Positions 1 through 64,000 of a stretch of DNA of 64,000 nucleotides are shown here, piece by piece; within the stretch, counting starts at the first letter, position 1; the number at the start of each line of letters is the position of its first letter. The stretch is from a virus, in the IMG/VR virus record IMGVR_UViG_3300034374_007216, positions 1-64,000 of that record. One strand, written 5' to 3'. The notes beneath the pieces were generated by a model. It saw only the letters and a program-made list of their open reading frames with translations. It made no database searches and was not told the origin of the DNA. The position numbers and the translations under genes are program-made.

Positions 1-331
1 CTTCTGTATCATCTGTAGGATTTAAATGTGCCTGTACGAGTGTGAGTGCGGCTGTCTTTGTAAGATAGCCACTACCTCGCTCCACACCGTTGTCATCAAG
101 CCATTGAAGAATGTCTTTTCTTGCCCAACCATTATCGGGGATGCCGTCATTGCCACCGTCAGTAGTGACTCCTTCATCGCCCTCAATGGTAAAGTGTTTT
201 GCTGGTAGTCTGTGTCGCCACTCATTTAACCACTCTTGAGTAACTTCCTCGGTTTCACCACGAATCCATTGACCCGCTCTATCGGCTCGCCTTCTCAAGT
301 AAAAAGGCCCGATGAAAGTTACTGTAGGCAC
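1..331 (-). CDS. Hypothetical virion-module protein with C-terminal HeH/LEM-like motif (3'-truncated by window)
   Basis: Read manually, not in ORF track. GTG at 331 gives MPTVTFIGPFYLRRRAD...GWARKDILQWLDDNGVERGSGYLTKTAALTLVQAHL, open to the window edge and directly downstream of ORF 341..718. Confidence 0.65.
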   Translation of the reverse strand, partial: MPTVTFIGPFYLRRRADRAGQWIRGETEEVTQEWLNEWRHRLPAKHFTIEGDEGVTTDGGNDGIPDNGWARKDILQWLDDNGVERGSGYLTKTAALTLVQAHLNPTDDTE

Positions 332-340
332 TTAAAACCC

Positions 341-718
341 TCAGTTGTACATCACTAACAGGCTATGTGCTTCTGCCGCACCTGTAATGGTAATTGTCAA
401 ACTGCTTACTGCAATTTTTAAAGCCGCTTGTGTACCGCTTGTTTGGTTTCCTGTAGCCAATAGAATGCTTGTTACTCCACCTGCGAGTACGACTGTACCT
501 GCACCTGTTGTGGTAATAAGAGCCATCTTTGGTGCGGCATCGTAGCCGTTTGCTCCATCGCTGTTAGAAGCATTGAATGTACCCGGACCACCGCCCGGAT
601 ATGTTACATCTGCTGCTCCGTCGAGCCATTCTGTTGTGTCGTGAGAACCTGCTCGAAGTTCCCATGCACCTACTAATGTTGGTGTTGCTGTTCCGCTTAC
701 TGTTAATTCATTTGCCAT
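341..718 (-). CDS. Putative head decoration/structural protein
   Basis: 125 aa, Ala/Gly/Thr-rich, immediately downstream of MCP, with GAGGTGA SD. Confidence 0.5.
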   Translation of the reverse strand: MANELTVSGTATPTLVGAWELRAGSHDTTEWLDGAADVTYPGGGPGTFNASNSDGANGYDAAPKMALITTTGAGTVVLAGGVTSILLATGNQTSGTQAALKIAVSSLTITITGAAEAHSLLVMYN

Positions 719-750
719 AATTTTTCACCTCAATGTTAAATTCTCCAACC

Positions 751-1851
751 TCACTTAAGGTCACGAACTGAACCATGACCTCCGAAGAAAGTTGTCCACA
801 ATTCGCCCATTGTTCGGTACATACCCTCTTGTCCAAGACGGTTGATAGCGAATGGGTCGCCTGTTTCAATACCACTTTCAAAGTATTGTGTTGGAATTGC
901 TGTACTAAAGTACAAGTAATCAGTATCAAGATAATAGATACGGCTGAGTGTGTCGGTTTGAACATCCTTTGATGGAATGATTGGAATACCGTTGTATGTT
1001 GCAACGATAAAACCTGCTTCAATACCGGGAACACCCTTGACACCGTTGTAGGTAGGTGTGACTCTCTTCTCTTCCATAAATCGCTGTTGGCTTTGGAGGA
1101 GTTGTTGTAGTCGCATCAATGTGTCGTAACCTGTAAGCATGACCTTTGGATTTCCACCACGAGTCCAAATCTTTTGGAACAAGTCGTCAAGTTGGTCGAG
1201 TGAAAGGTTTCGGTCTGTACCACTGTTTTCGTTGTGTTCTGCAAGTGACCATGTGTTTGCACTTCGGTCAATTGAGTAAATGTCTTCGTTAGCACTCGCC
1301 GATGCACCTGTTGTTACTCGGTCAAGTGATTCAAAGTCGTTACCTGCGGCAGTTCCTTTGTCAGTTGTGAGCATTTGGTTGATGTGTTCTGCGTGGTGCT
1401 TACCCATTTCTTCCTTAAGGATTGCACGAATGTCGCCAAGACCGTCATCTTTGTCGGAAAGGAACATTGCTGTTTCACTCATGTCGAATGTGTGGACAAC
1501 AGTTTTTGGCTTTGCGGCAATGTGTTGGAAGGTTGGCTTAGTTGTTTCTGGAAGAGTTGCGTTTTCTGCAACACCGCCACCAACTGAGAAGGATGGCTTT
1601 GCAGTAATAACTCTCCAACCACTTCGCTCCCAAGGTCGCTTTGGTAGGATTGAAAATGCGTTGAACTCTTGGTTCAATTGTGACCAAACCTTTCGACCAT
1701 AGATTGCTTGGTATGTACCAGCAGTGGTTGAAAGCATTGGTGCGTCTGCTTTGAGAAGTTCGCTACCGGAGTAGGAGTAGCCCATAGCGTTGCCGGCTCC
1801 GTAGTAGTATCGCTCCATGTCTGTAATGTTTCTAATGTAATCTCTTGCCAT
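751..1851 (-). CDS. Major capsid protein (HK97 fold)
   Basis: 366 aa directly after the prohead protease. HK97-like motifs ILPKRPWERSGWRVIT, GGVAENATLP and YNGIPIIPSKDV. N-terminal ELLK-A may be a maturation site. Confidence 0.9.
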   Translation of the reverse strand: MARDYIRNITDMERYYYGAGNAMGYSYSGSELLKADAPMLSTTAGTYQAIYGRKVWSQLNQEFNAFSILPKRPWERSGWRVITAKPSFSVGGGVAENATLPETTKPTFQHIAAKPKTVVHTFDMSETAMFLSDKDDGLGDIRAILKEEMGKHHAEHINQMLTTDKGTAAGNDFESLDRVTTGASASANEDIYSIDRSANTWSLAEHNENSGTDRNLSLDQLDDLFQKIWTRGGNPKVMLTGYDTLMRLQQLLQSQQRFMEEKRVTPTYNGVKGVPGIEAGFIVATYNGIPIIPSKDVQTDTLSRIYYLDTDYLYFSTAIPTQYFESGIETGDPFAINRLGQEGMYRTMGELWTTFFGGHGSVRDLK

Positions 1852-1861
1852 TTAATTCACC

Positions 1862-3214
1862 TCATTCTCCTCGGAGAGTCCTCCTTGCAAGGGCATGGAC
1901 TTCATCCCAACCCATATTGCCTAAGTCCTCAGTGGAGGGAACATTAATTGATGAAACAGATGCAGACTTTTGAATAGTCGTGCTACCTGTTGAAATGTTG
2001 TCAATACGCTCCGAGAGTGCTTCAATTGACTTAACAATCTCAGCGAGTGGTGCTCGTGCGTCAAATTGAGCCTTTGCTTGTTGTGCTTTTGCAATTTCCA
2101 TTTCGTTGTTGAAACGACCTGCAAATTGAGATTCAAGGTTGTTTCGGAAATGCTGTTCCATAGCGGCGGCCTTATACACTTCGTAAGCGGCTTCAATATC
2201 AGCATCACTTACATTGCTTTCGTTAAGGTAGCCTTTTGACATAGATACAGGACCGAGAGCACCAGCAGGTGTTTTACCACCCGATGATGAAACGGCGTTG
2301 ATAGCACCTGTTGATGGGCTACCGTTTTCTTGTCCTCGGCCTCGTACCTGTCCAGCGAAATAGTCTGCACCATCCACTGAGTCAGGGTTGTCGAATCCAC
2401 CGAGTTGTGCTTTTTCCAAGTTGTCAAAGTGTGTTCGTGCCGCAACAGTATCAACACCTGCGGATTTTAGAGTGTCTTCCATCCACGATAGGTATTCTGC
2501 TGAGATAACATCACTATATTCGTCGCCTTTTTCCATGTCATCATCCTCTTTCATTTCTTTCTTTTCTTCTTGTTCTTTGCCTTTGCCTTTCTTTTCTTCA
2601 ATGGCTTCACGGAGTTGAGGGGGGATTCCCTTCTCCATTGCATCCAATCGTGCTTCAAGGCGTGACATAATATCGTTTAGTTCAGTTTCTTCTGTCATAC
2701 TTTTATCCTCCTTTAGAATACGAAATTGTGCTTCGGGGTTAATTCCCTTTTCACAAATCGTTATCTCATGCAACTCCATTTTTGAAATCTCTTGGTAATC
2801 GCCTTTTTCCATATCGGACCTTCGTACTCTTTTGAAGGCTTGACCTCCAATAGAGAATCCACGAAGGTTTCCTTTGCGGATTTCGGCGGCTACTTCACGA
2901 GCCTTCTCAATATCATTGCGGAGTTGGACAACGACAAACATACCTGTGTCATCCACTTCGGATTTCCACATTCTGCCGTTAGAATCAATGTAATTGTCAA
3001 TTACTTCTCCAACTTGAATGTTGGAGTGTGCCAATTGTACATTGCGGAATTTATCGCTTTTCATAAAACTGTTAAATGCATCATTCAAAGCACTACGAGT
3101 AATAAGGTCGCCTTGCTTATCAACTAATTCAACAGATGCATAACCTGCAACGACCAAATCCGAGCCACTCTTGAGGAGAGTGATACCCGATGCTGGTTGT
3201 TCTATAGAAAGCAT
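1862..3214 (-). CDS. Prohead protease with C-terminal scaffold region
   Basis: VAGYASVELVDKQGD, LAHSN, LRGFSIGG and HEITIC...NPEA motifs of HK97-type prohead proteases, followed by an acidic coiled-coil tail. Confidence 0.9.
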   Translation of the reverse strand: MLSIEQPASGITLLKSGSDLVVAGYASVELVDKQGDLITRSALNDAFNSFMKSDKFRNVQLAHSNIQVGEVIDNYIDSNGRMWKSEVDDTGMFVVVQLRNDIEKAREVAAEIRKGNLRGFSIGGQAFKRVRRSDMEKGDYQEISKMELHEITICEKGINPEAQFRILKEDKSMTEETELNDIMSRLEARLDAMEKGIPPQLREAIEEKKGKGKEQEEKKEMKEDDDMEKGDEYSDVISAEYLSWMEDTLKSAGVDTVAARTHFDNLEKAQLGGFDNPDSVDGADYFAGQVRGRGQENGSPSTGAINAVSSSGGKTPAGALGPVSMSKGYLNESNVSDADIEAAYEVYKAAAMEQHFRNNLESQFAGRFNNEMEIAKAQQAKAQFDARAPLAEIVKSIEALSERIDNISTGSTTIQKSASVSSINVPSTEDLGNMGWDEVHALARRTLRGE

Positions 3215-3251
3215 TGAAGGGGTCTTTCCCTCTTTTTGTATTTATATCTGC

Positions 3252-6200
3252 TTATGAATGAGAAATAATTGGCTGTTCATTGTCATAGTCTATAGAAATC
3301 TCTTCATTTTCGTCTGTACGAAGTTTAATGTGATTTAGTCGCTCGTTTTTCTTCTCTTTCTTTTCATCAGTAATTATTTTTTCACCATCGAAATCGGGCA
3401 AATTTTCTTCTTCCGTCAATTTGGTCGGTCCTCGTGGAGATTCTTGCGGAGTTCCTACATCAATACCCAAACCCTTTGGTCCTGTCCAAGTCATTTTTTC
3501 CTTACTAATAGTATCTAAAGTACGAAGAATGAGTTCAAGTGCTTTCTTTTTGGTTTCGGGTTTAAGCAATCTATTTTCATCATCTTCATCAATAAGACCC
3601 GCACTTTCTTCTTCCATTTGCTCTTCTGTTGGCTTTTTAGGCATGTCAAGTTCGGTTTTCTTAGTTACTATTCCTTTAATCATCAATGGTGCTACCGATG
3701 ACCAAAACGGCATAAGACTTTGAGATAGTACAACAGGATAGTCATTTTTCATAATACCACTAAGAGAACTTTTGGGAGAATGAATAAACCAATTATCCTC
3801 AAATTGCTCAAACTTGTATTTTACAATATCAACATCGTTTATGTGAATAAGTAATTCATCATCTATTATTTCTAAATCGTGTGGCATTATAATAGGTGTA
3901 AAAGATTTGGTTAGCAAATCAAGTGATTCAACGCTTGCCGCACCTTCTCCCTCACCTTCTCCTTCTATTTCTTTGAATTGTATATTATACACAGGTCGCT
4001 CTTTTCGATTCTTTTTCGTTACACCTGTAATAGATGCACGCACTATATCTCCGACTTTGAATGCTTTTTGTTGATTAAAGGCTGTGCCTACATCCATGTA
4101 ATAATGTCCTTTATGTTCTATTGCCCTGTTACCCAATCCTTCACCGTCGAGTATAGGACCAGCACCTAATTGATATGTGAATGGACCTTTACCCCTACGG
4201 TCAAGCACAATGAAATTGAAATCTTTTGTATCTCTATACAACAACCACTTAGGATGCCTTCTTTCACCTTTCATGTATGTTGATTTATTATCACGAAGGA
4301 GAATAACATCGTGTTCTTCTTTTAGTGAATTAACTGCTTCTTCAAGCCCCTCGTCATCTGTCATTTTAGTGTCGTGAGGACCGGGTACAATGACACTTTC
4401 ATGACTGTCAAATTGAGAACGGAGAATTTTCAGCCTTTCAAACAGTTGCATGTCGGATATATTATTATCGTCATAATTGATAATGTCAATAATATTTAAT
4501 TCTTCATCGCCAAGAATAGCATCAATAGTGTAGTTCTTTTTATTCAACTCTTCTATGGATTCCATAGTTTTCTTATTGACACCTTTTTTCTTCCCGTTTT
4601 CATCATACACAGTAATGCCTTCGTCATTCTTTACAATAACAATTCTCTTACCACTATACCACTTACTTACAACCCATGAACCACTAAAGCCACGCAAATG
4701 CTCAAGGTCATCTAAAGAAAATATTCTATGCATTGGTCGAATTGGTGGTGTCCAAGTGCTTTCATCTTTCTTTTCTAAAAGCACATCGGGGTTTAACAGT
4801 GAGGTAATAAGTTCACTCATTTCACTTTTACCTACTGCATATACATCTTCGCTCGGTGTTTCGTATGTATCTAAATCCATACTTTGATGAGCGGATTCAT
4901 TGTATTGAGGAGGCGGTGCGTTATCCCACACTTGTTTCACCATTTCATTTCCATGCACTATCTCCGATAATTCTTTTGGCACGCTATGATACAAGCCTGT
5001 TTCAATATTTGTTCCGGGTATCACTTGCCCGTCTTCTGTAATTTCAACACCAACACTCGGTGTTGCTTCGTAGCCCGAATGATATGCATGAGAATCAAAT
5101 GTGTCTGCAATTGAATTATTGACAGGTGACGGAGCACCAACGGGTAAGCCTTCTTGCATACCAGCAGAATAACTTTGTGAAATTTCTGGTGTAAATATAC
5201 CATCTTCACCTTCTAAATTAACAGTCGGATTAAAATGTACGATTGTATCTAAATGATTTCTTGTCATAAATGATGCCTTTTGCTTACCCTTAGCACCTAA
5301 AGTTTCAGCACCATGTATATCATTAGATATTGAGCCGATACCTGCGGCTTGTTGTTGATGAGCAAATGTACCATCAAATAGTCTGCTCATAGTGCGTGGA
5401 AAACTATGCAGTTCATGTCCTTTCCATTGGCTTTCACCATATTTAGATTGCAAACTTTGAATTGCTTGGTGGTAGCCTTTTTCATGAAGTATTCGATGAA
5501 ACATTTCATTATCATCTAAATCTTCAATTTCTTTACCCATTATTTCTTCATTGGGTAATAATTTAGAAAACGATGTGTTACCAACTTTATCAATTGCACC
5601 ACTTGTAAGCAATTGATTGATAGTTGAAGCCATAAGTGGTGTATTCAATTTGTTACTTTGTTCAATTAACTCACGAGCATGTTCTTTTGCTTGGGGGCTA
5701 CGCTCAATTCCAAGAGCATCAAGAACCTCATTCACCGACATATTACCATCAATCATTGTACCTTTGTCGGATAGATGTTGAGCAATTTGTGCATGTGCTT
5801 CTCCAACAGGTGATTTTTTACGCTCAATAATGTTCTGCTTTATTCCATAATTAGGTGCAGTAAGTCCATGAACTGAATGAGGTACAGTATTGATATATCG
5901 TTGTGCATCTCGGAAAAGTCGTGAATTATTATCTATGAACTTTTGTGGGTCGTTAGGGTCAAAAGCAGTGGGGTCTGCTTCAAGAAATTTAGGCATAATA
6001 ACATCTCTTGCCACTTGTGCAACAAGATTACGATGACCTTTGAAAATTGTATCTAAATGATTTTGCATAATTTCATAGTGTGTTGAACCACCACCCAACA
6101 CCGCTTTTGTTGCTTTGTTTTGCTCAACAGCAAGTTGTTGTTCTAATTCCTTTACTGATGAAAGAACTTGTTGGCGTTGCTCTCCTACTAATTCGGGGTT

Positions 6201-8984
6201 ATTCAAAACCCCATACAAATCTTCAAGTTCATCATTTATTGCTTCTTCTTTTTCCATTGCTGGTAAAGCACCACCAAATTGTAATGCGGCGGCGATAGCA
6301 TCGGTTACAGATGCTTTGTATTGTGATTTACTCTTTTGCTTCTCTTTTGATTTTTTATTTTCTTCATTAAGTATGTTCATCATAGATGGGAAAAAAGATT
6401 CTAATGACGACATATCTAAATTATCGAATTGACCATAACCCATATGGTCTTTCAAGTCTTCATAGTCGCCTCCACTCAAATAGGTCATAATTTGATTAGG
6501 ATTTGTGGTTTGAAGCATTTTTGCTGTTGATGTAATAATTTTAAGTGCATCTTTTGTTTCTGTATCTTGCACATAACGATTTTTCAACGCATTTGCTGTA
6601 GGTTTAGCAATGCCACCCCAACCCATAAGTTGTAAAAAATCATCCAATGTCAATCCAGCACTAAACTTTTCATCTCCACGAAGAAAATCTTTGTAGTTCA
6701 TTACTGATTTTTCTGCTGGTTGATTTGGATGGTCAAGACGACCAAGAAGTGTATTCATCATGTGTGCAATTTGGGCATTTTTGTGAATATGAGTGTCACT
6801 TGAACCCGGTCCATAACCGCTTGAACTTACGATATGTTCAGTTGGATTATGCGTAAATGGATGAGTCATAGGTGCAATGTAACTACCGAGAAAACTTTGT
6901 AAATCATTTTTTGTCATATTTCTAATAGCGTGTTCATACAATGGAATAAGTGATGATTTATGTTCAGTGTGATTGTTCTTTTCAGTAGCACCCTGCTTAA
7001 ATCCCGAAGCATAACTTCCATGTGGTTTTACTTTTGATGTGCCGAAAGGCGAAAGCATGTTTTGTATCGAAGATGGTATATTATTGTATGAAAATCCACC
7101 AATTGCCTTTTCCCCACTCATATATTTCACAGGGTCATATTCACCTATTTTTGTAGTGTGTTCGGGCATGAAGTGATAGGCTAACGATTTGTTATTATCA
7201 TTCATTTGTACGAAATTTTCACTTTCTGGATTTAAAGTGGTCAAATGTGAATCACCATCATTTCCATGTGTTGCATTCAAAATTTCATGCCATGTGGTCA
7301 CTGTTGAGCCTACACCACCTACTTTTTGAAATTCCTCCGCCCAAAACTTTCCGGGTCCATATGTATAACCATCTTTATGTTCTTTCCAATATGGTGCTTT
7401 TTCTTCGCTTGGATGTGGTCCATGTGGACTTGTTAAAAACGCTCTTGCGTTTCTTATGTCTTTCATTTTTGATTCTAACGAACCATTGTGATTTGCTTCT
7501 TGGATAAGTTCATCAATCCATTGTTTAGGTACTAATGGTTCATCCAATTTTCCATGTATAGGGTGATTTTCAAGCAAATCATTTGTATCGGGATTAAAAC
7601 CTGCAAGGTAATACAAGTCTTTGGCTGTTAATCTTACATGACTCAAATCCTTTCTTCCTTTTTTCTTGAAGTGGGAATTTGTTGCATCTTTTAAGTCATC
7701 CCAAGACAATTCTTTAAGTGGATTCTTATGAACATCTAAACGGGGTAAAAATCTAAGTCTTTTTTGCCCTTCTTTATCAGCACCATAGTTTTCATCTATT
7801 TTATCAATAATGTAATCTGCAATTGATTTTTCACCAAAAAATGTTTGTGGTGTATGTGCAAGTTCTCCAATTTGTTTCTGTAAAAAGCGAGCCTCACCAC
7901 CTTGTTCAAAATCAATGTCATTATCTTCTTGACGATAATGTGCGTTTCGGCCTGTAAGATGGGAAGGTCTTACCCACCAATTCATTTCGGGTGTCATACG
8001 CATAAGAGCGTTGTAAGTTATTCTTGCTGATGGTATTTTTTCTCCATTAGGTAATGTAATGACTTCATGTTTATCAAGACCCTTTTCGGGGTCGTTAATG
8101 TGATTCATTATAGCCGTTCTTTCTTCGGGGCTAAACCATTCAAGACCGTACATGTAACCGTTATGACCGAGATTTTTAGGGTGTCGAACACCATTTTCAT
8201 CTTCAACATGTTCATTTGAATCCCAATCTCTTGCTCTATCTTCAAAATGTAAATGACGCATTTCTCTATTTGCTTCATCGTCAGTTAGACCTTGACTCAA
8301 TAAATCGTCTTTAATTGCTGAATTTTCTCTTAACCATCGTTGGTAATCACGATGGTAAAAATCAATTTGATGATTGTTCATTGTTTGTTTAGTGATTGTA
8401 CTTCCGAGTAATTTTCTTTTTATTTTACCATAAGATGTTTCTGCATTGTAACCGTTAATCAACGGGTTATTCGCTTTACTTTCATGAGCAATGAATTTTT
8501 TCTCAAAGTCTTTTTCATCTTGAGCGTGTCCATTAAAAATATGTTTTCGTATCTTTTCAATATATTGTGAATTACCCGTAACAGCATTCTTTCTAAGTAA
8601 TGGATGATTTACTTCATGAAATGGAAAATGATGGCTACGGTACGGAGCATTTGGAGAAGATGGTTGATAATACGGCCACACCGCATGAGCATTTTCTGGA
8701 TTTAAGGGCGTTTGTAACCCATCACTCCACACATGGTCTGTGGGTTCATTATCAGCATGATGCCTTCCAAAAAGATAACCTTCTTGCCTTTTTTGTTCTT
8801 CATCTTCTTTAGCAATAATCATTTCAGCAGTATTCAAAAGTGATTTTTGAAATGCATCGAGTTTTTTGTCATCAAGTGCTTCGTAAGCAAGTATGTATTC
8901 CGCCGCAGATGTACGAAGGTCATAACCATCATGAAGTGATTTTAACAACTCATTAGTCGAGATGTCAAAACGCTTTGACTCCAT
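3252..8984 (-). CDS. Giant head-module protein with C-terminal ATP-dependent DNA ligase-like domain (degenerate motifs)
   Basis: ~1910 aa, start taken at MESKR after GGTGA SD. C-terminal WVVSKWYSGKR, TIDAIL, IIDII, ERLKIL and ILLRD...YMKGERRHPKWLLYR follow the ligase motif order. Confidence 0.65.
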   Translation of the reverse strand: MESKRFDISTNELLKSLHDGYDLRTSAAEYILAYEALDDKKLDAFQKSLLNTAEMIIAKEDEEQKRQEGYLFGRHHADNEPTDHVWSDGLQTPLNPENAHAVWPYYQPSSPNAPYRSHHFPFHEVNHPLLRKNAVTGNSQYIEKIRKHIFNGHAQDEKDFEKKFIAHESKANNPLINGYNAETSYGKIKRKLLGSTITKQTMNNHQIDFYHRDYQRWLRENSAIKDDLLSQGLTDDEANREMRHLHFEDRARDWDSNEHVEDENGVRHPKNLGHNGYMYGLEWFSPEERTAIMNHINDPEKGLDKHEVITLPNGEKIPSARITYNALMRMTPEMNWWVRPSHLTGRNAHYRQEDNDIDFEQGGEARFLQKQIGELAHTPQTFFGEKSIADYIIDKIDENYGADKEGQKRLRFLPRLDVHKNPLKELSWDDLKDATNSHFKKKGRKDLSHVRLTAKDLYYLAGFNPDTNDLLENHPIHGKLDEPLVPKQWIDELIQEANHNGSLESKMKDIRNARAFLTSPHGPHPSEEKAPYWKEHKDGYTYGPGKFWAEEFQKVGGVGSTVTTWHEILNATHGNDGDSHLTTLNPESENFVQMNDNNKSLAYHFMPEHTTKIGEYDPVKYMSGEKAIGGFSYNNIPSSIQNMLSPFGTSKVKPHGSYASGFKQGATEKNNHTEHKSSLIPLYEHAIRNMTKNDLQSFLGSYIAPMTHPFTHNPTEHIVSSSGYGPGSSDTHIHKNAQIAHMMNTLLGRLDHPNQPAEKSVMNYKDFLRGDEKFSAGLTLDDFLQLMGWGGIAKPTANALKNRYVQDTETKDALKIITSTAKMLQTTNPNQIMTYLSGGDYEDLKDHMGYGQFDNLDMSSLESFFPSMMNILNEENKKSKEKQKSKSQYKASVTDAIAAALQFGGALPAMEKEEAINDELEDLYGVLNNPELVGEQRQQVLSSVKELEQQLAVEQNKATKAVLGGGSTHYEIMQNHLDTIFKGHRNLVAQVARDVIMPKFLEADPTAFDPNDPQKFIDNNSRLFRDAQRYINTVPHSVHGLTAPNYGIKQNIIERKKSPVGEAHAQIAQHLSDKGTMIDGNMSVNEVLDALGIERSPQAKEHARELIEQSNKLNTPLMASTINQLLTSGAIDKVGNTSFSKLLPNEEIMGKEIEDLDDNEMFHRILHEKGYHQAIQSLQSKYGESQWKGHELHSFPRTMSRLFDGTFAHQQQAAGIGSISNDIHGAETLGAKGKQKASFMTRNHLDTIVHFNPTVNLEGEDGIFTPEISQSYSAGMQEGLPVGAPSPVNNSIADTFDSHAYHSGYEATPSVGVEITEDGQVIPGTNIETGLYHSVPKELSEIVHGNEMVKQVWDNAPPPQYNESAHQSMDLDTYETPSEDVYAVGKSEMSELITSLLNPDVLLEKKDESTWTPPIRPMHRIFSLDDLEHLRGFSGSWVVSKWYSGKRIVIVKNDEGITVYDENGKKKGVNKKTMESIEELNKKNYTIDAILGDEELNIIDIINYDDNNISDMQLFERLKILRSQFDSHESVIVPGPHDTKMTDDEGLEEAVNSLKEEHDVILLRDNKSTYMKGERRHPKWLLYRDTKDFNFIVLDRRGKGPFTYQLGAGPILDGEGLGNRAIEHKGHYYMDVGTAFNQQKAFKVGDIVRASITGVTKKNRKERPVYNIQFKEIEGEGEGEGAASVESLDLLTKSFTPIIMPHDLEIIDDELLIHINDVDIVKYKFEQFEDNWFIHSPKSSLSGIMKNDYPVVLSQSLMPFWSSVAPLMIKGIVTKKTELDMPKKPTEEQMEEESAGLIDEDDENRLLKPETKKKALELILRTLDTISKEKMTWTGPKGLGIDVGTPQESPRGPTKLTEEENLPDFDGEKIITDEKKEKKNERLNHIKLRTDENEEISIDYDNEQPIISHS

Positions 8985-8998
8985 GATTTCACCGCCTT

Positions 8999-9571
8999 TC
9001 ATAGCGGTTTAAATTTAGGGCAAGCGTGCAAATCCATTCCTTCGTGCAACAAACAACCTGTGCGGTCTGTACCGCCACAAAGACCGCATATTCCCATACC
9101 TGCTTCTCGCATGGTTGCTCTTGGATTTGCTTTTTGCACAGATGATTTACCACCTTGTGAATCTTCACGCTCAATACCGCCGCCTTCATGTGGATTCATT
9201 CTTGAGCCAAGATTTTCCATATCGGTTGCTTCTTTACCTTTCTTTTTCTTTGGAGCATCTTCTGCTTCAATGGTTCGACCATTTGTAGTAAAATATCCCG
9301 TCTTTGTTTGACCACCCGATTCTGCTACAAAGTGAGGATTGATGTCAGTAATCTTTTCACTCTTGTAACCGGGTTCGGCTTTTTCCATTTTGCCACCGCA
9401 ACCCATCTTCATGCAACCCATCTTGTTCATTTTAGTGCCGCACTTAGGACAGTTTTTACACTCACATGGTTCTTTTCCACAGTCGCACTTTGCTTTTTCT
9501 AATGCGTCAATTCGCAAAGATACCTCACGAGCCTTTTTCATAATTTCCGATTCTTCAAATCTTGGCTTCAT
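8999..9571 (-). CDS. Cys-rich hypothetical head-module protein
   Basis: 190 aa with CxC/CxxC clusters and repeated LEKA/MEKA/VQKA motifs. Confidence 0.6.
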   Translation of the reverse strand: MKPRFEESEIMKKAREVSLRIDALEKAKCDCGKEPCECKNCPKCGTKMNKMGCMKMGCGGKMEKAEPGYKSEKITDINPHFVAESGGQTKTGYFTTNGRTIEAEDAPKKKKGKEATDMENLGSRMNPHEGGGIEREDSQGGKSSVQKANPRATMREAGMGICGLCGGTDRTGCLLHEGMDLHACPKFKPL

Positions 9572-9909
9572 TCAATTTTCACTCCTTTTGCTTGGTTTGC
9601 TAAATCATGAATATCTTCCCACGACATATTGTGGAATTCTTCATTTGATTGTGGAATATATGATTTTTCGGTTTTGAGGATTGAATTATCTTCAAAATCA
9701 TTTCTAAACGGGTCTGCTAAAAGGTCTGTAGTAAGTGGAGTTGATACATGAACTAAACCCATTTTACGCAACAATGCTTGAGGATTGTTAATCATTTTTT
9801 TCAAAGCCTCATTTTCAGCCTTTAGAATGTTTAAATTGGTGTCCATTACTTCCATTTTGTTAATGAGTACACCCATAAGATACTCAGCATTGGGTGCTTC
9901 TTCACTCAT
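9568..9909 (-). CDS. Hypothetical protein sharing the scaffold C-terminal motif
   Basis: 113 aa. Ends NMSWEDIHDLA, similar to the protease tail NMGWDEVHALA. Confidence 0.6.
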   Translation of the reverse strand: MSEEAPNAEYLMGVLINKMEVMDTNLNILKAENEALKKMINNPQALLRKMGLVHVSTPLTTDLLADPFRNDFEDNSILKTEKSYIPQSNEEFHNMSWEDIHDLANQAKGVKIE

Positions 9910-9918
9910 TTAACCACC

Positions 9919-10266
9919 TCAAACTTTTCGACCATAACTTCCAGCACTTCGTCTGTATTGTGTTTGATGTCGCTTTGATGATGCAAAGCCAAGTCGCTCA
10001 CCTTTCAATACAGTTTGTTGTGAAGGCTCTTGAAATTTCATAACAGGTACTCCACCTGCAAACATATCTCGTGGTCCTAATGGTGTAACAACATCGGATT
10101 TTGAAATTTCACCATCTAAATCATCGGCAAGAAAATCACTTAATTTTTGCACTTCGGAAAGGTATTGCTTTGCCATTCGACCATCACCATTTTCTAACGC
10201 TTCAATAAACGCTTTTTGTGCTTGTTCCATTTTTCTTGCCATTGGATGCATCTTTAACAAGTCCAT
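9919..10266 (-). CDS. Hypothetical head-module protein
   Basis: 115 aa with GGTGA SD, begins MDLLK. Confidence 0.6.
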   Translation of the reverse strand: MDLLKMHPMARKMEQAQKAFIEALENGDGRMAKQYLSEVQKLSDFLADDLDGEISKSDVVTPLGPRDMFAGGVPVMKFQEPSQQTVLKGERLGFASSKRHQTQYRRSAGSYGRKV

Positions 10267-10313
10267 TTTATCACCTGCTTGTGTTATCTCATACCATTCT
10301 TGTTTAAGAAGAT

Positions 10314-12071
10314 TTATGCACCACGAAATCTCCTTGCGTTTAGTAGTGCATTGACATTATTTTGTTGAATTGAAGGTTGTGGTCCTCGTTGTTGTACGCT
10401 TGAAAGCGGCGAACCACTACCCATTGTAGTTCTTCTTTCGGGTGCGGCCGGTCCTCTATCTCGTATGCCCATACCCTGTCCACCGGGTTGAGGTGGTGGC
10501 ATAATTTGTTGTGCTAATTGTGGAGGTATTTGTGGTCCAGCAGGAGGCATTCCGCCTCCCATCATTGGAGGTGGCATTCCACCACCGGGGGGCATTCCAC
10601 CACCCATCGGAGGTGGTGCTCCTCCGGGTGGAGGTGCTTGTTGAGGTTGTGGAGGTGGTGGTCGTTTATACACAAATCGTATATCTCTATTTGCTGAATC
10701 TTCAATAAGTTCGGGCATATATCCTAATTGAGCCATTCGCTGTGCAACATTGAGTTCTTGTTCATCACGGCGTAGTCGAGTAATTTCATCTTCTTCTTCG
10801 TTTGGATAAAGTGTCAATTTCCAATCATTAATGTTAAATTCTTTTAATAAACGAGGAAACAAAACTTCCGTGTACACTTTTTGCCCAAATTCAACAGCAC
10901 GATTTGTTACGAGAATTTGCAAACCTTCATTGTTTAATCCACCCGATTTACCATTATCAACCATAAAGATAGATGATACACCGTAAAATGCGGCAATACG
11001 ATTTCGTATTTCATCCCTTACAGCGATATACTGCATTTCTTCTAAGGTGTCCATGAATTTAACCCAATTCACTCCACCTCGACCCGTAGCAGATTCTATA
11101 CCAACTTTAGGCACATAGTGAGGGTCACGCTCCATTTTTTCATCAACGGCTTTCCAGAAAGATTTCATTGATTCAAGATTATCTGTAGTAACAGAAACTA
11201 TACCTTTAGGCATTCGTCGCTTTTGATAAGCAGTGTAAATATAATTGTCCATTGCAGTAAGTGTCATTGCTTGTCGCCACATTGTATTAACAGGACTTCG
11301 ACCATACAATTTTGATGGATTGTATTTACTCACATGGAGAACTTCGCCTTCAACAAAGTATTGTGTTTTACCCGAACCTGCCATATTAACATAATGTACT
11401 TCTTGCAATTCAGCCCCGCATGTTTCACAAACATCATCTTCCGCATGTGTTTTAGCCTCATCACGATGAATTAAACATATTTTATATCGGCCTCCACGAA
11501 CACCTCGCTTATCTGCTACGATTCGCATAAAAATAGGGTCGCCTCTCATCATTTCTTTAACTCGGAAAAAGGCAACTTCTTTTGTATTAGGGTCAATAAA
11601 ATATTCTTTAACCAAAATTAAAAACGCATCATCAACAATATTCAAATCACTTTCTATCTCACTTAATACATGAACAAATGATTGTTCCATGCTGTTTTGT
11701 TGTTTAAACAACCATTTAGAATATGTAAGTTCATCATTATCGGGCTTACGAACTTCTCCACCACATATTTTACATGATTCAACTTCGCTTTGATATTCTT
11801 CATCACATGATGTACATTTCATAATAAATTTCTTTTCCCAATAATGACCCCTGCGAAACATTTCTTGATTTAATTTAGAAAGAACGGTACGCAAGATAAG
11901 TGATTCATTACTTACCGCATAAAGTGCAGGTATAGTAATTCCTTGAGCCATAACAGGTTCTTGAATACCACTTGTCCAAAGAGGCATTGTTGGGGTAGGA
12001 GTTTCTCTTCGTCTAAACGGCTTACCAAGGGCTGATAAAAACCGGTTTATTCTTCCTTCCTCAGCCATCAT
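10314..12071 (-). CDS. Portal protein
   Basis: 585 aa. Portal motifs YGRSPV and RNRIAAFYGV, CxxC inserts and a Pro/Gly/Met-rich tail. Lies between terminase and protease. Confidence 0.85.
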   Translation of the reverse strand: MMAEEGRINRFLSALGKPFRRRETPTPTMPLWTSGIQEPVMAQGITIPALYAVSNESLILRTVLSKLNQEMFRRGHYWEKKFIMKCTSCDEEYQSEVESCKICGGEVRKPDNDELTYSKWLFKQQNSMEQSFVHVLSEIESDLNIVDDAFLILVKEYFIDPNTKEVAFFRVKEMMRGDPIFMRIVADKRGVRGGRYKICLIHRDEAKTHAEDDVCETCGAELQEVHYVNMAGSGKTQYFVEGEVLHVSKYNPSKLYGRSPVNTMWRQAMTLTAMDNYIYTAYQKRRMPKGIVSVTTDNLESMKSFWKAVDEKMERDPHYVPKVGIESATGRGGVNWVKFMDTLEEMQYIAVRDEIRNRIAAFYGVSSIFMVDNGKSGGLNNEGLQILVTNRAVEFGQKVYTEVLFPRLLKEFNINDWKLTLYPNEEEDEITRLRRDEQELNVAQRMAQLGYMPELIEDSANRDIRFVYKRPPPPQPQQAPPPGGAPPPMGGGMPPGGGMPPPMMGGGMPPAGPQIPPQLAQQIMPPPQPGGQGMGIRDRGPAAPERRTTMGSGSPLSSVQQRGPQPSIQQNNVNALLNARRFRGA

Positions 12072-13360
12072 AATCCCTCCGCATATCCACCTATCGTATC
12101 AGCGTCTAAGCCCCACTTGTTTAAGAGTGATTCGGCTTTGTTTTTATCATCTTTCCAATTATTGAAAGTTACAAGTTGATATAATTCATTTTTTCTCATG
12201 GAATCTTTTTCATCAATAAAACTCATTACTGCTTTTGCTTGCAACGATTTTAATTTTAAATGAGGCAAAACACCTTTGAGTAAATCACGAATCATATCTT
12301 TTGATGAAAAAATAAGCCGATGAACAGGTTTAACTGTATTTTTTGCTAATTTTGTATCAGTAACAAGACGACCACAACCAAGCATTTTTTGCAATTCTTC
12401 ACAATGGGCTTTACCTCCATCGCCACTCGCTACAATAGTAACACGAGGGTCGCCACGCTCGGAAATAAAAATACTACCATCAGCATCAATAAATCCAGCA
12501 GTATAAGCCCAAATATCTTTAATAATAAAACCACTATTTCCCATTTTAATGAAAGTGCCTGTTTGTGTTCCTTTGTACACATTCACTTCTTCACCATACA
12601 TATTGAGTAGCGAACTCATTTTGTTTGCCGTCATTGATTTAGCAAACTCATCTTTACCCCTACGAAATAATTCCCTTGCTGATAAATTATCTTCTTTTTC
12701 TAATTCAGTTGAGGCAAAATACAATGCATCTTTTTCTGCTTTTGTGAGATTATCTATTTGATGAAGAGCGTTTTTCCATACTTTACGAGCATCTTTTCTC
12801 ATTTCCATTGCCGTAACATATTGGATTTTATCATCATCATTCCAATCTTCCTTTTGAGTTAAGTCTTGAAGAACAGTTGAGGCTTTCAAAAATTGTTGGC
12901 AAGCCTTTTGCAAACTTGTACTTCGACTTTCACCAAACTTACGAAGTGATTTTAAATCTCGATTATCAATACCTAATTGTTTTATGGTATCAATAAACCC
13001 TTCACCCCATGAAAGTGATTTAAGCGTCGTATCAACTTCCAACGCTTTTATTTTACGAATATCTTGAATAATTGTATCATATTCTGCTTTATTCACTTTA
13101 TCGTGTCTTCGCATTCTTTTAAACATACGAATAATTGAATCCGAATCTTTTCCATAATATGATTCTAACCAACCATCACCGTTTAAAGGAAAAGAATATT
13201 CTTTGTTTATTTTTTGAACAACTTTGTGTTTTTCTATTGGAATTTTATCGGGTTCAAAGAAAGGGTGCTGAGATATTGATTTTATGACAACATTCGATAA
13301 TTCATCAACGAAAGAAAGTGGGGTGTCGTATTCATCTCCGATAAGCATACTCCCCCACAT
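12068..13360 (-). CDS. Protein with C-terminal LAGLIDADG endonuclease-like domain
   Basis: YTAGFIDADGSI motif followed by LLKGVLPHLKLKSLQA, after a ~280-aa helical N-terminal region. Confidence 0.75.
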   Translation of the reverse strand: MWGSMLIGDEYDTPLSFVDELSNVVIKSISQHPFFEPDKIPIEKHKVVQKINKEYSFPLNGDGWLESYYGKDSDSIIRMFKRMRRHDKVNKAEYDTIIQDIRKIKALEVDTTLKSLSWGEGFIDTIKQLGIDNRDLKSLRKFGESRSTSLQKACQQFLKASTVLQDLTQKEDWNDDDKIQYVTAMEMRKDARKVWKNALHQIDNLTKAEKDALYFASTELEKEDNLSARELFRRGKDEFAKSMTANKMSSLLNMYGEEVNVYKGTQTGTFIKMGNSGFIIKDIWAYTAGFIDADGSIFISERGDPRVTIVASGDGGKAHCEELQKMLGCGRLVTDTKLAKNTVKPVHRLIFSSKDMIRDLLKGVLPHLKLKSLQAKAVMSFIDEKDSMRKNELYQLVTFNNWKDDKNKAESLLNKWGLDADTIGGYAEGL

Positions 13361-13400
13361 ATTGACCACTCCATTGACCACTCATTTAACCTTTTTCTTA

Positions 13401-13889
13401 TTAATGGCCTGTTTGCTGTTGATGTGCCTGTAATGCTTGCCAATTAGGAAACATATTACCACAGGCATAACATTGTTCCATACGACCCATTTTGTACGCA
13501 TCGTCAGTTTTCTTTACTGCTACTTTGTTCTTATCTTTCGGTTTAGCCGTAATAGCAATTACCATAACCATTCCTTTCTTTTCTTTATCTTTCATTGCTT
13601 TCACCATTGTTGGTTTGCCACCGACACCTTGTTTTTTGGCACGCTTGCGTTTTGTAGCCGCTTGTTTCTCACCTTCGGACATTGAACCGCTTGTGCGTGG
13701 AGTCTTATCACTTACCTTAACACTTGGGCGACATTTAGGATAACCCTTGCCCGATAATTTAGCCTTACTTCGACCACATGGCGGGTGCTTACCATCTTTG
13801 TCTTTACGGCTTACATCCACCCACTTTTCCTTAAACCATCGGTTCAAGTCCTTTACAATGAGAACATCATGGCAGGTGCATCGTGTCAT
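13401..13889 (-). CDS. Basic hypothetical protein (widespread marine-virus RWFKEKWVD family)
   Basis: LNRWFKEKWVDVS...CGRS...YPKCRP, with a C-terminal C2H2-like CYAC...HQQQTGH. Confidence 0.6.
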   Translation of the reverse strand: MTRCTCHDVLIVKDLNRWFKEKWVDVSRKDKDGKHPPCGRSKAKLSGKGYPKCRPSVKVSDKTPRTSGSMSEGEKQAATKRKRAKKQGVGGKPTMVKAMKDKEKKGMVMVIAITAKPKDKNKVAVKKTDDAYKMGRMEQCYACGNMFPNWQALQAHQQQTGH

Positions 13890-14107
13890 TCTTTCTTCAC
13901 CCACGCATCACAGATATTATCAGCATGACAATTGAAATCGTACCAATTACAATATCCCGTTTTTGGGTCATCTGTAACCGAATTATCCCATGCTTTACAT
14001 GTCGCACATGTTTTTTTGAGTTTCTTTTGTTCTTGAGAAGCCTCACGGTAGTTTGGTGCATCACGCTTTTCCTTGAGAAAAGCCATGACATACTCAAACG
14101 CCGTCAT
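13886..14107 (-). CDS. Small Cys-rich protein with N-terminal tag
   Basis: MTAFEYVMAFLK followed by CATC...C...C...CDAW. Translationally coupled to both neighbours. Confidence 0.6.
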   Translation of the reverse strand: MTAFEYVMAFLKEKRDAPNYREASQEQKKLKKTCATCKAWDNSVTDDPKTGYCNWYDFNCHADNICDAWVKKE

Positions 14108-14532
14108 TTTTTATTCCTCCAATCACTTTCCCAAAACTGTTTTGCATCCTCACTTTGATGTATAGAAGGCTCAATTTGACGATTGAATTTTTCTTGCAAA
14201 AGATGTTCTAATAACTGATACATAGCCGTATTGATTCCTTGTCGTCTGTTGATTTGATTTACATTTGCTCTATCAACTGTTATTTTGTCATCTTCATATC
14301 TTAAATTAGCATGTCCTACATTTTCTCCTTTAGGATTAGAAACAACAGCATCTATTCCGGGTGAAAATGGGTCATCATAATCCCAAGCAGTTATAGGGTA
14401 TATTTTGTTACTATCTTTTGGATTAACATAATCCACATTGATTATTTTTTGACCTTCATCTTGATTTTCTGTATATGAATCCCAATCTATAGGGGCTTTT
14501 AGTACGAACCAAGCAATTTCAAAGGGATTCAT
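14104..14532 (-). CDS. GNAT-family acetyltransferase-like protein with N-terminal tag
   Basis: GNAT motif A-like RRQGINTAMY and QSEDAKQFW. Starts MNPFEIAWFVLK. Confidence 0.65.
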   Translation of the reverse strand: MNPFEIAWFVLKAPIDWDSYTENQDEGQKIINVDYVNPKDSNKIYPITAWDYDDPFSPGIDAVVSNPKGENVGHANLRYEDDKITVDRANVNQINRRQGINTAMYQLLEHLLQEKFNRQIEPSIHQSEDAKQFWESDWRNKK

Positions 14533-14711
14533 TTCTTTTTCTTCCCCCGAAACTTACCTTTGCAGTATTGTACAGCCCAACCATTCGCATAGGCTGATGG
14601 ATAAACTTTGAATTTTCTTTTTGCCGCCGCTTTACCTTCGGGGCATAGTTTTTTTTCAAGTGAATCCCACGCAGTACCCATACCTACACAATGACCGCAT
14701 TCACAACTCAT
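14529..14711 (-). CDS. Small basic protein (YPSAYANGW family)
   Basis: LCPEGKAAAKRKFKVYPSAYANGWAVQYCKG, preceded by MGTAWDSLEK. Confidence 0.6.
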   Translation of the reverse strand: MSCECGHCVGMGTAWDSLEKKLCPEGKAAAKRKFKVYPSAYANGWAVQYCKGKFRGKKKK

Positions 14712-14741
14712 ATCAAAACCCCCATTCATCAAAAGGATATA

Positions 14742-16226
14742 TCACGGTATCATCCATCCATCTGCGGGATTATGATTTCGATGTGGTTTCCCACCAATCC
14801 ACTCATCAAAGCCGGGTAGTACATCATCAAGTAAGACCACTGAACCTTTGAATTCTTTTGTCGCCCAATTTGCAAGTGCAAGCGACATAGCAAGGTCATC
14901 ATGTGTACCCACAGACTCAAGTTTGCCATTCTTCTGCATACCAAATCTGTTCAATTCAGTTTCTAACTTGTGTGTAAATTCTTGACTTCTTTTATCACCA
15001 TAAGGTGTTTGAATTTGACCTTGTTCAAATGCCATTAAAAGCGACATAAACAAACTTTCTTTTCGTGTTTTTGTGGTCATAAAAGTACGAATTGGTATAT
15101 CATTTCGCATGTCTTGAAGTTCTGCGGCAAACATTCTTTGGAAATTATTTCCTTCAAGTTCAATTAAATCTGGTTGAAAACGATTATTCAGTAAAAGAAT
15201 ATGATTTTTCTGTGCCGCACCACTCATACCTTTTTCATGCACAATACTTACTATTTGCTTTACATTTTCACCGGGAGGTGTTCGTAGTACAGTCATAGCA
15301 GTAAAGTCGGCATTCTTGTCCGATGCAATTGCAGTATCCCATCCGATAAAGTGTTGCCCGAAAACACCTAACACTTCACCCTCATCGTCATATTCATACT
15401 CCGCTCGGTCAAGTAAAACAAGGTCTTTATTTCGTGCTTTTTCAAGAATGTCGTGAGGAAACATACTTGCTACATCATGAATAGGTTCGCACAAATATTC
15501 ACGAGAAAATTGAATTGCTGGCATTGTAAGTCGTCGCTCATCAAGTGCTTGAATATTCCATCGCTCCGGCCATAATGCTACGCCCTCTTTGTTGATTGCA
15601 GGGTATGTTTCAACAGTAAATGTTTCAGTTTCTTCAAGTTGCGAATACAAGTCGTTGTAACTAAATGGCGTACCGACCATCATCAAACGACCTGTGTGGT
15701 GGAGAACAGGAAGCAATACACCATAGAACCAATCAGCCGCACGCTGTAGTTCTGTACCTGTTGTACCCCAAAGAATGTCATCACACAATACAACATTAGG
15801 GTGGAAACCACGAGTACCACCACCAACCGATTTTGCCATGATACGGCTACCGTTTGAAAATTCAAAGTAGGTTTTTCGCCACGGTCTGCCTTCGGGAATA
15901 AGATGTCGAATAGATGGTGTGCTTTCGATATTGTTACGAATAAAACGCATGTGTTCAAGCGTTTGTTCAAGAGAATGTGAGAAAATCATGATGTGAGTGC
16001 CGGGTTGAAAAGCGGCAATCCAAAGAGCATATGACATGAAAAAGACGGACTTACCGTGGTCACGAGATGCTTTTACGCAGTAGTATCTGTTTTTTGCTAA
16101 ACCCTCATCCCACGCTTCGTGGTGTCGTGAATAATCGAAGCCAAGAATATCACGAAAGAAATATTCAAACGACTTTGCCGACATCTTGCGGTCCATGTCG
16201 AGAATGAATTCTTCCATGTCCGACAT
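14742..16226 (-). CDS. terL: Terminase large subunit
   Basis: Walker A ASRDHGKS, Walker B VLCDD, GTP coupling motif, nuclease motifs IGWD and HDDLAMSLALA. Confidence 0.92.
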   Translation of the reverse strand: MSDMEEFILDMDRKMSAKSFEYFFRDILGFDYSRHHEAWDEGLAKNRYYCVKASRDHGKSVFFMSYALWIAAFQPGTHIMIFSHSLEQTLEHMRFIRNNIESTPSIRHLIPEGRPWRKTYFEFSNGSRIMAKSVGGGTRGFHPNVVLCDDILWGTTGTELQRAADWFYGVLLPVLHHTGRLMMVGTPFSYNDLYSQLEETETFTVETYPAINKEGVALWPERWNIQALDERRLTMPAIQFSREYLCEPIHDVASMFPHDILEKARNKDLVLLDRAEYEYDDEGEVLGVFGQHFIGWDTAIASDKNADFTAMTVLRTPPGENVKQIVSIVHEKGMSGAAQKNHILLLNNRFQPDLIELEGNNFQRMFAAELQDMRNDIPIRTFMTTKTRKESLFMSLLMAFEQGQIQTPYGDKRSQEFTHKLETELNRFGMQKNGKLESVGTHDDLAMSLALANWATKEFKGSVVLLDDVLPGFDEWIGGKPHRNHNPADGWMIP

Positions 16227-16230
16227 AGTA

Positions 16231-17400
16231 TCATCTCAACATCTCAAGATACATGTTCATAACGAGCAAACCTGCTTCGTGTGGAGTTGCTTTACGAAGA
16301 ATATCACCATGAAGTTCGTAAGCATAATCAACAAATGATTTATTTATATATTGACCAATATTTTCACGAGTAACACTTGGCATCCCTTCTCTAAGATTTT
16401 GATTGAATTGTTGTAATTGTGTATCAATTGTTCCTTGAGCACCCGCTCCACCTCTTTGCATCATGTTATGTATATCTTGCAATTGTGTCATTTGTTGCAT
16501 ATTAAAAGGAGTTGTTGTGGCAAAAGTACGCATTGGTTGCATTTGAGAGCCTAAATATTGAGGAGGTGACTGTTCTGGTTGAAATTGAGTTAAAGATGTT
16601 TGAGTAGTATTTGATTGTAAGGGTGTTTGAGTAGTATTTAGTGGCATTTGAAAGGAAACATTTGGGTCTATTGGTACACTCATTCTTTCAAGTAATCGTG
16701 CTTGTTGTTGCATATTTGCATCAACCCCTGTAGGAGTTTGAGATGCGGCAGGTTGTAGCATCATTTGTTGGCCTATCGCTTGAGGTGAAAATGGTCCTTG
16801 TGGGTTCTGCAAAGGTTGGCTAACTGCTACAGGACCGCTTATTTGTTGTGGTGTGGTAGTTTGAGGTGCGGCAGTTTGTTGTGCAGTTTGATGTGCTTGT
16901 GTTGGGTCTTGCCTTTGTGATAGCGTATCTTGTGCTTGATTTAACATAGCAAGTCGAGCCATTTCTCTTTGTCGCTCTTCGTATTCTTTCGTAGCCATGT
17001 CTTGAGTCTGCTGTGCCTCGGTAGGACTACCACCGGTTAAACCGCCGACATTTGCACGAAATTGGTCTTTGGCAGATGTCAATGCACTAAGATTACCCCC
17101 TTGTAAGCCGTATGCTGTTTGAAGGCCTGTCAAAGCGGCGGCAAGGCCTGTACCAGCAACATTAGCACCAGCCGCAAAGCGTTGAGCACGAGTGGGTTTA
17201 ACACCAAGTTGTGAACCGGGAATGAAGCCTTGACGAACATCATTGGGATTATTTGGGTTTTGTACAAGCCCTCTTGCCCCACCAAAAAGAGTGGCCACAT
17301 TACCCAAAAAAGAAGTCTTTGGTGCAGACCCCGGTTGCGTCACTTGATACTGTATGTTACTATTAGCCGCTTGTTTGCGAATCAATACTTTATTATTCAA
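16231..17400 (-). CDS. Gln-rich hypothetical (putative internal virion) protein
   Basis: 389 aa, low complexity, begins MNNKVLIRK. Confidence 0.6.
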   Translation of the reverse strand: MNNKVLIRKQAANSNIQYQVTQPGSAPKTSFLGNVATLFGGARGLVQNPNNPNDVRQGFIPGSQLGVKPTRAQRFAAGANVAGTGLAAALTGLQTAYGLQGGNLSALTSAKDQFRANVGGLTGGSPTEAQQTQDMATKEYEERQREMARLAMLNQAQDTLSQRQDPTQAHQTAQQTAAPQTTTPQQISGPVAVSQPLQNPQGPFSPQAIGQQMMLQPAASQTPTGVDANMQQQARLLERMSVPIDPNVSFQMPLNTTQTPLQSNTTQTSLTQFQPEQSPPQYLGSQMQPMRTFATTTPFNMQQMTQLQDIHNMMQRGGAGAQGTIDTQLQQFNQNLREGMPSVTRENIGQYINKSFVDYAYELHGDILRKATPHEAGLLVMNMYLEMLR

Positions 17401-19355
17401 AGTACACCCCTCCCTTTTAACACCGCCATAACTCTATCCATAACATCATTTGATTTGTAATATTCGGCCAACATTCGCTGTCGTGGGTCGGCTATGCTCG
17501 CTTGTGCTCTTGCCTCAAGTTCAGTTAGCGGTGCATCACTTATTGGTTGTGGTCGTCGCCTTCCTGCCATTTCAAGCAACTGCCTAAAGTCAGCAGGTGA
17601 ATATTGTCCGATTTGTGGTCGAACTTGTTGAAATTGTTGCATAGGTGTAGCGGGATAAGTTGAGGGTACGGGTGTCACAGGGGATGCGTTCGGCGGAGAT
17701 ATAACCGAAGATGAGAGAGAAGGTTGTGAAGGAGGCAACCTTGCATCCCCTGCGACAGTAAGTGATGGGTCGAAGCCCTGTGTTGGTGCATAGTCACTGA
17801 TTTCGTGTAAATATGCATCCATGTGAGGCTCAAGACTATACGCATCATATTGCCCCGTTTCTGTGTTCATTGTTGGATAGTTGATGACATTTCTTGGCTT
17901 CATAGCCTCAGTTGGTATATCTCCAACTCCCATTTGTATATTATGACCTCTAAAACTTGCTTGATGGTTTGCAAGAGCCTCAATAATTGTTCTAAATCTA
18001 TCAACTTGCCCCATAAGTTTGTCACTATAATGAGCATTTGTAACTTTTAATTCATCAGCAGTTATTTGATGGTCGCCAAAATTACTTCTGCCTTGTTCTC
18101 CCGATGCACCCGATGCACGAGCAAGAGCAAGCACACGCTTGGCTGTTTCGTGTAATCCTTTACCACCTTTTTCACCAGCAGTAAGATATTGTGCTTGTTG
18201 TTCAAGTGAAAGTGCATCTTCATTAGCACCATATTTTTGAGCCATGTAATCGTATAATTTTTTAAAAGTACCTTGCCAATTACGACCAAACAAAAACATC
18301 ATAGCAGGTACATGTGACATATCTTCAATAAGTGCTTGGCGTAAATCGGGTGTTTGAAGAATTTCATGAAGAGGTCTGTTAATCATATCGGGATTTGCCA
18401 TTGTACCTTGATTGATTGTTACATTGATGTTAGGTATATGTTCCATACCTCCTTGTAAGGCTTCATCAATCATTGCGTAAGCCGCTTGATGCAAGTCTGT
18501 GGCTTTTTGTTTGCCTTTCTTTTGCAAGTTTTCTTTTAAATTAGGATAAAAGAAAATATCGGGCAAATGATGTGTAACACTCCATGTATGTACAGGGGTT
18601 TGGTCGCCGTAGTAACCTTCGGGAGCATGACCCATCATACCCGAATCAACTTCTCCGGGGTGTTGTTGAGCATGAGAACGAATATATCTTTCGGGAGCAG
18701 TATTTTTAGCATAAATATATGGTTTTGTTATCCACTGCATTGCATTTTTAATTTCCGCTTGAGGTATGCCTATATCTTCTAAAGCGTGTAATAATTGTTG
18801 ATGAAATGGAATATAATATGATTCAAGGAAACGACCAATAGGAGTTTTGTCATAATTTTTATTTGTGAGCATAGTAATTTTACTTCCACCATGTGTTCTT
18901 GATGGTCTATTTGTTATATATCGTGTAGCGTCGCCGGGTGGTAACGCATTAGCAAGTATTTTACGCCATTCTGGATGCATAATATTTGACAATTGATGTG
19001 AGTCTGCATTAGTGTGAGTATCATTAAATTGGTTAATTGCATGTTGTACAACCTCTTTAGGGTCAATATTGAGGCCTCGTGCCGCTAAAAATTCACCAAC
19101 ATGATGAATAACAGCATCAATTCCATGACGAAAATCACCCATTGCTGTTTGCCATACGAATTCTCCGTGTTTTCCTTCAACCCATTGTCCATCGTATGAA
19201 TTACCTTGACCGTCATGAGCGAATGCTGGAATATCGAATTGGTTTTCACCTGCACGAAAATGTGATGGTGGAGGATTTCTCAAAATTGCTGGTCCTGTTG
19301 GTGTGTGAGCCATAAGACTCCACCCCTTGAGCAATGGGTATCGAATCTGTATCAT
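17397..19355 (-). CDS. Hypothetical protein
   Basis: 652-aa ORF coupled to both neighbours, with N-terminal YPLLKG. Confidence 0.65.
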   Translation of the reverse strand: MIQIRYPLLKGWSLMAHTPTGPAILRNPPPSHFRAGENQFDIPAFAHDGQGNSYDGQWVEGKHGEFVWQTAMGDFRHGIDAVIHHVGEFLAARGLNIDPKEVVQHAINQFNDTHTNADSHQLSNIMHPEWRKILANALPPGDATRYITNRPSRTHGGSKITMLTNKNYDKTPIGRFLESYYIPFHQQLLHALEDIGIPQAEIKNAMQWITKPYIYAKNTAPERYIRSHAQQHPGEVDSGMMGHAPEGYYGDQTPVHTWSVTHHLPDIFFYPNLKENLQKKGKQKATDLHQAAYAMIDEALQGGMEHIPNINVTINQGTMANPDMINRPLHEILQTPDLRQALIEDMSHVPAMMFLFGRNWQGTFKKLYDYMAQKYGANEDALSLEQQAQYLTAGEKGGKGLHETAKRVLALARASGASGEQGRSNFGDHQITADELKVTNAHYSDKLMGQVDRFRTIIEALANHQASFRGHNIQMGVGDIPTEAMKPRNVINYPTMNTETGQYDAYSLEPHMDAYLHEISDYAPTQGFDPSLTVAGDARLPPSQPSLSSSVISPPNASPVTPVPSTYPATPMQQFQQVRPQIGQYSPADFRQLLEMAGRRRPQPISDAPLTELEARAQASIADPRQRMLAEYYKSNDVMDRVMAVLKGRGVL

Positions 19356-21001
19356 CCCATATGCCCCCTACGAGAAATAAGAATACCAGCAGGGTCAAGA
19401 CCCATTCTGCTTGAATTTGTTTCAAGATTTTGTGTTGGTCCATCATTCTTTTCATCTTCATCTTCATTGTTTTGAACACCTGCGGGGTGGTCGGGAACAT
19501 GACCGTTTTCAAACGCCGAGCCTCCACCTTGCATCGCTTTCTTTAATTTCGCTTCTCTTTCTTTTGCCGCAATAAGCCGACGCATTAAATTAAGCATTTC
19601 CATATGTCTTGCGAAATTTTTTGCTTTCAAAATGTCGCTTTGAGTTCTATCTTCACTCATCATAATACTTGATGGTGGTGCTGGCATACTTGGTACAGAT
19701 GATTGAACAGGTGGTAATTGTGGTGGCATCATTGGTGGCATCATTGGTGGTTGTGGAGGTCGTGGTGCTCTTACTCGTAGTGGTCGAAGTGATGGTTGTC
19801 GCATCATTCCCTTTTGTTGTGGCAACAATCCACCAAGACGACCCGCTCCTGTTGGACCAGCATAACTGCCTCGTTGTGCAAATCGAGCGTGTGGTGAAAA
19901 TGTAGTTCGCACATTACCAAGAATTTTTCTTGCCTCGGATTGACCTTGATAGGCTCGGTATCGTTGTGGGTCTTTACTCATCGGTTGTTTAGTCGCAATA
20001 CCCCTGTGGCTCATTTCAACGGCTAAGTGAGGCAACATCAAACCTGTTTTCTTACCACCTTTGATACCACGCATACGGGCTTTAAACCGTCGCATTGTTG
20101 CCCCTACCGGGTCCATGCCGCCGGGAGGTCGCTTGAATTGTCCTGTTGATGGTCGAAATTCTTGACGGGCTTCTTGTTTTCTGCGTCGTGCAATTGTGCG
20201 TGGTGTTTCTATTTTGAGCAAATTACTCCAAGCATCATCCATCGGCTCGCTCATAGTGAAACCTGTTTTTTCATTAAACGGTACATCAGTAAAATCACGA
20301 TATTCACCTTCTATATCATCAAACGGGGGTCGTGCATCATCAACAATAAAATTATGTAAATCATATAATCTATCAAAAAAATCTTCACGAGATGTAGCAC
20401 CTGCTAAATGGTCTATATCGGGTTGTGTAAAATCATCCCCAATTCCTTCGTATTCCCACGGTTTATCTATCAATTCTTGAATCCAATTATACCATTCGGG
20501 GTGAACATCATCACGATTTGGCATATTATATCTGTATTTGTATTGATTTTCTCCGGGGTGTACAGTAGGTTCTTCCTTCAACAATGTACTCCAAGCATCA
20601 TCCATCGGCTCGCTCATTGCGATTGGTAATGGTCCTGTCATTGCTGAACCTGTGCCTGTTTTAGCACCTGTAGCAAGGTCAAGTAAATTACCTCGACTAC
20701 CGGGCGGTCCACCTGTAAGTCCAATTTCACGCTCTTCATCTCTTTTGTTTGAATCATTCATAGCAACAGGGCTTTCTTCACCACGCAATCCTTGTGAAGC
20801 ACGAATTTTAATGTGTTTTATTTTACCCTTATTTGCTTTCTTTTCTTCTTCTTTGAGTTTCTTTTCTTCACGCTTTTGCTCATTGTATTCGGGTGAAGCG
20901 GGATTGTATTTTGTTTCATCTTCATTTGCAGATGAATACATCTTATCCGATTCACTACGAGGGTTATACAGGCGAGTGTCCGAACCTCTTCCCATAACCA
21001 T
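19352..21001 (-). CDS. Modular protein with two MSEPMDDAWSxLLK tags
   Basis: 549 aa. An acidic 121-aa module is bounded by the duplicated tag. Confidence 0.7.
   Translation of the reverse strand: MVMGRGSDTRLYNPRSESDKMYSSANEDETKYNPASPEYNEQKREEKKLKEEEKKANKGKIKHIKIRASQGLRGEESPVAMNDSNKRDEEREIGLTGGPPGSRGNLLDLATGAKTGTGSAMTGPLPIAMSEPMDDAWSTLLKEEPTVHPGENQYKYRYNMPNRDDVHPEWYNWIQELIDKPWEYEGIGDDFTQPDIDHLAGATSREDFFDRLYDLHNFIVDDARPPFDDIEGEYRDFTDVPFNEKTGFTMSEPMDDAWSNLLKIETPRTIARRRKQEARQEFRPSTGQFKRPPGGMDPVGATMRRFKARMRGIKGGKKTGLMLPHLAVEMSHRGIATKQPMSKDPQRYRAYQGQSEARKILGNVRTTFSPHARFAQRGSYAGPTGAGRLGGLLPQQKGMMRQPSLRPLRVRAPRPPQPPMMPPMMPPQLPPVQSSVPSMPAPPSSIMMSEDRTQSDILKAKNFARHMEMLNLMRRLIAAKEREAKLKKAMQGGGSAFENGHVPDHPAGVQNNEDEDEKNDGPTQNLETNSSRMGLDPAGILISRRGHMG
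20224..20617. repeat. Perfect 31-bp direct repeat pair (20224-20254, 20587-20617)
   Basis: tactccaagcatcatccatcggctcgctcat occurs twice, 363 bp apart (in frame). Confidence 0.9.
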
Positions 21002-21678
21002 TATTCAACCCCCATGTTTTCTTGCAATTGGCGTTTTATACGCATCCAAGTTTCGGGGCTTTCTTTACCCAACTCAACTTGAAGAATGTTAAATGTTTGA
21101 TTGACTTGTTGCCCATCACTCTTTGCACCCCATTGGTCTTGGAAACGCAACAAGTCTTTGACAGTTTCTCGTACTTCTTTATGAAGAGCGACAGCATCTC
21201 GTACAAACCCATCTTCATGTACAGTTCCTTCATCAAGTAGTTCACTTAGTTTGTGATTTAATTTCTCAGCATTTGAACGGAGTAAAGCAATTTCTTGACC
21301 CGCAACAAGTGCCACTTCCATAGCCGCAGATTTTTGGACAAGTGGTTGAAAATGACTCTTCATATGACGATATACAACAGTTTCTTTTATCTCTAATTGA
21401 TTTGCTATTTCATCGGATGTAATTTCATTTGAGAAATAAGCGGTTTCATACTCAGCACGCATTGGTGTAGTACACACAGGACACGATTCATTTGCCGCTT
21501 CGTAATATTCACCCATATGATTTCGATAATGACGGTCTGCGGTGTTCTGCCTCCACCCCATATCTTTATCCAATTGACGAGCAGAAATGTGGCCTTGAAG
21601 CATCTCTTCTTCTAATGAATCACGCTCTTCGGAAATGCAAAAAGCACAGGAACGCTTGACTATACGCTCCGCCGCCAT
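21001..21678 (-). CDS. Putative terminase small subunit / Zn-finger HTH protein
   Basis: Two CxxC...RHxxxH repeats plus a coiled coil. Located upstream in the packaging operon. Start taken at MAAER. Confidence 0.4.
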   Translation of the reverse strand: MAAERIVKRSCAFCISEERDSLEEEMLQGHISARQLDKDMGWRQNTADRHYRNHMGEYYEAANESCPVCTTPMRAEYETAYFSNEITSDEIANQLEIKETVVYRHMKSHFQPLVQKSAAMEVALVAGQEIALLRSNAEKLNHKLSELLDEGTVHEDGFVRDAVALHKEVRETVKDLLRFQDQWGAKSDGQQVNQTFNILQVELGKESPETWMRIKRQLQENMGVE

Positions 21679-21738
21679 GAGCGTTCTATAGAGTTCAAGT
21701 TCAAAACAATTATGGATGAAAGGTGCTTCCAACATACC

Positions 21739-22050
21739 ATGTGGGGGCGAAAACGAATAGCCAAAATACCCCTCACAAAAGAAACGCTTCAAAGCCTAAC
21801 AAACGCCGCATCCGATGTTTGTCATGGTCGTTTTGCTCCAAAACACATTGTAGCCGAGCGTTTAAGAATTTGTTCAACTTGTCCTTACGGCGGTACAAGA
21901 TGTGATTTGTGTGGCTGTTTTATCAAAACAAAAGTATCACTATTGAATTCTAAATGCCCAATAGAAAAGTGGTCAAGCCCCTCTCGTGATGCGGGAATAG
22001 ACAGCACTCAAGAAAATAGTGCTGGCGAAGATTCCAATGACAAGGTATGA
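21739..22050 (+). CDS. Small Cys-rich protein (RLxICxxC...CxxCGCF...CPxxKW family)
   Basis: Recognisable phage Cys motif ERLRICSTC...CDLCGCFIKTK...CPIEKW. Confidence 0.6.
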   Translation: MWGRKRIAKIPLTKETLQSLTNAASDVCHGRFAPKHIVAERLRICSTCPYGGTRCDLCGCFIKTKVSLLNSKCPIEKWSSPSRDAGIDSTQENSAGEDSNDKV

Positions 22051-22215
22051 TGCTTTTTCCGAGCCAAGTGTATCTCCTTTAAACAAGAGAATCATTGTAA
22101 GAGCCACAATGAATGAAATAATTTGTACCATAATCATGTCAATAATCACGCTTCGATTTGGGTTTAAAACATCAAGTGTTGTTGCGGCAAATGAAGATGG
22201 AAGGTATTTATCCAT
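21973..22215 (-). CDS. Small membrane protein (2 TM)
   Basis: Two hydrophobic stretches in 80 aa. Confidence 0.6.
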   Translation of the reverse strand: MDKYLPSSFAATTLDVLNPNRSVIIDMIMVQIISFIVALTMILLFKGDTLGSEKASYLVIGIFASTIFLSAVYSRITRGA

Positions 22216-22216
22216 A

Positions 22217-22852
22217 TTATCTTCCTCCCGTTATAATACTACGAGCAAATGAACCAACACCGCCTCCAACTTTTTGCATCATTCCCTCATCAGCAAGTGC
22301 TGAATGTAGCATACCACCCATCATTGATTGTTGTGCAAAATATGCTAATTGTTGTTGGTTTTGTTCAGCCGCATTAATGTTTTGTTGTGCGGTGCTTTGA
22401 AGAGATGAAAAATGAGATTTTACATTTTCACTGCTAATGGTTTGCAAGTGTTGTGGTAATTTTGATACATCAAGTGTCATTGTTCCATTATCTTCGTCAA
22501 TGTTGAATGTAGCATTTCGCAATATTTCAAGAACTGAAAACGAAATAAGTGAAGATAACATATCAATCATTAAGCCCATTTGATTACTTGCAATAAACCT
22601 GTCAATAGGCACTATACCACGAAGCAACATGATTTGCAATTCCATATCGGATGGTGGAGTAATTGGTTGCTGACCCCATTGACTTGCTTGGCCTCCCGTC
22701 ATACCGTTCATGAACGCCCCTGTGCCACCTTGCATCATTGGTTGTTGTGTTGCCCACGGATTTTGCATTTGCATAGGAGAATTTCCCATTGATGCACCTA
22801 AATTTAACGCACCATTGCTATTTGTATATTGTGTGCTACTCAAACCTAACAT
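22217..22852 (-). CDS. Gln/Met/Gly-rich hypothetical protein
   Basis: Co-oriented ORF in the GTPase cluster. Confidence 0.6.
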   Translation of the reverse strand: MLGLSSTQYTNSNGALNLGASMGNSPMQMQNPWATQQPMMQGGTGAFMNGMTGGQASQWGQQPITPPSDMELQIMLLRGIVPIDRFIASNQMGLMIDMLSSLISFSVLEILRNATFNIDEDNGTMTLDVSKLPQHLQTISSENVKSHFSSLQSTAQQNINAAEQNQQQLAYFAQQSMMGGMLHSALADEGMMQKVGGGVGSFARSIITGGR

Positions 22853-22853
22853 C

Positions 22854-23783
22854 TTACTCGATACCCCCAAACATTTCTTGTTCAAGAGCATTTTGGTTAT
22901 TTATCATATCTTGAAATGAGGCAGTTGGTTGGTTCATCATAAATAATTCATGCTCAAAAATCCTCAAATCAAATGTAATTGTAGTGATGTCATTGCGATT
23001 AGTCATTGGATTTGTATAATGAGTAATTGTAATTCCATTGGTTTTCTTTGAATCTCGAATCAACTCATCAAGGAACGGTTCATATTTTTGCAACATTTCG
23101 GGTGTTGGGTCTTTTTTCTTAAATGAAGAAACCGGCACAGTAACTACGCTGACTCCTTTTTTCACTTGGTCACGAAGTCTTTTTGGATTAGCCTCTCTAA
23201 TTTTATCTTCTTCTGCTTCCCACTTGCAAAGAAGATGATACAAATGCATGTGTTCGGGGCAATATGTACCTTTCATTTTTCGACCATTCGTAACTTTTTC
23301 TTTTGCTACAAATGCTTCGGCTTGCCCCGTAACAGGGTTTTGCCAATACAATTCCCAAAGTGTATTACCTGTATCTTCATCGCATATTTTGGCATAGAGA
23401 TTATCATATTGAATGAGTGTAGCACAATCGCAACCATCAACAACGCACATACTTGATTGTTTATCGTAGCGATATTTACGACCAAAAAACAATCGAAGAG
23501 GATTTAACAAATTTCTTTTTGATGGAGTGAGCAATCGGTATGCTTGTTTAATGTCTTTTTTTCTTGCTTTGTTTGGGTCGGGATGGCGACTTGGATAAAA
23601 ATTGACTTTTGGAACTTCTAAGTTTGCTTGATTTGCAATGTTTTGCATAGACTGTTGAGCGGTGGCTTGCTCTAACAAAGCGGCATGACTTAACCCTGCA
23701 TTTCCTTGTTGGCTTAGTGCGTACAAATGTGCTTCATTTGCATCCGATAAACGATACTGTGGTTCTCGATAAAAATTCATCAT
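22854..23783 (-). CDS. Hypothetical protein with putative Zn-binding CxxxxC...CxxH
   Basis: 309 aa, contains CVVDGC and YCPEH. Confidence 0.6.
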   Translation of the reverse strand: MMNFYREPQYRLSDANEAHLYALSQQGNAGLSHAALLEQATAQQSMQNIANQANLEVPKVNFYPSRHPDPNKARKKDIKQAYRLLTPSKRNLLNPLRLFFGRKYRYDKQSSMCVVDGCDCATLIQYDNLYAKICDEDTGNTLWELYWQNPVTGQAEAFVAKEKVTNGRKMKGTYCPEHMHLYHLLCKWEAEEDKIREANPKRLRDQVKKGVSVVTVPVSSFKKKDPTPEMLQKYEPFLDELIRDSKKTNGITITHYTNPMTNRNDITTITFDLRIFEHELFMMNQPTASFQDMINNQNALEQEMFGGIE

Positions 23784-23950
23784 TGTGAATCACCTTTTAT
23801 TTGTGCTGTAAAACCATTGCTGGTTTGTACAATACTCCATTCTATTTTTGTTCCTTTTTTAAGATTTAGAAATTCTGCTATCCACATTGGAATAACAGTT
23901 CTTACACTTTTTGTATCTTTTCCTACTGATGCTACTGTTGTTTTTGTCAT
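23780..23950 (-). CDS. AbrB/SpoVT-like transcription regulator
   Basis: SVRTVIPMWIAEFLNLKKGTKIEW is an AbrB-type signature. GGTGA SD before MTKTT. Confidence 0.7.
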   Translation of the reverse strand: MTKTTVASVGKDTKSVRTVIPMWIAEFLNLKKGTKIEWSIVQTSNGFTAQIKGDSQ

Positions 23951-23958
23951 ATTATCAC

Positions 23959-24675
23959 CTATGCTGTAAGTAAATTTACCATTGTATTTTCCACATTCCA
24001 ACCTATTCTCGTTGCCATGAATGATTTTCTTGTTGGTACACCTGCTTTTTGCAAACGAATTAAATCATCACGAAAAGCATCAAATATTTTGTGTTCTCCT
24101 ATTCTGTCTTGCCCCCACAACATTGCGGCAGTTTCATCAAAAAACCTATCCGCTTTGTTTGCTACAATCATAATTAACTTTGGAATATATTTTTTACCTT
24201 TCCATCTGCTTTTTAAATTTCTATATCGGTATTGTCTATGTACGATAGCATCCACTAAATATTTGAAACCAGCAATTTGTTGTAATGCTTCTTCGCCGCC
24301 TTTCAACACTCTATCGTCAAATATATACACAATTGCTTCGGCTTGTCGAGTTACCATGTCATCAATCCATAGATTCCAAAAACGCTCTTGACCACCTATA
24401 TCGGATGAAAATACAACACGCTTTTGACCTTTCCATGAAATACGCTTTCGTGTAGGTTTTGGAAGTAAATACCTACCGAGAATTCGCATATGTTCAGTAC
24501 GCTCTTCTAACGGTATGTCTTCCATTTCACCGGGTGTTGTCATAAAACGGTCAAGTGTAGTTTTACCAACTAATCCCGCACCGTAAATACCGACCTTGCG
24601 TGGCTTCCATGAGTTGTATAGGGTTTGACCCCATATTGCCGCACCGACAACCGCCGAGCCAACGGGTTCAACCAT
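23959..24675 (-). CDS. Ras-superfamily (Arf-like) small GTPase
   Basis: G1 GAGLVGKT, G3 DIGGQ and G4 NKAD, with an N-terminal hydrophobic/amphipathic extension. Confidence 0.8.
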   Translation of the reverse strand: MVEPVGSAVVGAAIWGQTLYNSWKPRKVGIYGAGLVGKTTLDRFMTTPGEMEDIPLEERTEHMRILGRYLLPKPTRKRISWKGQKRVVFSSDIGGQERFWNLWIDDMVTRQAEAIVYIFDDRVLKGGEEALQQIAGFKYLVDAIVHRQYRYRNLKSRWKGKKYIPKLIMIVANKADRFFDETAAMLWGQDRIGEHKIFDAFRDDLIRLQKAGVPTRKSFMATRIGWNVENTMVNLLTA

Positions 24676-24928
24676 CTAACCACCCCAATACCCAATTTCC
24701 AAAATCTTCGACTTTGTTCCAAAACCATTCCACTGTATTTACCCATAACGATTCACCTGTTATGTTTTCCCATAAACTCACAAACATCATACCTAAAATT
24801 GTAAAAAGAATTGTTCTTATCCATCCAATACCTTTTTCGTAATAATTATCAAGTGTGTTTTGCGTATGCAATGCTCGTAGCGTAGCCTCAGTCGAATCAT
24901 CTTCGGGAGTTTTAAAGATTCGACCCAT
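24668..24928 (-). CDS. Small membrane protein
   Basis: One TM segment plus a Trp-rich amphipathic C-terminus. Confidence 0.6.
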   Translation of the reverse strand: MGRIFKTPEDDSTEATLRALHTQNTLDNYYEKGIGWIRTILFTILGMMFVSLWENITGESLWVNTVEWFWNKVEDFGNWVLGWLDG

Positions 24929-24939
24929 GAGGTATCACC

Positions 24940-25509
24940 TCACTCTTCTTTCTTTTGAAAACGCTTATCTGGTGTTCCATCTTTTTTTAATGTAACATCT
25001 TCATCTGCAATACCCAAACCTAAATTGATTGGTTGTTTAATTTCAGCAGTATGTTTTGGCGGATTTTCAATAAGTTTGTTTTCTTCTTTAAAAGCGGATG
25101 GTGCATCTATAACACCCCAAGACGGCGGCATTTTACCGGGATTTAACTCCATCCATCTAAGTTCTGCTTCAAGTTGTGCTTCTTGCACTCTTATTTCCAT
25201 TTCCGACCTGCGTGCATCAAATTGATTTTGCATGTTACGGTATCGAAAACTGCGTTCTCTCTCAATGTTTTGAAGGCGTACTTTTTCTTGCATGTTTTGT
25301 TCAAAGAACATTTTGAAGAAATAATACGCTATACCTTGTACAAAAAATGCCGCCATAGCGTAAGTGAACCCGTTCACTACGGGGTCATTACTGTTTAGCC
25401 ACATATCTGCATCAAAGAAACCTATTGCCAATCCTACAAGTGCAGATTGGGCAAGAATTAGCCCCATTAGTCGTATTTCAGCCTCGGTTGTGTTACTATT
25501 CGGTTGCAT
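24940..25509 (-). CDS. Membrane protein (2 TM + coiled coil)
   Basis: Two hydrophobic helices, then a coiled coil and a KKDGTPDKRF tail. Confidence 0.65.
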   Translation of the reverse strand: MQPNSNTTEAEIRLMGLILAQSALVGLAIGFFDADMWLNSNDPVVNGFTYAMAAFFVQGIAYYFFKMFFEQNMQEKVRLQNIERERSFRYRNMQNQFDARRSEMEIRVQEAQLEAELRWMELNPGKMPPSWGVIDAPSAFKEENKLIENPPKHTAEIKQPINLGLGIADEDVTLKKDGTPDKRFQKKEE

Positions 25510-25551
25510 TGTCCTCACTCTTGGTCAAAAATATGGTCATTATAACTGTTT

Positions 25552-25725
25552 CGCTTTATTCACTTTATTCAAAACTTTATTCACTCAAATGACTATTCCT
25601 ACTTTATTCACTTTATTCATAGTGTCTTAAAATAATATATAATAAATAATAGAGGTATAATGAATAATGAATATTTGCTTTGGTCATTTTGGTGAATAAA
25701 GTTTTGAATAAAGTGAATAAAGTGA
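25552..25725. repeat. Origin-like element 1: perfect 31-bp inverted repeat of CTTTATTCA iterons around an AT-rich core
   Basis: 25554-25584 ctttattcactttattcaaaactttattcac is the exact reverse complement of 25692-25722. Confidence 0.8.
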
Positions 25726-25729
25726 GTGC

Positions 25730-26191
25730 TTACCATTGCCTAAAGACAGGTACTGAAGTATCTCCGTAGCCTAATTGCTGTAATGCTCTCATACGATGGC
25801 GACCATCATGACCCACAGGACTATCGGTAAATACATAGTCTGCTCTTGGTATTACAAAACGCATATCTTCTCCTTGCATTGCTCTTTGCATGAGGTTTTT
25901 GTAGTAATCATCTTCAACCATTTCATCTGTTCCTGTTTCTTGTAAGAATTGATTTGGAGTCATGTTGGTTATTTCCGCAAAATCTTCTAAATCACTTTCA
26001 TGCGGTATTTCTCTTTCAGTTGAATCAAATGTTTTTCCTTCTTTTATCCAAACACCCGGTAATCCCCCATGAAGACTTTTATCTTGTGTCCAATCTTCAT
26101 TATCTCCTTGAGTGACAAAACGAATACCGGGTACATTTGTTTCATACACCGGCATTTTCAAAAACAACCAAGCCTTGTCCATCGGAGTCAT
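25730..26191 (-). CDS. ParB/Srx-like protein with N-terminal tag
   Basis: GHDGRHRMRAL motif. Starts MTPMDKAWLFLK. Confidence 0.6.
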   Translation of the reverse strand: MTPMDKAWLFLKMPVYETNVPGIRFVTQGDNEDWTQDKSLHGGLPGVWIKEGKTFDSTEREIPHESDLEDFAEITNMTPNQFLQETGTDEMVEDDYYKNLMQRAMQGEDMRFVIPRADYVFTDSPVGHDGRHRMRALQQLGYGDTSVPVFRQW

Positions 26192-26193
26192 TT

Positions 26194-28524
26194 TTACAAC
26201 TCCCGAAGAGTTCCCTTGTCTTTGAAATGTCTTGCCCTGTTTTCATGTTCTCCTTCAAGAGTTAATTTGCCACCTTCGGTGTGGCTGATGTCTTTATGGT
26301 CGTGGCTACCGTATATGCCACGCTTTCTTCGTTCTTGGTTAAGTTGCTCTCTATACTTTATTCTTTCGGGGCTGGACTCATACTTCTTGTCGTACTCCAA
26401 CTTGTGCCGCTTGGCTTCGGGGCTTACACGCTCTTTGAGCAGTTGAAAGGCGATTTCCATAGGTTCGCTGGCGAGTTTCTTCCATTGAGAGGGGTGTACT
26501 GCGTGCGCTCTTACGGGGTCAAGGAGGCCATCGGGTTTAGTATCACCAAAATCAATACCACCGGGCATTTCCGCTTGCGAGTCTTGCCATGCGTCAAACA
26601 TTATTTCCATTACTGCTCGGTCTAATTCCTCTTTTGTAGTAGGAAAATGATTTTGAAAAGCCATATTCATGAAGTAATTTCCTTGATTATTCAAAAAGGA
26701 TAACTTGTCATCATCACTCATGTTTTCCACATAATCCCACAAAGAATTGGTAGTAGCAATAAGTTGTTCATCTGCTTCATCATTCCATATTTGTTCATGA
26801 GGATGAATGTACTCTTCGTCTTGATAATCAATGTCTTCCTTGAGCAGTTGGAAGGCGATGTTCATTGGTTCGCTGGCGAGTTTTTCATCTTCATTTTCTG
26901 CTTCTTCATTTTCTGGCTCTTGCTTTTTAGGCAACCGCACAGTTAATGGTTTTCTGTTTGTATATACATTAACAGGGTTTGCAATTCCCATTCTTTTTCT
27001 TTCTTCATTTGCCGCCTGTAATTCATCTAATCTATTTTGCCATAACATTTCGCCTCTTTTCTTATCATCTGCTCTTTTTTCCCAATAGGTTAAGGGTACG
27101 AAATCTGGCGATGACTCATTAGTTGTTCTAAAATTTAAATGATTTCTGCCGGTATCTCTCATAGTATTTTTTAAATTGTTAATAAATCTTACATCCATAT
27201 CATCCGGTTTATCCAAACCTAATGGATAATTGGGTAAATTTTCCATTGGTGCTATATTTTCATTCAATCTAAATCGGGGGCTGAATAACCGGTAGCGGAG
27301 TAATTGACTATAATCATTTTTGAGCAACCGCAAAGCGATGTCCATTGGTTCGCCTGTGTATTTCATTTGGTCGGCTTCACTAAAACCAGCATTATCACAC
27401 ATTTCATCATATAATTCATATTCCATTATTTCTTCACAACTTGCGTTTTCAACTTCTTCTATCAAAGATTCCATATATTTTAACGCTTCGTGCTTATGCG
27501 GAGTTTCATATTCGGGGTCATTTTCCTCACCAAAAGTCCAATTAGGCCCATCTTCATCTTCATCTTCAATTATCTGATTTAGGTAATTTTGGTAATCTGA
27601 AAGTATTTCTGTTCTAACAGTTTCAGCACAAGAGCAAGGGTCATTATTTTCTATTGTTTGCATATCTATCATGGGTGTATCTTCTTGCATTGGTGCTTGC
27701 TCTTCAACACTTTGAGTCATTGGAGGTTGCAATTCAAGGCTTTGTTTGAGCAGTTGGAAGGCGATTTCCATTGGTTCACCTTTTGGAAATGTAAAATCCG
27801 TTAATGGTTCATTTAAAAGTTGTTGATTTTTACTCCATTGTTGAAATGGGTCGTGAAAATCCTCAATAGATTCCCATGATTGAGGTGTTCGCTCAAGAGT
27901 AACGGGTGAAACATCTTCACTAAGAACAGGTGGTATTCCATATGCTATCAATTGTTTTGCGGCTTCAATTTCCTTTTCTTTTAATTCATCAATAGATAAA
28001 TTATTCGTTGGCATTAAAGCAGTTGCCGCCATTCTTAATGCATGAAAATCTATAGGTCTGTTTGTAATTCTTTGAATATCACTTTCTGGTACATCGCCAT
28101 AAATTATACCTTCGGGTTGCAAGACTTCTGCATATCTTTGTGGTGTATTTTTACCTTCAAACCCATAAAGATGCAACGGTCTATTTCCATGCTTGTAACT
28201 TGAAGGCACATCTGCTTTTGAATGCGATTGAAAATCGGGATTGAATGAAAATAATTCTGCGGGATATGTAAAACGGCCACCTAAAGGTACTCCGTCTAAT
28301 TCCAAAGGTAATTTATCTATATTTTTGTGTCGAGCGTATCTTAGGTTATTTCTAAAAAATACATTTTCTCCACTCATTAACGACCTTGCTTCTGCTGGTG
28401 TTTTGTATTCTGCTGGTTGCATTCTAAGTGAATGTATGCTTCCACCTAACGGGTTCACATCTTCAAGATACTGCCGATACTCTTGGGGCGAAATGTACGC
28501 TTTGCGTATCGCCACCTTCCGCAT
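26194..28524 (-). CDS. Polyprotein-like modular protein with four EPMxIAxxLLK tags
   Basis: 776 aa in five modules. The last module is HNH-like (DISH...ENRAR). Confidence 0.75.
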   Translation of the reverse strand: MRKVAIRKAYISPQEYRQYLEDVNPLGGSIHSLRMQPAEYKTPAEARSLMSGENVFFRNNLRYARHKNIDKLPLELDGVPLGGRFTYPAELFSFNPDFQSHSKADVPSSYKHGNRPLHLYGFEGKNTPQRYAEVLQPEGIIYGDVPESDIQRITNRPIDFHALRMAATALMPTNNLSIDELKEKEIEAAKQLIAYGIPPVLSEDVSPVTLERTPQSWESIEDFHDPFQQWSKNQQLLNEPLTDFTFPKGEPMEIAFQLLKQSLELQPPMTQSVEEQAPMQEDTPMIDMQTIENNDPCSCAETVRTEILSDYQNYLNQIIEDEDEDGPNWTFGEENDPEYETPHKHEALKYMESLIEEVENASCEEIMEYELYDEMCDNAGFSEADQMKYTGEPMDIALRLLKNDYSQLLRYRLFSPRFRLNENIAPMENLPNYPLGLDKPDDMDVRFINNLKNTMRDTGRNHLNFRTTNESSPDFVPLTYWEKRADDKKRGEMLWQNRLDELQAANEERKRMGIANPVNVYTNRKPLTVRLPKKQEPENEEAENEDEKLASEPMNIAFQLLKEDIDYQDEEYIHPHEQIWNDEADEQLIATTNSLWDYVENMSDDDKLSFLNNQGNYFMNMAFQNHFPTTKEELDRAVMEIMFDAWQDSQAEMPGGIDFGDTKPDGLLDPVRAHAVHPSQWKKLASEPMEIAFQLLKERVSPEAKRHKLEYDKKYESSPERIKYREQLNQERRKRGIYGSHDHKDISHTEGGKLTLEGEHENRARHFKDKGTLREL
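26435..27777. repeat. Four dispersed in-frame direct repeats (26435, 26840, 27320, 27746) encoding the tag
   Basis: Repeat unit ttgagcagttg.aaggcgat...cat.ggttc. Copies 1 and 2 match at 40/44 nt. Spacings are 405, 480 and 426 bp. Confidence 0.85.
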
Positions 28525-28575
28525 GGTATTTCTAAACGCCCATAAATTAAAGAATTATCGCCTTATGCGATGTGC

Positions 28576-30453
28576 ATGAGTCGTGTTGCTGTCAAGAAAG
28601 GCAACGACGACATCGAGAAAGAATTAGCCGGAACTGTTGGTGGAGCGGCGGCTGGTAGGTTGGCTGGTGCGGCTATTGGTAGTATTGTACCGGGAGTAGG
28701 CACTGTTATTGGTGGTATGTTAGGTGGTGCTTTAGGAGCAAAAGTTGGAGATAAAATTACTGATGCGGCGGGTGTTGGAGGTCAAGCCCCAAGTAGTACA
28801 CAAAACTCGATGGCATCTTCATCAATGGCTACATCGGGTTCGGACAACACTCAAGCAGGTCAAGAAGACAACGCCGAACAATTATCCGCCCAACAATCAG
28901 CCGCTCAAAGAGCAGGTGGGGCGGCGATGGCAATAGGCCAACATTTTGCACAGCAACAACAAATGCAACAACAGAACAATCAACAAATGGCTGAAAAGGC
29001 TAAGCAAAATTCACAAATTCAAACAGGCGAGCCGATGGATATGTCATGGCGTTTGTTAAAAGATATTTATTTTAATCAATTATACAATAAACCAGAATAT
29101 GCTCAAGCAAGACAACAAATCATTGATGCGGCTATTGAAAACATGCAAAATGTTCAATATTCACCAGATACTCATGCAAGGATTCGTGCCGGATTTCCGG
29201 GGTATGAACCATCTCATACAATAAATGGTCGAAATTTTTATACAGATGAACTTGGTCAAGATATAGATGCTCGATACCCCGAAGATTACATGTATGACCA
29301 AGAACATAGTAACCAAAAAAGATTTCCCGGCATGGTTAATATTCCACCATATCATTTAATGGATGCTATGAAAAATTTTGTTGATTGGGAAAATATACCT
29401 TTAGTCACAGAAGGTGAAAAAGTAGGTCAAAAAAAAGATGTAGGAATTGAAAATCTATTTGGTATTGGTACACCATATAAACGACAAGAACCTTATCGTG
29501 GTGTTTTACAAGAAAGATTAGGAGGATTACCTTCTGTTAAAACATTTCTTGGTAGGGATATGAGATATAAACCAGAAAGTACAGAAAATATTCACCATAG
29601 TTATTTTATGCATCCTAATTTAGAGCGTGGGCAAAATTTGCTTGAAGCAAATATTGAAAGACAAAAAGAACAAAAACGATTAGCAGAAGAAGCAGAAGCA
29701 GAACAAAAACGATTAGCAGAAGAACAACGAATAAAAGATGAAAATAGAAAAAGACAACAAGCGATAAATAGAGAAACAAGGAAAAAGAAAAAATTAGCCG
29801 ATGAAGCAGGTTTAACTGTTGAAGAATGGGAAAAAGCAGAAGAAGAAAGAATAAAAAGAGAGAAAAAAGAAGAAAAAGCAAGAATAAAAGCAGAAAAAGA
29901 ACAAAAATTACAAGAAACAATTGCAGAAAACCAACGAATAATTCAAGCAAAAATTCAAGCAAAAATAGAACGAAACAAAAGAGAAGAAAATTTCCCAAAC
30001 GATGTTAATGAAGTTCCCGAAGATGTTTTAAATACAGAAGAAGGGCGTAAAATAGCATCTAAATGGGAAAGAATTGGAAATAGAGTTTATTATAATAAAA
30101 GTCCTGTTGAAGACATGACTGATATAAGAAATGCGTGGAACATAGATTGGAAAGAAAAAGTTCTTGCTGTTGCTGTTGGGCGTAAATTAGGTTATATTAA
30201 AAAATCCGAACCAATGGATTTGGCTTGGCAACTTCTTAAAAATGAACTACAACTTCCACTTCGCTTAGGAGAAAAAATTCGTGAAGATGTCATGGCACTT
30301 GACAGGCAACACAAAATAATGGACAATCCCGATGGCACGCTAATTCAAAACATTCATCCCGACATGGAAAATGTCGTTAAGTTGCTCACAAATATGGAAG
30401 CCGATAAACAACCTGTACCTACACGGCCTTCAAGACCTGCATACCTGTTTTGA
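28576..30453 (+). CDS. Modular protein with glycine-zipper N-terminus and two EPMD tags
   Basis: Gly-zipper GAAIGSIVPGVGTVIGG, tags GEPMDMSWRLLK and SEPMDLAWQLLK, and a charged coiled coil. Confidence 0.7.
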   Translation: MSRVAVKKGNDDIEKELAGTVGGAAAGRLAGAAIGSIVPGVGTVIGGMLGGALGAKVGDKITDAAGVGGQAPSSTQNSMASSSMATSGSDNTQAGQEDNAEQLSAQQSAAQRAGGAAMAIGQHFAQQQQMQQQNNQQMAEKAKQNSQIQTGEPMDMSWRLLKDIYFNQLYNKPEYAQARQQIIDAAIENMQNVQYSPDTHARIRAGFPGYEPSHTINGRNFYTDELGQDIDARYPEDYMYDQEHSNQKRFPGMVNIPPYHLMDAMKNFVDWENIPLVTEGEKVGQKKDVGIENLFGIGTPYKRQEPYRGVLQERLGGLPSVKTFLGRDMRYKPESTENIHHSYFMHPNLERGQNLLEANIERQKEQKRLAEEAEAEQKRLAEEQRIKDENRKRQQAINRETRKKKKLADEAGLTVEEWEKAEEERIKREKKEEKARIKAEKEQKLQETIAENQRIIQAKIQAKIERNKREENFPNDVNEVPEDVLNTEEGRKIASKWERIGNRVYYNKSPVEDMTDIRNAWNIDWKEKVLAVAVGRKLGYIKKSEPMDLAWQLLKNELQLPLRLGEKIREDVMALDRQHKIMDNPDGTLIQNIHPDMENVVKLLTNMEADKQPVPTRPSRPAYLF

Positions 30454-31255
30454 TTTCATCAACAATTGCTGATGAAATTTTTAGTTTCTCTTCATTTACG
30501 CCTGTTTCAAAACCCCACACATGAAGGTACTTCACAAGTTTTTCAGTTGAAATGTTTGCACCACTTTTTTCGGCAAAAGGACAACCACCAAGCCCTCCTA
30601 TGCTACTATCGAATTCAGTAATGCCGTAAAACAAACCGCTTTGAATTATTTTTATAGCCTTTTCTTCATCTCCTTTATGGTGCAAGTGCAACGCAGGTTT
30701 TATTTTCTCAGCAATTGAAATGCTTGCCATGTCTTTCACCTGCCAAATTTCACCGATGCCTACGGTGTCTGCAAACACAACCGTCGAGCCAAATAATTTT
30801 GCATCACGAATACAATTTTTCAATACTAAGTTTGTAACTTTACCGGTGTACGGAGAGCCAAACGCCATGCTAAGATACACTCGCACATTTTCTTTTGGCA
30901 CACCATTGAGCATCGTTTGATACATTTGCACAATTTCACTGCGAGTCTTTTTCATGTTTCGCATGTTAAATTCTTCACACGGTGAAAACACGATGTTGAA
31001 TTTTTCCGCCCCTGCCGCTTTTGCTCGGTCAAAGCCACGCTGATTCATGACAAGTACGCCGCCATGCTGAAACACCTGCTCCGCATCAGCCATCTGCGGA
31101 ACAAGTTTAGGGTGAGCGAAACTTACTTCTTCGACGCTCTCCAACCCCGCATCGTAAAGTGAATGGATAAGACGCACTTTAGTTTCAGTGTCAATAATTT
31201 GTTTGATATTTTGTAATCCATCTCTCGGACCTACTTCGTACACTGAAACACGCAT
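30419..31255 (-). CDS. hmgL: Hydroxymethylglutaryl-CoA lyase
   Basis: EVGPRDGLQN, ADTVG, HLH and GLGGCPFA...GANISTE motifs of the DRE-TIM HMG-CoA lyase family. Confidence 0.88.
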   Translation of the reverse strand: MRVSVYEVGPRDGLQNIKQIIDTETKVRLIHSLYDAGLESVEEVSFAHPKLVPQMADAEQVFQHGGVLVMNQRGFDRAKAAGAEKFNIVFSPCEEFNMRNMKKTRSEIVQMYQTMLNGVPKENVRVYLSMAFGSPYTGKVTNLVLKNCIRDAKLFGSTVVFADTVGIGEIWQVKDMASISIAEKIKPALHLHHKGDEEKAIKIIQSGLFYGITEFDSSIGGLGGCPFAEKSGANISTEKLVKYLHVWGFETGVNEEKLKISSAIVDEIKTGMQVLKAV

Positions 31256-31285
31256 GGAATCATGAATGCTGTCGAAGTTTTAAAT

Positions 31286-31966
31286 TTATCTTCTTGAGTG
31301 GTATTGACTACCCATTCTTTGCATCATTCTGTTTCTTTGGGAGTTTGGACCGCCGCCTCGTCTTGGTCGTACTTGGACTTTTGGTGTTGTTTGAATTGGC
31401 TTGAAAACATCTCTTCGTGGTGCAGGTGGTTTGGGCGTTGGTCGTGCGGGGTTTGCTTGAGGGAATCTTGGTTGTTCTATTCTTGCAGGGCCTTCGGGGT
31501 CATATGTTGGTACATCTTCGACCATCCCCATTCCGCCCATTGGCGACCAACTTCTTTCTTGATTTACTTCACTCATAGGAGTTTCATCATCCCTTGCATA
31601 CTCTTGCACAGTGCCATCCCATAGCACTTTATCATTATAATGTGCTGGATGTAAAGGGTCATAGGGTAAAGTTTGGAACATTTCCCAATCTTCAACGGGT
31701 TGAATACCTCGACGCTGATTTATTTTTTGTGCCGCAATCAAACGGTTTGCGTCGCTTTGATTACCTGTATTACCCAAATAACTTAACGAAGGAGCGGAGT
31801 GAATTTGAGCACCTGTAGGAGTCATGCCCTGTTCTTCGTATGCTTGTCGGTAATCGGCCATACGCTCCGGTGTCATACGCAACCCACCCGCTCTTGCGGC
31901 GTGTTGTAGGTCTTCACGACTAAGGGCTTTGAGAAGTTCCCATGCTTGATTAAAAGCACTCGCCAT
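31286..31966 (-). CDS. Hypothetical protein with N-terminal tag
   Basis: Starts MASAFNQAWELLKA, with a TATA-like box ~25 bp upstream. Confidence 0.65.
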   Translation of the reverse strand: MASAFNQAWELLKALSREDLQHAARAGGLRMTPERMADYRQAYEEQGMTPTGAQIHSAPSLSYLGNTGNQSDANRLIAAQKINQRRGIQPVEDWEMFQTLPYDPLHPAHYNDKVLWDGTVQEYARDDETPMSEVNQERSWSPMGGMGMVEDVPTYDPEGPARIEQPRFPQANPARPTPKPPAPRRDVFKPIQTTPKVQVRPRRGGGPNSQRNRMMQRMGSQYHSRR

Positions 31967-31998
31967 GCAAGTCGTACGAACATTTAGCATATAAAAAT

Positions 31999-32679
31999 TT
32001 AGAAATCTGTAAGTGATGTTTGCTTTGACGGGTCAAAGGGCTTAGATTTGTTACGAGTTCGGTCCATAAACGGATAAGCACCAATGTCATATTCTTTCAA
32101 TGGACTGTTTTCTGCGTAAGGAATTTCGGGTTCGTATAAAAATGAACTTGCTTCATGAATAGAATTATCATCGGGCCTTAAATTAGAAAAACTTAATCTA
32201 ACACCGGGTGGTAAATTTTGCATAAATTTTTCATGAAAGGAATGTGATTTTTCATTTCTGTTGTCGGATTCAATGTTATAACCTCTTGCTAAAATAGCAC
32301 GAATTAATTTGTCGTAATATCCTTGCCTTCTATAATTTGAATTTGTAAATCCTTGAAAATTTCGTAATGTGTTTTCACCTAAATCAACATCGGAAAGACC
32401 TGTAATAAAATGTTTATATTCTGGTGTTGCTAAATAAAAACCTGTTTGTCCATAATCGTTAAGATTTCTAACCAAAAGATTTGGGCGTGGCAAATAAATT
32501 TCCGGCTCTCTAAACGCCCATTCACCTTCCGAATCAGCCCAATCAATTACTTCTCCGGTGTTTGGGTCGAACCGTTTTTGACTAAACAATCCGGCGATTT
32601 GAGCCATAGTATTTTTATTGCTTAGTTGAGAAAATGGCGACTTAAGCAAGTTCCACGCTTGCTCAAACGGGGTCGCCAT
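31999..32679 (-). CDS. GNAT-like protein with N-terminal tag
   Basis: Starts MATPFEQAWNLLKS. Motif A-like YRRQGYYDKLI and NEKSHSFHEK. Confidence 0.6.
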   Translation of the reverse strand: MATPFEQAWNLLKSPFSQLSNKNTMAQIAGLFSQKRFDPNTGEVIDWADSEGEWAFREPEIYLPRPNLLVRNLNDYGQTGFYLATPEYKHFITGLSDVDLGENTLRNFQGFTNSNYRRQGYYDKLIRAILARGYNIESDNRNEKSHSFHEKFMQNLPPGVRLSFSNLRPDDNSIHEASSFLYEPEIPYAENSPLKEYDIGAYPFMDRTRNKSKPFDPSKQTSLTDF

Positions 32680-33177
32680 AGCACAGGTATGAAGATTTTT
32701 TATTTTAAATTTTTTTTGGGAAGGCGTTTCATGATTTTTTGTCCGAGAGGTGTATGCGACTAAAAGAAGTGCTATGGGATAGCACTTTGCTATGCCTCCT
32801 TCTAAGGCGTGCTATGGGGTCTGTGCTATGGGGTGGTGGCTTGCAGTACCCCACTCTATAGACCGTTGTACTGCTTTGTGCTATGGCCTCAGCCCCTCCC
32901 GTCGTGCGTGCATGGGGCGTAGGGGCAGGGGCGTAGTGCGTCGTTCTATAGAGCCACCACCGTTGCACGCAAGCGTGTGCGTCTATGCAATTTGCATACG
33001 CCCTCCGCCCTAACCCCTATCCCATATACACCCGTAAAACGCAATCCCCCATGAATAGCGACCATTGACCCCAACCCATATGGGTGCGTTATGCACCTGC
33101 TTCACTGTGCTTTGTGCTTTGTGCTATGTGCATACGCTACATCATGCGTGAGGCAAAATCGGTGTATGGCATTGATT

Positions 33178-33199
33178 AGTATATAAACTAACTAAGAAA
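33178..33199 (+). promoter_or_regulatory. Conserved early promoter motif copy
   Basis: agtatataaactaactaagaaa, one mismatch to consensus. Confidence 0.75.
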
Positions 33200-33219
33200 T
33201 AGCAGGTCGGTGAAAAACC

Positions 33220-34062
33220 ATGAGCAAATACATGAAGCCCATAGACACAAGCCCAATAAACAGACAAGACGCATACGCAGTGCAACACAGCGTATGTGCA
33301 AACCGCATCAGCGAGTTCCTTGCGAGCAGGAGTGCAGAAGTATCTCTTCCGTACACTCGTGAGAGCGTACTCGCAGGTGTACCAACCTTCGCAACCAACT
33401 ACGAGCACGCTACCTTCACACAAGCAGAAATCCTTGTGTTCGCAAACCAATGCTTTGAGCATGTGCAAGCATACGGAACAGTTGCAGTGAAAGACCAAGT
33501 GCCTTCATATACGAGCACTGCGAAAGACTTCGCCAAAATGTTCGCCCTCACATACAAAGTGAGCAAGGGTGCAAATGAAGGTCAAGTACGCAACGGTGTT
33601 TTCCAAGCCCTTGCACAGTACCGACGAGCCATGAAGTCTGCACAAGCGAAAGACGAACTCAACACCTCACTCAATGCAGGTGTAGGATGGTTCGCTGATG
33701 GTGTCGTTGATGCAAACGGCGTTGCACGACCATACGCTGACGAATCTAAGGCTCGCAAAGCATGGGTACGCAAGCATATCGGTGAAGATTGGTGGGTTGG
33801 CCGTACTAAAGCGGACAAGCAATCACTCCTCGCAACCGCTAAAGTGTACAAGCAAGCCAATGCACTCGGCAAATCCGAGCAAGCACCTGCAAACACCTAC
33901 ACAATCCAAGCCGTCGAGAAAGCACATCACTCAACCATCAAGCGTATTGCTCGTGATATGAGTGGCGGCACGACCTTTGCAAGCAAGGACAAAGCGTTGC
34001 AGTACATCACTGACAACATCGCTCAATTCTATGCACTCGACTTGAGTGCATACAACCTTTGA
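33220..34062 (+). CDS. Hypothetical early protein
   Basis: 280 aa, with promoter motif and GGTGA SD upstream and hairpins downstream. Confidence 0.75.
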   Translation: MSKYMKPIDTSPINRQDAYAVQHSVCANRISEFLASRSAEVSLPYTRESVLAGVPTFATNYEHATFTQAEILVFANQCFEHVQAYGTVAVKDQVPSYTSTAKDFAKMFALTYKVSKGANEGQVRNGVFQALAQYRRAMKSAQAKDELNTSLNAGVGWFADGVVDANGVARPYADESKARKAWVRKHIGEDWWVGRTKADKQSLLATAKVYKQANALGKSEQAPANTYTIQAVEKAHHSTIKRIARDMSGGTTFASKDKALQYITDNIAQFYALDLSAYNL

Positions 34063-34126
34063 GTAGGCTCGCAGTAGTCCGTTTTCCTGACCCACTCACC
34101 CGTTGAGTGTTCTCATACGAGTTGTT

Positions 34127-34199
34127 GAGTGCATGAGGGCTTCGGCCCTCATGTACTCCCCTTTGGGCGTGGTCGCATAGGCGACCACGCCCTTTTTTT
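34127..34199 (+). terminator. Tandem hairpins, the second with a T7 tail
   Basis: gagtgcatgagggc-ttcg-gccctcatgtactc, then gggcgtggtcgc-atag-gcgaccacgccc-ttttttt. Confidence 0.75.
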
Positions 34200-34474
34200 A
34201 TTTTCAAAATCCTCATAGCACGACGGGTCGTGGGTGCTGTCGCCACGCTACGCCCGAACAAAAAGTTCAGCCTTGCGTGTTAATGCGACGCACCCATATG
34301 GGTTGGACTCTTCACGCATCTTGATTAATTCCGCATCGTGAAGATATTCATTTGAACAATTCCACATCGGGAGGGGTGTGCAATTGCACAATCCCGCATT
34401 ATATATTTGAGCATCCGAATAATATGGGTGTGGGTATTTGCTCATCGCCTTGACTTTTAGAGCGACCTAAGATA

Positions 34475-34516
34475 CGAACATGTTCGATTAGTCTGTATTG
34501 GTATCGAACATGTTCG
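34475..34516. promoter_or_regulatory. Paired palindromes CGAACATGTTCG (putative operator)
   Basis: Identical 12-bp palindromes at 34475 and 34505. Confidence 0.5.
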
Positions 34517-34560
34517 CCTTTAGTCATATCTTGCGTCAAGCAAACCGTGATACTGCGAGC

Positions 34561-34798
34561 CACTTTATTCACTATGTTCAAAACCCACTTCACTCATTTG
34601 ACTATTCGCTTTAGTCATAGTCATGATACCCCTACACTTCATAGCGAAAATGCCCCACGCTTTATTCACTTTATCATAGGTACTACAATTAATAATAATA
34701 TATATTATAGAGTATATGAATAAAGTGAATATTCCTGTACGGCCAAACTGCTTTAGTCAAACGGGTGAATAAAGTTTTGAATAAAGTGAATAAAGTGA
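34561..34798. repeat. Origin-like element 2
   Basis: 34764-34798 is identical to 25691-25725 (35 bp). Degenerate left arm at 34561 and AT-rich core at ~34685-34720. Confidence 0.75.
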
Positions 34799-34904
34799 TA
34801 CAAATGACACACACCTAAACGCAACACTGCGAGCCTGTCAAGACTGACCAAGCCTTGCACAACATAACAACCTGCGGTGAATAAAAAGGCCACTGAAATT
34901 GATT

Positions 34905-34926
34905 AGTATTTAAACTAACTAAGAAA
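34905..34926 (+). promoter_or_regulatory. Conserved early promoter motif copy
   Basis: agtatttaaactaactaagaaa. Confidence 0.8.
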
Positions 34927-34937
34927 GTTTTGAGCCG

Positions 34938-35261
34938 ATGAAAACCGAAAACATCAATCCCCTAAACCTAAACCCACAACAGTTGAACATACAGATGGCA
35001 CACATACTACAGAAGTATGGCTTCGATGCAGTGCATGACAGACTACACGCAGTAGGTGGTCGAATGATTATAGGCTCACCTGTTGTCAATCGCACTCACA
35101 TTAACAACCTTGCTCATGTGTCCATTGAACTTATCTTCGATGTGTATAACATGAACACCACCATTCGTATGCTTGAATGGGCAAACGACAACGGCATGAC
35201 CGTGGACTTTTGGAACAACAAGAACGGAATCCTTCACGATGTACGAGAGGTGGTCGCATGA
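34938..35261 (+). CDS. Hypothetical protein
   Basis: 107 aa directly after the promoter motif. Confidence 0.65.
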   Translation: MKTENINPLNLNPQQLNIQMAHILQKYGFDAVHDRLHAVGGRMIIGSPVVNRTHINNLAHVSIELIFDVYNMNTTIRMLEWANDNGMTVDFWNNKNGILHDVREVVA

Positions 35262-35473
35262 TTGGGCCTGTCGCATGGGAAGAACTGCATTGCCGACCAC
35301 CTGCTACACCACAGAAGTTTCTTGAGATTGAGTACAAAGGACAGTTGTACAAATACGATGTTGCGAGTGCAGTGTGGTTGTTCGATTACTACCAACAGTT
35401 TCGTACATGGTGCGAAGAAGATGTACGCAACAACAACGGTGAATACGCAGACGAGATTGAGGTGATTGCTTGA
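35258..35473 (+). CDS. Hypothetical protein
   Basis: ATGA-coupled start MIGPV, ends EIEVIA. Confidence 0.55.
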   Translation: MIGPVAWEELHCRPPATPQKFLEIEYKGQLYKYDVASAVWLFDYYQQFRTWCEEDVRNNNGEYADEIEVIA

Positions 35474-35592
35474 ACCACGATACATTACTAAAATCCTATA
35501 TGAATGAATGTCTTAAACAATGTAAAGTGCCGACATGGGAAGGGTGGACTGAATTAAAACGATTGCATGAGGAGATTGAGGTGATTGCTTGA
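35470..35592 (+). CDS. Small hypothetical protein (40 aa)
   Basis: Read manually. TTG start lies in the junction repeat, and it ends EIEVIA in the next junction repeat. Confidence 0.5.
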   Translation: MNHDTLLKSYMNECLKQCKVPTWEGWTELKRLHEEIEVIA

Positions 35593-35876
35593 CAGAAGAA
35601 TACGAATACCCCGATGACTTAGACGAATGGGATTACCCACAGTGGCACGAAGACTTGTACGAAACACTACAACAATTCGGCTTGGCAGACAAGCCTCGAT
35701 TACTCTTAGGGTTGGAACGAATCATGCGAGCACATATCAACAACGCAGATGCTTCACAACTTTCAAGACTACGACAAGAGAACACAGTGCTACAATCAAA
35801 ATTACAGAATGCGAATGAGCAATTCAAACTTTTGTACACAGAAATTTACATGAAACATGATGGGGTGATTGCTTGA
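35589..35876 (+). CDS. Hypothetical coiled-coil protein
   Basis: TTG start after GAGGTGA SD. Confidence 0.6.
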   Translation: MTEEYEYPDDLDEWDYPQWHEDLYETLQQFGLADKPRLLLGLERIMRAHINNADASQLSRLRQENTVLQSKLQNANEQFKLLYTEIYMKHDGVIA

Positions 35877-36118
35877 GCCGTGATGTCCACTGCACAACAT
35901 GCGTTGATTGGTACAACCCTGTACCCTACGACGAAGACGAAGGTGAGAACTCCGAGCCTATCGCTTTCAGCAAACGCCCATGTCAAATGGACATGAGTGA
36001 ATGGTGTCACTTCGCAGGTGAACGACACATCATACACATAGTAAATGATAACTTACTTACACACATGGAAGTATGCACCGACTGTTATATGAAACATGAA
36101 GGAGTGTATGAACAATGA
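35873..36118 (+). CDS. Small Cys-rich protein
   Basis: Two CxxC motifs, coupled start. Confidence 0.55.
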   Translation: MSRDVHCTTCVDWYNPVPYDEDEGENSEPIAFSKRPCQMDMSEWCHFAGERHIIHIVNDNLLTHMEVCTDCYMKHEGVYEQ

Positions 36119-36386
36119 ACAACCATCAAAGGATTCTAAACAGAATCAAAGAATTGGCACAAGAAATAAAGAACGAACCATATACAAAGTCGTGTATGGA
36201 AGGCGACCGTGTAGGCTGGATTAGTGGTGAAGCACTTCTTGACATAATTCAAGAATTTGAAGAAATTTACTTGAGTTGAGGGGTGAAGAATGAACAACAT
36301 CGAAACAAGACACGGACTCGCAACACCTGTTGTTGCATACGAAACTGATGGGCAACTTACCATCGTACTAATGATTGAGGATGAAT

Positions 36387-36408
36387 AGTATTTAAACTAA
36401 CTAAGAAA
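36387..36408 (+). promoter_or_regulatory. Conserved early promoter motif copy
   Basis: agtatttaaactaactaagaaa followed by ggagATG of a 42-aa ORF (36416-36544). Confidence 0.8.
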
Positions 36409-36546
36409 AATGGAGATGAATTATATGAACAGGAATGAATGGATAAAAAGACATGAACAAATGAGCAAAGATGAACTGCTTGTACTTGCGTACAGGTTGA
36501 GCATACAACATGAAGAATGGAGAAAGAAAGCACAGGAGGAATAAAT

Positions 36547-38853
36547 ATGGGTAGCCAAAAGAAAGAAGCATTAGAAAAGTACAGACAACTGATAAGCGAC
36601 TACGAAATGGATTATCCCTTCAACACGATGAACATGATAAGCATTGACCTTATACCCGAAGGCGAAAAGGTTTCTGCAAAGATAATCAAAGACACAAAGT
36701 TACGAATCACAGCCGATGAAAACAGCAACATCGCTACATTCATCAGCAACCACCTTCCTGTATTCATACGAGCATGTCCACTCGTGCCACGACCCGGAGT
36801 TCTTGAATCAACACCTGCCTACTCATCGAATGAGGCATGGAAAATCATTGAGCGTATTTCAAATAAGATGTTGAGCAAAGACAAATCACCAAAACCTATG
36901 TACGACAATGGCTACATTGACCCTTATGGTTCTATCATTATCATGCCTTATGTTAATGCTGACGCATCAGCAGTTGCATCTCTCGGTCATTACATTTACA
37001 TGGGTGAGGGCAAAGACGGTATCACCGCAGGTGGCGATGGCTTCAAGATGGCTGTACCACTTAAACCGATGAGTGAATGTTCCGTAGCAAATGATTTGAG
37101 AAAGCATGGCTTCGACCCTGCTAAACTTGAACTTGAATTCGTATCAGTAAATAATACAACTGCGAGAGATAGTTATATTGGCACAAGTAATTACATTGTT
37201 CAGTTGCGTGGGTGTGAAGGCCCAAGAGCAATCGCACCTGCACCAAAGGGCGTTACCATTAGTGGTACATTCCACGGTGAAGGTCGTATCATTGTTGAGC
37301 ATGTCTTCCTGTGTGCAGATGACAGCGAAGAAGAATTGGCGAAGTTAGAAGATGCCTTGCGTGAAGGTATGCCAAGCGGTACTGTTGTCATTCACCCAAC
37401 AGGGTGTCATCTTACTCACCATGCAGGACAGTGCATGAAGTATAATGTTCCTTACATAGCCTCAGCCAATGTCAAGGTTGGTGAACAATGGACTCAAGCG
37501 GCGGCAGGTTGGGTTGTCCTTGACCCCAATGGTACTTACGAGCCACAACCCTATGACATGACTGATTACATTGATGAGTTCATTCAAGGACTCAACTCAC
37601 AAATCGGTGGTTACGCTCGACAACATGGTTGGCTCTCCAATATGTTTCATCAATTCATGGGTGGCCCAATCAATGACCCACATCATACAGCAATTCTTGC
37701 AGGTGCGTTTGTTGGTTGGCTCGCTAAGGCAACCCTTTCAGTTGGTATGGGTGAAACAAGACACATCGTTTCTAACACAGAAGGTAATTTACCTCTTGTT
37801 CAAATGTCGCTTGCTACCATATACAGAAATAATTCTTACATAGTGAATTCGAGTGAGATTGGAGAGAGTTACTTATCAAGTAAAAGGAGGCATTACTATG
37901 CTGATATAGAAGCAACACCTATGTCTTGGAAATCTGTTGAGTCTATGTATCAAATTGTAGGCGATGCTTATGGTACGAAAATTGATTGGAGTACATCATA
38001 CGGTGGTGCGAAGTATCGCAAATCAATGAAGATGGGTTTAAACACTACTCGTGCAATCATTAAACTGTTGCGTCATCCTTCCGCTTCAAACCTCAAAGAT
38101 TTGTGCGACAAAGCCAATGCAAATGAACACGCAACACACAACACTAACTTCTTCTTTAGCAAATTCTTGAGCAAGTCTGCTCTTGATTGGGGTACAAAAC
38201 CACAACACATTCACACTCTTTCCCCATTCAATATGTTCTATGCAGGTCTTGATGTTATGAACAATCTTAATACATCATACAATACAAAATCATTTGACAA
38301 GAGAGTTGCGAATGTGCATAAGGAATACAAGTCGGAAACAATTGAATCACTTCGTAAATCTCCTATAGGATTACGAAGCGAAGGTTTGCTTCGTGAGGGT
38401 ATGAAAACTCTTAATGAAAATCAAAGACACCCAAGAGGTCAGCATTCCAATCCGGGTAACCTAAGCACATATATTCCTTGTGGTATTAACAATTGTAAAA
38501 GATGTGCTGAATACCTTGACCAAATGAAATATACACTCGTACAAAATATTCAATCGAATATTCCTGTTCAAGAGTCATTCGTTTTATCATTCCCTGTTCA
38601 ACTCATTGGTAAAGCAGTACATGAGGAATCAATGGAAGACTTATCAAACAAACTTACAGTGTGGAAGAACCTTCATACACAACTTAACACTTTTGAAAAA
38701 CGCCAAGCGATTGATAGCATTAAGAAAATAACGAAGTCAATTCCACATAATATAATGGCAAAGAACAACATACTGATAACAAAGATAGCCTACTTCTTTA
38801 GCACACTTGATGCAGAATTACTCATTTACTTTAACACAAATGGAGATGAATGA
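36547..38853 (+). CDS. Protein with PEP-utilising enzyme-like (phospho-His swivel) domain
   Basis: GTVVIHPTGCHLTHHAGQCMKYNVP resembles GGxTSHAAIxARExGIP. N-terminal FIRACP region may be a PPDK-like ATP-grasp. Confidence 0.55.
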   Translation: MGSQKKEALEKYRQLISDYEMDYPFNTMNMISIDLIPEGEKVSAKIIKDTKLRITADENSNIATFISNHLPVFIRACPLVPRPGVLESTPAYSSNEAWKIIERISNKMLSKDKSPKPMYDNGYIDPYGSIIIMPYVNADASAVASLGHYIYMGEGKDGITAGGDGFKMAVPLKPMSECSVANDLRKHGFDPAKLELEFVSVNNTTARDSYIGTSNYIVQLRGCEGPRAIAPAPKGVTISGTFHGEGRIIVEHVFLCADDSEEELAKLEDALREGMPSGTVVIHPTGCHLTHHAGQCMKYNVPYIASANVKVGEQWTQAAAGWVVLDPNGTYEPQPYDMTDYIDEFIQGLNSQIGGYARQHGWLSNMFHQFMGGPINDPHHTAILAGAFVGWLAKATLSVGMGETRHIVSNTEGNLPLVQMSLATIYRNNSYIVNSSEIGESYLSSKRRHYYADIEATPMSWKSVESMYQIVGDAYGTKIDWSTSYGGAKYRKSMKMGLNTTRAIIKLLRHPSASNLKDLCDKANANEHATHNTNFFFSKFLSKSALDWGTKPQHIHTLSPFNMFYAGLDVMNNLNTSYNTKSFDKRVANVHKEYKSETIESLRKSPIGLRSEGLLREGMKTLNENQRHPRGQHSNPGNLSTYIPCGINNCKRCAEYLDQMKYTLVQNIQSNIPVQESFVLSFPVQLIGKAVHEESMEDLSNKLTVWKNLHTQLNTFEKRQAIDSIKKITKSIPHNIMAKNNILITKIAYFFSTLDAELLIYFNTNGDE

Positions 38854-38854
38854 C

Positions 38855-40057
38855 ATGAGAAGAAACAAAAACAAACAATACAGAAAAGAGAAAAAGAAAG
38901 GAAACAAATTCAATTTGAGCAAAGCAAAACAATTAACACAAAAAGAAACGGAGATAACAACAATGAACAATTATAAAACAACAACGACGACAACATGGCA
39001 AACAAAAGCGGATTGCCACAGCGGTCAGCGTGTAGTATTCACTACACATGACGGCATAGAAATATTAGCAGGTGGTAAGAATCGTAGTGGTGGGTGGCAC
39101 AAGGCACACCCACTACCACAACTCGCCATAGGCCCAGATGAAACGATGGCTTCACCATCAATTCTCAAATCAAAAACAATCGTACCTCAAGGTTGGTCTT
39201 GCGAGCAACACTTGACGAACCCCGAACCACCAATCTTCGTGTACCTCGACTTTCCAGATTTCGGTGTACCCGCACTCAACAGATACTTTTGGTATGCTCT
39301 TGTTGATGACATCCGTGAACATGGTATCAAGTCTGTATCAACACAGTGTGCAGGTGGTCATGGTCGTACAGGTGTTCAACTTGCTATCCTTCGCTACCTC
39401 ATGGCTACTGATGAAGAGCGTGCTACTTATACCGACGCAGGTGTATTGATTGATTGGGTGCGTGGCGTTCACTGTACCCATGCTGTTGAAACCAAAGGCC
39501 AACAAGAATACATCGCTATGGTCTGCGACATTCCTGTTGGTGAGAACAAGATACACAGTTACTACGGTGGCTACTCTTACGGTGGAGGTAAGTCCTCTTT
39601 CTATCAAGGGGCTGATACGGGAAAAGTAACGACGGCTACTACTACTTCTAAGCAAACAAGTTGGGATGATTGGGATGACATTGAATGGAAGAGTAGTAGT
39701 CGTGATAAGTATGATGATGATATTGTTGAGTGTGATGCTTGCAATTCTCTTTCATTCGATATGGTTTCAATGACTTGTTCTAATTGTGATTACGACAGCG
39801 AGTATGCTGAATCAAAACTTCAACATCAATGTGAACAGTGTTTCTCTAACCGACCCTATGGTGAATTCCTTGCGGGTGATTTCATCTGCATACAATGTCG
39901 TGCTGATAACATGGGTATTAAACACAATGAGCATGAGGCTGAATGTTCAACCTGTAACAAAATGATTGACAACAGATACCTTTCTCAAATAGATAGCATT
40001 GATACATTCATTTGTCGCAAGTGCGATGCTGAACAATTGGAGAGTGAAGAACAATGA
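38855..40057 (+). CDS. Protein-tyrosine/dual-specificity phosphatase with Zn-ribbon tail
   Basis: CX5R P-loop QCAGGHGRTG, FPDFG loop, VETKGQ Q-loop and multiple CxxC. Confidence 0.75.
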   Translation: MRRNKNKQYRKEKKKGNKFNLSKAKQLTQKETEITTMNNYKTTTTTTWQTKADCHSGQRVVFTTHDGIEILAGGKNRSGGWHKAHPLPQLAIGPDETMASPSILKSKTIVPQGWSCEQHLTNPEPPIFVYLDFPDFGVPALNRYFWYALVDDIREHGIKSVSTQCAGGHGRTGVQLAILRYLMATDEERATYTDAGVLIDWVRGVHCTHAVETKGQQEYIAMVCDIPVGENKIHSYYGGYSYGGGKSSFYQGADTGKVTTATTTSKQTSWDDWDDIEWKSSSRDKYDDDIVECDACNSLSFDMVSMTCSNCDYDSEYAESKLQHQCEQCFSNRPYGEFLAGDFICIQCRADNMGIKHNEHEAECSTCNKMIDNRYLSQIDSIDTFICRKCDAEQLESEEQ

Positions 40058-40160
40058 TTGTAATTGAAATGGAAGATGATAATTTTATCGTAAGAGTATA
40101 TGATAGGGAAACAGGAAAAGATGTTGATTATAGAATTGATTATGTGGAAGGTGAAGAACA

Positions 40161-40616
40161 ATGATTGAAATAAAACATAACATGAGTGAGAAAGATTTTC
40201 AACAAGCGATTGATGAAGGTTTGATTCATCGAGGAACAAATGAAAAATACAATTGGCATCGTTATCACATCAAAGGTACACAAATCTTTTGGAATGAATA
40301 TCATTCTCGTAGGGATATTGAAACACTTGTCGAAGCAGGTCATGGTGGTATCGCTACCATTATGGCAGGTACACAATCTTCATGCAATTGGAAATCGAGA
40401 GAATATGCTTTACTTAAATATGAACACAGCAAGTTGAAACAGTTGGCTCTTGATACAGGTCTAATCAAACGCAACGGGAAACCCTGCACCGCATGTAAAT
40501 CAACCAACACTGAAACAGATGGACAACCACATTACATTGATGGTGGGTATGCTCACACTTGGTCGAGGTACTGTTTTGATTGTGAGCATAGCGAAGTCGG
40601 AGGTGCTACATTTTGA
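40161..40616 (+). CDS. Hypothetical protein with Zn ribbon
   Basis: CTAC...CFDC, with GGTGA SD. Confidence 0.6.
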   Translation: MIEIKHNMSEKDFQQAIDEGLIHRGTNEKYNWHRYHIKGTQIFWNEYHSRRDIETLVEAGHGGIATIMAGTQSSCNWKSREYALLKYEHSKLKQLALDTGLIKRNGKPCTACKSTNTETDGQPHYIDGGYAHTWSRYCFDCEHSEVGGATF

Positions 40617-43222
40617 ACAATAACATCATACACAAAATGGTTCGGGTCTTCGTGGGGTACGGAGAGCCTATCGAGATTGACGACAGGGGTGCGAACAAAC
40701 CCGACTATCCTTTCTTCCACAAGTTAGCATCGCAACAAACAATTGACGACTACCAACTTGTCGAAGCGAGTGAGCGATTCCATAAGTATCGTAACACGCA
40801 ACTACCTCAACTCCTTCGTGATGCGGGGTTGATTGAACAAGCCTCCGAAGTGAATCAGTTTCTTTTACTGATGAAAGAAAAGGGTGAGCGTGGTATGATT
40901 GAACGGGAACGCATACTGCAAGAACAAAGCGAAGCCGATAAGCGTATGCGAAAGGCATCGGCTTTGATTAGCAACGCACTCCGCAAGGGTAAGTCTGCTT
41001 TACCTTTGGTGAATGAAGTGGGCGATGCTCTCAAGTGCGAGCATGATGATGCTCTTGCTTTCATCGAGCAGGGTGTTTCGGTATGGAAGCCACCCACTTC
41101 TCTTCAAGTTCACTTCTCGGAGGTTGATGATAAATGGACAAACCGATGGGGCAATACTTTCACGAATAAAAGAATTGCACTGCACTACGAATACAATCCA
41201 TCACTCAATCAAGTCTTGAAGAATACACTCGGCTTCCCTGCCATCAAGTTCGATGGTGCAACTAAACTTTGGACAATACAAGATGATGTTGATGTTATCA
41301 ACAATGCTCTCAAAGTTCTCGCTGAGTTCCGTACTCCCGAAGGTTACATTCTCTTTGTTGATGAAGATTCGTTGAAGCGAATCAATGTATCAGCAACCAA
41401 ACAGAAATCTATAGAACACTCGACTGAAACGAAGGCGACCCTTATCAATGGCGGTACAAGTATTGAGTTAGTTATTCCTTACATACAAGATAAGTTCGTG
41501 CGTGAATGTATGATGAGTGAGGTCAAGGCTACGCAGGGTAGGAAGTTCGACCCCGACAAGAAGGTATGGACTATCGCTATCGGTGAAGCCTCTCCGCTTA
41601 TTGACCGCTTGCGTAAGTATGATGACGATGATGACGATGACGACATGACTCCGCTTCTCAAGTTAGCCGATGTGATTCAAGGCATACCCGAAGTGGCCGA
41701 CTACATGGAGGAGAGAGCGAAGCGTATAGCCATCAGTGGTGCTTCATCACTTGATGACGAGATGATAGTCGCTAAATTACAGGAAGATTTGATGAGTGTC
41801 TTTCCCGAAGGGCGAAGCCTCTATCCGTTTCAGTATGTAGGGGTACAGTTCGCTCAACTGTCGGGAGGGCGATGCCTCATTGGAGATGACATGGGTATCG
41901 GAAAGACGATACAAGCCATCGCACACATAGGACTCAACCAAGACAAACTACCTGCTCTCATCATTGTACCCGCATCGGTCAAGTACAATTGGCTCAAAGA
42001 ATGTGGTGCGTGGCTACCAGATATGACGAGTATTGTTCTTGAAGGGCGTAGTGGTGTGATACCGAATGCCGACATCGTGATATGCAACTACGATATTGTT
42101 GTAGGTCGGCAACCTGCTCTCATGGACTACGGTTTCAACATTGTCGTATGCGATGAGTCGCATTACCTCAAGAACAGTAAAGCAAAGCGTACTCAAGCCA
42201 CGCTTGAAATCGCTAAACAATCCGAGTCCGTTGTTTGTTTGTCGGGTACGGCAATCACCAACAGACCCAACGAGTTCTTCACGACGCTTAACTTGTTGCG
42301 ACCCAATGAGTTCCCTTCATTCTTCGACTACGGTATTCGATACTGTGCAGGTGAACAAACACGCTTTGGTTGGGATTTCAACGGTGCATCGAACACCGAT
42401 GAGTTGCACAATCGAACAAGAGATTTCTGTATTCGCAGACTCAAGAAAGAAGTCTTGACTGAACTGCCCGACAAGATACGCACGATACATACAGTCGAGC
42501 CGAGCAGTAAGGAAATCAAACGATACAACGAACTTCATCGTGCATGGATGGAGGAATACAACTCACTTGAAACATTACCCGCAGGTTTCGTACTCAACAT
42601 GCTTACTGCCTTGCGACATGAGTGTGGTCTTATCAAAGTACCATCGGCAGTACAATACATCAAGGAGTACCGTGAAATCACAGGCAAACAACTCGTTGTC
42701 TTTGCACATCACACTGATGTTCTTCGTGATACTGCGAACCTGCTTCGCCAAGACAAAGACCACAAGTGGAGGATTGGTGGTATCACAGGCGACATGCCAG
42801 CCGAGAAGCGACAACAGAATGTTGAGGCATTCCAAAACGGACAGTTAGATGTCATTCTATGTAGCACAGTGGCGGCGAAGGAGGGTATCACACTCACCAA
42901 TGCTGACACGGTTCTCTTCATCGAAAGAGAATGGACACCTGCATGGGAAGAGCAAGCAGAAGATAGGGTGAATCGTATCGGTCAAGAATCACAGTCGGTA
43001 CAGGCTGTATTCTTATCGGTGGCGAACACCATTGACGAGAAGTTCAACCATGTGGTTGAGAATAAACGAGCCGTCATACAAGCGGTACTTGACGGTGGCA
43101 CACTCGATGAGCGTGAGGGCATTGCCTCCATGCTCATTAAGACAATGATTGAGGCAGGTGATTTACCTGCTGATTTCTTAAACAAAGGAAAGAAAAAGGA
43201 GAAACAATTGAAGAGTATTTAA
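40613..43222 (+). CDS. SNF2-family (SMARCAL1/HARP-like) helicase
   Basis: DDMGIGKT, DESH, SGT and QAEDRVNRIG motifs. Two HARP-like segments (KFDGATKLW, KFDPDKKVW). Confidence 0.88.
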   Translation: MNNNIIHKMVRVFVGYGEPIEIDDRGANKPDYPFFHKLASQQTIDDYQLVEASERFHKYRNTQLPQLLRDAGLIEQASEVNQFLLLMKEKGERGMIERERILQEQSEADKRMRKASALISNALRKGKSALPLVNEVGDALKCEHDDALAFIEQGVSVWKPPTSLQVHFSEVDDKWTNRWGNTFTNKRIALHYEYNPSLNQVLKNTLGFPAIKFDGATKLWTIQDDVDVINNALKVLAEFRTPEGYILFVDEDSLKRINVSATKQKSIEHSTETKATLINGGTSIELVIPYIQDKFVRECMMSEVKATQGRKFDPDKKVWTIAIGEASPLIDRLRKYDDDDDDDDMTPLLKLADVIQGIPEVADYMEERAKRIAISGASSLDDEMIVAKLQEDLMSVFPEGRSLYPFQYVGVQFAQLSGGRCLIGDDMGIGKTIQAIAHIGLNQDKLPALIIVPASVKYNWLKECGAWLPDMTSIVLEGRSGVIPNADIVICNYDIVVGRQPALMDYGFNIVVCDESHYLKNSKAKRTQATLEIAKQSESVVCLSGTAITNRPNEFFTTLNLLRPNEFPSFFDYGIRYCAGEQTRFGWDFNGASNTDELHNRTRDFCIRRLKKEVLTELPDKIRTIHTVEPSSKEIKRYNELHRAWMEEYNSLETLPAGFVLNMLTALRHECGLIKVPSAVQYIKEYREITGKQLVVFAHHTDVLRDTANLLRQDKDHKWRIGGITGDMPAEKRQQNVEAFQNGQLDVILCSTVAAKEGITLTNADTVLFIEREWTPAWEEQAEDRVNRIGQESQSVQAVFLSVANTIDEKFNHVVENKRAVIQAVLDGGTLDEREGIASMLIKTMIEAGDLPADFLNKGKKKEKQLKSI

Positions 43223-43235
43223 ACTAACAAAGAAA
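43214..43235 (+). promoter_or_regulatory. Conserved early promoter motif copy
   Basis: agtatttaaactaacaaagaaa. A partial copy lacking the TATA part is at 43855. Confidence 0.75.
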
Positions 43236-43242
43236 AAAGGAG

Positions 43243-43521
43243 ATGAAAATTATGACAATGATAACAGAAATATATAGAATAAAAGAAGAAGGAACGGTAG
43301 TAAGCCTATGTGAGTTTCTTAATGAAACCGAATGGCATGAGGCGTTTTGCAAAAGATACCCCGAATACCATGACAATGATGACTTCGATATTCACGCACA
43401 CATCAGTAGTGATATGTGTGAAATTGAAGCAATGCTTCAAGCAGACCATAGGATTTGGTCGGTTGAATGGATTGAAGAAGCGGATTACTTTTTGATTCGT
43501 GAATGGGAGAAGGTGGAATAA
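43243..43521 (+). CDS. Hypothetical protein
   Basis: Acidic 92 aa with GGAG SD. Confidence 0.6.
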   Translation: MKIMTMITEIYRIKEEGTVVSLCEFLNETEWHEAFCKRYPEYHDNDDFDIHAHISSDMCEIEAMLQADHRIWSVEWIEEADYFLIREWEKVE

Positions 43522-43857
43522 ATGACATTGAAAGAAGAAAGACTATTGGCCTATCCTATTGAATGGGATGATGTAAAAAGGAACAACAAGTACCCTGCTG
43601 ACGACAATAACGACGGTTTCCACTATGGTATTGAGTGGATGGATGACGACAGATACACTGTTGCAGACATTACATGGTACAAGACGGAAGAAGAGCGATG
43701 GTCTATCCTCGCCCAACAATGCTTGAAGTGTGGTAGTTATGGACACATTACAGGACACCACGAAATGCCGAGAACTCACTCGCTTGACCAACTTGAAAGG
43801 TTTGGTTGGGATGGTATCAAAGAGTACATTGAATATGAGGAAAGCAAGGTGGAATAA
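43522..43857 (+). CDS. Hypothetical protein
   Basis: 111 aa, adjacent and co-oriented. Confidence 0.6.
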   Translation: MTLKEERLLAYPIEWDDVKRNNKYPADDNNDGFHYGIEWMDDDRYTVADITWYKTEEERWSILAQQCLKCGSYGHITGHHEMPRTHSLDQLERFGWDGIKEYIEYEESKVE

Positions 43858-43875
43858 CTAACAAAGAAAAAGGAG

Positions 43876-44325
43876 ATGAAAAATATGGATGAATATTGGT
43901 ATGAATATAGAGGATTGAGAAAGACAGACAAGCCCTTCTTACAATTGAGAAGGCTCGCCACAAATGGTGTATTACACATACAGGGGTACGGAAATGAGGC
44001 GAACAGACCATACGGTTTTGCTGATAGATTTTCAGCACCCGATGTGGTTGTTGAAGCGGTTGCCAAGCATGAACAAGAGCGTGAGTTTTCACTCGCAAGT
44101 GACGAAAAGTTATACTTTAGAAATGTGTTGGAGATTGTTCGCTACGCTGACGGCCACCAACTTATCATCAAGATTGAACACGATGACAACAACGACGACG
44201 GACAATTTGTTCTTGACATGGATTCAAGAGCAGATGGGTTGCTCAACTTCGCAGAAGAGAACGGACTTATCATTGATTGTAGCGATAAGCAACGATTCGT
44301 TTCAGTCGTTGGTGATGAAGAGTGA
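43876..44325 (+). CDS. Hypothetical protein
   Basis: 149 aa with GGAG SD. Confidence 0.6.
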   Translation: MKNMDEYWYEYRGLRKTDKPFLQLRRLATNGVLHIQGYGNEANRPYGFADRFSAPDVVVEAVAKHEQEREFSLASDEKLYFRNVLEIVRYADGHQLIIKIEHDDNNDDGQFVLDMDSRADGLLNFAEENGLIIDCSDKQRFVSVVGDEE

Positions 44326-44537
44326 GCGTGATGGCTACCATTTCAATTAAAGAAAGAATGCTTGACTACATCTTAGATGTAACAGAAAGAGGTGCATCAT
44401 ACTCGGCCAAACAAATTCATGAAAGAGTATTCATGAAGTACGAGCCACGACACATGCCGAGTGTAACCGCCATGCCTTCTTTCATCAAGAGAACAGGTGA
44501 GTTTAGACGAGAGTTTGAGATGTGGCGAAGATTATGA
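44322..44537 (+). CDS. Small winged-helix-like protein
   Basis: 71 aa, YSAKQIHERV...PSVTAM pattern. Confidence 0.45.
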   Translation: MSVMATISIKERMLDYILDVTERGASYSAKQIHERVFMKYEPRHMPSVTAMPSFIKRTGEFRREFEMWRRL

Positions 44538-44815
44538 GATGCTACAAGTGTAAAGAGAAAGCGTACCCGATGCATCCAGAATACAGGGTGTGTCGAGCAT
44601 GTTGGACAGGTATGAGGAAGAAGAAATGAAATGTCAAATAAATAATTGTGCTAATCAAACGAATATGAAAATAAACCGATTCAAAATAGGAGTAAGTACC
44701 ATGTACAAAATATGGGTATGTGAAGAATGTTATAAAAAAGGGGAATAAAAATGAAAGACGAATTAAAAATAAGAATTGAAACAGACGAATACATTTACGA
44801 AGAGTGGGTGATTGA

Positions 44816-45127
44816 ATGATTGACACAGACAAATACAAAGGGCATACACCCGTTAGGAAGGAATGGCCTCGTTGGTGCGAGGATTGGCTATACAGCATAT
44901 ATAATCGAAACGCATTGGTTGAAATCATCCCAAATTGGAATCAAGATAACAACCTTGCTTGCGACGCACCACTTATCCTTCAAGCATACGAAGAGAAATG
45001 CAAAGAAGTCAAGCGGTTGCGTGAACGACTCATCCGAGCATACGATTGGGTTGAGAAAGTAGTTCACGGTGATGACTCAGTGATGGCGGATTACACGGAA
45101 TATGTATGCGGAGATGAAGAAGAATGA
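44816..45127 (+). CDS. MIDTDKY-family protein 1
   Basis: MIDTDKYKGHTP...DAPLIL...EVKRLR. Confidence 0.7.
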   Translation: MIDTDKYKGHTPVRKEWPRWCEDWLYSIYNRNALVEIIPNWNQDNNLACDAPLILQAYEEKCKEVKRLRERLIRAYDWVEKVVHGDDSVMADYTEYVCGDEEE

Positions 45128-45453
45128 TTGACACAGACAAATACAAGTTAGTTAATGGAACAAGTTATGACAAGAGAACTGATGATGAAGTCATTAGAAT
45201 CTTAGAACACTGTCGCATGAATAACATCAGGGTCATCTTAGATTATGGCGACACTAAAACAGGTAAGTCTTGGAATGATAGATACGGTATTACAGGTAGG
45301 GTCGGTAGGTCAAGCGGTCAAATAAAAATCCCTATCCTTCTTCACAACAAAAGAAGTAATTGGGGAGGGGCTATGCTTACTCATTGTATAATCGGCATCA
45401 AAAGAAGTAAAGGTAAAGATACACTTTACAGATGGAAGGAGATGATTGAATGA
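45124..45453 (+). CDS. MIDTDKY-leader protein 2 (unrelated body)
   Basis: Same leader fused to an NGTSY...YGD..TG..W...GRSSG body. Confidence 0.7.
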   Translation: MIDTDKYKLVNGTSYDKRTDDEVIRILEHCRMNNIRVILDYGDTKTGKSWNDRYGITGRVGRSSGQIKIPILLHNKRSNWGGAMLTHCIIGIKRSKGKDTLYRWKEMIE

Positions 45454-45833
45454 TTGACACAGACAAATATGGAGATATGACTATGAAAGATATAACTGCA
45501 CCTATTGACGAAAAAACTGGTGAACCACAACAGATACCTGCAAGGTGGGAGGTTAAGTTGTGTTGGACAGAAGCGTATAGTATAATAGGCGGTGGTGAGG
45601 TGATTTGTAATCTAACAGGAAACAAAGACTCAGCAAACAGAAAGGAATGGGCTGAACTCATAGCAGACGCACCACTTCTCCTTGCCGAAGTCAAGCGATT
45701 ACAAGATGCACTCAAAGAGGCAGTTGAAGTTGTTAAGGAAATGGAGGGCATGGCATATGCTGGTGCTGATGCTGACAAGTTTGCTAACCATACGCTTGAG
45801 TTCATAGGGAATGTAAAGGAGTTGATTGAATGA
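45450..45833 (+). CDS. MIDTDKY-family protein 3
   Basis: ...IADAPLLLAEVKRLQ. Confidence 0.7.
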   Translation: MIDTDKYGDMTMKDITAPIDEKTGEPQQIPARWEVKLCWTEAYSIIGGGEVICNLTGNKDSANRKEWAELIADAPLLLAEVKRLQDALKEAVEVVKEMEGMAYAGADADKFANHTLEFIGNVKELIE

Positions 45834-46306
45834 TTGACACAGACAAATACGAAGGACATACAGAAGGTAAATGGCATTGCGAAACAGGGTCATCCATAGA
45901 GGGAGAAGAACAGGGAAGTGTTGAACTCATTTCTTCTCATTCCAAAGAGTTCCATGAGCGATGGTTGTCCGATGCTTCCCTTCGCCATGATGAGCAACAG
46001 GATGAAAACACAATGGGCGAAAGAACGCAACACCTCATTACCAACATAGCGCACATGTACCACCCCAATGATGAAGGGAGATATGGCATGTGGTATGAAG
46101 AGCATAACAGACTTGTGCCAGATGAGATTTGGCAAAAGGAACAACGAGCGAACATGCGACTGATAGAAGACGCACCACTCCTGCTCGCAGAAGTCAAGCG
46201 GTTGCGTGAAGCATTACAAAAGATGCTAAATGACTTTGAAACGAAGAAAACTGATATGTGGACTATGCGAAACCGTATAGAAACTATACTCAAAGGAGAT
46301 GATTGA
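45830..46306 (+). CDS. MIDTDKY-family protein 4
   Basis: MIDTDKYEGHTEGKW...ANMRLIEDAPLLLAEVKRLR. Confidence 0.7.
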   Translation: MIDTDKYEGHTEGKWHCETGSSIEGEEQGSVELISSHSKEFHERWLSDASLRHDEQQDENTMGERTQHLITNIAHMYHPNDEGRYGMWYEEHNRLVPDEIWQKEQRANMRLIEDAPLLLAEVKRLREALQKMLNDFETKKTDMWTMRNRIETILKGDD

Positions 46307-46699
46307 ATGATTGACACAGACAAATACGAAGGACATACACCTCCACCGTGGGAGTGCAACGACATAGAAGGGCGAGAGATATGGAAATGTCTTTTCAATG
46401 GGGAGTGCTTCACTGACCCTTCAACCTACGGTACAGATGGCTATGAAGAAGTAGTGATTGCGACCATGAATCCGTTATCGGATGACGAGAACGAAGAAGA
46501 GTTCACGACAATGATGACCAACAAAATACTCATGGCAGACGCACCACTTTTCCTTGAGGAAGTCAAGCGGTTGCGTCGTGTTCTTGAGGACATTGAATCC
46601 ATGATACCCGACAACCACGAAGAGATAAGCCCTATCTTGAGCGACATCCTTAGCGAATGCCACAGGGTACTACCCATGTTTAACGAAGTGATTGAATGA
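46307..46699 (+). CDS. MIDTDKY-family protein 5
   Basis: MIDTDKYEGHTPPPW...MADAPLFLEEVKRLR. Confidence 0.7.
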   Translation: MIDTDKYEGHTPPPWECNDIEGREIWKCLFNGECFTDPSTYGTDGYEEVVIATMNPLSDDENEEEFTTMMTNKILMADAPLFLEEVKRLRRVLEDIESMIPDNHEEISPILSDILSECHRVLPMFNEVIE

Positions 46700-46944
46700 G
46701 CCTTGAAAATGTTTTAGAACACTGTGGATTTAAAACCGCATTTGATTTTCTTTATCATCATCTTTCTCAAGATGAGTTGTTAGATTTGCTCGAAGCATAT
46801 GTCAATGCAGATACTTCGGGTGAACCTTACCAATGGATTAAAGAAATCGCAGAAGAGAGTTATGAGTATGTTGATTATCAACAATTAGCAGACGACAAAG
46901 ACGATGCGAAGTACAGGGAATGGGAGGACAGAAGGAATGGTTAG
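46696..46944 (+). CDS. Hypothetical acidic protein
   Basis: 82 aa, ATGA-coupled. Confidence 0.6.
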   Translation: MSLENVLEHCGFKTAFDFLYHHLSQDELLDLLEAYVNADTSGEPYQWIKEIAEESYEYVDYQQLADDKDDAKYREWEDRRNG

Positions 46945-47224
46945 AAGGTGTTCGTACTGCGATGAAGAGGGGCATACCCTAAAGGGTTGCAGGGAGTTGA
47001 AGGCGTACAACAAATTACAGGCTTCACTTCCCACACCAGATGTTGTACACATAGGTCATCCTTTGAAGTTAGGTCATGCACAACCATACCTTTGTGCAAC
47101 CAAGAAAGTAAGATGGCCGAACAAGTTATGGCATGACAACAAGTTCACTGATTCATTACCAATATGTGAAGAGTGTCTTGAAGTGTATAGTGCAACGACG
47201 GGAAAACAATTGAAGAGTATTTAA
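46937..47224 (+). CDS. Zn-knuckle protein
   Basis: CSYCDEEGHTLKGC (CCHC). Confidence 0.55.
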   Translation: MVRRCSYCDEEGHTLKGCRELKAYNKLQASLPTPDVVHIGHPLKLGHAQPYLCATKKVRWPNKLWHDNKFTDSLPICEECLEVYSATTGKQLKSI

Positions 47225-47237
47225 ACTAACTAAGAAA
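47216..47237 (+). promoter_or_regulatory. Conserved early promoter motif copy
   Basis: agtatttaaactaactaagaaa. Confidence 0.8.
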
Positions 47238-47253
47238 AAAGAAGGTGAAAATT

Positions 47254-47559
47254 ATGAATAAAGAAGAAGCAATAGAAAAACTACGAGAAGAAATTAAACC
47301 AAACGATATACTATACACGCAACTACATCATGTATCAAAGTCAGGTATGACGAGGCACATAGCAGTGCGTTTCCTCAAAGACAATTACCCTTACGATTAT
47401 ACTTACCTTGTAGCAAAAGCACTTGACGGTAAAATCAGCGACAAATACCACGGCATCAAGCGAGAAGGATGTGGCATGGATATGGGCTTCGACCTCATCT
47501 ATAACTTATCCTATGTCCTCTATGGTGACGGCTACGCAATCAAACAAAGGTGGTTATGA
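47254..47559 (+). CDS. Conserved phage hypothetical protein (SGMxR...GCGMDMGF)
   Basis: Characteristic motifs VSKSGMTRHI and GCGMDMGF. Confidence 0.65.
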   Translation: MNKEEAIEKLREEIKPNDILYTQLHHVSKSGMTRHIAVRFLKDNYPYDYTYLVAKALDGKISDKYHGIKREGCGMDMGFDLIYNLSYVLYGDGYAIKQRWL

Positions 47560-47816
47560 AGATGAACGGAAGAGAATTTAAAGAAGAGATGATAAATAAA
47601 TTGAGAAGCGGTGAAGCATTCAGTTTAGTCACAAGATACGGAAACGAAGTTTGGGTTGAGGCTGAATTAAATAGCGATGAAAGTATTTCATCAGCACAAT
47701 TATGGTGTGGTACGAAAACGATTGCTATTGCACACAGTGATACAGTTACAGATGAGGCATGGGCATTAGCAGTAGCGAGAACTGCTCAAGAGTTTGATGA
47801 AAGAGAGGAGGAATGA
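47556..47816 (+). CDS. Hypothetical protein
   Basis: ATGA-coupled ORF. Confidence 0.55.
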   Translation: MKMNGREFKEEMINKLRSGEAFSLVTRYGNEVWVEAELNSDESISSAQLWCGTKTIAIAHSDTVTDEAWALAVARTAQEFDEREEE

Positions 47817-47856
47817 AGAATGAATAAAGAACAGTATGGAAAGATGAGGTGGTAGC

Positions 47857-48387
47857 ATGAAAAAATTTGAAGAGCAAATAAAAGAATTGATAGAAAGAAT
47901 ACAGAAAGACATTGATGAAGGTAATTTAAACTTACCTACCAACATGGTAACATGTTTAACTTACTTGAAAAAACAAGAACAGAAATTAATGGTAAAACAA
48001 AATGAACTAAAATTTACGCCTCAAGTGGGCATGGTGTGGTTTGAAGATTATGATTACACATCTTTAGTTGGGTTCATGATAAATGATTATTTATCCACGG
48101 TGTATAATTTACCTGCGTCTTGGTTCTTCCTTTTACGCTACAATCTGCGTTTATCAAATGATGATGAAATTATATTTTCTTTAGTTGATGGGGAGATTGA
48201 TGTAATGAATAACTTGCGAGTACCATACACATGTGCTTTCAATGAAGGGAAGATGTTAGGTTTGATTGATGAGAATGAAGAGATAAAATATCCTACGCCA
48301 GATGTTATTCTTGATGCGTTGTATTTGATAGAAGAATTAGAACTTTTATCGAACATAAACAGTAGCCATGCATTCACACTCGCATGA
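47857..48387 (+). CDS. Hypothetical protein
   Basis: 176 aa with GAGGTGG SD. Confidence 0.55.
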   Translation: MKKFEEQIKELIERIQKDIDEGNLNLPTNMVTCLTYLKKQEQKLMVKQNELKFTPQVGMVWFEDYDYTSLVGFMINDYLSTVYNLPASWFFLLRYNLRLSNDDEIIFSLVDGEIDVMNNLRVPYTCAFNEGKMLGLIDENEEIKYPTPDVILDALYLIEELELLSNINSSHAFTLA

Positions 48388-48413
48388 ATTTGATGATAGT
48401 CATTGGTGATAAT

Positions 48414-48635
48414 ATGAAAAGAAAATTTACAGTAGGACAAAACAAATGGCTCGTAGTCGAGCGAATTTACAAGGACTTCTATCAAATCATCGAGGCACAC
48501 CGATGCCCCGAAGTACAGGTAGGCGACCTTATGCGTAAAGAAGGGAGGGGATGGACAGCGTACAAGTCATTAGACTCGGCTTTACCACGACACACATTCC
48601 CAACACAGATTGATTTTGGAGGCGAAGAAGAATGA
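48414..48635 (+). CDS. Hypothetical protein
   Basis: GGTGA SD before MKRKF, ends GEEE. Confidence 0.55.
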   Translation: MKRKFTVGQNKWLVVERIYKDFYQIIEAHRCPEVQVGDLMRKEGRGWTAYKSLDSALPRHTFPTQIDFGGEEE

Positions 48636-48805
48636 CTGACACAGACAAATACGAATACATGGTGACTCACGACAAGTGTGGTGAATCCGATGGCCCGTTT
48701 GCAACATACGAAGAAGCGAAGGCTCACTACGAATACCTATGCTCCGAGGCTGACCCCGATAGCACCCAATACTATTTCATTGAGGAAGTGAAGAAGAATG
48801 ATTGA
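48632..48805 (+). CDS. MTDTDKY-leader small protein (57 aa)
   Basis: Read manually: MTDTDKYEYMVTHDKCGESDGPFATYEEAK... Confidence 0.6.
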   Translation: MTDTDKYEYMVTHDKCGESDGPFATYEEAKAHYEYLCSEADPDSTQYYFIEEVKKND

Positions 48806-49058
48806 CACGCAAGAGCCAACCTTTGAGGTTGTATGGTTGTGTGAACCCGATGAAAAGAATTGGGATGGTATTTTAGGTGCAGGTATGTATGAACCACGAC
48901 CTAATTTCTATACAGAACATGATGCAATGTTGTATATCAAAAACGAGCAACTACGGAGTCGTGCTATTATCAATTACTACAAAGTAGTTGAAGGCGAAAT
49001 AGAGTTTGATAGATACAAAATAATAGAGGCGAAGAAGAATGAATTTATTTACAAATAA
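48798..49058 (+). CDS. Hypothetical protein (MIDT start)
   Basis: 86 aa with a junction repeat at the start. Confidence 0.55.
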   Translation: MIDTQEPTFEVVWLCEPDEKNWDGILGAGMYEPRPNFYTEHDAMLYIKNEQLRSRAIINYYKVVEGEIEFDRYKIIEAKKNEFIYK

Positions 49059-49254
49059 ACAATTGAAATTGATACATTACTGTATCACATCGGAGTATTT
49101 CAACGGTATGGATGACCCTTGGTATCTTTGGCTTCAACTTGGTTTTGGAGATAGGGAAGAATTCCCCGAAGGGAAAGAAAGAGATGAAAAAGATGAGCAA
49201 GCACTTAAAACGCTTAGTGAACTTGCCGATTCGATATTACTAATGATAGAATAA
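49039..49254 (+). CDS. Hypothetical protein
   Basis: 71 aa after the ggcgaagaagaATG junction. Confidence 0.5.
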   Translation: MNLFTNKQLKLIHYCITSEYFNGMDDPWYLWLQLGFGDREEFPEGKERDEKDEQALKTLSELADSILLMIE

Positions 49255-49285
49255 CGATAAAATAAAATGTTGAGGTACGGGTATC

Positions 49286-49945
49286 ATGGTCGCACCTTTC
49301 GATGAGGCTTTCTCATACCTGCGACAAAATAATCCGACAGGACAATACATAGGTGGTAGCACAGGGGCGAGAAGATTCGACTTACCAATGGGGCAGTTCG
49401 TCGGTAAGCGTGGCGATAGCCCTGCTCACCTTCAAAACGAATTCGACATGAATCAATACTTGAATGCACTTGGCGTTGATGTACCACAGGCACAGGAACA
49501 ACTAATGGATGGGCGACCCATGATGCTTACTGAGTTTGAACAGGGTCAAGAATTAGGGCGAGCAAGCCCACAGGATATTCAACAATTAACGACGGACTTC
49601 GTGCCTCATGCCCTCATATCCAATTGGGATATGTTGGGGTTGGGGCGTGATAATGTCATACGCAGACCCGATGGTTCTCTTACCTATGTGGATGTAGGTG
49701 GGGCAGGTCCTTTCCGAGCACAAGGGGGGCATAAGGGTGCGTTTGGAACAAGCGTAGGGGAGTTAGATACCCTACGAGAAAAGAATCCCGAACTTGCAGG
49801 TATTACTGAACAAGACATCGGGCGGTCATTCGATGAGTACGGCGGTCAATCCGCTATGGAAGATGCGTTACAACATCTAAGAGATAGGCGTACTCAAGAC
49901 ATTATGCGACAAAGAATACAGGATTTAACCCGCCGAGTCGCATAA
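49286..49945 (+). CDS. PI3/4-kinase/HipA-like kinase-fold protein with N-terminal tag
   Basis: Gly loop GGSTGA, VGK, NE, NWD...DN...YVDVG motifs. Starts MVAPFDEAFSYLR. Confidence 0.6.
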   Translation: MVAPFDEAFSYLRQNNPTGQYIGGSTGARRFDLPMGQFVGKRGDSPAHLQNEFDMNQYLNALGVDVPQAQEQLMDGRPMMLTEFEQGQELGRASPQDIQQLTTDFVPHALISNWDMLGLGRDNVIRRPDGSLTYVDVGGAGPFRAQGGHKGAFGTSVGELDTLREKNPELAGITEQDIGRSFDEYGGQSAMEDALQHLRDRRTQDIMRQRIQDLTRRVA

Positions 49946-49955
49946 TTCTTTAATC

Positions 49956-49977
49956 AGTATTTAAACTGACTAAGAAA
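49956..49977 (+). promoter_or_regulatory. Conserved early promoter motif copy
   Basis: agtatttaaactgactaagaaa. Confidence 0.75.
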
Positions 49978-49999
49978 GAAGGGGTTGAAAAACAAGGAG

Positions 50000-50260
50000 A
50001 TGAAAAAAGTGGCATACATTTTGAGAACAGACGGAACAACGACAGACATTGGGTGGAATCCACCATACGAAAAGATACGAGATGGAGTAGGAGGGTGGAT
50101 TGAATATGTACCCACTGCTGATGGTAACTACATGTATTGTCATGAAGAAGGCAAACTATTGGGGCTACCCGTTAATGAGAAGGCGACATCTATGATTGAT
50201 TTCGATGACATCATTGTAGGTGATGTTGTGGTTATGGATGCAAAAGAAGAGGAGGAATGA
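50000..50260 (+). CDS. DUF3846-like protein
   Basis: VGGWIEYV...HEEGKLLGLPVN..AT...IVGDVV. Confidence 0.7.
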   Translation: MKKVAYILRTDGTTTDIGWNPPYEKIRDGVGGWIEYVPTADGNYMYCHEEGKLLGLPVNEKATSMIDFDDIIVGDVVVMDAKEEEE

Positions 50261-50263
50261 AGA

Positions 50264-50524
50264 ATGAGAATGACGAAAGAAAATAGAGAATGGCTTGAAA
50301 TTGCTTTGTTATTAGGCGAAGACAATATGACATTATTCCACGATTCCCGTTGGGAATGGATTTGTGAATATGATGTGTTCATGAATGCTTATGTTCGTTT
50401 TGGCGGAGATGCAGACACACACTTTACAAATGACGAGGCTCTTGAGCAGACGATAGAATACGCATACATGAAAATCCAAGATTGTTTTGAAGAAATTTGC
50501 AGAAGGATGATGAGGCTGAAATAA
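50264..50524 (+). CDS. Hypothetical protein
   Basis: 86 aa, co-oriented. Confidence 0.55.
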   Translation: MRMTKENREWLEIALLLGEDNMTLFHDSRWEWICEYDVFMNAYVRFGGDADTHFTNDEALEQTIEYAYMKIQDCFEEICRRMMRLK

Positions 50525-50525
50525 A

Positions 50526-50819
50526 ATGACAAAAGAAAAAGAAATTGAAAAGCAAATAAAACAGGAGATGCTTGTCATACAAGCAAAGATGGAACGGCTA
50601 CAGGCATGGAAGGACAGTGGGTACGGGCAACCTTGTGTTGAACACACTTGGCAACTTTTAAACAATCCCGAAATAATTCTTGGCACGAATCCTAAGATAT
50701 ACATTTTGAAATTCAAATGCAACAGATGTGGTATGGCTATGCAAGAACAGGCATCGGTTGTCGAAGAAACACTCTATGACGAGTGGCAAGAATTTAGAGA
50801 AGGAGGCGAAGAAGAATGA
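50526..50819 (+). CDS. Hypothetical protein (CxH...CxxC)
   Basis: 97 aa, ends GEEE. Confidence 0.55.
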   Translation: MTKEKEIEKQIKQEMLVIQAKMERLQAWKDSGYGQPCVEHTWQLLNNPEIILGTNPKIYILKFKCNRCGMAMQEQASVVEETLYDEWQEFREGGEEE

Positions 50820-51334
50820 ATATTTTCGTACTTGATACCAACCCAATCATTGCGGCTGAAATGCACTGCGACAAGCATGTGCCTAAGATGTGTGTTGAAG
50901 CGGCACAAATGATGGCATCAGCCCTACGCCGCCACGGTGCGACTGATGAGCAGATGCCACTCACCAAAGCAGGTAAAGCATACAAAGGTGGGTACAAACA
51001 TCACCCATGTACAGTATGGGCGGGAGATTCATGGGCAAACCTCGATTGGCTTGCTTCTCACGCTATTGCTTTGTGCGTTGAGTTTGAGTTCCGCTTCGGA
51101 AAAGAACACGCTTGCCTACAACCTATTGTCAAAATGGATGCACTCAACAGAAAAATGTACGAATCTATTCCATACAAAGAACTTACACCATTCGCACAGG
51201 CAATGCCCGACGAGTATCGTGATGAAGATGCGGTCAAGGCATACCGAGCATACTACCATTCCAAGCAGTTCGCCAAGTGGGAGAAGGGTACACCTGCTCC
51301 TTCGTGGTGGCGAGGCGTGGAGGTGACAGCGTGA
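50816..51334 (+). CDS. Pyrimidine-dimer DNA glycosylase-like (T4 endonuclease V-related) protein
   Basis: MNIFVLD...HCDKHVPKMCVEAAQM, HHPCTVW, QAMPDEY and AYRAYY motifs. Confidence 0.7.
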   Translation: MNIFVLDTNPIIAAEMHCDKHVPKMCVEAAQMMASALRRHGATDEQMPLTKAGKAYKGGYKHHPCTVWAGDSWANLDWLASHAIALCVEFEFRFGKEHACLQPIVKMDALNRKMYESIPYKELTPFAQAMPDEYRDEDAVKAYRAYYHSKQFAKWEKGTPAPSWWRGVEVTA

Positions 51335-51492
51335 GTTGTGAAAACAAATGGCTTACTACAGGGTGGCACATCTCTTACGGGTGGACTCCAATAGCAAGGA
51401 GGCAAAAGTGGCATTGGTATTGCGAGTGCTGTGGTGAGGAAAGGTATTCTTCAACTACACCACGAAAGCGAGGCGTGGAGGTGACGGCATGA
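51331..51492 (+). CDS. Small Cys-containing protein
   Basis: GTG start in the junction repeat, ends RGVEVTA. Confidence 0.5.
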   Translation: MSCENKWLTTGWHISYGWTPIARRQKWHWYCECCGEERYSSTTPRKRGVEVTA

Positions 51493-51698
51493 GTGAATAT
51501 AGAAAACAGTTAGAAGAAAGAGATGGAGTTAGCCGAGTGTTTTGTTTGAAGTGTAATACTTTGTATCAAGACCCTAATGGTTATCCGATAGGTTTCACTG
51601 TGAGATATTGTTGCTCTCAAGAAACTGAAACAAACCAAGAGCGTATAGATTTCCTCGTGACTTATCCTCATAGGCAAGGCGTGGAGGTGACAGTATGA
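51489..51698 (+). CDS. Small Cys-containing protein
   Basis: CLKC...CC, ends QGVEVTV. Confidence 0.55.
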   Translation: MSEYRKQLEERDGVSRVFCLKCNTLYQDPNGYPIGFTVRYCCSQETETNQERIDFLVTYPHRQGVEVTV

Positions 51699-51853
51699 GT
51701 GAAAAATGTAGTAGTAAAGGATGTAATGAACCAGCATACAGACAATGCAAAAATTGTGAAGTAATACGATGTGAAGACTGTGAATCAATTTTCCCAAACG
51801 GGATTGATTATTTCACAAGTCTTTGTCGTGAATGCGAGGAGGTGAAGGCGTGA
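51695..51853 (+). CDS. Small Zn-finger protein (52 aa)
   Basis: Read manually: MSEKCSSKGC...CKNC...CEDC...CREC. Confidence 0.55.
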   Translation: MSEKCSSKGCNEPAYRQCKNCEVIRCEDCESIFPNGIDYFTSLCRECEEVKA

Positions 51854-52500
51854 GAGTTCTTGTAGCATGTGAATGTAGTGGAAGAGTGCGTGAGGCTTTT
51901 CGGAAGTTGGGGCATGATGCTTGGTCTTGCGACATACAACCTGCCGACGATGATTCACCGTATCATTACCAAACTGATGTATTCGATGTTATTAACAAAG
52001 GGTGGGATTTGATGATTGCACACCCTCCATGTACATACCTTACCGTAACGGGTAATTCATGGTTCTATCATCCAGATGACAAACACTTACCTTTGGAAGA
52101 GCGACGACCTCATCCACGGTTTCCGAATCGCAGACAACACCGTGAAGAAGCGGTGGAGTTCTTCATGGCGTTGTACAATGCCGACATACCAAAGATTGCT
52201 ATTGAGAATCCTGTTGGTATCATGAGTACGAGGTTTAGAAAACCCGACCAAATATTTCAGCCGTATCAATTCGGCGACCCTTACGAGAAAAAGACATGCC
52301 TTTGGTTGAAGGGGCTTGACAAACTTGAAGATACAAATGTTGTCGAACCCGAACCAAGAGTTGTTTTCAAGAGTGGTAAGTCAATGCCAGCATGGTATGT
52401 GGAGGCGGCGAAACTACCACCGAAAGAAAGAGAGAAAGCAAGGAGTGTTACATTCCAAGGGTTTGCCGATGCAATGGCTGAACAATGGGGAGATGAATAA
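51850..52500 (+). CDS. C5 DNA cytosine methyltransferase-like protein
   Basis: VLVACECSG (motif I), AHPPCT (motif IV) and IENPVG (motif VI). Confidence 0.75.
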   Translation: MRVLVACECSGRVREAFRKLGHDAWSCDIQPADDDSPYHYQTDVFDVINKGWDLMIAHPPCTYLTVTGNSWFYHPDDKHLPLEERRPHPRFPNRRQHREEAVEFFMALYNADIPKIAIENPVGIMSTRFRKPDQIFQPYQFGDPYEKKTCLWLKGLDKLEDTNVVEPEPRVVFKSGKSMPAWYVEAAKLPPKEREKARSVTFQGFADAMAEQWGDE

Positions 52501-52842
52501 ATGTGGATAGCAATAACAGAAGGATGGCTAAGTATAGTAGGACATAGGGATAAACCCGAACACCTCTTAGTAAGGGCGAGGAATCCCGAAGCAATAAGAA
52601 GAACATTTGGTAAGGAACGGATGTATTACATTGGTGATGCAGACTATCCTTATCGAGCAGATATACCAAGAGGTGAGGTTGCCGAGTTTCTCACTCGCAG
52701 ACTGACACACATGAAGTATGACAACTTCAAGAACACAGTTGATGATTGGGAATATAGGGATGTATTACATTCAGTATGGAACAGAATGTACAGATACGGA
52801 GAACAATACAGAAGAGATGGATTAGGAGTTGAAGAAGAATGA
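52501..52842 (+). CDS. Conserved phage hypothetical protein
   Basis: MWI...GWLSIV...LLVRAR...DYPYRA...YDNFK. Confidence 0.65.
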   Translation: MWIAITEGWLSIVGHRDKPEHLLVRARNPEAIRRTFGKERMYYIGDADYPYRADIPRGEVAEFLTRRLTHMKYDNFKNTVDDWEYRDVLHSVWNRMYRYGEQYRRDGLGVEEE

Positions 52843-53141
52843 AGGAACATGACTTTGCTACGAAGATAATTGATGGTTTGGTTGAGAAATTGGAACGATT
52901 ACAAAAGTTGGAGGCGGCGGTTGTTGGTTCGTGGATGGAGTCTTGTGACCAAGGCTCACCGTGGCACAAACTGTTGAGATACCCTTGTGTTGATTTAGGA
53001 TATTTGGAACTGCGTGATGTTGAAGTCACTCGTGAGGCGTTTGACGGTAGCACTTTCTCATACACTACTCGTGAGTTTCACTTGAAAGAAGAGTACGAAG
53101 AAATGGCGAAAGCGTGGATTGCACGAGGTGAAGAAGAATGA
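52839..53141 (+). CDS. Hypothetical protein
   Basis: 100 aa, coupled, ends GEEE. Confidence 0.55.
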   Translation: MKEHDFATKIIDGLVEKLERLQKLEAAVVGSWMESCDQGSPWHKLLRYPCVDLGYLELRDVEVTREAFDGSTFSYTTREFHLKEEYEEMAKAWIARGEEE

Positions 53142-53572
53142 ACACACCAATTAAGGTAGGTGGTGGCACACTCACGATGTGCGACATCCATGACTTCCGT
53201 GATACACTACGCAAAGAACATACGGTGGTAACTCTATGTCGCTACCCTCCGAATTGGAGTAGTAGTGATAAGAATGAGCGACATCACTATTACTTTAGAG
53301 CACACAACAGCGACCCTGCGATTTGGTGTCATGCTGTTAATTTAGTCATGGACTTACTCAAAGAGGGTAAAGATGTTCTCTTGCATTGTGTTCATGGTCG
53401 TGACCGAACAGGTGGGGTTGCGTATGTCGTGCTACGACTACATGACTACGACCACGACACAGCATACAGAACAATGGTTGAGGCTCGCCCTTCACAAGAG
53501 ATGGAGTGGGCGACCAAGTTAGTGTACGGGCAACCATTGTACAGACAAATAATTGATGAGTATTTAAACTAA
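53138..53572 (+). CDS. Dual-specificity phosphatase
   Basis: VLLHCVHGRDRTG (HCX5R) and ARP motif. Confidence 0.8.
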   Translation: MNTPIKVGGGTLTMCDIHDFRDTLRKEHTVVTLCRYPPNWSSSDKNERHHYYFRAHNSDPAIWCHAVNLVMDLLKEGKDVLLHCVHGRDRTGGVAYVVLRLHDYDHDTAYRTMVEARPSQEMEWATKLVYGQPLYRQIIDEYLN

Positions 53573-53580
53573 CTAAGAAA
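53559..53580 (+). promoter_or_regulatory. Conserved early promoter motif copy
   Basis: agtatttaaactaactaagaaa. Confidence 0.8.
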
Positions 53581-53587
53581 AAAGGAG

Positions 53588-54592
53588 ATGAATAATATGG
53601 CACACAATATAGCACAAACAGAAAATGGAAGATATATGACCGCATGGACAGGCAATACGCCGTGGCATGGGTTGGGAACACAAGCACAAGGTTTGATGAC
53701 CGCAACGGAAGCATTGACACTTGCCCATCTTGATTGGGAAGTTGAGAAGCGACCACTATGGAACAAGCGAGAAGATGGGTTGCTTGAGGTTATACCCGAC
53801 ACATTTGGCGTATTTAGAAAGGACAATGGCGTGTCACTAACAAGAGGAAAAGCAGTAGGTAAGGTATGGAAACCATTTCAAAATATTGAATCAATGGATT
53901 TTCTCGATGAACTTACACAGACTCAAGAGGCGAAGATTGAGGTAACGGGTGCTCTCGGTAACGGTGAGCAGGTATGGGTACTTGCTAAACTACCCGATTC
54001 AATTATCATCAATGGTATGGATGTAGTGGACCAATATATTCTCGTGGTGAACAATCACGACGGTAGTGGTTCTCTCAAGATTTTCCTTACACCTATTCGT
54101 GTCGTTTGTAACAATACACTTACAATGGCTCTTAGAGGCAGAAACAACGGCTACAACATTCGACACACAGGCAAACTACACGACAGGGTTGCGGCGGCAC
54201 GAGAGGCACTTAACATGGTCAATAAGGACTTCATGGATTGGGGTGAATTGGCAGGGCAACTTGTTACCTTTGAAATGACCGAAGATGACATGGACTCATA
54301 CTTCATTGATACACTCGGTTTGACTTTCAACAAAGAAGGCGACTTGACAACCCGTTCCAGCAATATTCTTTTATCAGTAAAAGAAACTCTTGCTCGGCCA
54401 ACAAACAAACTCGCCGGCATGGAAGGTACGGCGTGGGCGGCATACAATGCCGTAACCGAAGCGATTGACCACGACTTCACTAAACTACAGAACGGTGAAG
54501 TGAGTCATAAGCGAATGGAGTCAGCATTGTTTGGTACATACGCACGAACAAAACAGAAGGCATTCATGAAAGCGTTGGAGATGACAGTTTGA
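53588..54592 (+). CDS. DUF932 family protein
   Basis: PWHGLG, LDWEV, NHDGS, TPIRVVCNNTL and GTAWAAYNAVTE motifs. Confidence 0.85.
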   Translation: MNNMAHNIAQTENGRYMTAWTGNTPWHGLGTQAQGLMTATEALTLAHLDWEVEKRPLWNKREDGLLEVIPDTFGVFRKDNGVSLTRGKAVGKVWKPFQNIESMDFLDELTQTQEAKIEVTGALGNGEQVWVLAKLPDSIIINGMDVVDQYILVVNNHDGSGSLKIFLTPIRVVCNNTLTMALRGRNNGYNIRHTGKLHDRVAAAREALNMVNKDFMDWGELAGQLVTFEMTEDDMDSYFIDTLGLTFNKEGDLTTRSSNILLSVKETLARPTNKLAGMEGTAWAAYNAVTEAIDHDFTKLQNGEVSHKRMESALFGTYARTKQKAFMKALEMTV

Positions 54593-54912
54593 AATTACAT
54601 GGAATAGGAACTGATACATGGTACAAAAGAGAACCTGTAGTGTGTGCTGATGGATATAAAATATCCATTCAAGCATCTTCCACTCATTACTCATCACCAA
54701 GAAGTACAGCAAAAAAATACAAGGCTTGTGAATTAGGTTATCCAAGTGAAGCAGACGAACTAATCAATAGTTATGCAGAAAGCGAAGATTATACCTCCAC
54801 TATATATCCTTATGTTCCCGCCAAAGTGATTCAAGCATTGCTTGAGAAACATGGTGGTGTTGTTAGTGGTGAATGTCCATTGTTAGATTTGACGGAGAGT
54901 GAAGAAGAGTGA
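54589..54912 (+). CDS. Conserved phage hypothetical protein
   Basis: CADGYKISIQAS..HYSSPR...ELGYPS...IYPYVP. Confidence 0.6.
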   Translation: MKLHGIGTDTWYKREPVVCADGYKISIQASSTHYSSPRSTAKKYKACELGYPSEADELINSYAESEDYTSTIYPYVPAKVIQALLEKHGGVVSGECPLLDLTESEEE

Positions 54913-55166
54913 AAGATGAAACAATCACAATCATAGATGTTGATGATGAGTTCATCAATGATACAATCATTTTAGATAACGAAGAAAGAAGATTTATTTC
55001 TATGACAAAGGCTGAGGGCATTGCTTGTCCACACTGTAAAGAGCGTGATGAAAGAAACCTTCTGTATCAAATGGACAACGGTGAATACTTTTACATAGGG
55101 TATTGTTGTGGGAAGTTTAGCATCTGCGAGGTAAATGGTGAGGACAATGGATTGGCAACCGAGTAA
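54909..55166 (+). CDS. Small Zn-ribbon protein
   Basis: CPHC...CC. Confidence 0.55.
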   Translation: MKDETITIIDVDDEFINDTIILDNEERRFISMTKAEGIACPHCKERDERNLLYQMDNGEYFYIGYCCGKFSICEVNGEDNGLATE

Positions 55167-55866
55167 AGAACTTATACAATGGGGAAACGAACATTTTGGA
55201 ATGTTAGCAAAGGATTCAGTTTGGTCGCCCGAAGATTCGGGCGTACAGTATCGAAAAATGGATGACAACAAGTTTGCTCTCATCTTCATGCTCAATCATC
55301 CTTTGGCTCAAGAACATCATGAAAAATTCAGTTTGCTGATGGAGGCTTGCGGGTACGAAGTTGAGAAACCCGATGGGCTACAAATGGTAACACCTCCACT
55401 CAATCCAATTCAACAAGCAGAAATGCAACATGAAATGAGGCAAAAGATTGCTGAAACATGGGCGTGTGAGTGTGGTTTTCCTCTCGCTAACTGCGACCTT
55501 GAACAAAGAGTTGATGAGTATGTTGAAACTATTGATGCTGATGTTGGCGACGGTCAAACAACTCCCGTTGATATTTGGCGTTGCATTATTCAGTGTAGTG
55601 CGTGTGGTACGGATTTGTCTATTGACCCCGACGACTATCATCTTTTAGCAGGTGATTCATTGTTCATGTCTTGGACATCAAGCACCCATCACTACACTGC
55701 TCTAACAAGAGCACAGTTGAAGGACTTCGCTGATGCGGGTTTATTCACCGATGGCTACAGTGCCAACATTACAGTTCTTGGTGAAAAGGTAGGAGATGAG
55801 AAAGTACCTTCATGGTTATGGGGTATTTCAGTAATATCAAAAGAACTGAATGATGAAGAAGAGTAA
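55147..55866 (+). CDS. Hypothetical protein with Zn ribbon
   Basis: CECG...CSAC, start taken at MDWQP. Confidence 0.6.
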   Translation: MDWQPSKELIQWGNEHFGMLAKDSVWSPEDSGVQYRKMDDNKFALIFMLNHPLAQEHHEKFSLLMEACGYEVEKPDGLQMVTPPLNPIQQAEMQHEMRQKIAETWACECGFPLANCDLEQRVDEYVETIDADVGDGQTTPVDIWRCIIQCSACGTDLSIDPDDYHLLAGDSLFMSWTSSTHHYTALTRAQLKDFADAGLFTDGYSANITVLGEKVGDEKVPSWLWGISVISKELNDEEE

Positions 55867-55867
55867 C

Positions 55868-57079
55868 ATGAAACTCTCAAAAGCGTGTGATTTAATCACA
55901 CTTATGCCAAAGATTTCCGCTTCGGATGTAACGAAAGAAGAGTGCATCGAACTATGGGAATTTTTAAACACCGATAAAAGATTATCAATGACTCAACACA
56001 TGTTGAAAATCAAGTTAGCCGATGAGTGTGGTGTATTTGTTGATAACCTCATCGAAGCGATGGATGATAAACCATTGTGTGAAGTTCTATCATGGGAAGC
56101 AGGTGATACAGGCAACGATGAGATAGAACTTATACACATCATGAACATCATGCGTAACGCTCATGCTCATGAAAGACATTGGATATTGGATTTATGTTTC
56201 AATCTATCAGCACCCCAATGTGAATTTGTTTGGAGATGGGCGTTAAATTACAGATGGAATTCTATACGCAACATCATGGTGAAGTGGCTTGACAAAGAAA
56301 GCAAACTGAATGAAACATACGACTTCGATACGAAACTTTCAGTCATTTACGACGGTTTAGATGTAGGTATGATAGATGAGGACTACGAGAAACTTGAGGC
56401 GTGGGCATCGAATGATGTACCAGAAAAGTATTGGTTTGTTACTGATTGCTCGACATTGATGTTTGTTAAGAATGGCATAGTTCGATGGCGAAACGGAAAA
56501 ATAAATACTGAGTATTCTATTGTTACCAGCAAAGATAATTCATCGGCATGGGTGTGGGAGAATCCAAAACAAACAGGGCTTTGGTGCAGTGAGGACACAG
56601 GACTATCTTTTGCTACATACAAAGAGCCATTAGATACATCGTGGATTCAATCAAGAATGTTATTAGAATCGTATGCGAAAGGCGGATTTTTAATTCATCA
56701 TAAAAATAAATACTACTTACTTACAAGTGGAACAAACACATTATACGCACAGGTTATGACTGTACAGAATTTGGATAAAGGAGGATATGAATTTGTTATC
56801 GGTTTTGTTGATGGTAGCGAGGTTGTTGATACGACGACACTCGTGATGGAACTATTACCATTTGAACTTGAGAGTGCTCTCAAAAGGAGGAAGGTCTATC
56901 CGAACATTAGACACGCATTCCATCCCATAGAAGATTGTTTAGTGGTGAAATTAAACTTTACATGGACAGTTGAAAAGGGGTGGCACATTGTTTTCGATAG
57001 TGTTGAAGATTCATACGGTATTGATAACATAGATGACATAGCGTATTTCTATTCGATAGTTGGTGATGATTATGAGTAA
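55868..57079 (+). CDS. Hypothetical protein, possibly degenerate DNA ligase-like
   Basis: Helical N-terminus and beta-rich C-terminus reminiscent of ligase architecture. No KxDG visible. Confidence 0.4.
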   Translation: MKLSKACDLITLMPKISASDVTKEECIELWEFLNTDKRLSMTQHMLKIKLADECGVFVDNLIEAMDDKPLCEVLSWEAGDTGNDEIELIHIMNIMRNAHAHERHWILDLCFNLSAPQCEFVWRWALNYRWNSIRNIMVKWLDKESKLNETYDFDTKLSVIYDGLDVGMIDEDYEKLEAWASNDVPEKYWFVTDCSTLMFVKNGIVRWRNGKINTEYSIVTSKDNSSAWVWENPKQTGLWCSEDTGLSFATYKEPLDTSWIQSRMLLESYAKGGFLIHHKNKYYLLTSGTNTLYAQVMTVQNLDKGGYEFVIGFVDGSEVVDTTTLVMELLPFELESALKRRKVYPNIRHAFHPIEDCLVVKLNFTWTVEKGWHIVFDSVEDSYGIDNIDDIAYFYSIVGDDYE

Positions 57080-57482
57080 TGTAGCATACATAGGATTGGG
57101 TTTAATTCTTAATAAAATTAGATACCATACTGTAGTTGCTATTCGCAAAGGTGGGTATGGGTACAAGGCGAGATGTTACATTAAGCGTATGAAGTGCAGT
57201 GATGAACAATTGAAGTGTATGGAAATATGGGCTAACATGCATGGCTTGACGCTAATGGAAACCACCAAAATAGAAAACAAAGAAAATTTGGTTAAGTGGT
57301 TAGATGTGCTTGAGCCTTACATACATCTTTTAGACTCGGATATAAGAAAAGGCTATCTTAGAGTGAAGTGGATGTGTGAGAATCCCATGCCACGCATACC
57401 CAAAAACATGCATAGGTATTGGAATCAATTCTATGATTGGGTAAGAGCATGGGATGCATACAACGAGGAAATTGATGATTAG
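57072..57482 (+). CDS. Hypothetical protein, possibly degenerate LAGLIDADG fold
   Basis: YIGLGLILN...GYGYKARC...WLDVLEPYI. Confidence 0.45.
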   Translation: MSNVAYIGLGLILNKIRYHTVVAIRKGGYGYKARCYIKRMKCSDEQLKCMEIWANMHGLTLMETTKIENKENLVKWLDVLEPYIHLLDSDIRKGYLRVKWMCENPMPRIPKNMHRYWNQFYDWVRAWDAYNEEIDD

Positions 57483-57502
57483 TATTTAAACTAACTAAGA
57501 AA
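57481..57502 (+). promoter_or_regulatory. Conserved early promoter motif copy (replication operon)
   Basis: agtatttaaactaactaagaaa. Confidence 0.8.
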
Positions 57503-57519
57503 AAAGGGGTTGAGAAAAA

Positions 57520-58449
57520 ATGACTTGGAATGAATTGATACGACCACAAACGCCACAAGAAATTGTTGGCAACGATGAGTTTGTCCTTGACGCTCAAGAG
57601 TGGGAGAGAACGGGGCAATACCCATCTGCTCTCCTATTTATTGGTGAATCGGGAACAGGTAAATCAAGTGCGGCCCATGTCATTGTACGCTCCCTGCTTG
57701 GAAAGTATCACAACGATATGAATGTCCTTTGGACAAACGCAAGCGACGATAGAGGTATTGCTTACATTCGTGAGGAATTGAAGGACTTTGTTCGTTTGCG
57801 AGGTATCGGTGTAAAGCGAAAACCTGTAGTATTGGATGAGGCTGATGGGCTTACTCCTACGGCACAAGACGCTTTGCGTGGTATTATGGAACAATATTCC
57901 GAGAGTATTGTCTTCATACTAACGGCTAACTATGGCGATAAAATTAGACCTGCTATCAAAAGCAGATGTACAACATACATTTTCAATCGCTTGTCGCCGG
58001 AGCAGGGGGCTTCTCACCTTCACAGACTTACAGAATCATGCGGTGCTCCTGTTGATTGGACTCCGTATTATGGCGATGTTGTAAAGTATCACGATGGCGA
58101 CCTCCGAGCCGCCATCAATACACTTGAACGCATTCCTAAAACAGCAGACGCTATTCAAAGATTCGTCATTGAGGATAATGACGATTGGTGGGATTACATA
58201 CCAGAAAACAAGTGGAATGAACTTCGTAAGCAAATGCTTACATTATTAAATTCAACGGGCGATAGGTTGGCCTTCATGAACAACTTCCATCGTAGCACGA
58301 GGAAACACTTTGACACAGATGCAGATACTACATTTGCTGTCATGTCGGTGTATGGTGATATGATGAGGTATGTGTATGAGTGGGGTGGCAGTGACATCTC
58401 ATTCGTGGAAGTGCTTGTAGCACGATTGAAAAAGGAAATTGGTGAATGA
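57520..58449 (+). CDS. rfcS: Replication factor C small subunit (clamp loader)
   Basis: W...RP, GESGTGKS, NASDDRG, LDEAD, AQDALR and IKSRC motifs. Confidence 0.9.
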   Translation: MTWNELIRPQTPQEIVGNDEFVLDAQEWERTGQYPSALLFIGESGTGKSSAAHVIVRSLLGKYHNDMNVLWTNASDDRGIAYIREELKDFVRLRGIGVKRKPVVLDEADGLTPTAQDALRGIMEQYSESIVFILTANYGDKIRPAIKSRCTTYIFNRLSPEQGASHLHRLTESCGAPVDWTPYYGDVVKYHDGDLRAAINTLERIPKTADAIQRFVIEDNDDWWDYIPENKWNELRKQMLTLLNSTGDRLAFMNNFHRSTRKHFDTDADTTFAVMSVYGDMMRYVYEWGGSDISFVEVLVARLKKEIGE

Positions 58450-58450
58450 A

Positions 58451-59785
58451 ATGACTAATTGGGAAACAGAAGATGAATATGGAGATATAGAAGAGGTTGA
58501 GGCTCAAGGCTTTGGTGCATCCGAAGCACCTGCTGAGAAATCAATCCTTCCGAATGAGGTAATGAGTCGTATTTCGGCTTATGCTGAACGAACAGGAAAA
58601 AGTGTAGTTGAGGCTACACAGGAGTTTTATGCTGACATTGAGAAGCATTACGGTTGTACCGAGCCGAGCCAAGAAGATGAAGAACTGCTTATTGATTGGG
58701 CAGAACAATTCTTTGTTGAAACACGAAAAAGAAGTGGTGGTGCAAGTAGCAAACTACAGACCTTTGTAGGTTGCTTCGTTGGTATGGCTGACAAAAAGGC
58801 TGACCGACTAAAGAACATTGTGGCGGCGAACCTTAAGTTGTTTAAGGAAAACCCGAATGAAGCAATCTCATCCGGCAGACTCGGTGCGTTTGAGAAAGGC
58901 GACAACGGCAAATGGACTCTCGTAACCAAAGAGGGTACAAAGGAATTAGATACACCTACAAGTGAAACACCACAATACTCTATCAAAGTGGGAAGTGATT
59001 TAGTTTGTTTGACAACATACAACAACGACCCTTCCCCTTATGTGAAAATGGGGAGATACTTTTACTTCTTAGGTGATGAAGAAGAAAACTTTGTGAAGAA
59101 TGGTTCGATACGCTTGTGGCGTATTGACATGACAGGTAAAAATGTCTATCTCAAAGTTGATGTTGGGCGACCTTGTAAAATTCAAGTAACTCCACCAAGA
59201 GATAATGCAGGTGAGGCATTCCAAGATGTACTCGGTACATACGATGATGTTGATATTACTTACACAGATGAGTTCGTTTCGGACAACCTACGACCATTAC
59301 TACACCCATCTCGATTTTGGACTAATCCGGAATTTCATGACTTGTTCGTTTCTATTGATGAACTTGAAGAAGCATACGAAGAAAGAAAGTTGTTTGCTAA
59401 CATTGAGGGAGAGCGTAAATCATACGGTCCTCTCGTCATTACAAAAGGTACAATCAATCGCTTGAACACTGAACCTCGTGATAGCGACTATGATGATGAG
59501 GGTCATAACTACAACATGACACTCAACAGCAACATTACAGGCGACATTGACTGTTGGATTCCGGGTGCAGTTGGTAAATGTAGCGAACCGTTCCGAGCAC
59601 ATTGGGGTGAAGATTCATACCTGTACGCTGAGAAATCCACCGTCTTCGTATTCGGCAGAATCGGTATGAAGACAAAGGATGGTCTTACATCACCCAAACT
59701 CACAGTGTTTGGCATCTATGCCGACCCACGACGCTCACGAGAGCGTATCACAGGCGGCGATACAGGAGTAGGTCAATTCGATTAG
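58451..59785 (+). CDS. Putative single-stranded DNA-binding protein (RPA-like OB folds)
   Basis: Lies between RFC and the ATPase. Beta-rich OB-like C-terminus (STVFVFGR) and acidic tail. Confidence 0.5.
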   Translation: MTNWETEDEYGDIEEVEAQGFGASEAPAEKSILPNEVMSRISAYAERTGKSVVEATQEFYADIEKHYGCTEPSQEDEELLIDWAEQFFVETRKRSGGASSKLQTFVGCFVGMADKKADRLKNIVAANLKLFKENPNEAISSGRLGAFEKGDNGKWTLVTKEGTKELDTPTSETPQYSIKVGSDLVCLTTYNNDPSPYVKMGRYFYFLGDEEENFVKNGSIRLWRIDMTGKNVYLKVDVGRPCKIQVTPPRDNAGEAFQDVLGTYDDVDITYTDEFVSDNLRPLLHPSRFWTNPEFHDLFVSIDELEEAYEERKLFANIEGERKSYGPLVITKGTINRLNTEPRDSDYDDEGHNYNMTLNSNITGDIDCWIPGAVGKCSEPFRAHWGEDSYLYAEKSTVFVFGRIGMKTKDGLTSPKLTVFGIYADPRRSRERITGGDTGVGQFD

Positions 59786-59796
59786 GAGTAATAAAT

Positions 59797-60777
59797 ATGG
59801 CAGGTTTTGGAGCAACAGTAAAAGTTGAAGAAGAGAAAGAAGTACAAGAAGAGAAACCAACAAAGAGTGCATCAGCACCCAAGTTGAGTAACGGCGACCC
59901 ATTCGCACATCTTCGTAACGAAGAAGCGAACATGGTTGATGAAAAAATTACTCATCATTTTGTTGGAATTTGTGGGCATGATGGTACAGGTAAGTCGGGT
60001 ATTGTTCTCGACGCATTCAACCAATACATGCAGAAGAATCCCGATGCAGAACTACACTCGATTGATTTCGATATGGGTGTAGCAATGCTTAACTCGGCTA
60101 TCACGAACAACCCTAACATCAAGTCATGGAAGGCTTGGCAGATGGGTGTTACAGACCGTACCGCATACGATTATCCGGGTACACATCAGCGTGTTATGGA
60201 AATCATACGATACATCTTACAGCGTGTTGAAAGAGAAGGTGCTCCGGTATGGGGCGTACTCATTAGTGGTATTGACTCATGGCTTGAGGTATGTACCAAC
60301 AACATGCGTATCATTGATTTGGGTTTGGCTAAAGATGGTATCGAAGCCGCCGACAATCGTGGTGCGGGTGAAGCAAAGCGTGTTGAGCGACAATCCGATT
60401 GGGCTATTCGTAACACTCGATTCCACCAACTTACAGCACTATCTCGTAGTCTTGTAAGAGCAGGTGTTCGTGTGTATTGGGAAACCCATCTTCGTAACAC
60501 CAACTTTTCGTACAATCAAGATTCATCAAGTAACACTTCGTGGCAACCCGAATGGGAAAAGAAAACGAACAACTACTTGCCTACAATCATTTGGACAGAA
60601 CAAGAGTTGCACTACGACGATGAAGGTGAACTTGTCAAGACTGAATACAAAGCACGATTCCACAAGTGTAAAACGAATCCAGCACTTCAAGACCAAGTGC
60701 GTACCATATTCGTTACACAACCAGATGGAGAACCACAGTGGTTCGGCTTGCCCGAACTATACGATGGTAGTTTGTGA
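59797..60777 (+). CDS. RecA/RadA-like (AAA_24/Sak4-type) ATPase
   Basis: Walker A GHDGTGKS, IDFD, ISGIDS and ETH motifs. Confidence 0.7.
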   Translation: MAGFGATVKVEEEKEVQEEKPTKSASAPKLSNGDPFAHLRNEEANMVDEKITHHFVGICGHDGTGKSGIVLDAFNQYMQKNPDAELHSIDFDMGVAMLNSAITNNPNIKSWKAWQMGVTDRTAYDYPGTHQRVMEIIRYILQRVEREGAPVWGVLISGIDSWLEVCTNNMRIIDLGLAKDGIEAADNRGAGEAKRVERQSDWAIRNTRFHQLTALSRSLVRAGVRVYWETHLRNTNFSYNQDSSSNTSWQPEWEKKTNNYLPTIIWTEQELHYDDEGELVKTEYKARFHKCKTNPALQDQVRTIFVTQPDGEPQWFGLPELYDGSL

Positions 60778-60915
60778 TATTCACTCTCTATGGGATTACC
60801 ATGAGTGAAAAAAATGGTTTTGTGGGGGTAATAAACGGAAGAGGCTCAACCTACTCACAGGGGGATTTTATCATTTTCATCTCCTTTCCGTTTTCCATTT
60901 TTTTGAGGCGATAAT

Positions 60916-61668
60916 ATGACACATGTTTTAGTTGATAGGAAAAAGTTTCTTGACTTTTTATCTTGCTTCGGCAAGAGTGCTACAGATTTACGATTAGATT
61001 GTACAACATCAAGAATTACGGGTGAAATAGCATTTGCTCAGTATTTCTTTAGGCGACAGTTTAACGGTGCTACAGTCAAAGAAGAAGGCACGCTACACAT
61101 TGTTTTCTTAGAAAAGGTAATTGCTTTCTTGAAGGCGAGCAAACAACCAACAGTTGAATTTCGACAAGTAAGTGTAGCAAAGCCCATACACATTGAAAGT
61201 GGCGGCAACAAGATACAACTGCCAAGCAGTGATGACATCATATCAGCAAGCAAAGTGCCTGTTGTGAAAAGAATGCTCGACAAATCTTTGAAGAACAATT
61301 GGACATCATTTGCAGAAGATGAACTTACAGTACACGCTTCTATAGAAACTAAGGATTTAATTTCTCTTTCTTCAATGAAGAGTTTGGTATCGGATAATGC
61401 TGAATACAAACTTCGTGTTCATTGCGGTGAGAAAGAGTTTGGTATCATTGCAGGTAAAGCAATTAGTGGTCGAATATTTACCACTATTCCAACAAATGAT
61501 TGCGATGGCCCGAACACTACTATCTCATCGAACTTTGGTAAGTGGTTGCCTACTTGTTTCATGTATCTCGATGACGGTCATGCAAGAGTACACATGGGTC
61601 AAGATACCGTTGTCATCTTTGAACAAGATAATACTTTACTCATGATAATAAACGAAAGTGATTTTTGA
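60916..61668 (+). CDS. pcn: DNA sliding clamp (PCNA-like)
   Basis: 250 aa with an alternating alpha/beta pattern, directly before PolB in the RFC operon. Confidence 0.6.
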   Translation: MTHVLVDRKKFLDFLSCFGKSATDLRLDCTTSRITGEIAFAQYFFRRQFNGATVKEEGTLHIVFLEKVIAFLKASKQPTVEFRQVSVAKPIHIESGGNKIQLPSSDDIISASKVPVVKRMLDKSLKNNWTSFAEDELTVHASIETKDLISLSSMKSLVSDNAEYKLRVHCGEKEFGIIAGKAISGRIFTTIPTNDCDGPNTTISSNFGKWLPTCFMYLDDGHARVHMGQDTVVIFEQDNTLLMIINESDF

Positions 61669-64000
61669 TGATTGTTGATTGGTTCTCGGAAGACCCGTAT
61701 GACCCGCCGACTATTTATGAGCGTACTCGTGATACTAACGGTAACTTACATGAAACATGGATTACCAGCGAAGATGAAGGATATGTTTATCCTTTCTGTT
61801 GGGTAAGGCAGAACGCTCCTACATGGGTACTGAATCGCCTTGTAAGAGCGAAAGCACGCATACAACACGACATAGTGGCGAAGGACATCAATGGATGCAA
61901 ACTATGGCGAGTTGATACGAACCATCCAAATGCAGTGTGGGAAATCAAAGAGATGTGTGAGAAGTGGACTTGCGAAGCAGACCTTCCCTATCTTGACCAA
62001 ATACTCATTCAAAGATACCCACATGGTATTCCAGAATTTGTACCTCGCAAGTGGTATTACGATATGGAATGGAAAACAGATGGTAAGGGGGAGATAACAG
62101 TTATCGCTGTTGTTGATACCCATACAGATACACCTGTTGTATTTTCATGGAGTAAAGAATCCCAACAGAAGTTCTTGACTGATGACAAATACATTGACAG
62201 GTATGGAGGCTACGAACTTCGGACTTATCCAAATGAAGATAGAATGCTCAAAGGATTCTTAGCACATCTCAAAGAATGCGACCCCGACATGCTCATTGCT
62301 CACGCAGGGGCGTGGGCTGACTTACCTAAATTGTATGAGCGTCTTGGTGATATGAGAAAGGACATGTCGCCGCTCGGTGTCTTTTTACCACCAAAGAAAA
62401 ACGGTGAAGGTTACAAAAGTACAGCACAACCAATCAAAGGCAGACTCGTATTTGATACTGCGGCGATGTCATCCGAAGGCAGTGGCTTTGAGGGTGTATG
62501 GCAGAAGTCGGGGCGGGGGCAAGCACAAGAGCGTAAGTTGAATTGGTTTGCTGTTGAATTAAACTTAGGACACAAACTTACCAATGAAATAGAAGGCATG
62601 ACTGTATTCAATGGTTGGGATGATTACTATGATGACTTCGTTGATTACTGTTTAGTTGATACTACTCTCCTTCGTGATATTGATGTAAAACTCAATTGTA
62701 CCGATTTCCACTTAGCCTTGCAGAAGGTTGCAGGTGTTCAGTTCGCAAGCACTCACAATGTATCACGATACTTCCGTGGGTTGATTGCTCGCATTACTGA
62801 TATGAAAGCACCGACGACATACAAAGAAACACGACCCGAACTACAGGCCGCATGGGTTATGCCACCAATTCCGGGCCGACATGAGAATGTAGCGTTAGTT
62901 GATTTTGCTTCGCTATATCCAAATATTATTTTATCAGCAAATCTTTGTTGGACTACGCTTACTGATAAGCCGGGTCCAAACACTCTCACTCTCGACATTC
63001 CACCTAAGTTAGATGACAAAGGTAATCACATTCCGGGTACGGGTGGGGTGTTCCATTGGCGACAGGACATTGAAGGTATTCTTCCAAAGGCAGTGCGTCA
63101 ATTACTCGCTTTGCGTAAATCATACAAGCAACGCATGAAAGACGCTACAGACCCCGACATCAAACTTGGTTATCACATGTTACAGATGGCGGTCAAGGTT
63201 GCGGTCAATGCTATCTATGGTATGGTGGGTATGAGTAAATTGCAGGGTGGATGGATAAGTTATCCTATCGCTCAATCAATTACTTATCTTGGTCGTAAGT
63301 CTATCACTATGCTTGTGGATAGAAGCGAAGAGATGGGTTATCGTGGTCTTGCAGGTCATACTGATTCTTGTTACATACAAGTTCCGTTTGATGAGGCTGA
63401 GGATGTAGCACAGAAACTTACAGATATTGCACAGAATGAAATGAATTTGAAATTCCTCGATGTTGAATTAGAAGCATTCTTCCCGTATTGGTTCACAGCC
63501 AATACTAAGAATCGTAACTTCGGCATCAAGTCCTACCCTCCCGAAGATGCGGGTGACATGAAGGTTACAGGTTATTCGTTGAAGGCATCGAATGCACCAC
63601 CGCTAACAAAAGAAATACTCATGAAAGTATTTACTATGATTTCAAACGGCGAAGAAGAGGATGCCATCTTTGATGAGGTTCGCCCTCACATCAAGCGTAC
63701 ATACAATGGTGAGCGTGAAATTGATGAGGCGGCATCGTATGGTCGCATACAAAAACATCTTGATGATTATGATGTAGTAGTGCCTAATCCAGCGAAGGCG
63801 GCACGCTATTCAAACAGATACTTAGGTACGAATTACGGAAAGAATGAGAGTGTCAAATGGGTATTCATTGATGGTGTACCAAATGGTCAAGATGTATGTA
63901 ATGTTATTGCTTACGACAAGGTGAAACAGTTGGAAGAATATTCTATAGATTGGTACACTGTGGTTGATAAGTGGATTAAGAAGAAATTAAAATCGGTGTA
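61668..64000 (+). CDS. polB: Family B DNA polymerase (3'-truncated by window)
   Basis: Not in ORF track, apparently because no stop is reached. ATG at 61668 with in-frame YDMEW (ExoI), DFASLYPNI (62901), KVAVNAIYG (63195) and GHTDS (63354). Confidence 0.93.
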   Translation, partial: MIVDWFSEDPYDPPTIYERTRDTNGNLHETWITSEDEGYVYPFCWVRQNAPTWVLNRLVRAKARIQHDIVAKDINGCKLWRVDTNHPNAVWEIKEMCEKWTCEADLPYLDQILIQRYPHGIPEFVPRKWYYDMEWKTDGKGEITVIAVVDTHTDTPVVFSWSKESQQKFLTDDKYIDRYGGYELRTYPNEDRMLKGFLAHLKECDPDMLIAHAGAWADLPKLYERLGDMRKDMSPLGVFLPPKKNGEGYKSTAQPIKGRLVFDTAAMSSEGSGFEGVWQKSGRGQAQERKLNWFAVELNLGHKLTNEIEGMTVFNGWDDYYDDFVDYCLVDTTLLRDIDVKLNCTDFHLALQKVAGVQFASTHNVSRYFRGLIARITDMKAPTTYKETRPELQAAWVMPPIPGRHENVALVDFASLYPNIILSANLCWTTLTDKPGPNTLTLDIPPKLDDKGNHIPGTGGVFHWRQDIEGILPKAVRQLLALRKSYKQRMKDATDPDIKLGYHMLQMAVKVAVNAIYGMVGMSKLQGGWISYPIAQSITYLGRKSITMLVDRSEEMGYRGLAGHTDSCYIQVPFDEAEDVAQKLTDIAQNEMNLKFLDVELEAFFPYWFTANTKNRNFGIKSYPPEDAGDMKVTGYSLKASNAPPLTKEILMKVFTMISNGEEEDAIFDEVRPHIKRTYNGEREIDEAASYGRIQKHLDDYDVVVPNPAKAARYSNRYLGTNYGKNESVKWVFIDGVPNGQDVCNVIAYDKVKQLEEYSIDWYTVVDKWIKKKLKSV

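Follow-up and report, generated by a model that had tools for sequence, protein, structure and literature searches.

A short peptide tag shared by unrelated protein modules of a magrovirus: a candidate address and processing signal for head cargo

The window analysed here, the first 64,000 nucleotides of the IMG/VR virus record IMGVR_UViG_3300034374_007216, carries a gene for a prohead protease of the S78 type beside that for an HK97-fold major capsid protein (Pfam, PHROGs), together with a series of otherwise dissimilar genes that share a tag of about 12 residues (Table 1). A search of all six reading frames with the expression [PATS][MF][DENQ].[AVS][WFLM].{1,2}[LVFYI][LV][KR] retrieved 14 tag sites, eight within polyproteins and six at the N-termini of stand-alone genes; these are exactly the 14 sites that a first-pass annotation of this DNA had listed. 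By comparison, 30 codon shuffles of the window yielded a mean of 0.13 chance matches and never more than one. The rest of the 82.8-kb genome contains one further clear copy. Synonymous codons vary among the 14 tags, which draw on six Leu codons and four Pro codons, and this unlike codon use between copies therefore points to selection at the level of the peptide. Conversely, the sequence MGTAWDSLEK (ORF 14529-14732), formerly proposed as one more variant, goes unrecognised (E 19) by a profile that we built from 145 tags in 101 representative ORFs. The tag of 31286..31966 is given E 0.072 by this profile, and that of 49286..49945 is weak (E 1.5).

Table 1. Head genes and tagged genes of the window, with the location of each tag
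Coordinates	Strand	Feature	Tag or related site
751..1851	-	Major capsid protein, 366 aa; SU10_MCP (Pfam) 47.4 bits (cut-off 24.1), phrog_24667	Predicted maturation cut SELLK34/A35DAP; K34 codon 1750-1752
1862..3214	-	Prohead protease (S78, PF04586) with scaffold-like C-terminal half, 450 aa	
13886..14107	-	Stand-alone tagged gene, 73 aa, Cys-rich body	N-terminal, MTAFEYVMAFLK, 14072-14101
14104..14532	-	Stand-alone tagged gene, 142 aa, weak GNAT match	N-terminal, MNPFEIAWFVLK, 14497-14526
17397..19355	-	Conserved head-block protein o652, 652 aa	PLLK/GW near N-terminus; weak tag-like C-terminal end DVMDRVMAVLKGRGVL, 17415-17441
19352..21001	-	Polyprotein F1-tag-F17-tag-F0, 549 aa	Internal, SEPMDDAWSTLLK, 20576-20608; SEPMDDAWSNLLK, 20213-20245
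25730..26191	-	Stand-alone tagged gene, 153 aa, possible ParB/Srx fold	N-terminal, MTPMDKAWLFLK, 26156-26185
26194..28524	-	Polyprotein F10-tag-F3-tag-F34-tag-F18-tag-F2, 776 aa	Internal, 27745-27774; 27319-27348; 26839-26868; 26434-26463
28570..30453	+	Polyprotein, 627 aa	Internal, 29032-29061; 30211-30240
31286..31966	-	Stand-alone tagged gene, 226 aa from the ATG at 31966	N-terminal, MASAFNQAWELLK, core 31928-31957
31999..32679	-	Stand-alone tagged gene, 226 aa, GNAT as a lead only	N-terminal, MATPFEQAWNLLK, core 32641-32670
49286..49945	+	Outlying tagged gene in the replication block, 219 aa	N-terminal, divergent, MVAPFDEAFSYLR, core 49295-49324

The bodies attached to these tags are unrelated to one another, as the first-pass annotation had stated: each of the 15 modules found behind a tag in this genome represents a family of its own at the BLAST level. 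However, the GNAT, kinase-like and ParB/Srx labels that it gave to some of them proved to be weakly based. The Acetyltransf_10 match of 14104..14532 (E 8.7e-4) lies under the Pfam cut-off, the ParB/Srx fold matches of 25730..26191 are weak (Z ≤5.0; Foldseek E ≥0.13), and both the GNAT label of 31999..32679 and the kinase-like (HipA_2) label of 49286..49945, the latter at rank 30, are leads from a language model only. More generally, single modules gave only sub-threshold matches against Pfam and NCBIfam. A Pfam scan of 97 of the 101 representative tagged ORFs, leaving out two truncated o652 ends (L001:30-524 and L009:111-1346) and two likely chance tag matches (L098:8161-8325 and L101:3159-3446), returned a family at E ≤1e-3 for 12 ORFs and above the cut-off for five (DUF5872 four times, and DUF6321).

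The three polyproteins differ in composition. The last module of 19352..21001 is basic (pI 11.4) and Pro-rich, and relatives of this protein possess zero to three additional cassettes between F1 and F0; across 41 unique homologous segments, conservation is maximal at the tag and drops in the flanks. The last module of 26194..28524, to which the HNH-like label of the first-pass annotation applies, matches phrog_6437, a PHROG of unknown function whose cyanophage homologues, Syn5 gp50 and S-CBS2 gp045, are devoid of the tag. In 28570..30453, a Gly-zipper and Q-rich leading part, similar over residues 7-170 to portions of tail-lysin and tape-measure PHROGs, is followed by a tag, a 381-aa K/E-rich module, the second tag and a 70-aa module.

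Related loci display the same organization on a larger scale. In 215 of them (2.53 Mb, partly overlapping) we found 282 tags, as compared with 15-21 in shuffled sequences, and IMG/VR contains 45 exact EPMDxAWxLLK stretches for about 0.1 expected by chance according to our own estimate. The consensus in relatives reads [GS]EPMDxAWxLLK inside proteins and MxPFDxAWxLLK at their starts or, more loosely, [GS]EPM[DE]xA[WFM]x(x)LLK and Mx(x)P[FM][DE]xAWx[LV]LK, respectively. The [GS]E preceding internal tags is conserved (G or S in 86 of 97, E in 78 of 97), and a Pro lies within eight residues past the tag Lys in 84 of 145 tags. The 198 modules sort into 112 families. Six families (F4, F16, F6, F13, F8 and F18) are found in both settings, as separate genes with an N-terminal tag and as cassettes within polyproteins, meaning that modules strung together in one ORF around a repeated putative protease site are also found as separate genes. 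For example, the module of 25730..26191 (F4) recurs in L211, L180 and L189 as a cassette in internal or last position and that of 14104..14532 (F16) is an internal cassette in L211, while L033 also has the module of 13886..14107 (F15). Within polyproteins, which carry up to five tags, a tag is present at every junction of the "tag + module" cassettes. Some relatives possess a tag only 2-5 residues before the C-terminus.

Several observations indicate that the tag is separable from the modules. Among 42 N-terminal tags, A8, W9, L12 and K13 are each conserved at 90% or more and the residues past K13 show no conservation; all eight homologues of 25730..26191 retain the tag. The one AlphaFold2 model made, that of 25730..26191 (pLDDT 68.9), places a low-confidence tag helix (residues 3-11, pLDDT below 50 at 5-12) beside a better-modelled core. 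Two modules, F2 and F6, have close homologues in marine bacteriophages, and these homologues lack the tag; none of the 89 homologous records for F2 and none of the 43 for F6 covers at least 80% of the query. The absence of conservation past the Lys and the untagged phage homologues both speak against the tag being an integral helix of one shared fold, and the comparison of sequences thus supports the view that it is a portable add-on.

It could be argued that the conserved stretch acts as DNA, serving as a recombination linker for cassette shuffling and encoding a nearly functionless peptide. Cassette shuffling is indeed extensive, and three of the four tags in 26194..28524 differ at few bases. 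Nevertheless, codons change between genes while the residues stay the same, and the four residues mentioned above are conserved in tags from many loci, which makes such a linker highly improbable in our opinion. Two further candidates concerned translation. An internal start at the Met of EPM was ruled out because this Met is replaced by Ile or Leu in several internal tags of relatives and because the upstream [GS]E is conserved as protein. The idea that [GS]E is a leftover ribosome-binding site that came to be translated was rejected too, its register not fitting the N-terminal tags.

With respect to genomic position, of the 42 tags that the profile called in four near-complete genomes, 40 share the orientation of the head genes, and the replication blocks of G001-G003 contain none. 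In the genome under study, the polyprotein 28570..30453 is encoded on the opposite strand, and 49286..49945 is located in the replication block with an SNF2 helicase and a pyrimidine-dimer glycosylase as neighbours. Overall, this distribution supports the assignment of the tagged genes to the head-gene block. The capsid protein, portal and terminase themselves show no tag when searched with the tag profile.

The end of the tag may provide a second connection to the head. As noticed in the first-pass annotation, it finishes in hydrophobic-x-Lys, and in 117 of 125 diverse capsid proteins we found this signature just before a conserved ADAP stretch, the predicted mature N-terminus: K or R occupies the aligned site in 105 of them and is one column off in 12 more, and P3 is hydrophobic in 103 of those 117. 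The leaders upstream of this boundary are 16-108 aa long and unconserved, and the solved homologue 6j3q begins near it (profile position 48 corresponds to chain residue 8). The triplet LLK is found 25 times, as against an expected 9.6 ± 2.8, and it lies near the N-termini of the capsid protein, the protease, the giant ORF, o115 and o652. The protease matches both Peptidase_S78 (PF04586, 39 bits for a cut-off of 21) and S78_2, i.e. the HK97/XkdF type, as well as the head maturation protease PHROGs, and is the candidate enzyme for the predicted cuts after Lys; the sites ITLLK/S, FRILK/E and NTLK/S within this protease-scaffold protein are conserved among 54 unique homologues.

The tag and the capsid boundary are, however, not identical. 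The residue after the tag Lys is most often E (26 of 145), A (22), R (16) or M (14), and A, G, S or T is found in only 46 of 145 tags, as opposed to Ala in 63 of 117 capsid proteins. Given this variety, an exact cut at that point may not be general. Furthermore, tags almost always have Leu at P2, a position that varies in capsid proteins, and this contrast suggests that LLK may be part of a binding face rather than a protease site.

Another possibility is that the tag is a recognition and cleavage signal alone, by which polyproteins would be processed by the prohead protease or another enzyme, without any targeting role; stand-alone genes would then keep it since cassettes are copied as "tag + module". 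Both the presence of a tag at every cassette junction and the capsid-like hydrophobic-x-Lys end could be accommodated in this way, and the [GS]E upstream of internal tags could be a second cut site. On the other hand, the 12 conserved residues exceed what is seen at the capsid-protein site, where P3 and P1 alone are conserved, and the N-terminal tags of single-module proteins are equally well preserved at A, W, L and K, although the loss of 12 residues would by itself achieve nothing. Since, in addition, the tags close to C-termini and the mostly non-small P1' residues argue against it, we consider a purely proteolytic signal unlikely.

We rather propose, with about even confidence, that the tag is an address tag comparable to the capsid-targeting sequence (CTS) of phage T4, combined with a protease site, for proteins destined for the head or capsid. 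It would be a self-contained amphipathic helix acting as both address and processing signal for accessory head proteins. The tagged proteins would be produced late, alongside the head proteins, and the helix would dock to a part of the procapsid (the inner face of the capsid protein, the scaffold or the protease), whereby its bearers would become enclosed. The HK97-type protease, while trimming the capsid-protein leader after hydrophobic-x-Lys, would also cut at or beside the tags, releasing the modules of polyproteins and removing or exposing the tag; the released modules would remain with the DNA in the head and probably reach the host cell with it. The steps of docking, enclosure, cleavage and delivery are ones that we infer: the tag at every junction fits the cleavage role, and the tags situated 2-5 residues from C-termini fit the docking role. 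A capsid-loading signal with a cleavage site had already been put forward for this locus, and the portability of the tag, its match to the capsid boundary and the head-block location of its genes agree with that idea; a uniform cut after the Lys is made less likely by the low share of small P1' residues. Co-folding of the capsid protein (125-row alignment) with a tagged N-terminus (42 rows), carried out without controls, gave a score of 0.00 and speaks neither for nor against the proposal.

Docking might instead involve a partner other than the capsid, such as the viral thermosome, the portal or terminase, or a host factor. The virus itself encodes a thermosome (G000 73444-74949; Cpn60_TCP1, E 2.6e-123), as do all five near-complete tagged relatives. 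HVTV-1 and vir519, with a related capsid protein, have no annotated chaperonin in the parts covered, and the profile detected no tag in them (best E 3.5 over bases 5001-102319 of the 102319 of HVTV-1 and the 38.8 kb of vir519). Yet this co-occurrence holds only at the level of the lineage, as it does for every magrovirus-specific gene, and with a thermosome in five relatives out of five it has no discriminating value. The tags reside in the head-gene block, with the capsid protein, portal and terminase being tagless, and under such a scenario their resemblance to the capsid-protein cut signature would be a coincidence. We are not aware that any linear client tag has been described for thermosomes, and regard a non-capsid partner as rather improbable. 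We give very little credence to the idea that the helix mediates self-association, or forms a coiled coil, and so holds the tagged proteins together in a single complex: the tag is indeed a short amphipathic helix often bounded by Pro, but its roughly nine helical residues are few for stability, and neither the C-terminal Lys signature nor the placement at every junction would be explained.

The closest parallel to an address tag for head cargo is found in T4, where, as described in PMC3012670, the CTS is a conserved signal by which otherwise diverse internal proteins, and foreign proteins fused to it as well, are brought into the scaffolding core. Like the CTS, which is borne by IPI-III and Alt and removed by gp21, the magrovirus tag is a short conserved terminal peptide on diverse, fast-changing proteins encoded with head genes, and its end may likewise correspond to the cut site predicted for the capsid protein of this virus. 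T4 cleavage sites have the form Leu/Ile-x-Glu. By contrast, the putative site here is hydrophobic-x-Lys and the protease is of the HK97-type S78 family and not gp21; the tag has no sequence likeness to the CTS, occurs also inside polyproteins (up to five per protein) and at C-termini, and belongs to a virus of an archaeon. Judged from sequence, the magrovirus system is therefore an analogue of the T4 system and not a member of it.

Other systems share single elements. To our knowledge, HK97 has no set of tagged cargo proteins. Its protease, gp4, is of the same family (PF04586) as the magrovirus enzyme and cuts gp5 at K103/S104 (PMC10275583). Compared with the gp5 delta domain, the leader is short here (34 aa), and it is the protease that carries the scaffold as a fusion. 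For giant phages (SPN3US and the phiKZ group), it is reported that the prohead protease processes many head-internal proteins, ejection proteins among them, during maturation, recognising a short motif that they have in common (PMC7411985, PMC10052503). Both that motif and that protease family differ from the magrovirus ones. We are not aware of a 12-residue helical tag common to all cargo, or of cassette polyproteins, in giant phages. In encapsulins, enclosure in the HK97-fold shell is brought about by a short peptide that diverse cargo proteins carry (PMC10960027). The magrovirus tag differs from it in sequence, being an acidic-aromatic-Leu helix, and is mostly N-terminal or internal. Encapsulin peptides are mostly C-terminal, consist of a Gly/Ser-Leu-rich motif and are not cut off.

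Magroviruses rank among the most abundant archaeal viruses of the surface ocean, yet none has ever been cultured, and for most of their genes no function is known. The magrovirus papers that we searched make no mention of the tag. If it does mark capsid cargo, the tag would flag, among uncharacterised genes, probable virion-borne effectors directed at the host (counter-defence or takeover), by a rule usable on any magrovirus contig, and the exact cleavage products predicted by the cargo reading could be searched for in existing marine metaproteomes. T4-style loading by a short signal would then have arisen independently in archaeal viruses on an HK97-type protease background and would extend here to cassette polyproteins. 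A tag functional at either protein end could help load proteins into HK97-fold particles. It is tempting to go further and envisage a general protein-delivery code of magroviruses, in which the helix and a Lys-directed protease would load and release a fast-shuffling set of more than 100 module families, encoded singly or as polyproteins with several cargoes, for co-injection into Poseidoniales, some modules having been captured from marine phages and then tagged. Such a system for addressing cargo would be the first to be described from an archaeal virus, with a tag that works at N-termini, C-termini and junctions; we offer this broader scenario tentatively, as somewhat less likely than not.

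Finally, features reminiscent of the tag exist elsewhere in the genome. The conserved tails of the protease-scaffold protein and of o113 were not picked up by the tag profile; by eye, their hydrophobic register is alike to that of the tag, which we do not count as evidence. The weak tag-like end at the C-terminus of o652 obtains E 2.4 with the profile. Near the N-terminus of this protein, a hydrophobic-x-Lys followed by A or G is kept at about residues 10-16 in diverse homologues.

A ~12-residue tag predicted to be helical ([GS]EPMDxAWxLLK inside proteins, MxPFDxAWxLLK at their starts) had been put forward as a capsid-loading signal combined with a prohead-protease cleavage site. A regular-expression search of all six frames of the window recovered the 14 sites on which that proposal was built (8 internal and 6 N-terminal) and none besides, with chance tags averaging 0.13 (maximum 1) in 30 codon shuffles. 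Scanning of the whole genome, a single contig of 82,798 bases, added one further clear copy (MNPMNDAWNLLK, 81215, minus strand), and the head-block protein o652 (652 aa) ends in a weakly similar stretch. Synonymous codons differ between the copies, indicating conservation of the peptide rather than of the DNA. When a profile was made from the tags of relatives, 13 of this genome's copies scored E ≤0.072; the tag of ORF 49286-49945 scored only 1.5, and MGTAWDSLEK, previously listed as a further variant, was not recognised. Two adjacent ORFs beyond the window each carry KAWVFLKATRQTE, within AFHKAWVFLK near the start of one and within AMSKAWVFLK around residue 100 in the other; these are probably tag variants devoid of the acidic residue, missed by the regular expression (profile E about 2).

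Features of the genome discussed in the text (window positions, or those of the complete record where marked G000)
Feature	Position	Strand	Match or occurrence elsewhere
Capsid protein	751-1851	-	SU10_MCP, phrog_24667
S78 prohead protease fused to scaffold-like half	1862-3214	-	Pfam/PHROGs
NM[GS]W motif of protease-scaffold	1862-1940	-	
Giant ORF, 1916 aa	3252-9002	-	between portal and protease
o113, 113 aa	9568-9909	-	
NM[GS]W motif of o113	9568-9640	-	
Portal	10314-12071	-	Pfam/PHROGs
Homing-endonuclease-like ORF	12068-13381	-	phrog_5046 HNH endonuclease; GFIDADGS motif
DUF5872 gene	13401-13904	-	
Module F16, stand-alone	14104-14532		internal in L211
Large terminase	14742-16226	-	Pfam/PHROGs
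Module F4, stand-alone	25730-26191		internal in L211; last in L180, L189
Module F2	26197-26469	-	phrog_6437
Plus-strand polyprotein	28570-30453	+	
Lead of plus-strand polyprotein	28570-29025	+	
HMGL-like gene	30419-31255	-	Pfam E 1.4e-19
Replication genes (SNF2 helicase, clamp loader, family B polymerase)	33 kb onward	+	gene annotation
Weakly tagged ORF	49286-49945		
Thermosome	G000 73444-74949 (L219:9444-10949)	+	Cpn60_TCP1, E 2.6e-123
KAWVFLKATRQTE ORFs	G000 79213-79944, 79926-80789	-	
Module F6	G000 80796-81221	-	phrog_7595; last in L041, L187, L217

Relatives were gathered from IMG/VR with the terminase, the HMGL-like gene, the protease and the exact DNA pattern as anchors. The resulting 215 partly overlapping loci (2.53 Mb) contain 282 tag matches in 204 ORFs, against 15-21 in codon shuffles, and the exact pattern EPMDxAWxLLK was found in 45 IMG/VR stretches. 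In 42 N-terminal tags, four positions (A8, W9, L12 and K13) show conservation of 90% or more, and conservation ends with K13. When 101 representative tagged ORFs and the proteins of this genome were cut at their tags, 198 modules falling into 112 families (78 singletons) were obtained; in line with the first-pass annotation, the bodies behind the tags of this genome show no mutual resemblance at the BLAST level. The same family can occur as a stand-alone N-tagged gene and as an internal or last polyprotein cassette (F4, F16 and F6; see the table). Homologues of ORF 19352-21001 share the frame F1-tag-...-tag-F0 around 0 to 3 differing cassettes, and up to five tags were counted in one representative ORF. 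Across 41 unique segments of this family, the columns of the first tag have conservation values of 0.9-1.0, and the gapped flanking columns 0.2-0.5.

Two module families have homologues without the tag in bacteriophages: F2 in the cultured marine phages Syn5 (gp50) and S-CBS2 (gp045), and F6, at 50-73% identity, in S-CBS2 (gp046), roseophages and others, none of whose records covers the first 40 residues of F6. In the AlphaFold2 model of the F4 gene (9-row alignment, pLDDT 68.9), the tag forms a helix at residues 3-11 with pLDDT below 50, while parts of the domain core reach ~90. The variety of modules, the tag-less homologues and this model together rule out one of the refuting cases named in the first-pass annotation, in which the tag would be a built-in helix of a single common domain. 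Both F2 and F6 are small and basic, the F2 homologues are 39-55% identical, and the phages concerned infect Synechococcus, Roseobacter, Puniceispirillum and others; gp045 and gp046 adjoin in S-CBS2. These similarities point to an exchange of genes in the surface ocean between viruses of bacteria and viruses of archaea.

The window contains the head module of a magrovirus-type tailed virus of archaea. All its head genes lie on the minus strand, and the nearest named capsid-protein relatives are from the haloarchaeal siphoviruses HVTV-1, HCTV-1 and HCTV-5 (34-37% identity) and from methanogen-assigned viruses. Of 125 aligned capsid proteins (30-95% identity), 105 have K/R immediately before the conserved, predicted mature start, (A/S/T)D(A/D)P, and 12 others have it one column off; 103 of these 117 carry a hydrophobic residue at P3. 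The leaders vary between 16 and 108 residues and are not conserved. In HVTV-1 the boundary reads GGMSK/ADNLLDTT. The tag, ending in hydrophobic-x-Lys, therefore shares its terminal signature with the site at which maturation cleavage is predicted. The head protease belongs to the HK97 family, and the HK97 capsid protein is cleaved at K103/S104 (PMC10275583). The tripeptide LLK occurs 25 times in this genome versus 9.6 ± 2.8 in shuffles, with copies among the N-terminal 35 residues of capsid protein, protease, giant ORF, o652 and o115; diverse o652 homologues retain, at about residues 10-16, hydrophobic-x-K with A or G next to it. Two points call for caution: no more than 46 of 145 tags have a small residue after their lysine, where capsid proteins mostly have Ala, and the lysine of the giant ORF is not invariant.

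The position of the giant ORF is the usual place of large head-internal proteins. Its N-terminus has a conserved F.[IV][CS].NELLKSL.DG, and residues 1500-1587 weakly match an ATP-dependent DNA ligase domain (E 7.7e-4, below the cut-off). A second conserved motif, NM[GS]W[DE][DE][IV]H.[LM]A, is C-terminal in both the protease-scaffold and o113 and is kept in most of 82 and 112 homologues, respectively; it is probably a tail that binds the capsid, as the HK97 protease has at its C-terminus. The tag profile does not join the tag to these tails (NMGWDEVH.LA and NMSWE[DE]IHEMA).

A release site is needed at every junction and an address once per chain, so that a tag at each junction suits release. 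A docking role, on the other hand, fits the tags that start single-module proteins and, in relatives, those 2-5 residues from the C-terminus, which are poorly explained by cutting only. Internal tags have an extra conserved [GS]E before the proline (G/S in 86 and E in 78 of 97) and, five positions upstream, a hydrophobic residue; a second cut just before them is possible from this pattern. At profile E ≤0.5, calculated for a constant database size, 12, 12, 11 and 7 tags are called in four near-complete genomes, 40 of these 42 being co-stranded with head genes. Most of the tags are in arrays immediately upstream of o652 and the terminase, in the interval from portal to terminase, or directly following the capsid gene; one relative (G001) has seven consecutive small genes, each starting with a tag, and no profile-called tag was found in the replication block of G001-G003. 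Exceptions in the window are the plus-strand polyprotein and the weakly tagged ORF.

The tag might instead bind a chaperonin or some other partner, which we consider less likely. Such a partner stays a candidate because tags co-occur with a group II chaperonin (thermosome) in this virus and in 5/5 near-complete relatives, and HVTV-1 and vir519 have no tags and, in the parts examined, no annotated chaperonin.

As a capsid-loading and release signal, the tag would follow the same logic as the T4 capsid targeting sequence (PMC3012670), but with an HK97-type protease and a Lys site, and with an extension to cassette-polyprotein junctions and C-termini; the system is outside the T4 family. Keyword searches of the main texts of two magrovirus papers (PMC5434244 and PMC11706807) gave no mention of such a tag, and the literature retrieved for 'capsid targeting sequence' comprised T4, P1 and giant-phage work only.

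Pfam matches at E ≤1e-3 were obtained for 12 of 97 representative tagged ORFs, five exceeding the curated cut-off (DUF5872 in four, DUF6321 in one) and the others, including zinc ribbons, a SLOG domain and HD_4, being sub-threshold. The folds initially assigned to the modules find weak support at best. Charge varies among modules of this genome, F0 (pI 11.4), F6 (10.2) and F2 (9.4) being strongly basic and others acidic. The Gly-zipper/Gln-rich lead of the plus-strand polyprotein, a composition typical of membrane-active ejected proteins, matches tail-associated lysin and tape-measure PHROG segments (E 3.5e-11 to 1e-4). The DUF5872 gene directly adjoins the homing-endonuclease-like ORF, whose insertion may have divided or truncated it; in relatives (e.g. 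L067:11824-12855, 344 aa) the DUF5872 protein runs on into a tag and a further module. Amid the tagged genes, the HMGL-like gene (pyruvate carboxyltransferase/HMG-CoA lyase family), with only 10 related loci in IMG/VR, may be an auxiliary metabolic gene.

What the first reader, a model, noticed from the sequence alone, without database searches (positions are those of the whole stretch)
21973..25509. Viral Arf-like small GTPase in an operon of membrane proteins
Seen: intact G1 (GAGLVGKT), G3 (DIGGQERF, close to the Arf DVGGQ) and G4 (NKAD), plus an N-terminal amphipathic extension. It is co-oriented with three TM proteins, an AbrB regulator, a Zn-binding protein and a Gln-rich protein. Known: Arf/Sar GTPases remodel membranes in eukaryotes, and related GTPases are expanded in Asgard archaea. 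Inference: an undescribed GTPase-controlled membrane remodelling or lysis/egress module for a host with no peptidoglycan.
Basis: partly seen in the sequence, partly recalled or inferred. Interest (0 to 1): 0.72.

Follow-up and report, generated by a model that had tools for sequence, protein, structure and literature searches.

The report
Small-GTPase membrane cassette, archaeal virus
A tailed virus of marine archaea carries its own very divergent small GTP switch, always next to an orphan Cys/His protein and small membrane proteins, which may act on the host membrane late in infection but is untested.

Summary
Window 21973-25509 (minus strand) is a tightly packed block: two membrane proteins, a 238-aa small GTPase, an AbrB/MazE-like gene, a 309-aa Cys/His orphan, a Gln-rich protein and a two-TM protein.

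- **GTPase:** G1, G3 (D..G), G4 and G5 are intact. The residue at the catalytic-Gln position varies (Q/E/D/H). The fold model is confident (pLDDT 89.9).
- **Conservation:** it is the most conserved gene of the block in 80 of 80 close loci. In 175 of 177 loci from four virus groups, down to about 31% identity, a Cys309-family gene lies directly downstream.
- **"Arf-like":** only a leaning. Profile and fold searches put Arf, Sar1, SRbeta and Asgard ArfR first. Pfam Arf does not match the window protein. Trees cannot separate Arf, Rab/Ras or ArvA kinship.
- **AbrB gene:** optional, found in 57 of 80 close loci.
- **Position:** the cassette lies in the morphogenesis arm in two different gene orders.
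- **Function:** a late, membrane-directed role (egress or remodelling) is an untested inference.

None of the searched paper texts mentions it. This scan found the same cassette before on other genomes.

The parts
24940..25509 (-). TM192: membrane protein. One hydropathy segment passes the threshold (17-35). A second (about 48-70), a coiled-coil-like stretch and a charged tail are my reading of the sequence.
   Evidence: ORF (the list gives GTG at 25518; ATG at 25509 follows a GAGG). Hydropathy. No Pfam, PHROG, NCBIfam or PADLOC family. Homologue upstream of the GTPase in 79 of 80 close loci, 4 of 4 P0128-group loci and 9 of 13 P0126-group loci by HMM.
24668..24928 (-). TM86: small single-pass membrane protein with a Trp-rich tail. 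Its end overlaps the GTPase start by 8 nt.
   Evidence: Present in 79 of 80 close loci and 13 of 13 P0126-group loci by HMM. A 72-79 aa hydrophobic ORF sits at the same place in the P0128 and P0147 groups.
23959..24675 (-). 238-aa divergent Ras-superfamily small GTPase with a 26-aa N-terminal helix and a basic insert (RQYRYRNLKSRWKGKKYIPK) before beta5.
   Evidence: Motifs. AlphaFold2 model pLDDT 89.9, pTM 0.87. VIA Z 17.4-15.1 to Arf6, Sar1, SRbeta, Arl2, G-alpha and Arl13B. 473 homologues. Most conserved gene of the block in 80 of 80 loci.
23780..23950 (-). AbrB/MazE (SpoVT-AbrB)-like small protein, 56 aa from the ATG. An optional insert between the GTPase and Cys309.
   Evidence: Pfam PF04014 matches 13 of 14 homologues at E<=1 (best 8.5e-6). 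The window copy scores only E 0.079. NCBIfam PrlF E 0.021. Present in 57 of 80 close loci. In 22 of the 23 without it the two neighbours lie 23-103 nt apart, and 663 nt apart in L038. Not found in the 97 loci of the three divergent groups.
22854..23783 (-). Cys309: orphan protein with a conserved basic motif (P70..A73 R74..I78..L85.P87) and a possible Cys2His2 site (C113, C175-P176, H178, H183). The constant partner of the GTPase.
   Evidence: Alignment A5. No Pfam or PDB relative and no usable ESM Atlas hit. 628 homologues, named only 'hypothetical protein' where a source gives a name. Directly downstream of the GTPase in 175 of 177 loci.
22217..22891 (-). Q224: Gln/Asn/Met/Gly-rich protein with one marginal hydrophobic segment (106-124).
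   Evidence: Present in 80 of 80 close loci and 13 of 13 P0126-group loci by HMM. A 231-272 aa protein with a similar low-complexity start sits at the same place in the P0128 and P0147 groups, but the HMM detects it in only 1 of 4 and 2 of 80 loci.
21973..22215 (-). TM80: small two-TM protein, the last gene of the block.
   Evidence: Present in 80 of 80 close loci and 12 of 13 P0126-group loci by HMM.
25519..25729 (.). 211-nt intergenic region upstream of the cassette. Inverted arrays of a CTTTATTCA-type unit flank an AT-rich core, followed by a TTATAA about 40 nt before the ATG.
Evidence: Read directly. Promoter function was not tested.
21712..22050 (+). Antisense, convergent 112-aa Cys-rich ORF. 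It overlaps the 3' end of TM80 and marks the 3' boundary of the cassette.
   Evidence: Conserved on the opposite strand at the same place in 49 of 80 close loci. Weak DUF6171 match, E 8.4e-5, below the cut-off.

Best explanation
The block is a virus-specific late-gene cassette of magrovirus-like tailed archaeal viruses.

Its centre is a very divergent Ras-superfamily small GTPase that keeps the guanine-nucleotide-binding motifs and carries an N-terminal hydrophobic/amphipathic helix. The GTPase is always paired with an orphan Cys/His protein (Cys309) and is flanked by small membrane proteins and a Gln-rich protein.

[quoted passage not shown] There it organises or times the action of the cassette's small membrane proteins at the end of infection, either for membrane remodelling or permeabilisation and virion release from a wall-less host. 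Cys309 would be its dedicated regulator (GAP-like) or effector.

Shown here: the genes, the motifs, the fold, the pairing, the conservation and the position in the morphogenesis arm.

Inferred only: GTP hydrolysis, membrane binding, the GTPase-Cys309 contact, late timing, and the egress role.
For: **A GTP-binding switch.**
- G1 GxxxxGKTT, G3 D92..G95, G4 NKAD and G5 MAT are invariant in 20 close homologues.
- D92, G95 and N173 are invariant, and G32, G37, K38, T39, T40, K174 and D176 at least 90% conserved, across 31 sequences down to about 25% identity.
- The small-GTPase fold model has pLDDT 89.9. VIA Z is 17.4/17.3 to Arf6, 16.8 to Sar1 and 16.4 to SRbeta.

**Strong selection.** It is the most conserved gene of the block in 80 of 80 loci, median identity 71% against 45-62% for the other five core genes of the cassette and 44% for the AbrB-like gene.

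**Membrane leaning.**
- The N-terminal extension is 21-28 aa, and predicted helical (residues 5-23) in the window protein, with an 11-residue moment of 0.36-0.78.
- That resembles Asgard ArfR (0.49-0.81) and ArvA (0.37-0.72). Asgard Rab/Ras-like proteins mostly have under 11 residues before beta1; the 7 longer ones (12-22 aa) score 0.18-0.43.
- The helix aligns with the N-terminal helix of GerdArfR1 (8oun) in profile searches.
- Three membrane proteins sit in the same tightly packed block.

**Module.**
- Order and strand are kept in 80 of 80 close loci (TM192 and TM86 in 79 of 80).
- A Cys309-family gene follows the GTPase directly in 17 of 17 and 78 of 80 divergent loci.

**Late or morphogenetic setting.**
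- In the window the cassette is co-oriented with, and upstream of, the terminase, portal, protease and MCP genes.
- In the P0147 group it lies three small genes after an SU10-type MCP.

**Precedent.** Archaeal N-helix GTPases act on membranes. ArvA drives vesicle formation (PMC10927574, passages read). DipA is described as a membrane-binding GTPase (PMC13228585, passages read). ArfR binds membranes through its helix (bioRxiv 10.1101/2024.02.28.582541, passages read).
Against: - No experiment or expression data bears on function.
- The residue at the catalytic-Gln position varies (Q/E/D/H in close homologues, also A or F further out), so hydrolysis chemistry is uncertain.
- The N-terminal segment as a whole has a low 18-residue moment (about 0.2) and no window reaches a TM-like hydropathy (maximum 1.06).
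- None of the membrane proteins matches a holin or any other family.
- A place inside the morphogenesis arm fits an assembly role equally well.
- The cassette was not found in cultured haloarchaeal relatives. tblastn of the GTPase against 50,697 phage records gave no match, although their MCPs are the nearest named ones. It is therefore not needed by all such viruses.
Confidence: 0.4

Rival explanations
1. Morphogenesis factor. The GTPase cassette helps build virions, for example as a membrane-anchored assembly or packaging platform or a tail or DNA-delivery assembly aid, rather than releasing them.
For: In two lineages with different gene orders the cassette sits among structural genes. In the window it is upstream of terminase, portal, protease and MCP. 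In the P0147 group it lies three small genes after the MCP. Its neighbours on both sides carry the repeated EPMD.AW..LLK tag, which another report reads as a capsid-loading label.
Against: Tailed viruses have no membrane, and three of the core genes encode membrane proteins. None of the cassette proteins carries the tag: the regex scan found it only at 20611 and 20248, inside P549. No match to any PHROG structural family. HVTV-1-type relatives with a related MCP show no detectable homologue.
Confidence: 0.2
2. Host take-over of division or vesiculation. The viral GTPase works like the archaeal ArvA/DipA membrane GTPase and redirects host cell division or vesicle budding. Cys309 and Q224 would be functional analogues of the Zn-ribbon, disordered partner ArvC/DipC.
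For: hhalign links the viral profile to Asgard ArvA over the N-helix, P-loop and switch I, with 'IPxExRT' aligned to 'IPHETR' (probability 93.9%, 50 columns). The tree with viral and ArvA rows held together is not rejected and has the highest likelihood found (p-AU 0.61). The layout of GTPase, small protein, then Cys-containing protein with low-complexity parts recalls arvA-arvB-arvC (PMC10927574; PMC13228585).
Against: The hhalign match covers only 50 of 238 positions. There is no OapB/ArvB (PF09846) match in the 82.8-kb virus record. G3 is DxGG in the viral protein, not DxPG as in the ArvA sequences I extracted. Both groups sit on long branches, so attraction is possible. Whether the presumed Marine Group II hosts have ArvA/Dip at all was not tested.
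Confidence: 0.12
3. Membrane-level superinfection exclusion, or a defence or counter-defence switch.
For: Small membrane proteins together with a nucleotide switch and an AbrB/MazE-type gene are seen in exclusion and toxin-antitoxin-like modules (recalled general knowledge, not tested). The AbrB gene comes and goes between close relatives.
Against: No PADLOC match for any of the seven cassette proteins or for the two neighbouring proteins scanned with them. Accessory defence genes are usually variable, whereas this GTPase is the most conserved gene of its neighbourhood and keeps one partner across four virus groups. The block sits in the late structural arm, not among early genes.
Confidence: 0.08

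Closest known systems
Arf-family small GTPases (eukaryotic Arf6, Sar1, Arl2, Arl8, Arl13B; SRbeta; Asgard ArfR such as GerdArfR1, PDB 8oun/8oum)
   Same: Highest fold scores: Arf6 Z 17.4/17.3, Sar1 16.8, SRbeta 16.4, Arl2 15.4, Arl13B 15.1. Best profile hits in the PDB: 8oun E 1.1e-6, then Arl8A 8.9e-5, using a profile without the doubtful bridging sequences. The N-terminal helix aligns with the ArfR helix. The G3 region D-x-G-G-x-x-x-[FY]-W-x-x-W aligns with Arf D-x-G-G-Q-x-x-x-R-x-x-W. His or Gln at the catalytic position in some members recalls Sar1 (the Sar1 motif is recalled, not tested).
   Different: Pfam Arf does not hit the window protein at E<=1. Only the outlying P0205 passes the Arf cut-off. 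The Gln is not conserved. There are about 60 extra residues in three inserts. The front half of the N-helix is Gly/Ala-rich and hydrophobic, not amphipathic. The tree does not nest the family in the Arf clade, although that placement is not rejected (p-AU 0.54). hhalign scores an Asgard Rab/Ras profile higher, 85.8 against 69.7. No ArfGAP or Sec7-type partner is present; instead there is an orphan Cys/His protein.
ArvA/OapA/DipA archaeal membrane GTPase with ArvB (OapB, PF09846) and ArvC (Zn-ribbon) partners
   Same: An archaeal-world small GTPase with an N-terminal membrane-targeting helix, encoded in a compact operon with a small protein and a Cys-containing, partly low-complexity protein (PMC10927574 and PMC13228585, passages read). 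Local profile similarity over the N-helix, P-loop and switch I. Sister placement is not rejected.
   Different: No OapB homologue in the virus record. Similarity is limited to 50 columns. G3 differs (DxGG against DxPG). Cys309 is 309 aa and no library scan of it returned any family at E<=1. It was not compared directly with ArvC or PF09845. The viral cassette adds three membrane proteins.
Ras-superfamily GTPases encoded by giant viruses of eukaryotes (e.g. mimivirus Rab, PDB 5xc5)
   Same: A virus-encoded Ras-superfamily GTPase. The fold match to 5xc5 is Z 14.5.
   Different: Those are close copies of host Rab proteins in eukaryotic viruses (recalled). This one is a virus-only clade: 85 hits among 1.84 billion representatives, most of them fragments, and the nearest ESM Atlas clusters are all viral. 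It occurs in a tailed virus of archaea and has its own orphan partner.
Phage lysis cassettes (holin and partners beside the packaging or structural genes)
   Same: Small one- and two-TM proteins of 80-190 aa in a compact block next to the terminase and head genes. The comparison with lambda S-R-Rz lying ahead of Nu1/A is recalled, not tested.
   Different: No holin, endolysin or spanin family match. No known lysis cassette includes a small GTPase (my knowledge only, not searched).

Membership tests
Ras superfamily / TRAFAC small GTPase | G1 P-loop GxxxxGK[ST], G3 DxxG, G4 NKxD, G5 SA-type motif | tested here: met
   GAGLVGKT, DIGG, NKAD and MAT are invariant in 20 close homologues. D92, G95 and N173 are invariant and the P-loop at least 90% conserved in 31 sequences.
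Ras superfamily / TRAFAC small GTPase | Six-stranded small-G-domain fold | tested here: met
   AlphaFold2 pLDDT 89.9. At least 500 Foldseek matches at E<=0.001; the 50 listed are all Ras-superfamily GTPases, E about 1e-8. VIA Z up to 17.4 over 160-170 residues.
Ras superfamily / TRAFAC small GTPase | Catalytic Gln after DxxG | tested here: not met
   The window has Q96, but the column reads Q/E/D/H in close homologues and also A or F further out. Some accepted members also lack it (Sar1 His, Rap Thr; recalled), so this does not exclude membership.
Arf family (Arf/Arl/Sar/ArfR) | Match to the family model (Pfam PF00025) above its cut-off | tested here: not met
   No Arf hit for the window protein at E<=1 (Roc 0.0083, Gtr1_RagA 0.18). 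11 of 31 family members match at E<=1. Of the 10 divergent members scanned individually, only P0205 passes the cut-off (36.2 bits against 22.3).
Arf family (Arf/Arl/Sar/ArfR) | N-terminal amphipathic helix before the G domain | tested here: inconclusive
   The 26-aa extension is predicted helical at residues 5-23. The back half is amphipathic (moment 0.46; family range 0.36-0.78, like ArfR at 0.49-0.81). The front half is hydrophobic and Gly/Ala-rich. Membrane binding was not measured.
Arf family (Arf/Arl/Sar/ArfR) | Interswitch toggle coupling nucleotide state to release of the helix | not testable with these tools
   Only one predicted conformation is available. It needs GDP- and GTP-state structures.
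Arf family (Arf/Arl/Sar/ArfR) | Phylogenetic placement inside the Arf/ArfR clade | tested here: inconclusive
   In a 57-row quick IQ-TREE the viral and bridging rows form their own clade (SH-aLRT 97) outside ArfR, Arf-like, Rab/Ras, ArvA and MglA. AU tests: held with Arf, p 0.54; with ArvA, p 0.61. The grouping with Rab/Ras is already in the best tree at support 80. All reference sequences came from Asgard genomes.
ArvA/DipA system | Adjacent OapB/ArvB (PF09846) gene | tested here: not met
   No PF09846 match in the 82,798-nt virus record at E<=0.01. The same search matched Haloferax volcanii and Methanosarcina acetivorans controls.
ArvA/DipA system | Full-length similarity of the GTPase to ArvA | tested here: inconclusive
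   hhalign probability 93.9% but only 50 aligned columns. Sister placement is not rejected.
ArvA/DipA system | Zn-ribbon ArvC/DipC partner | not tested
   Cys309 was not compared directly with ArvC or PF09845. Library-wide Pfam scans of Cys309 and its homologues returned no such family at E<=1.
SpoVT/AbrB-MazE fold (the 56-aa gene) | Match to Pfam PF04014 | tested here: inconclusive
   The window copy scores E 0.079, 13.4 bits against a cut-off of 24.7. 13 of 14 homologues match at E<=1, best 8.5e-6. A profile search of the PDB found nothing.
Holins (TM80, TM86, TM192) | Match to a holin family; small size with 1-3 TM and a charged C-terminus | tested here: inconclusive
   No family match in Pfam, PHROGs or NCBIfam. 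Size and TM count are compatible. Topology alone does not define a holin.

The most novel reading that the evidence does not exclude
The cassette is a self-contained, GTP-timed egress machine. A virus-made small GTPase, switched by its own orphan Cys/His partner, docks on the archaeal membrane and triggers small viral membrane proteins to open or bud the membrane of a wall-less host. That would be the first release mechanism defined for tailed archaeal viruses, and a Ras-superfamily switch that evolved within prokaryotic viruses.
Probability: 0.22. Interest if true: 0.85.

Novelty: new variant of a known kind. Interest (0 to 1): 0.6.

Why it matters
How tailed viruses leave archaeal cells is not known. 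The review I read in passages (PMC10791045) lists three egress modes: virus-associated pyramids, budding and pyramid-independent membrane disruption. It only speculates that enveloped viruses might exploit a host small GTPase.

These marine viruses are very abundant. More than 598 IMG/VR stretches carry a relative of the window's MCP, and Philosof et al. 2017 report high abundance (abstract and passages seen). Any conserved late module therefore matters for ocean carbon turnover.

For GTPase evolution, this is a virus-only clade of the Ras superfamily with an N-terminal membrane-type helix, in a virus whose presumed hosts lie outside the Asgard archaea. It bears on how widely such membrane switches spread among archaea and their viruses.

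The hosts are uncultured, but the proposal can be tested by expressing the genes in a model archaeon and by biochemistry.

Tried and rejected
- **Single-sequence and narrow-profile searches.** The window protein alone gives only Roc E 0.0083 in Pfam and E about 0.08-0.1 to IFT22, RabL5 and 8oun in the PDB. The profile of 20 close homologues (A1) finds nothing significant in the PDB.
- **First fold model.** The model from A1 was poor (pLDDT 67.4) and its Foldseek list was uninformative. I replaced it with the A3 model.
- **Foldseek on the good model** does not separate Ras subfamilies.
- **Bridging sequences.** The first strong ArfR hit (6.5e-10) came from a profile that included P0203, P0205 and P0202, and P0205 is itself Arf-like. 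I repeated the search without them: 8oun is still first, at 1.1e-6.
- **hhalign scores** against Asgard Rab/Ras, Arf and ArvA profiles are not comparable across profiles of 18, 7 and 11 rows, and do not favour Arf.
- **Complex prediction** (GTPase with GTP and Mg against Cys309): 'no answer', score 0.00 against a mark of 0.32. This is no evidence either way.
- **Prevalence test.** I searched five 48-64 kb records that carry the MCP and found the GTPase in 0 of 5. All five contigs end before the place where the cassette would lie (it is about 23 kb upstream of the MCP in the window; contig ranges), so the result says nothing.
- **RNA runs.** No RNA holder was listed, and read laying was not used.
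- **Named viruses.** tblastn of the GTPase against 50,697 phage records gave no match. Named magrovirus records did not appear there, so I could not assign a magrovirus group.
- **Cellular genomes.** Three loci appeared in one scan of the species-genome collection, all on 8-16 kb contigs of MAGs labelled Promethearchaeati, Maricaulis and Parvibaculum. I read them as mis-binned viral contigs.
- **Context of other divergent members.** P0205, P0158 and P0157 have no relatives in viral contigs, so their context stays unknown.
- **Cys309.** No PDB, Pfam or usable ESM Atlas lead.
- **Defence.** No meaningful PADLOC match.
- **Literature.** 'magrovirus' with 'GTPase' gave 0 papers. 'GTP' does not occur in the main texts of PMC5434244, PMC10160649, PMC11706807 or PMC10768690, and 'GTPase' does not occur in PMC8651126 or PMC13465236. 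Supplementary gene tables are closed and may list the gene. JGI's automatic name 'GTPase SAR1 family protein' exists for some homologues.

Full report
**What is there.**
Between two intergenic gaps, 25519-25729 and roughly 21793-21972, lie seven minus-strand ORFs that overlap or are 12 nt or less apart:
- TM192 (24940-25509/25518)
- TM86 (24668-24928)
- a 238-aa GTPase (23959-24675)
- a small AbrB-like gene (23780-23950, if the ATG is used)
- Cys309 (22854-23783)
- Q224 (22217-22891)
- TM80 (21973-22215)

Kyte-Doolittle scans give one segment over threshold in TM192, one in TM86 and two in TM80. They also give a marginal segment in Q224, and none in the GTPase or Cys309.

The upstream gap holds inverted arrays of a CTTTATTCA-type unit around an AT-rich core. 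A TTATAA lies about 40 nt before the ATG at 25509, which is preceded by GAGG. At the 3' end a conserved antisense ORF (21712-22050, plus strand) converges on TM80.

**What the window is.**
- The minus-strand arm from about 28.5 kb to 0.75 kb also holds a terminase large subunit, a portal, a prohead protease and an SU10-type MCP.
- The plus-strand arm holds an SNF2 helicase, a clamp-loader-like ATPase and a family-B DNA polymerase.
- An HMG-CoA-lyase-like gene lies at 30419-31255.
- The record is an IMG/VR virus contig of 82,798 nt, estimated 77% complete.
- The nearest named MCPs are those of the haloarchaeal viruses HVTV-1, HCTV-5 and HCTV-1, at 34-37% identity.
- This layout matches the ICTV profile of Aoguangviridae, order Magrovirales (PMC10768690, passages read). 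That profile describes two oppositely transcribed arms, a viral replisome and an HMG-CoA-related gene.
- I therefore call it magrovirus-like. No named magrovirus record was available to match.

**The GTPase.**

*Single-sequence searches are weak.*
- Pfam gives Roc at E 0.0083, below the cut-off.
- PDB phmmer gives E about 0.08-0.1 to IFT22, RabL5 and 8oun.

*The family is large but narrow.*
- 473 proteins match at E<=0.01. The 120 listed are 75-94% identical, nearly all 238 aa, on marine contigs up to 150 kb. Some are auto-named 'GTPase SAR1 family protein' by JGI.
- A profile search of 1.84 billion representatives found only 85 hits at E<=0.001, mostly fragments.
- In the ESM Atlas the nearest 13 clusters are all viral. 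Bacterial clusters follow, in which 17-67% of members carry Pfam Arf.
- Only 3 loci appeared in the scan of the species-genome collection, on short contigs of unrelated MAGs.

*Conservation of the motifs.*
- In 20 close homologues the invariant columns include the P-loop (G32, G37, K38, T39, T40), D92, G95, NKAD and M220-A221-T222. They also include T46-T47-P48-G49-E50-M51 and R59-T60-H62 in the switch-I region.
- Across 31 sequences down to about 25% identity, D92, G95 and N173 stay invariant and the P-loop stays at 90% or more.
- The residue after GG, the catalytic Gln of Ras or Arf, is Q, E, D or H in close homologues and also A or F further out.

*Fold.*
With the deeper alignment AlphaFold2 gives pLDDT 89.9 and pTM 0.87. 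The model is a canonical six-stranded G domain with four additions: an N-terminal helix (5-23), a long switch-I loop, a basic helix insert (154-162) and an insert after G4.

**Is it Arf-like?**

*For:*
- VIA-align against 48,161 chains ranks Arf6 (Z 17.4, 17.3), Sar1 (16.8), SRbeta (16.4), LokiRagO (15.7), Arl2 (15.4), G-alpha (15.2) and Arl13B (15.1). These stand above Rab28 (14.6), mimivirus Rab (14.5) and Ras-like chains (about 13).
- The family profile without doubtful members (A4) hits GerdArfR1 (8oun) first at E 1.1e-6. Arl8A follows at 8.9e-5, Rab33B at 1.7e-3 and KRas at about 0.03. The N-terminal helix is included in the 8oun alignment.
- The identity of 8oun and 8oum comes from bioRxiv 10.1101/2024.02.28.582541 (passages read).
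- The N-terminal extension (21-28 aa, 11-residue moment 0.36-0.78) resembles the Asgard ArfR and ArvA sequences I extracted. It does not resemble the Asgard Rab/Ras-like proteins.

*Against:*
- Pfam Arf does not match the window protein at E<=1. Roc matches more members (14 of 31) than Arf (11 of 31).
- The one member above the Arf cut-off, P0205, is the most distant and may not belong to the family.
- hhalign gives a score of 85.8 to a profile of 18 Asgard Rab/Ras-like proteins. It gives 69.7 to 7 Arf-type and 54.0 (only 50 columns) to 11 ArvA. Profile depths differ.
- In a 57-row tree the viral and bridging rows form their own clade (SH-aLRT 97) outside every reference group.
- AU tests do not reject the viral clade held with Arf (p 0.54) or with ArvA (p 0.61). 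The best tree joins it to Rab/Ras with support 80.

*Conclusion:* it is a Ras-superfamily small GTPase of a virus-only clade. It leans towards Arf/Sar/SRbeta in fold and profile, but family membership is unresolved.

**The cassette.**

*Close relatives (80 loci, GTPase 65-83% identical).*
- The order TM192-TM86-GTPase-(AbrB)-Cys309-Q224-TM80-HTH263-P549 and the strand are kept in 80 of 80 loci.
- TM192 and TM86 are found in 79 of 80; the missing locus is cut at its end.
- The GTPase has the highest identity of the block in 80 of 80 loci. Median identities are 71% for the GTPase, 62% for Cys309, 61% for HTH263 and 45-54% for the membrane and Gln-rich proteins.
- The AbrB-like gene is found in 57 of 80 loci. 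In 22 of the other 23 the GTPase and Cys309 lie 23-103 nt apart, and 663 nt apart in L038.
- Its homologues match Pfam MazE_antitoxin in 13 of 14 cases at E<=1, best 8.5e-6. The window copy scores only 0.079.

*Three more distant groups.*

| Group | GTPase identity | Loci | Cys309-family gene directly downstream |
|---|---|---|---|
| P0128 | about 30-32% | 4 | 4 of 4 |
| P0126 | 36-39% | 13 | 13 of 13 |
| P0147 | about 31-33% | 80 kept of 140 relatives | 78 of 80 |

Loci come, and the counts from tblastn and HMM searches. The P0147 count rests on the HMM alone, at E about 1e-7.

- Together with the close group that makes 175 of 177 loci.
- By position, a two-TM or one-TM protein and a 72-79 aa hydrophobic protein precede the GTPase in the five loci whose ORF maps I read. 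A low-complexity protein of 200-270 aa follows Cys309 in the same loci.

*Cys309.* It has invariant C113 and C175-P176, with H178 and H183 in 13 of 14 sequences (L138 lacks them). It also has a conserved basic motif near residues 70-87. No relative with a name or structure turned up.

**Where it sits.**
In the window's group the cassette is upstream of the HTH263, P549, P652, terminase, portal, protease and MCP genes. In the P0147 group it lies three small genes downstream of an SU10-type MCP. The cassette therefore keeps to the morphogenesis or late arm in two different gene orders.

**How it most likely works.**

*Shown here:*
- a conserved nucleotide-binding small G domain with an N-terminal helix;
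- a constant orphan partner;
- small membrane proteins in the same compact block;
- a place among late genes.

*Known from the literature (passages read):*
- Asgard ArfR binds membranes through its N-terminal helix in a nucleotide-dependent way.
- Haloarchaeal ArvA drives vesicle formation together with two operon partners, one of them a Zn-ribbon protein proposed as a GAP (PMC10927574).
- The same proteins, as DipA, DipB and DipC, are reported as a membrane-bound oscillator that places the divisome (PMC13228585).

*Inferred:* the viral GTPase is a membrane-docking switch, Cys309 is its regulator or effector, and the membrane proteins are its targets. Together they would remodel or open the host membrane late in infection.

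I put about 0.4 on this late membrane-directed reading as a whole. Within it, I put about 0.22 on a true egress or lysis machine. The rivals are a morphogenesis aid (0.2), an ArvA/Dip-like take-over of division or vesiculation (0.12), and exclusion or defence (0.08).

**Novelty.**
- The searches listed under Tried and rejected found no paper text that mentions the gene. Supplementary tables were closed.
- Automatic annotation already calls some homologues a GTPase.
- This scan has reported the same cassette on other genomes at least six times, with the same general verdict.
It also adds the fourth (P0147) group, where the cassette lies after the MCP. Finally, it shows that the AbrB gene is optional and that an antisense ORF bounds the block.
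- I class it as a new variant of a known kind: a Ras-superfamily switch in a new, virus-only form, with an undescribed partner set.

Noticed in passing
window 21712-22050 (+): A 112-aa Cys-rich ORF lies antisense to the late arm. It overlaps the 3' end of TM80 and the annotated 5' end of HTH263. It is conserved on the opposite strand at the same place in 49 of 80 related loci (50-58% identity in the six rows printed). It has a weak DUF6171 match, E 8.4e-5, below the cut-off.
   Followed up: partly
window 25519-25729: An inverted array of CTTTATTCA-type units around an AT-rich core lies just upstream of the cassette. An earlier first-reader note reads it as origin-like. It could equally be the cassette's regulatory region.
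   Followed up: no
window 19352-21001 (-), 26194-28524 (-), 28570-30453 (+): The large ORFs on both sides of the cassette carry repeats of an EPMD.AW..LLK-type peptide (translations). The strict pattern was found at 20611 and 20248. None of the seven cassette proteins has it. Another report of this scan reads it as a capsid-loading tag.
   Followed up: partly
window 21001-21792 (-): HTH263, directly after the cassette and conserved in 80 of 80 close loci, has Cys pairs and weak HTH matches (HTH_20 E 0.012; phrog_867 'DNA binding domain' E 0.0016). It may be a small-terminase-like or regulatory protein.
   Followed up: no
L135 4250-5785 and L138 3820-5481: In the P0128 group a 511-553 aa ORF precedes the cassette. 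By eye its N-terminus looks like a thermosome/GroEL-type chaperonin. This was not checked against any family library. The ICTV profile mentions chaperonins in aoguangvirids.
   Followed up: no
L082, L083, L084 (MAG contigs of 8-16 kb): Copies of the GTPase 71-75% identical to the window's sit on short contigs of MAGs labelled Promethearchaeati, Maricaulis and Parvibaculum. These are most likely viral contigs binned by mistake.
   Followed up: partly
Asgard genome handles G001-G296; loci L095-L114: The OapB/ArvB family PF09846 was found in 93 of 301 Asgard genomes (89 above the cut-off). An ArvA-type GTPase lies beside it in 19 of the 20 loci I read. The ArvA paper counted 8 of 183 Asgard genomes with its own criterion (PMC10927574, passage read).
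   Followed up: no
window 3252-9002 (-): A 1916-aa ORF in the head-gene region has only a weak ATP-dependent DNA ligase domain match, E 7.7e-4, below the cut-off.
   Followed up: no
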